From contig JAFGIC010000061.1 of NCBI GenBank assembly GCA_016929815.1, positions 1 to 32,404 on the forward strand: DNA of 32,404 nt. Direction: 5' to 3'. Shown here one piece after another: positions 1-32,404 of the stretch. Every line of letters starts with the position of its first letter. Position 1 is the stretch's first letter. This DNA comes from Deltaproteobacteria bacterium (GTDB taxonomy: Bacteria > Desulfobacterota > DSM-4660 > Desulfatiglandales > HGW-15). The notes under the pieces are model-generated. The model saw only the letters and a list, made by a program, of their open reading frames with translations, was not told the origin of the DNA and searched no databases. Both the position numbers and the translations under genes were made by a program.

Positions 1-249
1 CAAAAGCGCGATAATAAATGTTTTTTTCAAGATCATACCCGTCCTTTTTAAAAAGCTTATGTCCATTGAATTTATGCGTTTACGGCCGTTTATGGTGTGA
101 AAGTAGCATTGATATATTAAGGAATCGCAAGGAGTTTATTAGATAAATATTAAAAAACAGGAGGAATAACTACACGATATAAGTCGTTTCTTTATCCTTG
201 ATATGAATACAAGGCACTGCCTAATCTCAAAACCATATTCATCGGCTTC

Positions 250-981
250 TCAATCGGCAAGCCGGTATCCCGCATGACGCACCGTCTCGATGTAATGTTT
301 TCCATCGCCCAGCTTCCTTCTTAAACCATAGACATGCACGTCAATTGATCTTTCCGTAACGGAATCGTCCAGGTCATGGATCGATTCCCTTATATGTTTT
401 CTTGAAAACACCCAACCCGGTTTTTTTGCCAGGAGCTCAAGAATCCTGAATTCAGCCTGTGTGAGCCCTACATCTTTTCCTCTTACGGTTACCCTGCGCT
501 TGCCTGAAAATATCTCCATGTCGCGTATCCTTATAACGTCGGAGGTTGTATGCGTGGGCCTGAAACGGTTTCGTTCTCCCAAAACCGCCCTTATCCTTGA
601 TATCAAAACCCTTATACTGAATGGCTTGGTGACATAATCACACGCCCCGAGCTCCAGTCCGAGGACAATATCCGTTTCTTCAGCCCGGGCAGAAAGATAT
701 ATGACAGGCACATCCATGGTAGGCTGATTGCGTTGCAGATATTTCAATACCTCCAATCCGCTGATCCCCGGCAGCATTATATCCAGGAGGATAAGATCGG
801 GAATTTCTCTGGTCGCTATTTCTATGGCCTCCTCGCCCGAAGTTGCGCAGATAACACGGAACCCTTCGCTCGCCAGATGATACTCCAGAAGCTGCAGGAC
901 ATCAGGCTCATCGTCCACTGCAAGTATGCATTTCTCTGTAATTTTAACCGGCAATCCTTTTTCTTTCTTTTCCTTGTTCAT
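250..981 (-). CDS. OmpR/PhoB-family two-component response regulator (receiver + winged-helix DNA-binding domain)
   Basis: Receiver motifs ILAVDDEPDV and DLILLDIMLPGISG. C-terminal Trans_reg_C-like LTQAEFRILELL...RSIDVHVYGLRRKL...GYRL. The first codon of track ORF 250..1017 (1015-1017) is TTG. The first ATG is at 981 (MNKEKKEK...) behind GAGAAAGAG, so I trimmed the start. No histidine kinase lies in the window. Confidence 0.9.
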   Translation of the reverse strand: MNKEKKEKGLPVKITEKCILAVDDEPDVLQLLEYHLASEGFRVICATSGEEAIEIATREIPDLILLDIMLPGISGLEVLKYLQRNQPTMDVPVIYLSARAEETDIVLGLELGACDYVTKPFSIRVLISRIRAVLGERNRFRPTHTTSDVIRIRDMEIFSGKRRVTVRGKDVGLTQAEFRILELLAKKPGWVFSRKHIRESIHDLDDSVTERSIDVHVYGLRRKLGDGKHYIETVRHAGYRLAD

Positions 982-1042
982 CTCTTTCTCAGCCGAAAGA
1001 TCGCAGGAATTCGGCAATCGCTAAAGGCATTTAAAACTTCCT

Positions 1043-1744
1043 CTATTGCGTTTGCCTCTGCTCCTCTATCTTTTCAATATATTCCTTAATATATTTCTCA
1101 AGCTCGACCCTCTTAGCCTGGACAAATGGCTCCTTTTCCATCAGCGATGCCAGGAGGCCTTTATTCTCATAGCTTGCCAGCAATTCCTCCGCTATAACGC
1201 ATAGCTCCGCATTATGTGTTCTTGATATATCAAGTTCCCTTAAAACAGTGTCGAGATCAAGCTGAAGATCCTGTTTTTCAATGTCAAGCTTGTTCATCCT
1301 CTTTTCAAGTTCTGCCGTTTCCGAGAGGCTCTTGTCCTGTGCCTCTTTTATTTCTCTATTCATTGTCTCCACTCTTTCCGTAAGCTCATTTACCTCGTCC
1401 TCAAGCAGTGCTATAATCTCATCCTTTTCAAATAAACCCTTCTCAATGTCCTTTTTGTCTTCCAGGACGCTGTCCTTTTCAATCTCCAGATTTCTGGTCT
1501 CTTCCATGGCCTTGGATACTGCCCCTTCCAGAGATGATTTCACGCGTGTCAGCTGGGTTGAAAGTGCATTCTTCTCCTGATATTTTTTATAGATCTGTTC
1601 TTTTTTCCTGTTCAAATCATCAATCATATCCTGTCCCAGACGAATCTCAGTTTTTAATTTAAAGGTTCCGTACAAAAGAAACCCGGAAAGCCCGTATCCG
1701 CAAAGAACCAGAACGATAATGATTATTGATTTAAACCTGGACAT
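1043..1744 (-). CDS. Membrane-anchored coiled-coil protein (N-terminal TM helix, ~200 aa heptad-rich E/K/L region), function unknown
   Basis: The track ORF starts with TTG at 1771. The ATG at 1744 gives MSRFKSIIIIVLVLCGYGLSGFLLYGTF (TM helix), with GAGG ~10 nt upstream and only 4 nt after the porin stop. The rest is charged and helical (EIEKDSVLEDKKDIEKGLFEKDEIIALLEDEVNELTERVETMNREIKEAQ). I recognised no family. Confidence 0.7.
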   Translation of the reverse strand: MSRFKSIIIIVLVLCGYGLSGFLLYGTFKLKTEIRLGQDMIDDLNRKKEQIYKKYQEKNALSTQLTRVKSSLEGAVSKAMEETRNLEIEKDSVLEDKKDIEKGLFEKDEIIALLEDEVNELTERVETMNREIKEAQDKSLSETAELEKRMNKLDIEKQDLQLDLDTVLRELDISRTHNAELCVIAEELLASYENKGLLASLMEKEPFVQAKRVELEKYIKEYIEKIEEQRQTQ

Positions 1745-1748
1745 TGGA

Positions 1749-3476
1749 TTAAAACCTCGCGTTAAGATCAAACATAAATGTATCTACTGCCAATGGAACG
1801 CCCAGTATCTCATTGGCGCTCATCCATCGTCCCGCGAGCCAGAAACGTTCCGAAAGACCGTACTGCCCTCCCAAGATCCATCCCTTTGTGTTTGTCCCGC
1901 CCAGCCAGAAATCCGAGTCCGTAAAGGCGTCCAATACGGAATCCGCCCCGAGACGCCTGTAAAACAGCGAGGCGTTCCATTCACCGAAGCCCCTGGGTGT
2001 GGGATATCCCACGGTCAACCCTGCCTGATAACCTGTTGTCTCCTCCGGATATTCACTGTAACCCATCCTTGCCGAGACCTCTTCCCGGTCAAAACCTATG
2101 TTTTTCACATAATCTCCCGTCAAGATAATATGAAAGGGGAACCAGCGCGCGTAGTCCAGCTCCGCCGTCAGATTCATGAGTTTATATTCCGCTGCAAGCG
2201 CCCATGTCTCATTGGATGAATCGGTATTGATATCAAAAAGGGAGTTCCCCACCTGCCGGAATAAAGGTTCAGTTTCGTTGGTATAGGTCCCACTGGGATC
2301 ATCAAAAAATTCCCCGCTTGTACCCTCAAAATTATAATAGGCCGCTGCTACCCTGGCGCTTAGACCAAGCGGTTTCTCGTAATTCATCCCCAGCTGCCAC
2401 CCGAAAAGCCACTTATCCTCCTGGAACAGTTCCAGTTCCTGGACAGGAAAGGCCCCCGCAATAACAAACCATTTTAAGGGGTGTTCCAGCAGCGTATCGG
2501 TTTCTATTGTCAGGGCCATGCCCTCAAAATTGACATCACTATCCCATACAAGGTCTGTTGAAAACCACGGACTCGCGAACCTTCCGGCAACGGCCGTGAC
2601 CCTGGGTATAAGGCCCCATTTGGGATAAGTCGGCTTGTATGTCCATTTAAGATACGCCCTGTCCAGGGTAACCGTGTCTTTATTAAGGTAATCGCCCATG
2701 GTATCGTTCGTAGAGATCGGGTCGCCGGTGTTTCCCGACGCGAGGCGGGCGCCTGCCTTTATCTCGCCCGCGTTTATCTCCGTGCCTTTATTCATGACAT
2801 CCGCCTCTACCGTAAGACGTATCCTGTAGCGGTATCTTGATCGATCGACCGTGGTGTTGACTATCTCATTGGCGTCAGGGTCATAGAGCAAATCATAATT
2901 ATCCTCATCATAAAAATCCTTCTGGTACCTTGCCCTGATATCTCCTCCCCATTCAATGCGTCCGGCCCAAGCTGAGTTTAATAGCTGCTCGTTTATATCA
3001 TCAGATAGCTGCCTCTCAACCTTGGTCACCCTGTCATCCAACAGACTCGATTTGGTCCTCAGCTCTTCTGTGATAAAATCCAGGTCTTCCCTATTCCTGG
3101 ATACATCTTCCTTTAATTCTTTGTCGGCATTCTCCGTAAGCCTTCTGAAATACTCCTCCTCATCCTGCTCCGGGATAATCCTTACGGCATCTCCCTCAGC
3201 TTCCCCGGAAAGGTCGCCGCTCCTATATCTTTCCATAAATGTTGCTGCCTCTTTTTCATTTATAACGCCCTTTGCAAGCAGCAGGCCGACCAGCGCCTCA
3301 ATGGTATCCACAGCCTCAGCAGGCGCATTGGCTTCACTCTCGGCCTTGATATGTGTTTCCGCAGTATCAACAGGCATCTCAGTTATATTAGGCTCTTCAC
3401 ATAGGCCATGTACGCTTAAAAGATTAATGAAAAACACAAAAGATATGCCCGCAACCATGTTGATAAACCTGTTCAT
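1749..3476 (-). CDS. Outer-membrane beta-barrel, putative-porin type, with long helical N-terminal periplasmic extension
   Basis: ATG at 3476 with GGAGAA 7 nt upstream. Signal peptide MNRFINMVAGISFVFFINLLSVHG. Residues ~90-165 are coiled-coil-like. Alternating beta-strand pattern runs from WGGDIRARYQ onward. The motif AGRFASPWFSTDLVWDSDVNFEG resembles the Pfam 'putative porin' family as I recall it. The C-terminal residue is Phe (DLNARF), typical of OMPs. Confidence 0.75.
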   Translation of the reverse strand: MNRFINMVAGISFVFFINLLSVHGLCEEPNITEMPVDTAETHIKAESEANAPAEAVDTIEALVGLLLAKGVINEKEAATFMERYRSGDLSGEAEGDAVRIIPEQDEEEYFRRLTENADKELKEDVSRNREDLDFITEELRTKSSLLDDRVTKVERQLSDDINEQLLNSAWAGRIEWGGDIRARYQKDFYDEDNYDLLYDPDANEIVNTTVDRSRYRYRIRLTVEADVMNKGTEINAGEIKAGARLASGNTGDPISTNDTMGDYLNKDTVTLDRAYLKWTYKPTYPKWGLIPRVTAVAGRFASPWFSTDLVWDSDVNFEGMALTIETDTLLEHPLKWFVIAGAFPVQELELFQEDKWLFGWQLGMNYEKPLGLSARVAAAYYNFEGTSGEFFDDPSGTYTNETEPLFRQVGNSLFDINTDSSNETWALAAEYKLMNLTAELDYARWFPFHIILTGDYVKNIGFDREEVSARMGYSEYPEETTGYQAGLTVGYPTPRGFGEWNASLFYRRLGADSVLDAFTDSDFWLGGTNTKGWILGGQYGLSERFWLAGRWMSANEILGVPLAVDTFMFDLNARF

Positions 3477-3570
3477 TAAATTTCTCCGAGTAATTAAGTT
3501 GGCATCACGAACAAACGTTCGCGTTCAATATCCGATAAAGCATGTAACTCTACATATGGCAATTACATCA

Positions 3571-4302
3571 CTATCCCTTTGATGAGACCCTGATCTTTAT
3601 GGACTTCGGCATACCCTCCGGCGGAACCTCATCGATCTGTATCTGCTTCATGGCGGCCTGGATCGCATTGTCCATTTTATTACTGCCTGAAGAGCCAAGT
3701 ATATCGAAGTCCGTTATCCATCCCTCATTATCAAGGACTATCTTAAGCGTAGCGTTAAGATTCCCTTCCGGTATGCCGCCGTCCTTTTCAAGCTCCCTGT
3801 TCAGACGCTCCATGATCTCCTTCTGGATCTTCTGTATATACCAGGCGTATCTCTTTAAAAGAGAACTGCTGCCGCTGCCGCCCGAATCTCCAAGAATTAT
3901 AGATCTCCCACCTTTCTTTCCTACAAGCCCGAATCCGTCCGATCCGGACGTCCCATCCGCGTCAATGCCCAGCTCTTCCCCAGCGGGCGTATCATCCGTA
4001 TTCTCGCTCATATCCTCCTGCGGTGAAGCTTCCTGGATGATCTCCTGTATCTCCTCCTCAATCGCAGGCTCAGGCGGTATCTCCTCCACCTTTTCAGGCT
4101 CGGGCGGCTTCTGTTCAACCACCTTTATCATCTGGATCTGCCGCACCTTCCTTGTCTCATCAACGGTTATGAGTTTTTTAACGACAACAAACCCTAAAAA
4201 GATCAGGATGACGGGAACCAGTCCGGAAATGACCCATGCCGCCGGATGGATCTTTTTTTTCCTTTTCTTTGTCTCACCCTTCAAGGCTGTCCCCCCTCTC
4301 AT
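3571..4302 (-). CDS. tonB: TonB-like energy transducer (N-terminal TM anchor, Pro/Glu-rich spacer, C-terminal TonB/TolA-like domain)
   Basis: The ATG overlaps the exbD stop (ATGA at 4299-4302). TM helix AAWVISGLVPVILIFLGFVVV. Spacer KPPEPEKVEEIPPEPAIEEE. C-terminal ~90 aa has a beta-alpha-beta pattern (ATLKIVLDNEGWITDFDILGSSGSNKMDNAIQAAM...). Position immediately after exbB-exbD. Confidence 0.75.
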   Translation of the reverse strand: MRGGTALKGETKKRKKKIHPAAWVISGLVPVILIFLGFVVVKKLITVDETRKVRQIQMIKVVEQKPPEPEKVEEIPPEPAIEEEIQEIIQEASPQEDMSENTDDTPAGEELGIDADGTSGSDGFGLVGKKGGRSIILGDSGGSGSSSLLKRYAWYIQKIQKEIMERLNRELEKDGGIPEGNLNATLKIVLDNEGWITDFDILGSSGSNKMDNAIQAAMKQIQIDEVPPEGMPKSIKIRVSSKG

Positions 4303-4715
4303 TTTACAATCCTCTGTGTTACCAGACCCAGTTGGCTGATCTCCAGCCTCTGCAGCAGGTCAAGTATATCAATGACGCTCTGATAATAAATCTTTTCATC
4401 CCCCTTTATGACCACGGGCAGGTTTGGGTCCGCGGCCTTGTATTGCCGCAGAAGGTTCTCCAGTTCCTGCATGGTCACGGGATAGGCATCCAGGTATATC
4501 TGCCCGCCCGAGTTAACGGTAATCGCCTTTGTCTTGGGCCTTGTAAGACTCGGGGCGGCGCTTGCCTTTGGAAGATTCACCTTGATCCCCTGGATGGCCG
4601 CGGTAACGGAGATAACGAAAACGACCAGCAGTGTCCATGCCAGGTCCAGCAGGGGGGTGACGTTTATCTCATCCAGGAGCTTGTTGTCCGATCCTGACGT
4701 CCTTCTTCTCCTCAT
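4299..4715 (-). CDS. exbD: ExbD/TolR-family biopolymer transport protein
   Basis: EINVTPLLDLAWTLLVVFVI matches the ExbD N-terminal signature (INVTPFIDVMLVLL in E. coli), including the TM Asp. The periplasmic domain has ITVNSGGQIYLD...VVIKGDEKIYYQSVIDILD. The ATG overlaps the exbB stop (ATGA at 4712-4715). Confidence 0.9.
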   Translation of the reverse strand: MRRRRTSGSDNKLLDEINVTPLLDLAWTLLVVFVISVTAAIQGIKVNLPKASAAPSLTRPKTKAITVNSGGQIYLDAYPVTMQELENLLRQYKAADPNLPVVIKGDEKIYYQSVIDILDLLQRLEISQLGLVTQRIVK

Positions 4716-6523
4716 TTCTCCTGCTCCTCATACTGTTCAAACATCGTTGTGAGTTCATCCATAAACAGATCCATCTCGCCTGTGGCCTTCCTGACCTTGA
4801 CGGCCAGATAGTTGTATCCGAACAGGGCAGGTATTGCCACGATCAGGCCGAAGACCGTTGTTGCCAGGGCCGAGGACACGCCGGGTGCAATGGCCGTGAT
4901 ACTCGCCTCCCCCGCCTCGGCCAGCGACGCGAAGGTATTCATGACGCCCCACACCGTACCCAACAGACCGAGAAACGGTCCTCCTGTTATGGCCATGGTA
5001 AGGAGCACCATCCAGGAATTGAGCGCCCTTGCCTCCTCCGCGTAGGACCTCTCCAGCGCGTTTTTGACCTTCTCAAGGGCTTTTTTAGATATCTTTACAC
5101 CGGCCTTCTCAGCATCACCGGAGATTTCCTCAATCGAGTCACCGTGCGCCATGGTATTGAATTCACGCCATCCTGCCGCGTATATCCTGTACAGGACCGA
5201 AGAAGGATAATCCGTGTCTTCATCTTCCTCTCGCGGAACAGGCCTTGAGTCTCTGAAAGATCCCATGAAGGCCCTGTCGTCTTTCTCTATATACCACAGG
5301 TTGAACGACTTTCCGATCATGACTATCCAGCTCATGACGGCAAAGATGATCAGGATCCCTATAATGATAAGCCCGTCAAGGGATATGTTTTTTGCGATGG
5401 TTGCGAAATAGAATGTTGGAAGTCCACCGCCCTCATAGATCTCCTCCTCTACAAATCCGCACATAAGGCTGTCCGGCGCCTGGCTTGCGTACAAGGCCCT
5501 GATCCATGCGTCCGACCTTACAAGATTTGATATATTTATTTCATCAATGTCGCCGGAAAAGCATGCCTCGCCTTTTACATCGGAGCCTATTGAGATGTCG
5601 GTCACATTCTCAAAGCTGAAGGAATCGATATCCGTCCATGTTATTTTCAGACTGTCAAGGAATATGGTTATTCTCTGTTTAGTGGCCGCCGTGAAGGCAA
5701 AATGTCGCCATTTATCTGTGGAGACGTCTGCGGTCTTCTCCAATGAATTTATTATATTGTCGCCTTCCTTTAACAGGACATATATCTTGCTCTCATCGAC
5801 CCTGACCTCCAGTGTCCGGCCCTCGCTATTCATCGCAAACAGACAGGAGTCGTCCTGTGGCATCAGGAGTTTTACCCAAAGAGAAAAGGTTATTCCGTCC
5901 TTGAAGCTCAGGGAAGGGGATGATGGAATCATGATCCTGTCGCCCGCGCCGTTCAGGCTCACCCCATTTCCCACAACTGATGGCAGTCCTTGCGTCCCCA
6001 TGAATGATCCGGCGTTATTTTTATAGGCGGTCGAATCCTCGGGAAGATTTTCCATCTCGCTAAAATGATAAACCGCTACCTGGTTGACATCATAGGTGCC
6101 TGCCGCGTCCTGCCCACCCATGGCGTTCTTGTTCCCGTAATACATCCTTATATAATCCTGATCCGAGCCCGCGAGTATCATGGGCACATTTACCCATACA
6201 AGGCCGATCTCGTCGATGCTGTCATAGTATTCTATATGATGTTTCAGGTCGGTCTCGTCATCCCCCTTGATAAACCTTATGTCCGAACCGTCATCCAGGG
6301 CCTTCGTAAAATCGAAATTGCCTGAATGCAGTCTTAGAAGGACAGGTGCTCCAACCAAATTCTCGGCTATATCCGAGCCTGTCTTCGTCGTATCGAAAGC
6401 GACCTTTTTCCGATATCCCCATTGATTATTCCACCAACTACTTTCTTCCGCGAACCCTGTCTCAACAAAAAAGAATCCCGCCGCCACAAATAAAAATATC
6501 AATGCCCTCAAAAAGTATTTCAC
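4712..6523 (-). CDS. exbB: MotA/TolQ/ExbB-family proton-channel protein with N-terminal periplasmic DUF2341 + LamG (concanavalin-like lectin fold) extension
   Basis: GTG start at 6523 with GAGGA 8 nt upstream. Signal-like N-terminus. DUF2341-like WGYRKKVAFD...DIRFIKGDDETDLKHHIEYYDSIDEIGLVWVNVP...IRMYYGN (~6118-6436). LamG-like VYHFSE...GNGVSLNGAGDRIMIP...ITFSLWVKL (~5488-6073). C-terminal three-TM ExbB core GGPFLGLLGTVWGVMNTF and IAPGVSSALATTVFGLIVAIPALFGYNYL (~4715-5401). Confidence 0.85.
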   Translation of the reverse strand: MKYFLRALIFLFVAAGFFFVETGFAEESSWWNNQWGYRKKVAFDTTKTGSDIAENLVGAPVLLRLHSGNFDFTKALDDGSDIRFIKGDDETDLKHHIEYYDSIDEIGLVWVNVPMILAGSDQDYIRMYYGNKNAMGGQDAAGTYDVNQVAVYHFSEMENLPEDSTAYKNNAGSFMGTQGLPSVVGNGVSLNGAGDRIMIPSSPSLSFKDGITFSLWVKLLMPQDDSCLFAMNSEGRTLEVRVDESKIYVLLKEGDNIINSLEKTADVSTDKWRHFAFTAATKQRITIFLDSLKITWTDIDSFSFENVTDISIGSDVKGEACFSGDIDEINISNLVRSDAWIRALYASQAPDSLMCGFVEEEIYEGGGLPTFYFATIAKNISLDGLIIIGILIIFAVMSWIVMIGKSFNLWYIEKDDRAFMGSFRDSRPVPREEDEDTDYPSSVLYRIYAAGWREFNTMAHGDSIEEISGDAEKAGVKISKKALEKVKNALERSYAEEARALNSWMVLLTMAITGGPFLGLLGTVWGVMNTFASLAEAGEASITAIAPGVSSALATTVFGLIVAIPALFGYNYLAVKVRKATGEMDLFMDELTTMFEQYEEQEK

Positions 6524-6584
6524 CTCATTAATCCTCGCTTTCCGAAATTCAAGTCCTCTTTATTCCATCACCGCGCTTTGTTTC

Positions 6585-6605
6585 GTTAGTCGTTAGGGGT
6601 TAGTC
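6585..6605. repeat. Tandem heptamer array, 3 units (GTTAGTC GTTAGGG GTTAGTC)
   Basis: Read directly in the tpsA-exbB spacer. Confidence 0.8.
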
Positions 6606-6736
6606 GCAAGGCCTTTCTATCACTTCTCCTTTAACCTCGTACCTTCCTGACTCAAGCAACCTCAGTAACCTCTACCCCTTTAAATTTACGGTAGTGACAG
6701 CGAAGCGTATTTAACCTGGGCAACAAATCCAACTGC

Positions 6737-6771
6737 CTCCGACATCCGTCATCTGCCATCCGTCATCCGTC
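6737..6771. repeat. Tandem heptamer array, 5 units (CTCCGAC ATCCGTC ATCTGCC ATCCGTC ATCCGTC)
   Basis: Read directly. Ends 2 nt from the tpsA stop codon (6774-6776). Confidence 0.9.
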
Positions 6772-6773
6772 CT

Positions 6774-9700
6774 CTATTCTCCCTCTTCTTCATAAAATCC
6801 CAGGACCTCTACATTAAGCCATTTGGTTATAAAATCAGCCAATGCCTTCATTGCCTCTTCCATGGAATCCTCCCGCGACCCGGTTATGGTCGATGTAGCC
6901 TCTTCCACCATGCTGGTGGTATCGGTTATACTGCTTATTCCTGCAACCACTCCCAGATTTACCGAAGCCGTGGAAACAGGCATGCCCACGGATCCCTGTG
7001 AAAAACTTATATTCTGCGCGTTCACAATATCCACCGCACCAAGGATAACGTTTGTGCCTGAAATGCCGGCTTCTCCGGCGTCTATCTCGCCTTCAGGTGC
7101 GAAGAGATAGACGTCTCCGGGAAGGGGCTCTTCCTTGGGTCCCTCAAGACCGTCCGGATCAAAGGTCAGGGTCCTGATTCCGCTTCCCACTGCGGGGGCC
7201 TCCCATTCAATAAACCATTTCCCGGTTTTCTCATCATAAACGGCATGGGACTCTGTTGCATTCACGCTTGCCTTTGAACCTCTTCCTGCATTTATGTTTC
7301 CCTTATCAGTCCAAACCGTTACATCCCCGCCGGCAAATGTCATCACCCTGGATTCGTTTACGTTTAGGTCTTCGACGGAGAATATGTTTATATCGCCTCC
7401 TGCGGTCGTATAGATGCCCGAATCGCTCTCCACACTTCCTGAATCGGTAAAGGTACTCTTTCCGACATTTATCTCTCCCAGGGCCGCGATATAGATACTT
7501 CCTGCTCCTCCTGTTATGTTGATCTGCGATTCAACCATGTCAATGTCGCCTGTCCCTGTACCGACATCTTTAAACAGGTTATACACGGCCTCTCTTCGGA
7601 GATTTTCCACAACGGCCTCCGCGCCTTCAATATCTCCTTCCGCCAAAAATTCACTGTATATCTCTCCTTGATCCCTGATTCTTCCGAAAAACTCATTGAG
7701 CTCATCAAGCGTTATATCCAGATCAACCCCCGAAAGTACGACCAGGTCATTTTCTTCGGGATCGAGATATACATTGTATTGGTTGCCGACCAGTTGGATT
7801 CCATCTGTAGTGCCGAGGTCGATGCTGTCACCTGCGATAACCATAAGCAGGCCCGGTCCCCCCTTTTCGATGCCGGTATAAAGCAGATCACCCGACAAAC
7901 TGGAGGAAAATGATATGTCCCGACCTGCCTTGATATAGGAGATATCATCTAAACCGGTATTTTGACCGTTATAATATATATCCAGTATGTCTCTTTCCGC
8001 AGTGATCTCCGTCTTCTTTGGCAGATAAAAGGCGATATCCTTGATATCCTGGCCCGCATCTATGATAACCGCTTTGTCATCGTCTCTGTGGGAAACGCCT
8101 TCGCCATGTTCATATCGAGTCAGTGAATTTATGACCGCCTCCACCTCGCTTGTGGTAGAGGTCTTATCTCCATAAACTTCATCGGCATTGAGATCTGACA
8201 TATATATGTTTCCCCTTTTCTCTTTACCGTTTTCAATATACTCCCCGCTGATGTCCCTTCCTGCTCTTAAATAAAGCTGTCCCTCGGATGAAGGCGCCAG
8301 GACAAAGCTGTCATTAAACAGGATATCCCGACCTGAGATTATCGACAAAGAGGCAGGCAGCATCTTCTGTTTCAATTTCTGGTTAATATTGCCGTAAAAT
8401 ATGGCATCTCCTGTTAACGAAACATCTCCGAATATTGCATTAAGATTCATCTCCGTATCCTCGGTATAGGACAGGTTCCAGGACGAATCGGAAGTAAAGC
8501 TGTCGCTCGCGAGGGTGGGATTAACTATAGACCCCAGTAATATCTTTCCGCCTGTTGTCAAGGAGACATTTGCATCGAGGAGTTCAATCTGCTGCCCCTC
8601 CATTCCGGTCTTTGTGCCGAAATCTCCCGCTGCATATAGTTCGCCCATACCGTCTGCAACAACAAATCTTCCGTTAATGTCGCCTCCTGAGTAGACATTG
8701 AGATTCCCTTCGGCGAAGTTTCCTATCCCGGCAGTAATATCACCTCCGGCCTTTATGTAAATATCCCCGCCCGACATGGCAACAATACCCTGGGACACGT
8801 CAAGGCCGTTATTTCCTGCGAAAGAGGCGCTCCAGTCCTTCCACACCTCCTGGGTCTCCGGATCATAGGCCATATAGACTTGATCCCATCCGTCATTTAT
8901 TGATGGCGACCCCAGGAGATTCCCCTTAAAATTAAGATTTATATCTCCCCCTGCCTCATAGTACCAGTAGGATATCAACGCTTCGGATGTTGCGGCGCCC
9001 AGGGATCTTATTGTTCCAAGATAGCCGCTCTTTCTTTTTAACTGGATATCGCCGTCTACTTCCAGGTCTATATCCCCAAGGGAGGATTGGATAGCGCCGC
9101 CGTTTATTATCAGCGATCCGCCAACATCTCCGGATATTGAACCATCATATGTACTCAGGTTATAGCCTATGCCGCTGTATGAAATCAGGGTATTTAAGTT
9201 CACCTTGTCGATCATTGTGTCTCCGGCTGATGAGAATCCTATATCCCCCCTTTCCGTATAAACAAGGACACCTGAGTTGATAGTCAGGTCTCCATTATCT
9301 ATTTCTGTAAAGGCGCCCAGGGGATTGGCGGCTGTGAGATCCGACCCGGCTGAAAGGTCTATGTTCCATCCTGTTGCTCCGGTATCTTGATACAGATAAT
9401 GTTTGTTTGTTGGCGCATCGGTGATATCCCCGTTAATAATGAGATCTCCGGCAGCCCTGAGGTACAAAAATCCTGCCGTCTCACCAGTCCCGTCTACATC
9501 CGCATCATAGTGCCAGTCCGTCAAACTCCATGCATTTTTTACTGTAAGGTCTCCTATACTTGTTATCTCCAGTCCAGGGACGAAATTAAGGTCAGTGCCG
9601 TCGCTGATCTCCAGGCCGCCGAATATCTCGGACTTTAATGTCGAGGCATCCTCCATGTAAGCCTCCGTTTCCGTCTTCCATTGGCTGATTTCATTATCTA

Positions 9701-12700
9701 TGACTCCATCATGGTCGTCTTCGTCATAGACCTTTACCGCTAATGCCGTAACCTCATCTGCACCTGATATGGAACCGTTCAGGGTCATATTCAATGCTGA
9801 ATCGGTTTTAAAGGATCTGAAGACTACTGATCCATCTTCTGCGCCGCCCGCATCTATTGCCGCATCACCCTGAAAGACAATTCCTCCCTCCCCGCTCAAG
9901 GTTATATCCGCTCCTGATGAACTGCCTGTAATACTGCTGCCCGAATAAAGGGTCAGGCTGCCTCCGGCGTAAAGGGCTATATCCGAGCCATCTTTGGCCC
10001 CGGACGAATCAATAGCACCGTAGATATCGATGTCTCCCTGTCCATCGCTTTCATCCGCGGAGATTTTTACTTCTGAGGCCGTCAATGTGTCTTCCGAGGC
10101 AAGGACGATATTTGCCTCCCTCGCCCTGAGCTCAACTGCTTCGTTAAAACCTCCGTCGGTAAGGATGTCTATAAGGCTGCTGAGATCGGCTATAGCGGCG
10201 GTATCAATGGAGAATGATCCGCCTATTCCATTCTCTTCCGATTGACCGTAAAGATTGCCCTCCATAACGGCTGAATAAGTTGGAGAGACTATCTCTATCT
10301 CTCCGGCGTCTCCCTGTCCGCCTGCCGATACATCGATTCTGGCGCCGTTGCCGATACTTACAATGCCGTCTTCCGCAACAAGCTCGACCGATCCCCCCGG
10401 GGCAAAATCATTGCCTGCAGCGTAGATAATCGCTCCGTCTTCCAGAAATATCCCTGAATCGCTCCCGCTGCCTGATGTGGTCATGGCTATATCGGCGCCG
10501 TTCATATTCAGAACACCTGTCTGGATTATGTCTTCCGCGGTTATTTCAAAATTTCCGCCTGCTATGATTGCCTCAGAGTAGCCTCCTCCGTTCGATGCTA
10601 TGGTTACTGCTCCTGTTCCTGTGTCTATGCTGTAATTTATGGCATCATATCCCTCGGATGTCTCAAGCAGAGATGACGCAACCGAGGCTGCCTCGATGCT
10701 TAAATCCGCTGACCCTGTAATAAAAGCGCCAGTCCCCTGTATTGTTACATCCCCTGAACTGTAAAGATGTATCCCGGAAAATCCGTCAAATGTTATCGTC
10801 CCTTCGCTCAGATATATCTCGTCCGCCTCTACTCTGAGGGCACCCGGGCTGCTGGAAACCGTCTCTTCCGATTCATTTCCGGAGTTTGTGAATACCACGC
10901 TACCGGATGAAATGTTTATAACCGAATCATCGGTATCAATCAGAGATGCGTTCAGAACAAGCTCAGAACCGACGTTAAGATCAAAGGAGTCTTTAAAGAA
11001 TATTTCGGAGCCCTCACCAAGTTCCATTACTTCAGAGGATGCCAGATATGTCCACAACCCTTGAGTTATATAAGCTCCGGTTCCGGTCCTGTCCGAATCG
11101 TTATCCGAGATAAAATATATCGTATCGCTCGTAATGCTGATAGAGCTGTTGTCCACCTGCAGTTGGCCTTGGATATCAAACAGATTGGCATTCAACTCAA
11201 TATTGTCGGAGGCGTGTATCATGGCCGTATCTTCTATGCGCAGTGACCCCTCAGGCGCGTTGAATACTATCCTGCCATCAAGACTGTCGGTATCCGTATT
11301 GCTTTCGCTGCCTTCAGAAAGGGCTGCTATGAGCACGTTGTCATTTATTGTTATTAAATCCCCGGCATTAAGCTCAATGCCTTTAACATTGAGACTTACG
11401 CCGTCTTCAAAGGTAAGTTTAGACGTAGATTCTTTATCTCCCAGGATTATAGACTCCAGCCCCATACCCGACACGGTTTCATCAGATAAGACGAGCTTAT
11501 CGATCATTTCCCCTGCTATCTGCTCATGGATTTCCCCCGTGGGGTCGAAATTATCCGGTAGCACCCAATCATTGCCGCCTGCCGTTATAATTATATCAGT
11601 GCCGCTGACCTTTAGAGCGGCCCCGCTGTATGTATCATCCAAGGCCTCTCCGAATATGGCTCCTTCTAAAATCGTGGTATTGCCTGTCATTGTAACGCTG
11701 CCGGCGTCACCTGCGGTCATTTCGCTTATTTCATAATATCCCTCGCTGAGTACATCCTCAGCGTCCCTGATTGAGTAGTAATGGGTCTCGACACTCGATG
11801 TAAGATCCGTTCCTGCCGTGGCGGTCATTCCCGATATTACGCTATAACCCTCCTCTGTCATGGGATACTCCGAAAGATTCACCCCTGTACCGATATCCGT
11901 CAGTATTACGGCGCCATCCACAAAGGCGTATTCATCGCTCAGGAGGTAATATTCACCTGCAGGTATCTCCTCATTCTCCCCAATTATTATTGTCTTCCCC
12001 GGGCTATAGACAGAGTTTTCCGGGAGAATCACATATTGGTCATCTTTTCCCAGAGGGTCTTCAGTACCGTCCGTACCGGACAGGAACCGATAGGCGAACA
12101 CGGTTCCTCCGCCTGACACGTCTATCTCCGCGCCCTCAGCCATTACAACGTTTTCTCCTTCAACAGTAACCGATCCGACGGGCGCGGATAAAACTTCGCT
12201 GTCGGTATCGATTGTCCCGTTTTTGTCGGGCATCCCCCAAAATAACGCCTCATCGTCTATGAGCCCGTAGTTGATATATGCGTCCATATATGTACTAAGG
12301 GTGCTTTCATCCCCGAGATACACAATTCCGTCTTCGGACAGGGCAATCAGTGTGACATCGCCCAAAGGGGCGTATATATCGCCATACAGGTAGATATTGG
12401 CCGCCTCAAGACTAAGGTTTGATCCTGCCGAATAAATGCTTCCTGTCAGATTGTCTCCATTGTCCAAGATTGTCAGGTCGCCTTCTGTCTTTATCGTGAA
12501 TGATGTTAATGAATCCGGGTATATCCTGTCTGCCTGGAGAACCAGATCCCCTGTCTGCTCCAATCCTCCCCAACGGGTATTCTGATATGATTCATTATAG
12601 TAATAATCGCTCAGGCGTATGTCCGTTGTGGATATCAGTTCAGCTGATTCAAAGGAAGAAAGGGTGATATATCCGCTTATATCGATGAACCCCCCTTCCA

Positions 12701-15700
12701 GGGTCAGGGAGGCATCTCCTTTTACCAACTCTTTGACTTCTTTGTTATAATCATAGGTGTTGGCAAGGGTGATCCAGGGGGACGTAATTGAAATATCACT
12801 GTCCGAGGCTGATGAAACGACAGGGGCGTCGATGGTAATGTCCCTTGGGACATCTATATCCATTGAGCCAGTAAAAAAGATCTCGCTCCAGCTTTCAAGG
12901 GTTATGGAATCGAAGCCCATTGAGAGATATGAAGAAATCTCCTCTCCGCTCATGTCCATGGGATTGATGTCATTCTCCTTAGCTATAACAAGTGCTCCTC
13001 CGTTTAGGCTTTCCATTTCAGCACCGGCCTTTAACTGCCCTTCCATTACCAGGTCTCCGAAAAATGACAGAGTAACGCTTCCCGGAGCACTTGCGGTTTG
13101 CACCGTTACAATATCACCATCCTCTGACCACACATAGTCATTGACGGCATCTGAGCCCGACACATCTATCACTGCTCCTTCCTCAATAATAAGACCGCCT
13201 TTGCCTGCTTTCAGGGTCACATTGCCGCCATCCACCGCAGAAAATCCAAGGGGAAGGTCCTTAGCCAGAGGTTCAGTATCCCTTTTTATATAGCCCGCTG
13301 CCGACAAAAAGCCGCCCGGATGTATCGTTATTCCCTGCGCATCCGCATCAATGCTGCCGCCGGGGGCGGAAAGCGTGCCTGAGAATTCTATATTCCTTCC
13401 TTCCAAATTTATGCCTCCGCCTGCGCCTACGTTTACTTCTGCTCCCGACTTTATCTCCACAGTTCCTGACACATCTTCTTGTGCAGGCATAACATAACCG
13501 TCAAATTCTTCATCGGCCAAGAGTCTTATTGAGGAATCACCCAGGTAATCGTCTGTTACACTCGTAAGCTTGGAATAGGATCCATATCGAAGACCGACTG
13601 AACCATAATCTTCAATACTGCCGGTCCTGTCCGAGGCAGTAAATTTTATATAGGATGGTGTAAGCACGGCGCCTGATGATATCGTAATCCCATCAAAGGC
13701 CTTTAATGTAATATCGGTGAAGCCTGTATTATCAAAAAAATCATCATCCAGGATAAGGGTGTTCCTGATCTCATCGGGGATGGTGTAATCCGCTCCTATA
13801 AGAGATCTCACAGTAAACATGTCATCCGGAAGAACATACACGTTTCCGGCGTGCACGCTTATCGAACCGCCGTTCATTCCCTGGGTTGAATATCCCATAA
13901 GGTCTCCCTCAAAGATAATCGTCACACCCTGAACGTGAACAGATCCGGCGTCTCCGCCTGATACCTCGCCATCCTCATCAATCTCGTGTCCCCCGCTCAC
14001 GTCAATGGAGGAACCGGCATCTGCGATAACTCCTTCCCCATTTAGAGTCTCATCCGATATTAAAATTGTTCCGCCTTCCAAGAGACCTGTTTCATAATCG
14101 ACATCCAAGCCCTTCCCGTATTCCGAGTTGTCTATCTGTTCACCCGCAACTGAAAGGCTGCTGCCGGAGGCGAGGAATATTCTTTCGTGTCCGAGATCTT
14201 TCTGGCTTACATAATCATCTCCTTCGTCAGTTGTAATGTTGCTGTTCAACGTAAGGTCTATTAGGCCCCCTGGTACGGTTATATCGCCCTCAATAACTAT
14301 GCTTCTGGCTCGGGCAAAAAAAGATCCTCCGGCCAGGAGCGATATCGAGGCGTCTTCCTCTATGGTAAGGCCGGTTCTGCTGTAAAGTCTTAATGTACCA
14401 AGCCCGGCATCGTTGATCAGGCTTGATGAGATATGAGTAATGCCTTCCCTGTCTTCGGGAAATGGCTCCAGGGCATTAAAATTCTCCGGCAATTGATCAA
14501 CCGATGAATCGACCACAACCTCCTGAACAACGTGATCAAGGTCGCTATAGATGGGAGCTACTGATAATACGTCTCCTATCTCGAGGGTCCCGCCGGCAGG
14601 AACGGAGATCCCCATGGCATCATAGATTTCTTCTTCATCCTCATGCGGATAATAAATCTGAAAATCTCCTTGTGTAACAGAGGCGTCTATTGTCCCCTCA
14701 AGGACCATTCCGGACGCTATAAGGGAGATTTTTCCAGCATCATTTCCCTCCTGAAAACCGTTAATATAACTCTTAATCGGTGCAACTCCGCCATAGTATA
14801 TTCCGCTGTAGGTTTCTTTTACACCATACCGATCATGTATCTTGGCAAAATCACCCAGTATGCCTTTATATGTCTCCCACTCTTCCGCTTTGTCTATGTC
14901 ATAAACCACGTTATTAACCGAGAGAAGTTTGGTAGTGTCTATCGATCCCCCTGAATAGTTGACACCACCGCCTGAAGCATCAAGATAACCTCCTTCCCTT
15001 ATTATGATATCCCCCGAGCCGGCGTTTAAATAGATTGTGCCTCCCTCGGTAGCCATCTCCTCCGCGGTAAGGTCCCCCCTGGATATGATATAATTGCTCA
15101 CGTCTCCTATCGAAGAGCCGAGAAGCGAAGATATGGTTATCGTCTCTCCTAAAAGCAAACCGTCCTTCTGCCCGTAATCGTCGGCCAGCTCAACACTGTT
15201 AAGCTGGACATTTACAATCTTTTCGCTCACAGGCATTGTAACCCAAAGCCCGCTCACATCGATTGCGCTGTCCTCTCCCAGGTATATACGTCCCCCGGCC
15301 TCAATATCTACATTACCTGAAGAAGCCAGAACAGTGCCGTAAAGTTCAACAAGATCAGGTGTCAATTTGTTATCATCTGCAGCCGATTCTTCATCATCGC
15401 CAAGGCCGGAATAAAGGCTGCCCACTAAGACCTCTCCTCCGTGAAAAATAAACGTGTTGTTGAATTCCTCTGATGAACTGCTGACCGGCGTCGAGGTAAC
15501 GCTGTCTTCGCCCAGGGTCACCTTTTCGCTTGCAAGAAGCTCAACCCTTCCGTTATTTGTCACGGCAGTAACCGACCGTATAATACCGTTCTGGGTAACG
15601 GTCCTGCCGTACATTCCAGCCTGACCGAGATCGGCCGACAGGGCGCCGTCCTCATAGTTGTAGACATCTCCTGGATTTTCTGCGATATAGATCCTTTTAT

Positions 15701-16439
15701 ATATCTGATCATTAAGTTCTATCTCTTTAAGCCTGATCTCCTCACCTGCGGCAAGGGCCGCCCACCCAAGATCGGCGGAAATCTCTCCGTTGTTTTCCAC
15801 CGTTGTGCCCAGCAAAAAGACGGAGCCGCCGTCAGCAGCAGTGATTGTCCCGTGATTTGACACCACTCCGTTCTCGTTAAGTTCCTCAGCTGGGTTTATA
15901 TAGTTCTCCCTTGCGAAACTCAAAGTGCCATCGAGAAAATCATCGTCTGCCATGTTGAGGGAAGAGGCCACAAGAGACCCAACATTGACGGTGGAATTGG
16001 GAGAAAAGAATATGCCGTTCTGATTTATCAGGTAGACCTGGCCGTCCGAAGTTAATCTTCCGTATATAAGGCTCGGGCTCTGATCATATATTCTGTTCAA
16101 TGCCTTCCAGGAGGTGTTTTCCTGCTGGTCGAAATGCACCCATGCATTTGCACCTATGTTGAACGAGTCCCAGTCGATGATGGCGCTACTCTCATCCTGA
16201 TGCACGACCAGCCCGTTGTATGATGATTTTTCAAGGGATGAGACCCCCTGTACAATCCCTTTAAGGGCAGGAATGGCGTTTACCGACGGCGCTGTTATAT
16301 CTGAGGATGTGGAGCCGTAGAACCCGGGAATCAATGCCGCGCCGAAGACCGAGGATGTCTGGGCAATAAAGAATGACGTCACCGTAATGACTGTAAATAG
16401 TCTTTTGTGTGATTTTATTAATTTTATCAAACGCAGCAT
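6774..16439 (-). CDS. Giant (3221 aa) two-partner-secretion exoprotein (TpsA, filamentous-haemagglutinin family)
   Basis: ATG at 16439 with AGGAAAG upstream. Signal peptide ...FFIAQTSSVFGA. TPS-domain motifs IIDWDSFNIGANAWVHF and SLIYGRL..GQVYLINQNGIFF (~15450-16300). The remainder is G/S/D/I-rich and beta-helix-like. The C-terminal ...GDVYLFAPEGEIDAGEAGISGTNVILGAVDIVNAQNISF... is, as I recall, the signature of the FHA-associated DUF3739-type domain (unverified). I found no Cys in the translation. Confidence 0.93.
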   Translation of the reverse strand: MLRLIKLIKSHKRLFTVITVTSFFIAQTSSVFGAALIPGFYGSTSSDITAPSVNAIPALKGIVQGVSSLEKSSYNGLVVHQDESSAIIDWDSFNIGANAWVHFDQQENTSWKALNRIYDQSPSLIYGRLTSDGQVYLINQNGIFFSPNSTVNVGSLVASSLNMADDDFLDGTLSFARENYINPAEELNENGVVSNHGTITAADGGSVFLLGTTVENNGEISADLGWAALAAGEEIRLKEIELNDQIYKRIYIAENPGDVYNYEDGALSADLGQAGMYGRTVTQNGIIRSVTAVTNNGRVELLASEKVTLGEDSVTSTPVSSSSEEFNNTFIFHGGEVLVGSLYSGLGDDEESAADDNKLTPDLVELYGTVLASSGNVDIEAGGRIYLGEDSAIDVSGLWVTMPVSEKIVNVQLNSVELADDYGQKDGLLLGETITISSLLGSSIGDVSNYIISRGDLTAEEMATEGGTIYLNAGSGDIIIREGGYLDASGGGVNYSGGSIDTTKLLSVNNVVYDIDKAEEWETYKGILGDFAKIHDRYGVKETYSGIYYGGVAPIKSYINGFQEGNDAGKISLIASGMVLEGTIDASVTQGDFQIYYPHEDEEEIYDAMGISVPAGGTLEIGDVLSVAPIYSDLDHVVQEVVVDSSVDQLPENFNALEPFPEDREGITHISSSLINDAGLGTLRLYSRTGLTIEEDASISLLAGGSFFARARSIVIEGDITVPGGLIDLTLNSNITTDEGDDYVSQKDLGHERIFLASGSSLSVAGEQIDNSEYGKGLDVDYETGLLEGGTILISDETLNGEGVIADAGSSIDVSGGHEIDEDGEVSGGDAGSVHVQGVTIIFEGDLMGYSTQGMNGGSISVHAGNVYVLPDDMFTVRSLIGADYTIPDEIRNTLILDDDFFDNTGFTDITLKAFDGITISSGAVLTPSYIKFTASDRTGSIEDYGSVGLRYGSYSKLTSVTDDYLGDSSIRLLADEEFDGYVMPAQEDVSGTVEIKSGAEVNVGAGGGINLEGRNIEFSGTLSAPGGSIDADAQGITIHPGGFLSAAGYIKRDTEPLAKDLPLGFSAVDGGNVTLKAGKGGLIIEEGAVIDVSGSDAVNDYVWSEDGDIVTVQTASAPGSVTLSFFGDLVMEGQLKAGAEMESLNGGALVIAKENDINPMDMSGEEISSYLSMGFDSITLESWSEIFFTGSMDIDVPRDITIDAPVVSSASDSDISITSPWITLANTYDYNKEVKELVKGDASLTLEGGFIDISGYITLSSFESAELISTTDIRLSDYYYNESYQNTRWGGLEQTGDLVLQADRIYPDSLTSFTIKTEGDLTILDNGDNLTGSIYSAGSNLSLEAANIYLYGDIYAPLGDVTLIALSEDGIVYLGDESTLSTYMDAYINYGLIDDEALFWGMPDKNGTIDTDSEVLSAPVGSVTVEGENVVMAEGAEIDVSGGGTVFAYRFLSGTDGTEDPLGKDDQYVILPENSVYSPGKTIIIGENEEIPAGEYYLLSDEYAFVDGAVILTDIGTGVNLSEYPMTEEGYSVISGMTATAGTDLTSSVETHYYSIRDAEDVLSEGYYEISEMTAGDAGSVTMTGNTTILEGAIFGEALDDTYSGAALKVSGTDIIITAGGNDWVLPDNFDPTGEIHEQIAGEMIDKLVLSDETVSGMGLESIILGDKESTSKLTFEDGVSLNVKGIELNAGDLITINDNVLIAALSEGSESNTDTDSLDGRIVFNAPEGSLRIEDTAMIHASDNIELNANLFDIQGQLQVDNSSISITSDTIYFISDNDSDRTGTGAYITQGLWTYLASSEVMELGEGSEIFFKDSFDLNVGSELVLNASLIDTDDSVINISSGSVVFTNSGNESEETVSSSPGALRVEADEIYLSEGTITFDGFSGIHLYSSGDVTIQGTGAFITGSADLSIEAASVASSLLETSEGYDAINYSIDTGTGAVTIASNGGGYSEAIIAGGNFEITAEDIIQTGVLNMNGADIAMTTSGSGSDSGIFLEDGAIIYAAGNDFAPGGSVELVAEDGIVSIGNGARIDVSAGGQGDAGEIEIVSPTYSAVMEGNLYGQSEENGIGGSFSIDTAAIADLSSLIDILTDGGFNEAVELRAREANIVLASEDTLTASEVKISADESDGQGDIDIYGAIDSSGAKDGSDIALYAGGSLTLYSGSSITGSSSGADITLSGEGGIVFQGDAAIDAGGAEDGSVVFRSFKTDSALNMTLNGSISGADEVTALAVKVYDEDDHDGVIDNEISQWKTETEAYMEDASTLKSEIFGGLEISDGTDLNFVPGLEITSIGDLTVKNAWSLTDWHYDADVDGTGETAGFLYLRAAGDLIINGDITDAPTNKHYLYQDTGATGWNIDLSAGSDLTAANPLGAFTEIDNGDLTINSGVLVYTERGDIGFSSAGDTMIDKVNLNTLISYSGIGYNLSTYDGSISGDVGGSLIINGGAIQSSLGDIDLEVDGDIQLKRKSGYLGTIRSLGAATSEALISYWYYEAGGDINLNFKGNLLGSPSINDGWDQVYMAYDPETQEVWKDWSASFAGNNGLDVSQGIVAMSGGDIYIKAGGDITAGIGNFAEGNLNVYSGGDINGRFVVADGMGELYAAGDFGTKTGMEGQQIELLDANVSLTTGGKILLGSIVNPTLASDSFTSDSSWNLSYTEDTEMNLNAIFGDVSLTGDAIFYGNINQKLKQKMLPASLSIISGRDILFNDSFVLAPSSEGQLYLRAGRDISGEYIENGKEKRGNIYMSDLNADEVYGDKTSTTSEVEAVINSLTRYEHGEGVSHRDDDKAVIIDAGQDIKDIAFYLPKKTEITAERDILDIYYNGQNTGLDDISYIKAGRDISFSSSLSGDLLYTGIEKGGPGLLMVIAGDSIDLGTTDGIQLVGNQYNVYLDPEENDLVVLSGVDLDITLDELNEFFGRIRDQGEIYSEFLAEGDIEGAEAVVENLRREAVYNLFKDVGTGTGDIDMVESQINITGGAGSIYIAALGEINVGKSTFTDSGSVESDSGIYTTAGGDINIFSVEDLNVNESRVMTFAGGDVTVWTDKGNINAGRGSKASVNATESHAVYDEKTGKWFIEWEAPAVGSGIRTLTFDPDGLEGPKEEPLPGDVYLFAPEGEIDAGEAGISGTNVILGAVDIVNAQNISFSQGSVGMPVSTASVNLGVVAGISSITDTTSMVEEATSTITGSREDSMEEAMKALADFITKWLNVEVLGFYEEEGE

Positions 16440-16542
16440 GTTTTAATCTTTCCTGCTTGTTAAAATATTGATTTCACCACAGAGACGCCAGCCTTCGCTG
16501 AAGCTACGGCACGGCAGGCTGAGAACACAGAGTTGAGTTAAT

Positions 16543-16579
16543 TTTTCATTTGCCCCGAGAAAGTCGGGACAAATGAAAA
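16543..16579. other. Strong hairpin (16-bp stem, 1 mismatch, 5-nt loop) in the tpsB-tpsA spacer
   Basis: ttttcatttgccccga gaaag tcgggacaaatgaaaa. No flanking U-tract on either strand. Confidence 0.8.
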
Positions 16580-16697
16580 GGACTCATCCTGCCTGCGGCA
16601 GTAGTAAAGACCATTTCTCGTGTACAATCTGAATATACATGTAAATTTTGCCGATATTTTAATTGCGCCTTCGCCGTGATATAAAAACATAAAGTCT

Positions 16698-16777
16698 TAT
16701 TTGACAGGATTAACAAGATTTACACGATTTGTTTTCATAATAATAAATTACATCATGTTTATCCTGTTCATCCTGTC
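16698..16777. repeat. Inverted repeat GACAGGATTAACAAGAT / ATCCTGTTCATCCTGTC (15/17) with 41-nt AT-rich spacer; includes a conserved 25-nt motif
   Basis: Arms at 16703-16719 and 16761-16777. TATTTGACAGGATTAACAAGATTTA (16698-16722) recurs at 24465-24489 with 23/25 identity. Confidence 0.8.
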
Positions 16778-16813
16778 TGATTTATTCTTTCTATGTGTCT
16801 GATCTCCGTCTCT

Positions 16814-18499
16814 TTAAAATCCGTACTTCACCCGGAAATAGAAACTATCATCCCCTTTTTTAACATTATCCGTCTCTTCCATGGCCTTTGCCCAGTCAAC
16901 CTTGTACTCCAACCCTTTCAATAAAGTCCCCTTGATCCCCGCACCTGCACCATGGATCATATTTGATTTATCTTCCCCCTCAAGGGGATTCTTCCTCCAT
17001 ACCTTGGCCATGTCATAAAAAAGATAAGCGATGCCGTTTACGTTCCCCTTTTTGCCCCACAGGCGGTTAATATCCGGGAAATATACGTTAATGGTACCGT
17101 GAAAAGCATTATCACCTGTGATCTCACTTTCCTTATATCCCCTTACGTTCTCCATTCCTCCAGCAACAAACTGCTCATTTGATATAAGGGGCTCACTGGC
17201 AATCTGTCCGTCAACATTTGCCGAAAGGCTCATCCCAAGGGGAAGCTTGTTGATCCTCTCAATCCCCGCGACAAGATAAAGGTAGTCGCCCCTTGCCTTG
17301 TATCGCTTGATCTCAAATTCCCTCTGGTCTGCAATCAGGTTTCTGAATGCCATATTTAATCCCAGATTAAACTGTGTTTTACCCTGATCATCCATGATTA
17401 CACCGGTGTAGGATGCCGATAGAGACATATATTTGATGGGCGTCTTCAAGCCTTTCTGCTCGGTGTCTTGAAAATTCACATCCTCATTAAAGTCCTTATA
17501 ATCCAGACCAAGGGTTACGTTATGGGAATATCTTTCCAGGGAAGGCAACGGGATAATATACCTGTAGCCGAAAATATTGCCCTCTCCGATCACCTGAAAC
17601 CCTTCGCTGAATGCATTGTCGCTGTCGGACCAAACGGCGTAGAACACCTGTGTATGGTAATCATTCCAAGGAGCAGTAAACACATAGGATCCCACCAGGA
17701 GCTGGACCTCATCCATATCCCGTGGAGATGTCTGGTATTGAAGCGCAATTGTATGCTCCCTCTGCCATAGATTGTCATACTGTATCGACCCGTTTATCCT
17801 ATAATCTGTTGTGTTATGGGACGAACGGTTGTTTAACTCCAGGCTGCCGTGCAAAGGGAGTTTGTCCGTGACCTTAAGTTCAATATCAATCGCCCCCAGC
17901 TCCTTTGCCGGAACGAGTGTGGGAGAGACATTAAAGTCCGTATTCCTGTTTATCAGGGCGAACTCTTGTTGTATGATCGGGAGATATATAAGCCCGCCTT
18001 CCCTGAGGCTCGGAAGCCGTTTCAGGATGCTCTCCTGTGTAAAATATCTGTTGCCGGTCACATTCACCTTTCTGATCCTGCTTTCAATGACCTCCAGCCT
18101 GATTGTGCCGTCCTCAACATCCTGTTCAGGGATATTCACAAAAACCGCCGGATAACCGGACTTATGATAAAAACCCTCAATAGAGTCCCTTGCGTCTTCC
18201 ACATCCGCGGCGGTTTTTGACTCTCCGACATAGGGTGAAAGGAGTTCTTTCATGTCTTCCTCATTCCACAGAGAATTGCCTTCAATGTAAAATTCCTTTA
18301 TCTCAAAGGTCACTACTTTTGTGTCTTCCTGTTCCGGTTCCTGGCTGAAGGACGATGGGATAACCGCATTCAAGATCAACAGCGTTTGTGTCAACAGATA
18401 AAAGACTGTCCTGATTTTTAGTTTAAGCTTATTAAGACAGCTATTAACATTTCGCTCCTCCGCAGCTGGAATCCCATTGAAATTTTTCATGCAGATCAT
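16814..18499 (-). CDS. TpsB outer-membrane translocator (ShlB/FhaC/HecB family, POTRA + 16-strand barrel)
   Basis: POTRA-like FEIKEFYIEGNSLWNEEDMKELLSPYVGESKT..DVEDARDSIEGFYHKSGYPAVFVNIPEQDVEDGTIRLEVIESRI..VNVTGNRYF. Barrel region with alternating pattern. Terminal Phe (RVKYGF). Sits directly upstream of tpsA. AGGA lies 5 nt before the ATG at 18499. Confidence 0.9.
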   Translation of the reverse strand: MICMKNFNGIPAAEERNVNSCLNKLKLKIRTVFYLLTQTLLILNAVIPSSFSQEPEQEDTKVVTFEIKEFYIEGNSLWNEEDMKELLSPYVGESKTAADVEDARDSIEGFYHKSGYPAVFVNIPEQDVEDGTIRLEVIESRIRKVNVTGNRYFTQESILKRLPSLREGGLIYLPIIQQEFALINRNTDFNVSPTLVPAKELGAIDIELKVTDKLPLHGSLELNNRSSHNTTDYRINGSIQYDNLWQREHTIALQYQTSPRDMDEVQLLVGSYVFTAPWNDYHTQVFYAVWSDSDNAFSEGFQVIGEGNIFGYRYIIPLPSLERYSHNVTLGLDYKDFNEDVNFQDTEQKGLKTPIKYMSLSASYTGVIMDDQGKTQFNLGLNMAFRNLIADQREFEIKRYKARGDYLYLVAGIERINKLPLGMSLSANVDGQIASEPLISNEQFVAGGMENVRGYKESEITGDNAFHGTINVYFPDINRLWGKKGNVNGIAYLFYDMAKVWRKNPLEGEDKSNMIHGAGAGIKGTLLKGLEYKVDWAKAMEETDNVKKGDDSFYFRVKYGF

Positions 18500-18510
18500 G
18501 TAAATCCTGT

Positions 18511-19800
18511 CTAATTCCCATTTTCCGTTTTTTGTGTTATCCCCATATCCAGCATCGCCAGCCTCAACTCATCCCTCATGTCATAGGCATACTTGAAGCC
18601 GGAGATCTTTTTCACGACCCTTCCGTCAGCATCCATGATGACAATAAACGGAAAACCGTCCTGTCCGTAAAGTTCCTTGAGGCTCTGATCCTTGTCCGAA
18701 TTCCCCTTTATCCAAATAAATTCATCCCTTAACATGGTTACCCTTGTGTCTTTAAGTGTCTCATCGAATAATTTCCCACTCCATGGGCACCAGGACGCGT
18801 AAAGGACAAGCACAACAGGTTTTCCTGTCTTATCTGCTACCGCCAATCCCTCATCATGATCCTCATGCCATGAGATTTCCCAATCCGTAAGACTTGAGGC
18901 CTTTGAGACGGAGATGACATCTATATCCAGAACCAGGTTCTTTCCTGCCAGGGGGTGATTACAATCCACAGTGAAGGTCTTTTCGTCTATCGAGACGATT
19001 TTTCCTGTTTCAGTGTCCACATTAAAGTCTGCGCCCAGCTTAGGCTCAAGTGTTATTATTACACTGTCGTCCTTCAGGACAATGCTCGTATCTCCAAATT
19101 CATCCTTTGATATAAATCTCCCTTTTACATCGGCCTCAAGTATTACCTGCCCCCCGGTTATATCAACGATCTTATGATCAAAGTATGGTATGATTCTTAC
19201 TGTGCCTCCCTTCTCCGGCGTTGATCTAAATTGCTCAATGAACTCTTCCTGAGTCAGTCTTGTCATCCTGGGTACTTTTCTTGTTGAGGAAAATATCTTA
19301 ACCTTGTCATCTGTTCTGGGGCCATAGGCATCCTCCGGCAGGACAACTGCCTGCCTGGTCTCACCCGTCTTCATGCCCAGCACGGTATCATGAATACCTG
19401 GAAACTGTTCCCTCTTCCCGGCCAGGACCGTCAAAGGCGTTTTTAGCGGAGATTCCTGATATTCGGCTGCCTTTGTCTTTGCGGTATCTTCGCTGAACCC
19501 CGGGATATTTGTCCTCAACAGTTCGCCTGTCTCCAGGCTCAACGAATAGTTGACGGCTAAAAGGTCTCCTTCCTGAACAATCCCTGAAATCTCCGCGAGA
19601 TCGATATCTACGGTGCCGTCGACCTTTTCTTTTGCCTCAGTATAAGCCGATTCAAGGGCATTGATTAAATCGTCTTGTTTTGGATGTTTATCCCCTGCCG
19701 ACACTTCATGAGGCATGCCCAAAAATAAAAAGACCCCCAGAAAACACAAGGCAATATTAAAGGGAATGATCTTCCTGTTATTGTTTGTCTTCCTTTTCAT
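18511..19800 (-). CDS. Periplasmic SlyD-like FKBP peptidyl-prolyl isomerase fused to a thioredoxin-fold domain with a CxxS motif
   Basis: I prefer the internal ATG at 19800 (AGGA 6 nt upstream), which gives signal peptide MKRKTNNNRKIIPFNIALCFLGVFLFLGMPHEVSA. FKBP motifs VQEGDLLAVNYSLSLETGELL, FPGIHDTVLGMKTGE and DCNHPLAGKNLVLDIDVISV. C-terminal Trx-like KPVVLVLYASWCPWSGKLFDE...GFPFIVIMDADGRVV. Confidence 0.8.
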   Translation of the reverse strand: MKRKTNNNRKIIPFNIALCFLGVFLFLGMPHEVSAGDKHPKQDDLINALESAYTEAKEKVDGTVDIDLAEISGIVQEGDLLAVNYSLSLETGELLRTNIPGFSEDTAKTKAAEYQESPLKTPLTVLAGKREQFPGIHDTVLGMKTGETRQAVVLPEDAYGPRTDDKVKIFSSTRKVPRMTRLTQEEFIEQFRSTPEKGGTVRIIPYFDHKIVDITGGQVILEADVKGRFISKDEFGDTSIVLKDDSVIITLEPKLGADFNVDTETGKIVSIDEKTFTVDCNHPLAGKNLVLDIDVISVSKASSLTDWEISWHEDHDEGLAVADKTGKPVVLVLYASWCPWSGKLFDETLKDTRVTMLRDEFIWIKGNSDKDQSLKELYGQDGFPFIVIMDADGRVVKKISGFKYAYDMRDELRLAMLDMGITQKTENGN

Positions 19801-20647
19801 TGGCCGTCCTATCTTTCTTTGCCATGACATCACAGACAAGAGTTTCGTAGCCGAAGGGGTGTCCATAATCTATTGTGAACCTATCCTCTTCAACAACCGT
19901 GACCCTTCCAACTATAACTCCTGATCTGATGAGCTGTCCCTCATGGATATCGATAATTATTTTATAATAATCTCCCGCGTCATAAATGGTTCCTTTGCCA
20001 AGCGGAGTATAAACCATGGTTCCTTCCTTTGCTTCAAGGCGCACCTCCATCTCCTTTTCGGTGACCGAAACTACCGTAATTGATACCCCTTCAATTTCTT
20101 CAGATAAAACAATATCGCCGGGCACAGGTGCCCTGCCCTGTGATTTTTCAAAGGCAACAGGATTAACCTTCTGTTTCTTAGGCTGTCTTCTGACCCGCGA
20201 AAGGCTCAGGTATCTCTCATCTTCATTCAGCCCAAGGGTGCTTTCTGATGTTATTTCAAAGGATGCGCTGGATCCTTCTTCCATGCCTGCAACAACCAGG
20301 CTCAGTTCCTCCAGAATTTCATTCTCCAGGGATTTTAATTTTCCATAATCAGGGCCTCCTTTTCCGCTGCCTGCAACTATAGGTATGGGCTCATATTCCT
20401 TTAAGGGAAGGAATATGCCGGCCTTTGCCTTATTTTCATCCTTTAGGACATCTGCATCAGTGGTCATCACAATGCCTCCGTCCTTAAGGCGGCATGTGAA
20501 GTCCACCGTTACCTTATCGCCCGCCTTGATAACTCGATGTTCAGTTACTATATTTTTATTGGCTGTCTGACATCCTGTTATTGAAATAATGACACCTAAA
20601 GAAATGAGAAGAGATAAAACAGTGCCTTTAAACATATTGATATTCAT
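19778..20647 (-). CDS. Lipoprotein SlyD-like FKBP peptidyl-prolyl isomerase
   Basis: Lipobox ISITGC after a hydrophobic signal peptide. FKBP motifs IKAGDKVTVDFTCRLKDGGIV, LSLVVAGMEEGSSASFEI and IDYGHPFGYETLVCDVMA. The start could be ATG 20647 or 20635. Confidence 0.75.
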   Translation of the reverse strand: MNINMFKGTVLSLLISLGVIISITGCQTANKNIVTEHRVIKAGDKVTVDFTCRLKDGGIVMTTDADVLKDENKAKAGIFLPLKEYEPIPIVAGSGKGGPDYGKLKSLENEILEELSLVVAGMEEGSSASFEITSESTLGLNEDERYLSLSRVRRQPKKQKVNPVAFEKSQGRAPVPGDIVLSEEIEGVSITVVSVTEKEMEVRLEAKEGTMVYTPLGKGTIYDAGDYYKIIIDIHEGQLIRSGVIVGRVTVVEEDRFTIDYGHPFGYETLVCDVMAKKDRTANEKEDKQ

Positions 20648-20814
20648 TTTTCTATATTTGACCTCACCTGTTCAACCGGCTTGCCGGCTTTATTATTCTC
20701 TGTGTCTTTACCTTGCACATCGAGCCTTTCGCCTTGAACCTTTTTTAAATATGCCCCTGTATTATTAAGAGACTCTTAGCTTAAAGTTAGACTTTTATTA
20801 ATTTTCAATCTTAT

Positions 20815-20843
20815 AAAAAAAGGGCCTCTGGAGAGGCCCTTTT
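20815..20843 (-). terminator. Rho-independent terminator downstream of the PstS-like gene (palindromic, could act bidirectionally)
   Basis: The GGGCCTC (20822-20828) / GAGGCCC (20833-20839) stem has a 4-nt loop. It is flanked by A7 (20815-20821, i.e. T7 on the minus strand) and TTTT (20840-20843). Confidence 0.85.
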
Positions 20844-20887
20844 AAAAATATTGATCTTAAACAGACTTCATGAAACGGTTAAATCTC

Positions 20888-22183
20888 TTATTTGAATTTC
20901 GGATAGGTAAAGTCTGTTGCCTTCTCTACCTTCATCTCATTCTGTGTAGCCCAATAAGCAGCCTTGCTTGGGGGAAGATTTGCGGGAACCGAAGCATAAG
21001 CAACAAGAGCGTCCACAAGATCGTTGACTGCATCAGGCTCGCTCGGGGAGGTATAAAGCCACTGAGCAGACCAGAAATCATACTTGCCGTTCACGATATT
21101 GATCTTGACGGCTGATTCACCCTGCCATGTCATAAGTTTCAGGTCTCCGTAACCGGCTAAATCATGGTACTCCCCGGCAATATTGTTCGGAGCAGGCAGA
21201 GTCCCGTCAGACATCTTAACCTTATCGGAATCGGCATAGCCTACAGCGCCTACACCAGTATAAGTTTCATAACCTGATCTGGTTCCAGCGCCTCCTATAC
21301 ATCTCGCCATGTCGGAAGACCCGTCATTAAAATATGTAACGGGCTGCAATCCCATCGTTACGGGGAACGAGCCGGGGAGCGCCTCAGTATTCATTAATGT
21401 GTAGTCTCCTCTCATTACTGCCGCGTCAAGTGTGGCATGGGTGCCTGAGCCGGCGTGGCGCATGCATATGACTACGGGAAGGCTGCTTTTGGAAGGATCA
21501 AACTCGTTCCAGTCGGTTACCTGACCGCTGAATAGGGCCGTCGCCATCAGCCTTGACATATTGTCATAGGGAACAGGAGTTGAGGAATTCGCGTTCCTGA
21601 AAAAGGCAAAGGGCACTACAATCGGCCTGAATACATTATAGTTGGAATCCATCGTAATGTTATAGATCGACCTGTCTTCCCATAGATTTTCATCATCTAC
21701 CTTGGGTCCGAGTTCAAGTCCGTGACTTTCCTGCTGAAAAGTTGCCGCCGCCACGTCGGAGGCGCCTATCGTAACGTCCTCACATGAAAGTGAGTTTACT
21801 TCGCCTGTGGTCCAGTTCGTGTCCGCTTCATTTGCCATCTCACGCTCGTTATCAGCGCATGAGCCGGAATCACCATCAGGGTCCAGCCCCTGCACGGACC
21901 TGATCCCGTCAAATGAAGCCTTTGAGCTGTAACGGATGTAAACAGTGTCGCCGTTCAGATCATCGCACTTTGCGATACCGTGTTTATCGTCCGCATCCAC
22001 TGCAGTATAGACAGTGCCTGAGCAGCCTTGATCCGTAAGAAAATCACCGGCAGCATTAGTCCAGAAATCATATTGTGCCGATGCACCATAGATATTGATG
22101 TTTATGGTATCTGCACTGGCGCCTGCGGTCATACCAAGCAGTGCGCCCCCGATAATTGCCGTTTGAACCAGTTTTTTAATCAT
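20888..22183 (-). CDS. Secreted PstS-fold (PBP type-2) substrate-binding protein, orphan (no pstCAB nearby)
   Basis: AGGAGAA lies 6 nt before the ATG. Signal peptide ...LLGMTAGASA. Collinear with E. coli PstS landmarks: YGASAQYDFW (GAGATFPAPVYAKW), IGASD (FGASD), LFSGQVTDWNEF (IYLGKIKKWDD), MRHAGSGTHA (VRRADGSGTS), GAVGYAD (GAIGYVEY). Six Cys residues. Confidence 0.6.
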   Translation of the reverse strand: MIKKLVQTAIIGGALLGMTAGASADTININIYGASAQYDFWTNAAGDFLTDQGCSGTVYTAVDADDKHGIAKCDDLNGDTVYIRYSSKASFDGIRSVQGLDPDGDSGSCADNEREMANEADTNWTTGEVNSLSCEDVTIGASDVAAATFQQESHGLELGPKVDDENLWEDRSIYNITMDSNYNVFRPIVVPFAFFRNANSSTPVPYDNMSRLMATALFSGQVTDWNEFDPSKSSLPVVICMRHAGSGTHATLDAAVMRGDYTLMNTEALPGSFPVTMGLQPVTYFNDGSSDMARCIGGAGTRSGYETYTGVGAVGYADSDKVKMSDGTLPAPNNIAGEYHDLAGYGDLKLMTWQGESAVKINIVNGKYDFWSAQWLYTSPSEPDAVNDLVDALVAYASVPANLPPSKAAYWATQNEMKVEKATDFTYPKFK

Positions 22184-22229
22184 TTTTATTCTCCTTTTTT
22201 AAAAGTATGTTTGTATTTGTCATTTTTTA

Positions 22230-22988
22230 TTAAGCTCTTTTTCTTCTGATTCCGAAAAGCCCTAAAAGCCCTGAACCGAAAAGAAGAACGCTTGCAGGAA
22301 CAGGAACAGGGGAGGTTATCGGATTCAAAACTGTGCTTCCGTCTGCAAAATACCTTAAGACGGCGGTGTACTGAGACCCATTCGCGCCATTAACCAATGT
22401 AATACCGTTATAATGGTAGAGATACATGTCCACAAATCCATCGGTGACAAGGGCAGCAAGATCAGCCTCACCGAAACTGGTATCCGTGTTGTTAAAACCG
22501 GAATAATAGCCCGGAGCGGTTGAATTTGAATTCATTCTCTCATCGTAGGAGTTTGTGCCCGCTGTTGCTGATGCGCCGATAAACAGTCCATCGTCAATTC
22601 CGTCTGTGTTGAAGTAGCTGTAAAGGCTTGTTGCCGCGCTCTGGAAAGGTGTGTAACCTGCAGAGCTTATACCTGAAATGGTATCTTTAGTTGTCGCGAA
22701 CCATATTTGATATGTGCTGTTGTCGCCCGCAAAAAAGGCCAGGCTCAGATCTTCCCAGGTGTCTATTGTATCAAACTGAGTTAAACTGACTGACCCGGGA
22801 TCTGAAATAATCTGATTCGAAGCATTAAAATCGATTTCAGAGATATCGCCCAGATTGATGGCAACCTCATTGTCATTCTCGTTATAAACGACCTGCACAA
22901 GGTCATTTCTGTCGAATGCCGCCAAGGCATTCCCGGCAACGCCGAACATCAAACCAACCGCAATAATCAAACTTAATAATCTTTTCAT
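22230..22988 (-). CDS. Small secreted protein with PEP-CTERM-type sorting tail (VPVPAS variant); head domain paralogous to the 1449-aa adhesin
   Basis: The track ORF starts at TTG 23036. The ATG at 22988 (MKRLLSLIIAVGLMFGVAGNALA) has GGAGGA upstream. The C-terminus PVPVPASVLLFGSGLLGLFGIRRKRA is motif + TM helix + basic cluster. Confidence 0.85.
   Translation of the reverse strand: MKRLLSLIIAVGLMFGVAGNALAAFDRNDLVQVVYNENDNEVAINLGDISEIDFNASNQIISDPGSVSLTQFDTIDTWEDLSLAFFAGDNSTYQIWFATTKDTISGISSAGYTPFQSAATSLYSYFNTDGIDDGLFIGASATAGTNSYDERMNSNSTAPGYYSGFNNTDTSFGEADLAALVTDGFVDMYLYHYNGITLVNGANGSQYTAVLRYFADGSTVLNPITSPVPVPASVLLFGSGLLGLFGIRRKRA
22320..22916 (-). repeat. Dispersed direct duplicate (copy 1) of the ~600-bp head-domain module
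   Basis: FDRNDLVQVVYNENDNEVAINLGDIS...DGSTVLNP is shared with 28200..28799. DNA stretches such as cattgtcattctcgttataaacgacctgcacaaggtcatt are identical in both copies. Confidence 0.9.
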
Positions 22989-23317
22989 GTTAATTATCCT
23001 CCAAAAAATATGTTTAATCTCGCTTTCCTCAGGCAACCCTGCTGTCTGCTTTGGTCAAATGGTTAATTTGTTGAATTGTGAAATTGATTATTAGGTTACT
23101 CATTTTAATGGTGAAACTATATTTCCCATTCTCTATTTTCCCTATTTAACTGTTTTTCCAATTCACTATTTGATCATTTCCCCCTGATACAGACCTTGGG
23201 CTTTCCGTCACCCGGTCGCCCGGGCTTTGGCTTTTTCTGGAGGGTCTCCTCTTTTTATGCACCCTTTTTCCCTAATCTCTATCCTATAAAACCTCCTTTC
23301 TTGTCCGTTTATTTTAT

Positions 23318-23392
23318 AAAAAAAGCCCGGACCAATCCCTTAAGTTGTTATTGATCCGGGCTTCCTGTTTCCAATCGTCAGCGAAGTACCCT
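23318..23392 (-). promoter_or_regulatory. Leader element copy A: GGTACTTCGCTG box + GAAGCC hairpin + T7 (terminator-like)
   Basis: Minus strand: GGGTACTTCGCTGACGATTGGAAACAGGAAGCCCGGATCAAT...ATTGGTCCGGGCTTTTTTT. ~14-bp stem. Lies ~100 nt after the stop of the 192-aa gene and ~330 nt before the start of the 268-aa gene. Confidence 0.6.
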
Positions 23393-23493
23393 ACAAACCC
23401 ATAATATTTTTTTCAGTGTATCAAGCCTTCTTATAATGATTACAATGTATCTTCCTTATATTAGGTTTTTATTGTCTGCGAATTATATTTTGA

Positions 23494-24066
23494 TTATCTC
23501 TTGCCGGACTTCCGCCTAACGCCTGCAAGGCCTATCAACCCTGACCCAAGGAACCATACTGCAGCGGGTAGTGGAACGGGAGTTACATCAAGGTTGTCGA
23601 TTCCTACTTCACCAAGAAAGCTGTCATGGAACATAAGGGTTGTTACAGGATTTTCAAAGACAGTTGAAAATATCCCATAATCATAGCCGACAATTCCTGT
23701 ATCAAGAATGACAACGCCATCGGCTTCGGCAATAAATCTATTTAATGTTGAACCCCATTCAAAAGATACCTCATTAATAGGAACCTCATTAAATGAGATC
23801 TCAAACCAGTCATATCCCAATGAAAGAGAACTCTGGATATAGTGGTCAGGTCCGAGAGGCCCCTCCCCTATCCCATCACCCACGACAGCATTCGCAACGG
23901 TTATATCCGAGCCGTAAATGTCCTCCATATAGCTCTCGATATCGGACGAGTCCCCGGGATATGGCAGATTATCAAAATCAAAAAAAGCGGCTTCAGAGAC
24001 TTGCACACCTATTCCGATTAAACACAAGATGCATAAAACGGTTGTACTTATGAGCTTTTTTTTCAT
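23494..24066 (-). CDS. Small secreted protein with PEP-CTERM-type sorting tail (VPLPAA variant)
   Basis: Signal peptide KKKLISTTVLCILCLIGIGVQVSEA. C-terminus IDNLDVTPVPLPAAVWFLGSGLIGLAGVRRKSGKR. There are two in-frame ATGs (24072, 24066). AAGGAA spacing favours 24066. Confidence 0.8.
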   Translation of the reverse strand: MKKKLISTTVLCILCLIGIGVQVSEAAFFDFDNLPYPGDSSDIESYMEDIYGSDITVANAVVGDGIGEGPLGPDHYIQSSLSLGYDWFEISFNEVPINEVSFEWGSTLNRFIAEADGVVILDTGIVGYDYGIFSTVFENPVTTLMFHDSFLGEVGIDNLDVTPVPLPAAVWFLGSGLIGLAGVRRKSGKR

Positions 24067-24092
24067 TTTCATCAGTTCCTTTCCGATTAGAT

Positions 24093-24164
24093 TAATAAAA
24101 CCCAGACCATTATATAACTATTATTCATCCTGGCTTCCTGTTTCTAATCGGCAGCGAAGTACCA
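24093..24164 (-). promoter_or_regulatory. Leader element copy B: same box + weaker hairpin + U-rich tail, immediately upstream of RBS/ATG of the 192-aa gene
   Basis: Minus strand: TGGTACTTCGCTGCCGATTAGAAACAGGAAGCCAGGATGAAT...GGTCTGGGTTTTATTAATCTAATCGGAAAGGAACTGATGAAAATG. The first 37 nt match copy A at 34/37. Confidence 0.6.
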
Positions 24165-24290
24165 AAAATTATCCGCTCTTTTGTAAACGCCTTTACATTA
24201 TCAATCCTTTAAATCTTGATCCTAGTATACTGCCCCTTTGTTAGATTTTTATTACAGGTCAATTAAATGTTTCTTAAAAAGAGTTTTTTT

Positions 24291-24374
24291 GTTCACGGTT
24301 CAGGGTTCACGATTCAGGGTTCACGATTCAGGGTTCACGGTTCAGGGTTCACGGTTCATAGTTCAAGGTTCACA
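24291..24374. repeat. Tandem heptamer array, 12 units of GTTCASG-type (GTTCACG/GTTCAGG/ATTCAGG...)
   Basis: Read directly: gttcacg gttcagg gttcacg attcagg gttcacg attcagg gttcacg gttcagg gttcacg gttcata gttcaag gttcaca. Intergenic. Confidence 0.95.
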
Positions 24375-24405
24375 GTTTAAATCTCAAAAGTTCATACCTA
24401 CCCGG

Positions 24406-24437
24406 CCGGGAGGCTGGGACGCTTGGAAGCCGGGAGG
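24406..24437. repeat. Tandem octamer array, 4 units (CCGGGAGG CTGGGACG CTTGGAAG CCGGGAGG)
   Basis: Read directly. Lies 32 nt from the heptamer array. Confidence 0.85.
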
Positions 24438-24464
24438 AATAAAATCCATAGAAAACGCCTTAAT

Positions 24465-24503
24465 TATTTGACAGGATCAACATGATTTAAGGGCAGACCT
24501 GTC
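24465..24503. repeat. Second copy of the 25-nt TATTTGACAGGATYAACAWGATTTA motif, forming a GACAGG/CCTGTC hairpin just after the adhesin stop
   Basis: tatttgacaggatcaacatgattta, then ...acctgtc (24497-24503). Lies 16 nt from the stop codon at 24519-24521. Confidence 0.75.
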
Positions 24504-24518
24504 GAACTTCGTGTAACA

Positions 24519-27500
24519 TTATTTGTTTCGACGCCGACCCTGGCAGATTAAGACGGACAGAACAGTAAAAAATCCTGAAAGCGACAAAATTGCCTGCCAT
24601 GGCTGCAAATGCAATCCGGCTGTTGAAATAAAGCATAACCCGGACCTGCCGTCTGAATCTTTTTCCTCATCCGATTCATTCGTGATTGAGGTCCCGAATG
24701 TGAATATGGAGAAATGGCTGACCTCATATTCCACCAACATGTCTTCCGTATCCACACTGCTCGGTGAAAGGATCTCCCATTCCCCGGTCAGGCTGCTGTA
24801 TGTATATAATTTAAGATCATTCGGGTCGTCCAGGCCCAGGTTTGTCAGATATTCCTGCGTATAAGGAATCTTTATTGCAACAGGGACATCAAATTCCGTG
24901 CCTTCAGGCCCGAAATTCAAAATATTCCCCGCCACTGCCACCCCTGAAGGCAGGCTCGGGGTTCCTGTTGCTATTCCAATGGTGATATTAATATTGCTTG
25001 AAATAGCGCCTTTTGGAATTAAAAGGGTTACCCCCTTTATCCCACTTTCATCGTCATCCACCGTAATGTCATATGTCTCATTATCCCCTAGTGCCGCGAT
25101 GACCGAGGCGTATATAATCTCAGATTTTATAACATCTACATCATAGGCCGGCGCCTCAGCAGAGTATATAAAATTGAAGGTTGAGGTATAGGAGCTGTAA
25201 TTCTCTCCGTCATAGGCCTGCGCCCGCCAATAATAGGTCGCACCCTCAGACAATGTGGCCTGCACCTGATATTCGGTAATAAGCGTCCCTTCCTCGCTCG
25301 GACCGGCTTCAATCAGGTTGGCGAAATCAGCCTCCCCGCCATCCTCAGCGTATACCTCAAAGAAATAGGTCAGTGGATCTTTGTCCTCATCCGTTGAATT
25401 TTTTACGGACAGCACCACAGGATTTCCCGAATATACTGATCCCCCTGATACCGGATTATTCAATCTTGGCGGTGTGGGCGTAGAATTTGTAACAACAGTG
25501 AATGTCCATGGATCCGATTCTGTTTCCATGCCATTTTCGTCAATGGCCTTCACTGACCAGGTGTATTCGGTGTTGTTCTTAAGCCCGCTCACCTTCCATT
25601 CAAGGGATACAGTCTCATCAGAGGAGGTGCATTCACCGCCGCTGCATATCTCAAAGACATAGGATATTTCATCTCCGTCAGGGTCATCCGCACTGAACGT
25701 CTTCAGCGTCGGACCGGAAGTGCCCATGGTTGCACCGTCTTCTGGATATCGCAAGACCGGTTTTGCAGGGGCCTCGTTCTCGACATTAACCACAAAATAG
25801 GATGTCAACCAGCCGCTCTCATAAACGCCGTCCGATGACTTGACCCTCCAGTAATATGTCTCGTTTTCACTAAGCGCCGGAGTCTGCCATGAGGTCGTAT
25901 CGCCTGATCCCTCGCCTACATCTGCTTCACCCAACGGACCTGCACCCGTGCTGTTAAAGTTGCTGGAGGCGTCGATCTGGAATATATAGGTTAGTTCGTC
26001 GCTGTCCGCATCCGTGGAATTATTTACGACAAGGAGTGGAGTCAGGGTTGTCACCTCCCCGCCTGATTCAGGGCTGGAAAATGTCGGCATGGTTGGCGCG
26101 TTTGTCGTAGTGTTCACTGTAAACTTATAGGGGCCTATCCATTCACTTGCAACCCCGTGTTCATCCAAGGCCCTGGCACGCCACCAGTAGGATGTGTCCT
26201 CAGTAAGATCGCTCCCAAGGGTCCATGATGTTGCACCGTCGTTGTCCTCTTCAGCAGATCCCGTATCAACTGGGGATCCGCCGGGATTATTATTGTCCGT
26301 AAACTGGAAGTCATATACCTCAAACTCATAGATAATATCATCCCCATCGGGATCATTACTGTTTGTAACCTCCAGGATTGGTGACAGATCACTTACGGAA
26401 GAATTATTTGAAGGTGAACTTAAACCAGGCTGGCAAGGGGCTTCATTCTCCTGGTTCATGAAAAAGCTGGCCGTATTCGACCACTCGCTTTCAGCAATAT
26501 CATAGGCCCTGGCCCGCCAGTAATAGGTTGCGTTTTCCAAGAGTGTTAATTCGGGATATGTCTCGCTTATATCCCATGAGGTAATAGATTCACCTTCAGG
26601 GAGGTCGTAGGCAACTGCCAGAGGATCCGAGAATGTCTCTTCACCGTCAAGCTCAAAGTCATAGTTCAGGGTTAATCCCCCCGCGGAAGTGGAATTATTT
26701 ACAGAAAGCACCGGCGGGTTTTCGGTCTCCTCGCTTCCATCAGCCGGGGAATTTACACTCGGGGGGGCGGGAGGTGTGAGCTGGATTGTAAATGTCGCCG
26801 TTTCCGAGTCCGCAGCCCCGTCCGGGTCTTCCGCGGTAAATGTAATATCTTCCGCTCCGTACCACACATCATCCGACGATGTTATTGTAACAACATGATC
26901 CCCGTCAATGGATATGGTCATGGCGATATTCCCGCCAAATGTCCACGTCAGTTCCGAATCCCCATGATCTGAGTCGGAGACATAATCATCCAGGTCAAAA
27001 CTTACAAATGAATTGCCGATGTTTATTGTCTGGCCGTTTATTTCCGATATGACAGGCGCGTGGTTTACATGAACAACTACAAGGTCAAAGGCAGGCAGGG
27101 ATGCTGTCGCAAGACCATCGGTAACGCTTATGACAATGCCCGTTGTTGTGCCGATATCCGACACCCCTGGCGTGCCGGCAAGGGTGCATGTTGTGGTGGT
27201 GGTGGTAAAGGTAAGCCATGCAGGTTTGTTCTCAATGGAAAAGATCAGTTCGTCTCCGTCTGCGTCGCTCGCCGTGGCCGTAAAATTATAATCGGCGTCT
27301 TCATCTGCGCTTGTTAAGGGCGTGCCGCTGATCTGTGGGGCATTATTAGAGGCTTTGACCATCAAATCAAAGGGGGCAAGAGAGGCTATAACCGTTCCGT
27401 CGGTCACGCTTATGACTACGCCGGTTGTTGTTCCTATATCGGAGATTGAAGGCGTTCCGCTCAATTCGCCCGTGTCTTCATTGAATTCAGCCCAGGATGG

Positions 27501-28868
27501 TTTATTTGTTATGCTGAAGGTCAGGGTGTCGCCGATATCAACATCGCTCGCCGTCGGGGTGAAACTGTATTCCTCATCCTGTACAGCTATTGTCCCTGGC
27601 ATGCCGCTTATCGTCGGAGCATCATTTACATTTACAACGTTCAGATTAAAGGCTGGCAATGACACTGGGCTTGAATTGCCGTCCGTAACGCTAATGACTA
27701 TCCCCGTGGTTATTCCGACGTTTGTGTTGCTTGGCGTTCCGCTCAATTCGCATGTGTTTTCATTGAATTCAGCCCAGGATGGTTTATTTGTTATGCTGAA
27801 GGTCAGTTTATCTCCGACATCAATATCGCTCGCTATAGGTATGAAGCTGTAGGCCGAGTCCTCGTTCACGCTCGTATCCGGGCTCCCGCTGATTGTCGGT
27901 AAATCGTTTACATTGGCAACCGTAATGCTGAAAGCAGGCAATGAAACGGGATCTGAATTTTCATCCGTAACGCTAATGACAATTCCCGTAGTTGTTCCAA
28001 CGTGCGAATTTGAAGGTGTACCGCTCAATTCACCTGTTTCATTATTAAAATTCGCCCAGGCCGGCCTATTTGTTATGCTGAAAGTCAGGGGGTCGCCATC
28101 AATATCATTGCTCGTTGGAGTGAAGCTGTAGGCAGAATCCTCGTTAACGCTTGTTGCGGGGGCGCCGCTTATGGTAGGGGCATGATTCACCGTTATTGGG
28201 GGGTTGAGTACTGTGCTCCCATCCGAATAAACCCTGATAATACAGGTATAATCGGTATCGGTATCCGGCCCTTTGTCCAATGTGACGCCGGTATAATGAT
28301 AGAGATACATGTCCACATATCCGTCGGTTACAAGGGCACCAAGATCAGCCTCACCGAAACTTGTATCCGTGTTGTTAAAACCGGAATAATAGCCCGGGGC
28401 GGTTGAATTTGAATTCATTCGCTCATCATAGGAATTTGTGCCGCTTGTGGCTGCTGCGCCGATAAACAGTCCATCGTCAGTACCATCTGTGTTAAAGTAG
28501 GTGTAGAGGCTTGTTGCAGCGCTCTGGAAAGGTGTATAACCTGCAGTGCTTATACCCGAAATGGTATCTTTTGTGGTCGCAAACCATATATTATAGGTGC
28601 TGTTATCGCCGGCAAAAAAGGCCAGGCTCAGATCTTCCCATGTGCTTATTGTAACAAACTGACTTAAACTGACTGACCCTGCATCCGAAATAACCTGGTT
28701 TGAAGCAGTAAAATCGATTCCGGAAATATCGCCCAGATTGATGGCGACTTCATTGTCATTCTCGTTATAAACGACCTGCACAAGGTCATTCCTGTCGAAA
28801 CAGAATGCCGGCAGAGCAAGTAATGTTATGCATACTGAAACCGTCAGGACATACAGAAAATTTTTCAT
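24519..28868 (-). CDS. 1449-aa modular surface adhesin: duplicated head domain, 4 He_PIG/cadherin-like repeats, Ig-like domain, 5 FN3-like modules, ZU5-like domain, C-terminal TM anchor
   Basis: Signal peptide MKNFLYVLTVSVCITLLALPAFC. Repeats of type APTISG..VNEDSAYSF.P.A.D.D.GD.LTFSITNKPSWAEFN..TGELSGTPS...G.TTGIVISVTD. Modules end in ATYYWRARAYD-like motifs. ...VEYEVSHFSIFTFG. Tail GLCFISTAG...AILSLSGFFTVLSVLICQGRRRNK. Confidence 0.9.
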   Translation of the reverse strand: MKNFLYVLTVSVCITLLALPAFCFDRNDLVQVVYNENDNEVAINLGDISGIDFTASNQVISDAGSVSLSQFVTISTWEDLSLAFFAGDNSTYNIWFATTKDTISGISTAGYTPFQSAATSLYTYFNTDGTDDGLFIGAAATSGTNSYDERMNSNSTAPGYYSGFNNTDTSFGEADLGALVTDGYVDMYLYHYTGVTLDKGPDTDTDYTCIIRVYSDGSTVLNPPITVNHAPTISGAPATSVNEDSAYSFTPTSNDIDGDPLTFSITNRPAWANFNNETGELSGTPSNSHVGTTTGIVISVTDENSDPVSLPAFSITVANVNDLPTISGSPDTSVNEDSAYSFIPIASDIDVGDKLTFSITNKPSWAEFNENTCELSGTPSNTNVGITTGIVISVTDGNSSPVSLPAFNLNVVNVNDAPTISGMPGTIAVQDEEYSFTPTASDVDIGDTLTFSITNKPSWAEFNEDTGELSGTPSISDIGTTTGVVISVTDGTVIASLAPFDLMVKASNNAPQISGTPLTSADEDADYNFTATASDADGDELIFSIENKPAWLTFTTTTTTCTLAGTPGVSDIGTTTGIVISVTDGLATASLPAFDLVVVHVNHAPVISEINGQTINIGNSFVSFDLDDYVSDSDHGDSELTWTFGGNIAMTISIDGDHVVTITSSDDVWYGAEDITFTAEDPDGAADSETATFTIQLTPPAPPSVNSPADGSEETENPPVLSVNNSTSAGGLTLNYDFELDGEETFSDPLAVAYDLPEGESITSWDISETYPELTLLENATYYWRARAYDIAESEWSNTASFFMNQENEAPCQPGLSSPSNNSSVSDLSPILEVTNSNDPDGDDIIYEFEVYDFQFTDNNNPGGSPVDTGSAEEDNDGATSWTLGSDLTEDTSYWWRARALDEHGVASEWIGPYKFTVNTTTNAPTMPTFSSPESGGEVTTLTPLLVVNNSTDADSDELTYIFQIDASSNFNSTGAGPLGEADVGEGSGDTTSWQTPALSENETYYWRVKSSDGVYESGWLTSYFVVNVENEAPAKPVLRYPEDGATMGTSGPTLKTFSADDPDGDEISYVFEICSGGECTSSDETVSLEWKVSGLKNNTEYTWSVKAIDENGMETESDPWTFTVVTNSTPTPPRLNNPVSGGSVYSGNPVVLSVKNSTDEDKDPLTYFFEVYAEDGGEADFANLIEAGPSEEGTLITEYQVQATLSEGATYYWRAQAYDGENYSSYTSTFNFIYSAEAPAYDVDVIKSEIIYASVIAALGDNETYDITVDDDESGIKGVTLLIPKGAISSNINITIGIATGTPSLPSGVAVAGNILNFGPEGTEFDVPVAIKIPYTQEYLTNLGLDDPNDLKLYTYSSLTGEWEILSPSSVDTEDMLVEYEVSHFSIFTFGTSITNESDEEKDSDGRSGLCFISTAGLHLQPWQAILSLSGFFTVLSVLICQGRRRNK
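27061..28190 (-). repeat. Four in-frame tandem coding repeats of ~282 bp (94 aa He_PIG/cadherin-like units) inside the adhesin gene
   Basis: Units begin VNHAPTISG / VNDLPTISG / VNDAPTISG / NNAPQISG. The DNA of units 2 and 3 is visibly near-identical over ~100 nt (e.g. 27455.. vs 27737.., offset 282). Confidence 0.9.
28200..28799 (-). repeat. Dispersed direct duplicate (copy 2) of the head-domain module
   Basis: See copy 1. The protein looks roughly 85% identical by eye over ~170 aa. It diverges after DMYLYHY. Confidence 0.9.
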
Positions 28869-28908
28869 ATTACTTCATGCTCCAATATTTTGATGTAACC
28901 ATTTACTA

Positions 28909-29127
28909 TTATTTGACCTTTAATTCTTTCAATATCTCTTCGAATTTCTCCACCCTGCCGATGCTTCCCTGGCTGAAATTGATCTTTACATAACCTGTGA
29001 AACCTGTATCTATCAGAGCTTCTATTTTATTTATAAGCATTTCAAACTTTTCGAGTTTGCCGGATTTTTCCCTTCTTATCCCTCTACTTGCTTCTCCATC
29101 TCCAAAACCGTTCAGGTTTGCCTTCAT
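28909..29127 (-). CDS. Small (72 aa) protein, DUF2292/YezD-like
   Basis: AGGAG lies 8-9 nt before the ATG at 29127. GYVKINFSQGSIGRVEKFEEI resembles the YGSVTI.V.DG.V.QIEKTEK core of YezD-type proteins as I recall it. Tightly placed between two genes on the same strand. Confidence 0.45.
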   Translation of the reverse strand: MKANLNGFGDGEASRGIRREKSGKLEKFEMLINKIEALIDTGFTGYVKINFSQGSIGRVEKFEEILKELKVK

Positions 29128-29166
29128 TACTGATGCTCCTTTTATAGGGGTCGTGATTATTCAAAA

Positions 29167-30150
29167 TCAATTGGCTGTTAAATTATCCAGGCGTTCCTGA
29201 TAAATTTCGAGCCAATAACTGGTGTGTGTTAGATAATCTTCGCTTTTTATGCTTGACCAGAGGTCATACTGCCTGTCCGCATATCCGCTTTCTATCTGCT
29301 TTTCAAGAGTATCGATCCTGTATCTTAGTTTTGTCTCTTCCCGTGACATACCCTCATAATACCATGAGGGCAGATCCTCTTCCTCAGCGAATGAACCCTC
29401 TTCCCCGTCGCTCTCGACATCGGCATTATCTTCGTTCTCCTCGTAATCGGCTATTGATTCTTCCGTTTGGTTCGCATCTGAAGAGGATTCATCATCATTG
29501 TCATCATAAGGATATTCATCATTACCCTCTTTATCCCCGTTATCTTCATTGCCGTCATCCCCGTTAGAGGCATTTCTATAACCGGATGCAATGTTGTTGC
29601 CTAGGTAATATTCAGAAGCCTCTTCCTGCTCTCCATCTTTAATGCCCTGTTTTGAAGAATCCGTACCGGACAAGGCCGGGCCTTTATTTATAACAGGTCC
29701 GGATTCTGTTCCTGATACTTTGGCTGTTCTTTTGGTTCCGGAGGATGAAGGCGCGCCGGACGCTCCTTTTATGCCCGCAGCTCGCGAATGTCCTGAGCTT
29801 CCCATTGACAATGGCTCGTACCAGTGGACCCCGCTTCCCAATTTATTTTCGCTGAATACAATAGCGAAATTGCAGTCTCTTAATATTGAACTCAGGCCTT
29901 TCTCGAGAGATTTCCCGGTAAAATTAGCAGTTATAGAGCCTTCTTTCGCGCCGAAGACATATATCTCCACACCGGTCTTCTCAGATATTATTTTAAGGAA
30001 CTCCTTTAATGAGGCATTCCGGATGTTCACGCTTAAAAGGCCGTCTTTGTACTGCACACCGTCCTGTGCGATTGAGGCATTCCCTGCATCATGCTTTAAA
30101 ATACACAGCATGATAATAAAGATAAAAATTAATGTCTTAGTTCTTTTCAT
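29167..30150 (-). CDS. Secreted protein: N-terminal STN/FecR-C-like beta-alpha module, G/S/A linker, strongly acidic D/E/N-rich region, helical C-terminus
   Basis: GAGGA lies 5 nt before the ATG at 30150 (MKRTKTLIFIFIIMLCILK...). LLSVNIRNASLKEFLKIISEKTGVEIYVFG...ITANFTGKSLEKGLSSIL resembles secretin/TonB short N-terminal (STN) type modules. Acidic stretch DDGNEDNGDKEGNDEYPYDDNDDESSSD...EENEDNADVESDGEE. Confidence 0.6.
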   Translation of the reverse strand: MKRTKTLIFIFIIMLCILKHDAGNASIAQDGVQYKDGLLSVNIRNASLKEFLKIISEKTGVEIYVFGAKEGSITANFTGKSLEKGLSSILRDCNFAIVFSENKLGSGVHWYEPLSMGSSGHSRAAGIKGASGAPSSSGTKRTAKVSGTESGPVINKGPALSGTDSSKQGIKDGEQEEASEYYLGNNIASGYRNASNGDDGNEDNGDKEGNDEYPYDDNDDESSSDANQTEESIADYEENEDNADVESDGEEGSFAEEEDLPSWYYEGMSREETKLRYRIDTLEKQIESGYADRQYDLWSSIKSEDYLTHTSYWLEIYQERLDNLTAN

Positions 30151-30183
30151 GGTTATCCTCATTTCATTAAATCAGCCATAAGA

Positions 30184-30903
30184 TTAACCGATAAACCGGC
30201 CCCTGATCTTAATCAGGATCTCCGGCTGTTCAGGATAATTCGTCTTTAATCGCAACTGTCCTGAAAAGACCCCTGAAAGTTCAGGCTTATTACTGAAATT
30301 CAATCTGTAGGCCCTTCCTCTTTCAATCTCTTCCATACTGAAGATCACATTGTCATCCAGAGTATAGTCAAGAGTCTCAATCTCAAGGGGTGTGTTCTCC
30401 TGCGCCTCAATTATAATAGACTCCGTTAAAACATCCCCGGGAGCTCCCTTGAATACAACGTATTCCTTTGACATCAGAATAGGCTGTTTGACTACGGCCT
30501 CCAGGTAAAGGAGGATCATCTCATTGTCGGGGTCATTGGTGAACACCCTGGCGGCCTTTTTTATCCTGCCCTTATAACCGCTGGTGTCCATTTTAAGGGT
30601 TATGTGGCCTTCTCGCCCCGGAGATATCTCACTGTCAAATTCCGAGGAAGTGCATCCGCAATCAGGTTTCACAGCGGTTATTTTCAATAGAGATGATCCA
30701 TTGTTTACAACAGTGAAGGTATGCTCTATTGGAGTTCCTTCCTTTATCGCACCGAAATCAAAGGATCTTTCAGCAATAATGACATCTGCCCCTTCCTTGC
30801 ACCTCGCTTCGTCTATGAAGAATAAAGTCAATGCAATTAATAGGGAAATGAAAAATCTGAATATTACTACTCCCGATTGACCGTAAAACCGCAACACCGC
30901 CAT
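30184..30903 (-). CDS. DUF1573-domain (Ig-like/ASH-type) membrane-anchored protein
   Basis: FDFGAIKEGTPIEHTFTVVNNGSSLLKITAVKPDCGCTSSEF is the classic DUF1573 signature (FDFG...N.G...L.I..V...CGCT). The track start at 30930 is TTG. The first ATG is at 30903, followed by a TM helix (VVIFRFFISLLIALTLFFI). Confidence 0.8.
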   Translation of the reverse strand: MAVLRFYGQSGVVIFRFFISLLIALTLFFIDEARCKEGADVIIAERSFDFGAIKEGTPIEHTFTVVNNGSSLLKITAVKPDCGCTSSEFDSEISPGREGHITLKMDTSGYKGRIKKAARVFTNDPDNEMILLYLEAVVKQPILMSKEYVVFKGAPGDVLTESIIIEAQENTPLEIETLDYTLDDNVIFSMEEIERGRAYRLNFSNKPELSGVFSGQLRLKTNYPEQPEILIKIRGRFIG

Positions 30904-31067
30904 GATCGTTCCACTCTTCTCCTGTTTCAATAAAACATGTCTTAATGTTTAATGATTCAATACTAAAATATTCTCATCCGTTTATTAATTTCTTATTAGA
31001 ATATTTTTATTTATTGCTTAAGATGAAAAAGAGAGTATCTGAATTATTGATCCCGCCTCCTATGAAT

Positions 31068-31694
31068 CTATTGACCGACACCTCCTCGGTCCGCCTCCTT
31101 CCTCTTTAAACCTATCAGCCCGAGCAGGCCTCCAGCCAGCATCCATATGGCAGCCGGGATCGGGACAGGAGTGAACTTCAGGTTGTCGAGATTCCAGTAC
31201 AGGGCGCCTGTATTAAAATTCAGTTCATCAAAAATAATACCGGAAAAGGCATACCGGAAATCGCTCTGGTACCAGTTCCCTGTTCTTCCTATCTTAATCA
31301 CATCAACCGTTTCTCCGTTGTTTTTTGCCTGAATCTTTATTGATGACGACCATGTCGGAAGGGTATAAAACTGAAAGGCTGCCGCGCTGACATCCTGATT
31401 GAAATAGATTGAACCGATAGGGCCGGTAAAAACCGAACCGTACAGTCCAGGCGTGCCAAGCATTGTGTACTTCGACCATTTCATAACTCCATCGCCGAAG
31501 TTTACGCCTGAATCCTCCCATTGATCCGTTACAATATCGCCGGTTTCAAGGCCCAGAAGATCCCCATCGTTAAAATCAATTGTTGCATCATAGGATAAAG
31601 TGTACGCAGAATTACCAATATTCATGCAGGCCATGCCGGGCGCCGCATAAGACATCGTGACCGCAAATAAACATAATAATATTATTCGATTCAT
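31068..31694 (-). CDS. Small secreted protein with PEP-CTERM-type sorting tail (VPIPAA variant)
   Basis: The ATG at 31694 (MNRIILLCLFAVTMSYAAPGMA) has AGGAG upstream. The track's longer start at 31769 lacks an RBS. C-terminus LDNLKFTPVPIPAAIWMLAGGLLGLIGLKRKEAD. Confidence 0.8.
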   Translation of the reverse strand: MNRIILLCLFAVTMSYAAPGMACMNIGNSAYTLSYDATIDFNDGDLLGLETGDIVTDQWEDSGVNFGDGVMKWSKYTMLGTPGLYGSVFTGPIGSIYFNQDVSAAAFQFYTLPTWSSSIKIQAKNNGETVDVIKIGRTGNWYQSDFRYAFSGIIFDELNFNTGALYWNLDNLKFTPVPIPAAIWMLAGGLLGLIGLKRKEADRGGVGQ

Positions 31695-31863
31695 ATTATC
31701 TCCTTTATTATTAATTATGTAATAGCTTTCAACATATGGAATAAAATTACATATGCAAACATCGATCATTCAGTAAAATCTCGTGGCACATTTGAAGACC
31801 TTTGACTTGCATCTATTCAGAAAGAGTATGAAGTGATGATAGGCAAGTTATAACCCAGAAGGA

Positions 31864-31939
31864 ATACCCGAACAGAAACTGAAAAGCGCGCTTGATTTTG
31901 GGCTTCATGTTAACCTGCACAAGGTTCAGCAAAGTACCC
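31864..31939 (-). promoter_or_regulatory. Leader element copy C (diverged), upstream of the 233-aa PEP-CTERM gene
   Basis: Minus strand: GGGTACTTTGCTGAACCTTGTGCAGGTTAACATGAAGCCCAAAATC...TTCGGGTATTCC. It shares the GGTACTTYGCTG box and GAAGCC, but the hairpin is different and weaker. Confidence 0.35.
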
Positions 31940-32152
31940 TATTTATTTTTAAAAAGTATATTTAATATGCTGTAAAAATCAATACATGCACGGTTATAAT
32001 ACTGTTATATTAATGTAAGGATTACATGAAGAAATATGACTTACGGGTATGGAATCTGAAATCCCTTAATAAATTCTTCAGGGAGTTTTTATAAACTTTT
32101 TATACTTGGATAATATTTATCTAACATTAGAACCCTATCCTTTTGGGCATAA

Positions 32153-32216
32153 GGTACTTTGCCGATCTTAACGGATACCGGAAAGCCTGAATTAAAACCC
32201 AGGTGTTTTATTAATT
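32153..32216 (+). promoter_or_regulatory. Leader element copy D (plus strand, pointing out of the window)
   Basis: GGTACTTTGCCGATCTTAACGGATACCGGAAAGCCTGAATTAAAACCCAGGTGTTTTATTAAT. Box, GAAAGCC, a short CCTG/CAGG hairpin, and the same GTTTTATTAAT tail as copy B. Confidence 0.35.
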
Positions 32217-32242
32217 GTCTCATAATTTACTTCACTGCCGTC

Positions 32243-32262
32243 ATTCCGGCGAAGGCCGGAAT
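32243..32262. repeat. REP-like palindrome ATTCCGGC-GAAG-GCCGGAAT
   Basis: Perfect 8-bp arms. It translates as the VIPAKAGIQ peptide, which I recall as a recurrent artefact of such palindromic repeats in many bacterial genomes. Confidence 0.7.

Positions 32263-32404: not shown

Follow-up and report, generated by a model that had tools for sequence, protein, structure and literature searches.

In Pseudomonas aeruginosa, a phosphate-starvation locus (PA0690-PA0699) holds the genes of a two-partner secretion (TPS) pair next to homologues of exbB, exbD and tonB, after which come the genes of a putative porin, of a helical protein and of a periplasmic prolyl isomerase (PMC2729926, PMC7035377). Its map in strain PAO1 reads vreR...phdA-pdtB-exbB2-exbD2-tonB4-PA0696(porin)-PA0697-PA0698-PA0699(PpiC), and cluster genes of these kinds are co-induced (PMC7035377, PMC2729926). 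A 2009 paper drew attention to the link of TPS, exbBD and PA0696, and transposon mutants of tpsA, tpsB, PA0695 and PA0696 were unchanged in one virulence assay, the reach of which did not include secretion (PMC2729926). At phosphate limitation, few proteins are induced more strongly than PdtA, PA0696 and PA0698 (PMC9769906). The Ton-like part of the cluster was still called uncharacterised in 2020, and the motor of this locus has never been explained so far.

The counterpart that we analysed is a block of genes in a 32,404-nucleotide stretch from a Deltaproteobacteria bacterium (contig JAFGIC010000061.1; the window). The block appears to be of the kind already known as the PhoB/VreI-regulated pdtA-pdtB-exbB2-exbD2-tonB4-PA0696-PA0697...PA0699 cluster. 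This correspondence is drawn through published gene maps and a Burkholderia locus (L072), of which the order, FecR, Phd, TpsB, DUF2341-ExbB, ExbD, TonB, Porin_5 (1.6e-189), coiled coil and PpiC, matches the PAO1 map gene by gene, and of which the DUF2341-ExbB and Porin_5 proteins are homologues of window proteins. The association of a TPS pair with a motor, highlighted in the preliminary description of the window, is not new, since the P. aeruginosa locus has this architecture and it was noted in 2009 (PMC2729926). Both loci have a phosphate-related neighbourhood. They differ in gene order (tpsB-tpsA-motor in the window, tpsA-phd-tpsB-motor in P. aeruginosa) and in foldases (FKBP/thioredoxin proteins encoded upstream vs PpiC encoded downstream), and the window lacks homologues of vreAIR, phdA and PA0698, having a PhoB-like response regulator at the block end instead.

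Layout and components of the block

Table 1. Features of the block and its flanks, in the direction of transcription
Feature	Position	Strand	Basis
PstS-like periplasmic binding protein, own transcription unit	20888..22183	-	Pfam PBP_like_2; NCBIfam PstS family, weak
Intrinsic-terminator-like hairpin, GGGCCTC-TCCA-GAGGCCC and T-run	20814..20840	-	Read directly from sequence; pattern scan silent on it
Lipoprotein, divergent FKBP/IF-domain chaperone, 289 aa, lipobox ITGC	19778..20647	-	Pfam FKBP_C, weak (0.003)
Periplasmic FKBP, IF domain and thioredoxin-like domain, 429 aa from ATG at 19800	18511..19800	-	Pfam
TpsB outer-membrane transporter, two POTRA domains and Omp85/ShlB barrel	16814..18499	-	Pfam
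Hairpin with 16-nt arms in 374-nt tpsB-tpsA spacer	16543..16579	-	Coding strand without T-run after it
TpsA exoprotein, 3221 aa	6774..16439	-	Pfam, NCBIfam
Motor A subunit	4712..6523	-	Pfam DUF2341, Laminin_G_3 and MotA_ExbB
Motor B subunit, TolR/ExbD-like, 138 aa, ATGA overlap at both ends	4299..4715	-	Pfam ExbD (3.5e-26)
TonB/TolA-like arm	3571..4302	-	Pfam TonB_2 (4.5e-10)
Porin_5 outer-membrane barrel with N-terminal periplasmic extension	1749..3476	-	Pfam Porin_5 (2.4e-112)
Inner-membrane-anchored coiled coil, 233 aa, N-terminal transmembrane segment, PA0697 position	1043..1744	-	Sequence
OmpR-family response regulator	250..1017	-	Pfam, NCBIfam; top-scoring family PhoB, below cut-off

The block genes all lie on the minus strand, as previously described, although the span 1043-20647 holds nine of them and not ten, the tenth being the response regulator, which lies beyond it as the last gene of the block. 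Recomputation reproduced the junctions listed earlier, which are, in block order, -23, +11, +374, +250, -4 (ATGA), -4 (ATGA), +94, +4 and +61 nt. The terminator-like hairpin downstream of the PstS-like gene forms a clear upstream boundary. A pattern scan found no terminator-like site on the coding strand in either long spacer (374 and 250 nt), and there is a weak promoter-like site at 16685-16656. In relatives, the tpsB-tpsA junction ranges from a 31-nt overlap to 64 nt (four relatives) and the tpsA-exbB junction from 13 to 22 nt (three relatives). Compared with these, the two long spacers are a peculiarity of this contig, and the spacer that holds the second hairpin is missing from the relatives examined.

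TpsB scored 1.6e-17 for POTRA_2 and 3.9e-17 for ShlB in Pfam, its top PDB match was CdiB (6wim), and its structure model had a pLDDT of 82. In the family alignment, about 8-11 residues separate the signal peptide from POTRA1, and TpsB lacks both the H1 plug helix at the N-terminus and the linker that goes with it. TpsA carries an N-terminal TPS domain (7.6e-24, about nt 15717-16208) and, near its other end, DUF3739 (7.6e-31, aa 3037-3155, about nt 6975-7331). The C-terminal ~450 aa, which include DUF3739, are conserved to the last residues in the family alignment (end motif WLxVxVxGF), constituting a family-specific domain with no solved relative. TpsA contains no cysteine and is strongly acidic (D+E 16.3%, K+R 4.4%).

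Motor A consists of a signal peptide, a periplasmic DUF2341 and LamG lectin-like domain, and a TolQ-like three-helix membrane domain, and the Foldseek matches of its model (pLDDT 86) include lectin-like jelly rolls and, with a TM of 0.83, TolQ of the E. coli TolQRA complex. The NCBIfam scores, all under the TolQ and TolR family cut-offs, were 6.4e-41 for TolQ vs 6.8e-24 for ExbB with motor A and 1.1e-24 for TolR with motor B; the motor is nearer to TolQ/TolR than to ExbB/ExbD, which is compatible with the analogy to Tol and Agl machines drawn previously. The arm has an N-terminal transmembrane helix, a Pro/Glu-rich spacer, a conserved LGLDAxGxAGSDxFGL motif and a TonB-type C-terminal domain, and its PDB profile matches were HasB first (1.1e-4), followed by TonB and TolA. 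The motor had been called receptor-less. There is indeed no TonB-dependent receptor in the block, but the term is doubtful because the Porin_5 barrel has about 170 aa of conserved periplasmic sequence at its N-terminus, in which the family alignment and a motif census delineate a head with one to three copies of an LIxLLxxKGxIxxEEA motif, a short strand motif and a helical stalk. This barrel would be the obvious outer-membrane partner. Its PDB profile match, covering part of the barrel, was the stalked porin OmpM (8bys/8bym, 7e-6).

Both of the proteins previously taken for periplasmic FKBP chaperones proved to be FKBP-related, with the addition that the second is fused to a thioredoxin-like domain (FKBP_C 2.2e-6, FKBP26_IF and Thioredoxin_7 1.1e-10 in Pfam), the CxxS motif of which is CPWS. 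The lipoprotein is its paralogue over about 238 aa (E 2e-9), and its top PDB match was the IF-domain FKBP 1ix5 (4.7e-5). Outside the block, the PDB matches of the PstS-like protein were all PstS proteins, with the R-x-x-GSGT anion loop aligning. At the opposite end, no kinase gene follows the response regulator, positions 1-249 having no open reading frame.

Conservation of the cluster across lineages

Co-occurrence was counted in both directions, using 69 genomic DUF2341-ExbB loci with at least 3 kb of upstream sequence (forward) and 52 metagenomic loci that were found via the TpsA C-terminal (DUF3739) region and had at least 5 kb downstream (reverse). The result was strongly positive. TPS genes were present in 65/69 forward loci, directly upstream in 62 (the tpsA 3' end in 34, tpsB in 28), and a DUF2341-ExbB gene lay downstream in 44/52 reverse loci, the partner being missing within the fetched flanks in 4 and 8 loci, respectively. 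ExbD and Porin_5 genes followed DUF2341-ExbB in 59 of the 62 loci with enough downstream sequence, the conserved order being ExbD, TonB-like protein, Porin_5 barrel and membrane-anchored coiled coil. Among 80 genome loci, the ExbD-like gene was found in 78. With the window query, weak syntenic homologues of the coiled coil were detected at 28 loci, and with the Burkholderia query at 43. The loci belong to Desulfobacterota, Geobacterales, Nitrospirota, NC10, Alpha-, Beta- and Gammaproteobacteria and Verrucomicrobia, so that the synteny of the TPS pair with the ExbB-ExbD-TonB-porin genes, the absence of which had been named in advance as speaking against the motor hypothesis, holds in very distant lineages and in both directions of the count. 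Most of the 165 related loci that were retrieved have this gene set again, which puts the arrangement far beyond what chance would produce. A functional coupling of the TPS pair with the motor genes is well supported.

The foldases, previously regarded as dedicated to the system, are conserved accessories. The FKBP pair lies upstream of tpsB in 5/5 contexts examined (L161-L165), including that of cultured Geotalea uraniireducens, with the FKBP/thioredoxin fusion directly upstream of tpsB and a gene of 272-292 aa in the position of the lipoprotein gene in all five. Many other lineages have a PpiC isomerase instead, which is encoded downstream of the coiled-coil gene in 18/80 genome loci. The response regulator is not conserved at related loci. 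The PstS-like gene adjoins the cluster in close relatives (L162, L163 and probably L164), and in L162 a phytase gene and a TonB-dependent receptor adjoin it as well. In the window, no sequence stood out as a Pho box. The PstS-like neighbour and the PhoB-like regulator suggest that the cluster is used when phosphate is limiting, a link that in this organism is one of neighbourhood only.

Taken together, a TpsA class defined by its conserved C-terminal ~450 aa (DUF3739) is genetically locked to a TpsB without the plug helix and equally to a TolQ/TolR-like proton-channel pair, the TolQ-like subunit of which bears a periplasmic lectin-like domain. The lock also covers the TonB/TolA-like arm, the stalked Porin_5 barrel and the membrane-anchored coiled coil, and lineage-specific periplasmic prolyl isomerases, FKBP/thioredoxin here and PpiC elsewhere, go with the cluster.

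Possible work of the motor

We give a nearly even chance to the reading in which this is the deltaproteobacterial version of an envelope cluster that is widespread and conserved, with a motor that pulls on the TpsA C-terminal domain or on the barrels. The foldases would keep the 3221-residue TpsA, cysteine-free and acidic, export-competent in the periplasm, and TpsB would thread it outward, with the conserved C-terminal domain possibly remaining periplasmic like the C-terminal parts of FhaB and CdiA. The proton-driven motor could then pull, via the TonB-like arm, on this domain or on the barrels, while the porin stalk and the coiled coil may brace the pulling. Such pulling would drive, hold or release the TpsA filament; whether the work serves export, retention or import is a matter of inference. 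It counts against a motor-driven TpsA that classical TPS secretion requires no energy source beyond folding (PMC5422565).

If TPS secretion is unassisted here too, the system might serve nutrient capture of the Hxu type, which we regard as possible but rather unlikely: surface TpsA would bind or liberate some nutrient in short supply, for which a phosphorus source is the most plausible candidate, and the motor would gate import through Porin_5 via the arm. [quoted passage not shown] The phosphate context also fits, with the PstS-like neighbour, the phytase and receptor genes at L162 and, in P. aeruginosa, the Pho/VreI regulon, in which the cluster stands beside secreted phosphatases (PMC2729926, PMC7035377, PMC9769906); HxuCBA is a precedent (PMC4873976; review, PMC5422565). 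However, the barrel has no plug domain and is matched by no TonB-dependent receptor family, and the block contains no inner-membrane importer. To our knowledge, TonB gating of a plug-less porin is without precedent. So acidic a TpsA would be an odd binder of phosphate anions, and the lectin-like domain of the motor, the plug-less TpsB, the foldases and the link to the TpsA C-terminal domain are left unexplained.

The motor, arm, stalked porin and coiled coil might instead do no work on TpsA or a substrate and form a Tol-Pal-like device, which would anchor the outer membrane or keep it stable where a very large filament passes, or else inform regulators of the state of the filament. We consider this quite improbable, even though TolQ and TolR are the top sequence and structure matches of the motor and the porin is similar to the porin OmpM, the coiled-coil stalk of which tethers the outer membrane: the Pfam matches of the window include no homologue of TolB, Pal or CpoB, and a pure brace leaves the reciprocal link to one TpsA subclass unexplained. 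For signalling, it can be said that the P. aeruginosa cluster adjoins the gene of the receptor-like VreA, which has a predicted TonB box and signals to VreR/VreI (PMC2729926), and that FecR homologues flank 8/80 genome loci, including those of Burkholderia, Bradyrhizobium, Methylocella and Dyella; but the window and most loci have no ECF sigma or FecR genes, so signalling cannot be the general role, and the response regulator is not conserved. Finally, the long spacers, which break up the block, and the weak promoter-like site between tpsB and tpsA would suit a TPS pair and motor genes that are merely adjacent on this contig with no joint function. The reciprocal synteny across phyla, the overlaps or spacers of 13-64 nt in relatives and the fact that P. 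aeruginosa induces all these genes together make this extremely improbable, and a single mobile element as the source of the synteny is hard to reconcile with the taxonomic spread and with a gene order that varies.

Comparison with other envelope systems

Like the window block, Haemophilus influenzae hxuCBA encodes a TPS exoprotein together with an outer-membrane protein dependent on TonB-type energy, and it serves as a model for surface nutrient capture. HxuC is, however, a plugged TonB-dependent receptor served by the housekeeping TonB, whereas the window has a stalked porin, its own motor and no such receptor. Tol-Pal (TolQ-TolR-TolA) is similar in its motor, both window subunits scoring best against TolQ and TolR and the membrane part superposing on TolQ, and in a third protein that is a membrane-anchored, periplasm-spanning arm; the window differs in having no TolB, Pal or CpoB, a porin rather than a lipoprotein as the partner and a ~350-residue periplasmic lectin-like domain on its TolQ-like subunit. 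In Myxococcus, the Agl-Glt apparatus couples a surface adhesin to a TolQR-type motor together with TonB-C-like periplasmic proteins and barrels in the outer membrane. Its likeness to the window, where the adhesin would be a TPS exoprotein, is one of analogy only, with no Glt-specific components among the Pfam matches of the window. The OmpM stalked porins of diderm Firmicutes share with the window porin the barrel profile and a helical stalk within a periplasmic extension N-terminal to the barrel, but the window porin has a head made of the LIxLLxxKGxIxxEEA and strand motifs in place of an SLH domain. The TPS pair itself resembles FhaB/FhaC and CdiA/CdiB in its TPS domain, its giant beta-helical exoprotein and its TpsB, in which a 16-strand barrel is joined to two POTRA domains. 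In FhaB and CdiA, the C-terminal region is kept in the periplasm while secretion proceeds. The window pair departs from these systems in a TpsB family devoid of the H1 plug helix and linker, in a TpsA that ends in a conserved domain of its own family and in its linkage to a dedicated motor.

Layout of the gene block

The contig, a metagenome-assembled fragment of 32,404 bp, has the NCBI annotation "Deltaproteobacteria bacterium", and all its long reading frames are on the minus strand. The genes, listed in transcription order in the table below, were identified by domain scans with Pfam and NCBIfam, and recomputation of their junctions in the same order gave values of -23, +11, +374, +250, -4, -4, +94, +4, and +61 nt, with ATGA being the sequence of both 4-nt overlaps. 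The gene description and junctions in the preliminary description were reproduced by this recomputation, except that the span of 1043-20647 comprises nine genes, the response regulator being just outside it. This regulator was not conserved in related loci. A GC hairpin followed by a T-run at about 20814-20840 terminates the preceding gene, setting the upstream boundary of the block.

Genes of the block in transcription order, with the basis of their identification
Product	Coordinates	Strand	Basis
Lipoprotein with weak FKBP similarity	19778-20647	-	Domain scan
FKBP + IF domain + thioredoxin-like protein	18511-19800	-	Domain scan
TpsB	16814-18499	-	Domain scan
TpsA (3221 aa; N-terminal TPS domain, C-terminal DUF3739)	6774-16439	-	Domain scan
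DUF2341 + LamG + MotA_ExbB fusion	4712-6523	-	Domain scan
ExbD/TolR-like protein	4299-4715	-	Domain scan
TonB-type protein	3571-4302	-	Domain scan
Porin_5 barrel	1749-3476	-	Domain scan (E 2.4e-112)
Membrane-anchored coiled coil	1043-1744	-	Sequence
OmpR/PhoB-type response regulator	250-1017	-	Domain scan

Two of the junctions are long spacers. The spacer at 6524-6773 has short direct repeats (TCCGnCATCCGTC and GTTAGTCG, each present twice), and that at 16440-16813 is AT-rich, with a hairpin having 16-nt arms at 16543-16579 and an imperfect 33-nt inverted repeat at 16703-16777. Terminator scans found no terminator-like site on the coding strand in either long spacer, and an Rfam search of the whole window matched no RNA family. 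In relatives, tpsB and tpsA overlap by as much as 31 nt or are separated by up to 64 nt, compared with 374 nt in the window, and the tpsA-exbB junction is 13-22 nt, compared with 250 nt, indicating that the two spacers are peculiar to this contig and that the ancestral arrangement was operon-like. The spacers at 6524-6773 and 16440-16813 could be remnants of insertion.

Association of two-partner secretion genes with the motor genes

The association between the two-partner secretion (TPS) genes and the motor genes was evaluated in both directions. In the forward test, an alignment of DUF2341-ExbB proteins was used as the query instead of the single ExbB-fusion protein, which gave no matches in the genome scan, and it matched more than 531 places in a collection of one genome per species; the best 80 were kept with 10-kb flanks, searched by tblastn with the window proteins, and tallied. 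As a result, TPS genes were found in the fetched flanks of 65 of the 69 loci having at least 3 kb upstream (94%), the gene directly upstream of the motor being the tpsA 3' end in 34 and tpsB in 28, and ExbD and Porin_5 were both present in 59 of the 62 loci having at least 6 kb downstream. Homologues of the TonB-like and coiled-coil proteins came next, also in the order of the window, although they were too divergent to be detected everywhere. The loci were from Desulfobacterota, Geobacterales, Nitrospirota, NC10, Alpha-, Beta-, and Gammaproteobacteria, and Verrucomicrobia. In the reverse test, the query was an alignment of the final ~450 TpsA residues, which led to 80 metagenomic loci, and a DUF2341-ExbB gene was present in the fetched flanks of 44 of the 52 having at least 5 kb downstream (85%). 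Part of the remaining loci may have an alternative order, with tpsA downstream of the motor genes. The co-occurrence of the TpsA C-terminal region and DUF2341-ExbB, for which a check had been proposed at the outset, was thus positive both ways (65/69 and 44/52).

TPS genes are rare, with a handful per genome, and the probability that they would lie within ~20 kb of the motor genes by chance was estimated at around one per cent. The association is, therefore, conserved across a gene family rather than specific to this contig. The view that the ten genes are a chance run was rejected by the conserved synteny, so that a merely accidental adjacency of the TPS pair and the motor genes is excluded for practical purposes. 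Comparative genomics strongly backs the functional linkage of the TPS genes with the motor, and these genes have been shown to be one conserved functional module; the interpretation in the preliminary description is supported to this extent, and thus in part. Three loci (L024, L032, and L036) have the DUF2341-ExbB/ExbD/TonB/Porin_5 set, but no TPS gene was detectable in the 7-10 kb upstream of it, the motor in L036 having the porin on its upstream side. In another (L062), neither a porin nor, in the 4.3 kb available upstream, a TPS gene was detectable. In these four loci, the TPS genes may be elsewhere or absent.

Components of the block and their neighbourhood

TpsA has an N-terminal TPS secretion domain (PF05860, 7.6e-24, aa 78-241; TIGR01901, 2e-20), and TpsB was identified as an Omp85-family protein with two POTRA domains (POTRA_2, 1.6e-17) and a ShlB-type barrel (ShlB, 3.9e-17), with CdiB (6wim) as the best PDB match. 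The exoprotein and, 374 nt upstream, its adjoining transporter gene are both present, as is characteristic of two-partner (type Vb) secretion. In an alignment of 39 TpsB family members, POTRA1 starts ~8-11 residues past the signal peptide, and residue 36 of CdiB aligns with residue 48 of the TpsB query; the N-terminal H1 plug helix and linker present in FhaC and CdiB are missing in this family. The helix and linker are typical of TpsB proteins, although not strictly defining. TpsA is very acidic (D+E, 16.3%; K+R, 4.4%), and it has no cysteine. Its C-terminal region is conserved up to the final residues, with the motifs GDINAGRGSKTA, GSGIRTLTYDPDG, and IDAGEAGI followed by a terminal WLxVxVxGF and an acidic tail, and a profile search of the PDB with the alignment of this region gave no meaningful match and no solved relative. 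In the tail of several gammaproteobacterial homologues, a Cys pair is found instead.

The domain scans of the motor and TonB-type proteins (MotA_ExbB, 3.3e-29; ExbD, 3.5e-26; TonB_2, 4.5e-10) indicated that a proton channel and TonB-type parts are present. With NCBIfam, the motor A subunit scored better for TolQ (6.4e-41) than for ExbB (6.8e-24), and the B subunit did so for TolR; all the equivalog scores of the motor and TonB proteins were below cut-off, those for TolQ and TolR being the best. The model of the motor A subunit (pLDDT, 86) superposes on E. coli TolQ in TolQRA with a TM score of 0.83 and 26-28% identity, and its N-terminal 350 residues match jelly rolls of the lectin-like kind, among them the binding domain of botulinum toxin and the lectin domain of trans-sialidase. 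From the signal peptide and the TolQ topology, this lectin-like domain has to be periplasmic. The TonB-like protein combines a spacer rich in Pro and Glu with a motif particular to the family (LGLDAxGxAGSDxFGL), and its C-terminal domain is most similar to those of HasB, TonB, and TolA. The alignment of TonB-like proteins extends the motif to LGLDAxGxAGSDxFGLxGxKGGR, which is Gly/Asp-rich and nearly invariant, following the proline-rich spacer and preceding the C-terminal domain; to our knowledge, it is unfamiliar from classical TonB or TolA.

The Porin_5 family has a conserved N-terminal extension consisting of one to three copies of LIxLLxxKGxIxxEEA, a short strand motif, and a helical stalk, and its profile matches the OmpM stalked porins (E 7e-6). 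The strand motif is VRVxYVPE in proteobacterial members, and the strict pattern matches 34 of 68 sequences. Plug and TonB_dep_Rec domains were absent from the 17 window proteins scanned. The motor had been described as receptor-less, and this holds for a TonB-dependent receptor in the window, but it is doubtful in the wider sense, because Porin_5 has the conserved N-terminal extension. A classical TonB uptake system was rejected on the basis of the absence of a TonB-dependent receptor.

The two FKBP proteins of the window are paralogues (E 2e-9), and the best solved relative of the first (19778-20647) is an IF-domain FKBP. The contexts around five TpsB relatives (58-72% identical, plus one at 52%) all had a gene of 272-292 aa and an FKBP-thioredoxin gene directly upstream of tpsB, with an IS element intervening in Geotalea, in agreement with the suggestion that the foldases are dedicated to the system. 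This element, found in Geotalea uraniireducens Rf4 (CP000698; locus L165, 8624-9865), is an ISL3-family transposase between the FKBP-thioredoxin gene and tpsB; the strain is cultured and genetically accessible. A PpiC-type prolyl isomerase is located 3' of the coiled-coil gene in 18 of the 80 genome loci, including those of Nitrospiraceae, Geobacter, NC10, Bradyrhizobium, and Burkholderia. Domain scans found no PpiC domain in the window, which has the two FKBP-type proteins of analogous function instead, indicating that a periplasmic prolyl isomerase is a recurrent accessory drawn from two unrelated families. The thioredoxin-like domain of the FKBP fusion (18511-19800, minus strand) has CPWS (CxxS) and not CxxC at approximately residues 338-341 (numbered from the ATG at 19800), whereas its presumed client, TpsA, is without cysteine.

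Upstream of the block, a PstS-like gene (20888-22183, minus strand) encodes a periplasmic binding protein of 431 aa that matched only PstS proteins in the PDB, with its R-x-x-GSGT anion loop aligned to theirs. It has no pstCAB nearby and ends in its own terminator. A homologue is at the same place in two contexts of TpsB relatives (L162 and L163) and probably in a third (L164), and related genes are near L008-L010 and L094. In L163 and L164, too, genes for a comparable giant He_PIG/ZU5 protein, a ~245-aa product, and the PstS-like protein are found ahead of the FKBP pair, indicating that the conserved neighbourhood extends beyond the block. In the window, the surface-type protein (24519-28868, minus strand) has 1449 aa with He_PIG, Big_9, fn3, and ZU5 domains, and three small PEP-CTERM/VPLPA-CTERM proteins are also encoded upstream (22230-23036, 23494-24072, and 31068-31769, minus strand). 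A DUF1573 protein at 30184-30930 (minus strand), matching the OS_HP2 family (seleno)protein model above cut-off (4.5e-31), is unrelated to the present finding.

In L162 (TpsB 59% identical; 1-3307), a beta-propeller phytase and a TonB-dependent receptor adjoin the He_PIG, PstS-like, and FKBP genes, which is a further hint of phosphorus scavenging. The best family for the window regulator was PhoB, with a score below cut-off, and vreAIR genes were absent from the window. A Pho-box scan of the window gave 24 matches, compared with 20.5 expected, and none at a promoter position. When the 80 genome loci were scanned more strictly (two mismatches or fewer to CTGTCATNNNNCTGTCAT), 13 matches were obtained in 1.43 Mb, three of which, noted post hoc, are within ~160 nt upstream of exbB or tpsB (L026, 9861; L042, 4172; L056, 8115); these Pho-box-like sites, all in proteobacterial loci, may serve as a lead only. 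Based on the neighbourhood and the P. aeruginosa data, it is plausible that the cluster is used under phosphate limitation in this organism.

Possible roles of the motor and relation to known systems

We favour an action of the motor on the TpsA exoprotein, a reading to which we would give a little short of an even chance. The foldases would keep the very long TpsA chain export-competent, and TpsB would thread it outward, with the conserved C-terminal domain of TpsA remaining periplasmic. The C-terminal part is likewise retained in the periplasm in FhaB and CdiA. The TonB-like arm, drawing its energy from the TolQR-like channel and held steady by the coiled coil and the stalk of the porin, would then drive, hold, or release the filament. 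The link to the TpsA C-terminal region, the plug-less TpsB, the lectin-like domain of the motor, and the dedicated foldases fit this reading better than uptake. The main alternative, uptake by an Hxu-like scheme with TpsA binding a nutrient in short supply and the porin being gated by the motor, is rather unlikely in our view: the tight motor-porin linkage, the strand motif within the porin extension, and the phosphate context are in its favour, whereas the porin has no plug, the block contains no importer gene, and the scheme is without known precedent. It is more improbable still that the system acts as a Tol-like brace or in signalling. Such a role would accord with the resemblances to TolQ and OmpM and with the VreA connection of Pseudomonas, but it would leave the reciprocal TPS-motor link unexplained, and TolB and Pal are missing.

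The action of the motor on TpsA can be extended to a speculative and, on balance, doubtful proposal that the cluster is a proton-powered variant of type Vb secretion, in which the TolQR-like motor grips the C-terminal domain of TpsA via the TonB-like arm. Five periplasmic lectin-like domains would crown the motor, TpsA would pass through the plug-less TpsB, and the stalked porin and coiled coil would form a trans-envelope stator. Two-partner secretion is taught as an energy-free, self-sufficient pathway of two genes. If true, the proton-powered variant would span hundreds of genomes in several phyla, with a filament that is extruded, tensioned, retracted, or released on demand.

The cluster, which is widespread and ancient, delimits a TPS subclass with a dedicated motor. 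In both directions of the test, this large subclass of TPS systems, from Desulfobacterota to Pseudomonas, appears to be tied genetically to a TolQR-type motor, a TonB-like arm, a stalked porin, and foldases of its own, which places three domains without known function, namely, DUF2341, DUF3739, and Porin_5, in a genetic setting. The question is now whether the proton-motive force drives or controls a type Vb exoprotein or powers the uptake of what the exoprotein catches under phosphate starvation, and it is testable in the tractable P. aeruginosa PAO1, for which transposon mutants exist, and in G. uraniireducens Rf4.

With respect to known machines, TolQ- and TolR-like proteins, scoring below cut-off, are common to the block and the Tol-Pal system, whereas the TolB, Pal, and CpoB families of the latter were absent from the window in domain scans. 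The likeness to the Agl-Glt gliding apparatus (GltA-K with the AglRQS motor) may be taken as an analogy only. The closest counterpart is the Pdt cluster of P. aeruginosa (PA0690-PA0699), which is induced in phosphate starvation via PhoB and sigma-VreI. The overexpression of sigma-VreI induces PA0690 (tpsA/pdtA), PA0692 (tpsB/pdtB), exbB2, exbD2, PA0696, PA0697, PA0698, and the PpiC protein PA0699, and the same regulators were noted to go together with homologues of TPS, exbBD, and PA0696 in P. fluorescens, P. entomophila, B. vietnamiensis, R. palustris, and Janthinobacterium (PMC2729926). PA0695 was annotated in 2020 as tonB4, PA0696 as a putative porin, and PA0697 as helical, with exbB2-exbD2-tonB4 still uncharacterised at that time (PMC7035377), and PdtA, PA0696, and PA0698 are among the most enriched proteins under phosphate limitation (PMC9769906). 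A 2025 survey of MotAB relatives mentions DUF2341 only as an unexplained appendage (PMC12505986), and DUF2341-carrying proteins are not itemised in the supplement of the MotAB evolution paper. In the literature on DUF2341, DUF3739, tonB4, and TPS with TolQ, we found no explanation of the TPS-motor association. Thus, the block is not a new kind of locus; it joins a known cluster that is without a mechanistic explanation.

The window is linked to PAO1 by a Burkholderia locus (L072) and the published gene maps. The order in L072 is FecR, Phd-like, TpsB, DUF2341-ExbB, ExbD, TonB-like, Porin_5 (E 1.6e-189), a 229-aa coiled-coil homologue, and PpiC, which is gene-for-gene the same as in the published PAO1 map. 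A B. vietnamiensis protein (P0107) 90% identical to the ExbB fusion of L072 is also a DUF2341/LamG-MotA_ExbB fusion, and the 120 matches listed for the Burkholderia ExbB-fusion query were from Burkholderiaceae, Dyella, or metagenomes, with no P. aeruginosa among these matches. The Pdt-type cluster has PpiC (PA0699), whereas the window has no PpiC and two FKBP-type proteins. Compared by gene position, Porin_5 and the coiled-coil homologues in the window and L072 occupy the places of PA0696 and PA0697, and the TPS pair adjoining exbB-exbD-tonB homologues, which characterizes the Pdt-type cluster, is found in the window and in 65 of the 69 genome loci.

Follow-up and report, generated by a model that had tools for sequence, protein, structure and literature searches.

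In current rotary models of the Ton and Tol systems, a pentamer of A subunits turns around a wall-anchored dimer of B subunits, and a glutamate in the third transmembrane helix (TM3) is essential in both TolQ and ExbB of Escherichia coli. Two-partner secretion (TPS) is usually presented as needing nothing beyond its two proteins, and no energy input at the outer membrane. A Ton/Tol-type energy source works together with a large surface-exposed protein in the Agl-Glt gliding machinery of Myxococcus, for which we know of no TPS pair and no A subunit carrying a periplasmic head. The HxuA-HxuB-HxuC system of Haemophilus influenzae also combines such an energy source with a large surface-exposed protein; unlike the cluster presented here, it relies on the housekeeping Ton motor and on a TonB-dependent receptor of the classical plugged kind, and has no headed A subunit.

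A subunits with other N-terminal appendages, DUF3450 for example, follow the same principle of a grafted domain, and DUF2341 has been named as one such appendage on non-flagellar A subunits; the catalogue of these appendages gives no function, genomic context or comment on the TM3 glutamate (PMC12505986). This passing mention was all that a search for literature on LamG- or DUF2341-headed ExbB proteins returned. A further relevant system is found in Pseudomonas aeruginosa, where exbB2-exbD2-tonB4 (PA0693-PA0695) lie within a cluster that runs from pdtA, phdA and pdtB to PA0696-PA0699. This cluster is induced under phosphate starvation via PhoB and VreI, and its function has been published as “still uncharacterized”; transposon mutants in its tpsA, tpsB, tonB homologue and PA0696 genes showed unchanged VreI-induced virulence in zebrafish.

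The window analysed here is a stretch of 32,404 nucleotides from a Deltaproteobacteria bacterium. The gene of interest lies on its minus strand, which the earlier note on this DNA had left unstated, at positions 4712-6523, and encodes a protein of 603 residues. The ORF list and translation, Pfam matches, 87 full-length homologues of identical architecture and an AF2 model establish the ORF as real and its product as the A subunit of a motor of the TolQ/ExbB type. A signal peptide, a DUF2341 domain, a Laminin_G_3 domain and a MotA/TolQ/ExbB channel follow one another in that order, as had been proposed, and all of the Pfam matches are far above their cut-offs. The GTG start that had been assigned is the first start codon available past the upstream stop, and a Shine-Dalgarno sequence, GAGGA, ends 8 nt 5' of it; a TTG four codons 3' of the GTG may serve as an alternative. 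A scan for promoters and terminators over positions 1-19999 gave counts equal to the shuffle expectation, and an Rfam scan of the window gave no match.

The signal-peptide-like N-terminus (residues 1-25; 6449-6523, minus strand) is a hydrophobic segment that ends in GFA, directly ahead of a near-invariant WWxxxWxxR motif. The family consensus at this point is AxA followed by WWN, and cleavage is predicted to fall between GFA and EE. Since the signal-like segment precedes the motif, the portion exported ahead of TM1 comprises about 350 residues, in agreement with the periplasmic placement of the head suggested earlier. In the AF2 model (mean pLDDT 90.3, from an 87-sequence alignment), residues 37-362 form an all-beta head, which is followed by three long transmembrane helices and a cytoplasmic helical domain in a fold of the TolQ/ExbB type.

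The head contains two domains N-terminal to TM1, in an order that is kept in the 87 homologues. The DUF2341 domain (PF10102, residues 78-165; 6029-6292, minus strand) matches with an E-value of 1e-16 and 61.6 bits against a cut-off of 23.4, and holds the invariant D81 and R83 of the family alignment within a DIRF motif. The Laminin_G_3 domain, with a ConA-like lectin fold (PF13385, residues 192-341; 5501-5950, minus strand), matches with an E-value of 1.1e-15 and 58.6 bits against a cut-off of 27.6. Foldseek matches of the modelled head are lectin-like jelly rolls, namely clostridial neurotoxin binding domains and a trans-sialidase lectin domain, and its likeness to ConA-like/LamG folds is generic only. 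By sequence the head has no solved relative in the PDB, with a single marginal match at E 0.005. Other large proteins (P0088-P0091) carry the same DUF2341 and LamG module with no channel attached, and it can thus be regarded as a portable binding module; the lectin-fold head may bind a ligand.

The channel core (PF01618, residues 472-585, spanning TM2 and TM3; 4769-5110, minus strand) matches MotA_ExbB with an E-value of 3.3e-29 and 101.7 bits (cut-off 22.9), and could be aligned with the solved TolQ and ExbB structures. The best match in both sequence and structure is TolQ of the E. coli TolQ-TolR-TolA complex (8odt, 9ddm, 9kpz), with a phmmer E-value of 4e-20 and a target-normalised TM-score of 0.84-0.86 for the C-terminal part of the AF2 model in Foldseek. 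Both proteins have three transmembrane helices and a pair of threonines; however, TolQ lacks a periplasmic head and carries Glu173, whereas the fusion protein has a head and Ser551. The E. coli ExbB-ExbD-TonB system (5sv0, 6tyi) shares PF01618 and the operon logic, but here too the fusion protein differs in its head and in the absence of the glutamate. Its NCBIfam equivalog scores are below the cut-offs for both tolQ (140.5 against 221) and exbB (84.9 against 206.2). By these scores the channel is nearer TolQ than ExbB, which does not bear out the label ‘ExbB-type’ used in the earlier note.

The TM3 motif of the fusion protein reads APGVSSAL (nt 4865-4888). In HMMER alignments with the solved E. 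coli TolQ and ExbB sequences, Ser551 (codon 4871-4873, minus strand) is placed, with no gaps, at the glutamate of APGIAEAL, the position of Glu173 in TolQ and Glu176 in ExbB, and there is no aspartate or glutamate at any position of TM3. Together these observations show that the glutamate is absent, as had been suspected, and not merely offset; the shifted acidic residue that had been named as a possible refutation is not seen in the alignments. The wording of a Glu-to-Ser ‘change’ is correct for the residue itself, but the substitution is not peculiar to this protein. The column holds 50 serines, 37 alanines and no glutamate in the 87 homologues, 52 alanines, 23 serines and 5 glycines in the best 80 loci of a scan of a genome collection, and serine, alanine or glycine in all 150 of the nearest 50%-identity representatives, which excludes a loss unique to the window gene. 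Nor is the loss tied to the head, since the glutamate is likewise missing from 35 of these 150 representatives (a few of which may be fragments) in which TM1 is preceded by fewer than 60 residues. Two of four such head-less relatives that were inspected, at L082 and L083, sit in normal Tol-Pal operons (TolQ-TolR-TolA-TolB-Pal) beside TolB and Pal genes.

The threonine pair is retained: T523 is found in 87/87 homologues and T556 in 86/87, corresponding to T145/T178 of TolQ and T148/T181 of ExbB. Because this pair and the transmembrane aspartate of the ExbD/TolR partner are kept, the motor of the headed family is probably active, and the substitution does not, on the conservation pattern, point to a dead or exotic channel; the missing glutamate is better seen as an old trait of the lineage than as a defect. 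The E173A mutant of E. coli TolQ is non-functional (PMC12583513), so a compensating mechanism must exist in the family that lacks the glutamate. A candidate substitute acid at the channel mouth is Glu539 in the periplasmic loop between TM2 and TM3 (codon 4907-4909, minus strand), a position that is glutamate in 49 and aspartate in 33 of the 87 homologues; among the representatives, it is acidic in 87 of 92 long-headed proteins versus 14 of 35 head-less ones. Glu539 possibly takes over as the proton attractor at the periplasmic mouth, and its assignment as the compensating residue is only a guess.

The fusion gene overlaps by 4 nt the gene for an ExbD/TolR-like B subunit (138 aa; 4299-4715, minus strand; Pfam ExbD, E 3.5e-26), which in turn overlaps by 4 nt the gene for a TonB/TolA-like transducer (243 aa; 3571-4302, minus strand). 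These overlaps suggest translational coupling. The transmembrane Asp24 of ExbD is invariant in 79/79 orthologues, and an exbD gene adjoins the fusion in all 49 loci with full flanks. The transducer consists of an N-terminal transmembrane segment, a Pro/Glu-rich spacer and a TonB_2 C-terminal domain (40 bits against a cut-off of 22; tonB_Cterm, 32.2 against 27.1). It was found by tblastn in 37 of the 49 full-flank loci, and the 12 without a match are among the loci that have a gap of 0.7-1.8 kb between ExbD and the porin gene described below. The Pro/Glu-rich spacer is shared with E. coli TonB, but the conserved histidine of the TonB transmembrane helix was not found in the window protein. In common with E. 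coli Tol-Pal, the cluster has a partner with a transmembrane aspartate and a third protein with a TonB_2/TolA-like C-terminus; in contrast to it, TolB, Pal and CpoB genes are absent among the window ORFs scanned.

No TonB-dependent receptor (Plug or TonB_dep_Rec) was detected among the minus-strand ORFs of the window that were scanned (17, each 138 aa or longer), nor at the annotated loci L081 and L086-L088. An ordinary Ton system beside a TonB-dependent receptor is rejected on the basis of these ORFs and loci. Instead, the outer-membrane protein encoded next to the motor belongs to Porin_5 (PF16930, 575 aa; 1749-3476, minus strand; E 2.4e-112) and adjoins in 49/49 full-flank loci. It comprises a signal peptide, conserved N-terminal helices, a 62-residue coiled-coil stalk and a porin-type barrel (AF2 pLDDT 81.7), and is, in this model, a stalked porin and not a plugged 22-strand receptor. 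In Foldseek it comes closest to OmpM1 of Veillonella (E 1e-14, target-normalised TM-score 0.74-0.76), with general porins next; its sequence has no match in the PDB. OmpM1 of V. parvula (8bym) likewise has a porin barrel and a long N-terminal periplasmic coiled-coil stalk, but has an SLH domain where Porin_5 has a short conserved helical tip, and the two share only 16% identity. With the fold nearest OmpM1 and no PDB sequence match, a role for Porin_5 as a phosphate porin or a TonB-dependent gate is unsupported. The last gene of the set (1043-1771, minus strand) encodes a 242-aa protein with one N-terminal transmembrane segment and a long coiled coil, in the position of PA0697; it has no Pfam family above cut-off and no PDB match, and a homologue was detected in 38 of the 49 full-flank loci.

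On its other side, the fusion gene lies directly downstream of a TPS pair. The exoprotein TpsA (3221 aa; 6774-16439, minus strand) has an N-terminal TPS domain (E 7.6e-24) and a conserved C-terminal DUF3739 domain (E 7.6e-31), and TpsB (561 aa; 16814-18499, minus strand) is an FhaC/ShlB-type Omp85 transporter with POTRA_2, ShlB and Omp85 matches. The link to the neighbouring TpsA suggested in the earlier note is borne out by the context: TpsA or TpsB adjoins the fusion in 48 of the 49 full-flank loci. The idea that the fusion might prove common and always lie beside TonB-dependent receptors was right as to its frequency (at least 528 loci), but the neighbours are Porin_5 and the TPS pair, and not an ordinary TonB-dependent receptor. 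The C-terminal region of TpsA is conserved in 49 loci from several phyla, and a TpsA with TPS and DUF3739 domains is also present at L086-L088. Such conservation across phyla is unusual for TpsA proteins and, as a sequence pattern, would fit a system-specific role; a search of the literature on DUF3739 found nothing relevant. There is no TPS gene within 10 kb of the NC10 locus L024, where motor, Porin_5, coiled-coil protein and peptidyl-prolyl isomerase (PPIase) are present, and therefore the motor/porin module and TPS need not be encoded together. The Burkholderia loci, too, lack TpsA within 10 kb.

The gene set is conserved in Desulfobacterota, Nitrospirota, Myxococcota, Verrucomicrobiota and Alpha-, Beta- and Gammaproteobacteria, and the same genes appear in the Pfam-annotated contexts from Burkholderia cepacia, Desulfosarcina alkanivorans and two metagenomic genomes. 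The family of fusion proteins comprises at least 3175 clusters at 90% identity in a Burkholderia-seeded protein search, and at least 528 loci among species-representative genomes, counted with one genome per species; there is no Pseudomonas among the best 80 loci of the genome-collection scan. The window gene is thus one more member of a family that is catalogued in Pfam and uncharacterised in the literature; what is new here is the genomic context of the headed family.

The window cluster matches pdtA-pdtB-exbB2-exbD2-tonB4-PA0696-PA0697 of P. aeruginosa in gene order and content, and holds all seven genes: TpsA, TpsB, headed ExbB, ExbD, TonB-like protein, Porin_5 and helical protein. The comparison rests on published descriptions and the orthologous B. 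cepacia locus for order and content, and on 20-nt primer pieces only for PA0693. The published list for PA0690-PA0699 agrees gene for gene with the B. cepacia locus (TpsB, ExbB, ExbD, TonB, porin, YbjN-family and PpiC-type proteins). The primer published for PA0693 codes for (D)IRFVAA, which is the invariant DUF2341 motif, and matches the B. paludis fusion gene with 0 mismatches; that published for PA0696 codes for NLIRLL, a motif conserved at the N-terminus of Porin_5. The P. aeruginosa cluster differs in belonging to the VreAIR/PhoB regulon and in its position beside the genes for Hxc type II secretion; neither feature is shared by the window, in which no VreAIR genes are found.

The reading we prefer, with a probability of roughly 60%, is that the fusion protein is part of the dedicated, Ton/Tol-like motor in a trans-envelope apparatus linked to two-partner secretion, with the head as a periplasmic docking module. 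The proteins of the cluster would form a proton-driven apparatus that serves TPS and is not a general nutrient-uptake Ton system. If the motor is an A5B2 assembly, as assumed from its homologues, the rotating A pentamer would be topped by five heads, a large crown in the periplasm that would act as an adaptor between the motor and a periplasmic partner specific to this system. This partner could be the tip of the Porin_5 stalk, the coiled-coil protein or, in TpsA, the conserved DUF3739 C-terminus. The retained Thr523/Thr556 ring would still give protons a route to Asp24 of ExbD. A more far-reaching version can be offered only tentatively: an undescribed envelope machine, in which the lectin-like crown passes proton-driven force to the porin stalk, to the C-terminus of the giant TpsA or to both, and so controls the secretion, tensioning, retraction or release of a surface filament. 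If true, such a force-transmitting machine would amount to energised two-partner secretion, a process now held to be energy-independent at the outer membrane.

The same gene set could be read as a capture and import system similar to Hxu, in which surface TpsA catches a substrate that might be related to phosphate, Porin_5 is opened by the motor together with the TonB-like protein, and the head binds the incoming and perhaps glycan or polymeric substrate. A TPS pair with a TonB-dependent importer has a precedent in HxuA/HxuB/HxuC (PMC5422565), and carbohydrate is often bound by LamG/ConA-like folds. Besides the phosphate-starvation response of the P. aeruginosa cluster through PhoB and VreI, a PhoB-family response regulator (250-1017) adjoins the window cluster, and a weakly PstS-like binding protein is encoded at 20888-22183, homologues of which lie near the cluster at L008-L010. 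However, the regulator scores 214 bits against a PhoB cut-off of 296 and the binding protein only 32.9 bits against 206.6, and phosphate-related neighbours occur in a minority of loci only. The Porin_5 model is a stalked barrel of the general-porin kind, and the protein has neither a plug nor the signature of a TonB-dependent receptor, while the recurrent genes for periplasmic PPIases (PpiC-type genes adjoin the cluster in 21/81 loci, and the window encodes an FKBP-thioredoxin fusion) fit protein export better than the import of small molecules. On balance, import of this kind appears rather unlikely.

It is also conceivable, and seems quite unlikely, that the head is a peptidoglycan or glycan anchor or sensor that positions or activates the stator in the cell wall, in the manner of the MotB and ExbD periplasmic domains. 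The lectin-like fold, with Foldseek matches to carbohydrate-binding jelly rolls, would suit such a role, as would the portability of the module in the channel-free proteins mentioned above; but no sugar-binding site was identified, an A subunit fixed to the wall would stall in the rotary model, and the strict co-occurrence with TPS, Porin_5 and coiled-coil protein argues for a protein partner within the system. Finally, it is very improbable that the channel is degenerate, conducting no protons without the TM3 glutamate and doing no more than scaffold the head in the membrane: mutation of the matching TolQ residue (Glu176, A. baumannii numbering) does lead to envelope defects (PMC11970459), but the threonine pair and the ExbD aspartate, like the Gly/Pro framework in TM2 and TM3, are invariant across hundreds of sequences, which argues for selection on the ion path, and relatives that lack the glutamate are the sole MotA_ExbB-family gene inside canonical Tol-Pal operons.

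The family to which this gene belongs is widespread yet uncharacterised; it includes P. aeruginosa exbB2, and its genes are found nearly always beside those of a giant secreted adhesin-like protein, its exporter and a stalked porin. That a large natural lineage can dispense with the TM3 glutamate bears on current models of how protons move through 5:2 motors. In at least 528 loci from many phyla, one class of TpsA/TpsB genes is accompanied by genes for a dedicated motor of the Ton/Tol type, a stalked porin and a coiled-coil protein, and the carriers include P. aeruginosa and the Burkholderia cepacia complex. Because these genes are encoded together, it is suggested that this class of two-partner secretion uses the proton-motive force, and the headed A subunit would be the most obvious handle on that idea.

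The headed channel protein is the 603-aa product of a single minus-strand ORF (4712..6523) at the coordinates given in the earlier note. The GTG codon is the earliest start possible downstream of the preceding stop, and a GAGGA motif ends 8 nt 5' of it. The hydrophobic, signal-like N-terminus ends in GFA and is directly followed by a WWxxxWxxR motif that is nearly invariant among relatives. Pfam models place DUF2341 at residues 78–165 (E 1e-16), Laminin_G_3 at 192–341 (E 1.1e-15) and MotA_ExbB at 472–585 (E 3.3e-29), all far over the cut-offs, which bears out the architecture proposed in that note. In the AlphaFold2 model (87 homologues in the alignment, mean pLDDT 90.3), residues 37–362 form an all-beta head; a short linker of low confidence connects it to three long helices. 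The helical part superposes on the solved TolQ structures of E. coli and A. baumannii with target-normalised TM-scores of 0.84–0.86 (Foldseek). The head matches only generic ConA-like/LamG jelly rolls in Foldseek, and a sequence search against the PDB returned no solved relative of it. The protein is shown to be an A subunit of TolQ/ExbB type that carries a lectin-fold head on the exported side. A phylogenomic study of MotAB relatives (PMC12505986) lists DUF2341 as an uncharacterised domain appended N-terminally to non-flagellar A subunits; a literature search on DUF2341/LamG-headed ExbB found no paper giving the head a function.

The fusion is real, but it is not confined to this gene. A protein search recovers 87 clusters that share the three domains in this arrangement, with identities of 30–61%, including Desulfosarcina alkanivorans, Desulfobacterium sp. 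N47 and Syntrophobacteraceae, and a scan of one genome per species finds at least 528 loci. The best 80 of these span Desulfobacterota, Nitrospirota, NC10, Myxococcota, Verrucomicrobiota and Alpha-, Beta- and Gammaproteobacteria, with Bradyrhizobium, Burkholderia, Methylovulum and Dyella among them. With the Burkholderia paludis member as seed, at least 3175 clusters are found at E <= 1e-20. One locus (L002, CAZTGH010000360.1) is a 5.7-kb contig binned as Pirellulales, whose cluster is 48% identical to that of the window and Desulfobacterota-typical; the label is possibly a binning error.

The gene belongs to a minus-strand cluster that runs from TpsB (16814–18499) and TpsA (6774–16439; a 3221-aa protein with a TPS domain and, at its C-terminus, DUF3739) through the headed channel gene to an ExbD/TolR-like gene (4299–4715), a TonB_2-type gene (3571–4302), Porin_5 (1749–3476) and a TM-anchored coiled-coil protein of 242 aa (1043–1771). 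The ExbD-like gene overlaps both the headed channel gene and the TonB-like gene by 4 nt, which suggests translational coupling. The headed channel gene starts 250 nt after the TpsA stop, and the spacer contains two heptamer arrays, one of about five copies of TGACGGA (coding strand; 6733–6775) starting at the TpsA stop codon and one of about 3.4 copies with consensus TCGTTAG (plus strand; 6583–6606); these could be a regulatory site or chance.

The cluster is flanked by a PhoB-family response regulator (250–1017, minus; 214 bits, under the PhoB cut-off of 296) and, directly upstream of TpsB, by a fusion of an FKBP-type PPIase with a thioredoxin/DsbD-like domain (18511–19866, minus). An ORF at 19778–20647 (minus) overlaps the 5' end of this fusion by 89 nt, and one of the two starts is therefore probably miscalled. 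A weakly PstS-like binding protein (20888–22183, minus) also flanks the cluster, and its homologues lie near the cluster in three other loci (L008–L010). Further upstream are three PEP-CTERM/VPLPA-CTERM sorting-signal proteins (22230–23036, 23494–24072 and 31068–31769, minus), a DUF1573 protein (30184–30930) and a probable surface protein of 1449 aa (24519–28868, minus), which is rich in Ig-like repeats (He_PIG, Big_9, Rha78A-like Ig, fn3) and also matches ZU5 weakly. In D. alkanivorans (L086), an exosortase EpsH gene (12500–13465) lies between the ExbD and TonB-like genes of the cluster. Together with the sorting-signal proteins of the window, this hints that the cluster may be connected with exosortase systems in Desulfobacterota.

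The proteins of the window were searched against the 80 genome loci, and counts were taken from the 49 with at least 9 kb upstream and at least 6 kb downstream. ExbD and Porin_5 are present in all 49, and TpsA or TpsB in 48, so that the TpsA link hinted at in the earlier note was a good lead. The coiled-coil protein is found in 38. TonB-like genes were detected in 37, and the 12 loci without a detected one belong to those with a 0.7–1.8 kb gap between ExbD and Porin_5. The sole TPS exception, an NC10 locus (L024), has no TPS gene within 10 kb and retains the motor, porin, coiled-coil protein and a SurA/PpiC-type PPIase. PpiC/SurA-type PPIase genes follow the cluster in other phyla (21/81 loci). 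Three gene orders occur: TpsB-TpsA-motor, TpsA-TpsB-motor and TpsB-motor-porin...TpsA. Pfam annotation of four contexts (B. cepacia, D. alkanivorans and two metagenomic genomes) shows the same gene set, and none contains a Plug or TonB_dep_Rec gene. Synteny of the headed channel gene is obligate with the stalked porin and near-obligate with the TPS pair.

A counterpart is known in P. aeruginosa, comprising PA0690 (pdtA, TpsA), PA0692 (pdtB, TpsB), PA0693 (exbB2), PA0694 (exbD2), PA0695 (tonB4), the putative porin PA0696, PA0697, PA0698 (YbjN family) and PA0699 (PpiC-type PPIase). The VreI sigma factor and phosphate starvation induce these genes together, and homologues of TPS, exbBD and PA0696 keep together in Pseudomonas, Burkholderia, Rhodopseudomonas and Janthinobacterium (Llamas et al. 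2009, PMC2729926; Otero-Asman et al. 2020, PMC7035377). In B. cepacia (L081) the genes stand in exactly this order: TpsB, the DUF2341-LamG-MotA_ExbB fusion, ExbD, TonB_2, Porin_5, a protein of 232 aa, YbjN, one of 161 aa and Rotamase; upstream of them lie a type II secretion gene and an ECF sigma/FecR pair. PA0693 and PA0696 were compared through their published primers only (PMC7035377 supplement). In reverse complement, the PA0693 primer encodes (D)IRFVAA, an invariant DUF2341 motif, and aligns without a mismatch to codon 71 of the B. paludis fusion gene; for the PA0696 primer the encoded peptide is NLIRLL, a conserved N-terminal Porin_5 motif.

The Porin_5 model (pLDDT 81.7) consists of a signal peptide, two short conserved helices (residues 58–85) forming a small conserved tip, a disordered linker, a predicted 62-residue periplasmic stalk helix (106–167) and a porin-type barrel. 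Its closest structural match is OmpM1 of Veillonella (E 1e-14, target-normalised TM-score 0.74–0.76), an outer-membrane attachment porin that likewise joins a barrel to a long periplasmic coiled-coil stalk; general porins and DcaP come next. A plugged TonB-dependent receptor was considered for Porin_5 and rejected, since it models as a stalked barrel. We know of no function described for it. The TonB-like protein consists of a TM segment and a TonB_2 domain separated by a Pro/Glu-rich spacer. In contrast with TonB and TolA, it and its orthologues lack the conserved TM histidine (SHLS motif), and no conserved polar residue was seen in their TM segment. The C-termini of TpsA proteins are normally variable, whereas the last ~250 residues of this one (6774–7700, minus), which include DUF3739 and end in the motif V.V.GFG, show conservation in 49 loci spread over several phyla; this suggests a role specific to this system.

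We propose that the products of the cluster assemble into a single trans-envelope apparatus driven by proton flux, in which the head would be the system-specific coupling element. If the motor is A5B2 as in solved relatives, five heads would crown a rotating pentamer. The stalk tip of Porin_5, the coiled-coil protein and the C-terminus of TpsA are candidate partners. An Hxu-like capture-and-import system would agree with the phosphate regulation in P. aeruginosa; however, the porin has no plug, and PPIase genes recur. The head might instead anchor the motor to the wall or a glycan, but a rotating subunit fixed to the wall would stall, and the strict co-inheritance of the cluster genes speaks for a protein partner. 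For both reasons we consider a protein partner encoded within the cluster more likely than free glycan or peptidoglycan. A third alternative, a dead channel, is unlikely.

TM3 reads APGVSSAL, and HMMER alignments to solved TolQ and ExbB place Ser551, with no gaps, on the Glu of APGIAEAL (E. coli TolQ Glu173, ExbB Glu176). The glutamate noted as missing is indeed absent; what had been taken for a change in this protein is a trait of its lineage. The position is S in 50, A in 37 and E in none of the 87 homologues; A in 52, S in 23 and G in 5 of the best 80 of at least 528 loci, a weaker count as one of two scan patterns is biased towards S/A; and S, A or G in all 150 nearest representatives, as found by exhaustive HMMER searching from the isolated channel domain. 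Thirty-five of the 150 have fewer than 60 residues before TM1, most being full-length head-less proteins and a few perhaps fragments. Genomic contexts were inspected for four: two lie in other ExbD/TonB contexts, and two, in a Haliangiales genome (L082) and a metagenomic contig (L083; Pontiella is in its protein cluster), belong to canonical Tol-Pal operons made up of MotA_ExbB, ExbD, a third gene (a TonB_2 match in L082 only), PD40 TolB and OmpA-like Pal. These Tol-Pal TolQ genes (L082 8001–12000; L083 6001–10200) are without the Glu that is essential in E. coli TolQ, with motifs APGVAAAL and APGISGAL, respectively, read from cluster representatives. Their setting indicates that the absence of Glu from TM3 goes far back in a TolQ-like lineage, one that has functional Tol systems among its members. 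Envelope defects result when the equivalent TolQ residue, Glu176 in A. baumannii numbering, is mutated (PMC11970459). The rest of the Thr/Asp ion path is intact in this family, with Thr523 kept in 87/87 and Thr556 in 86/87 homologues and ExbD Asp24 in 79/79 orthologues. A conserved acid in the TM2–TM3 loop, Glu539 (E/D in 82/87), is a candidate substitute for the missing Glu.

The headed channel gene is a further member of a known, catalogued and uncharacterised family. The real interest lies in that family as a whole, an unstudied variant of the Ton/Tol motor tied to two-partner secretion.
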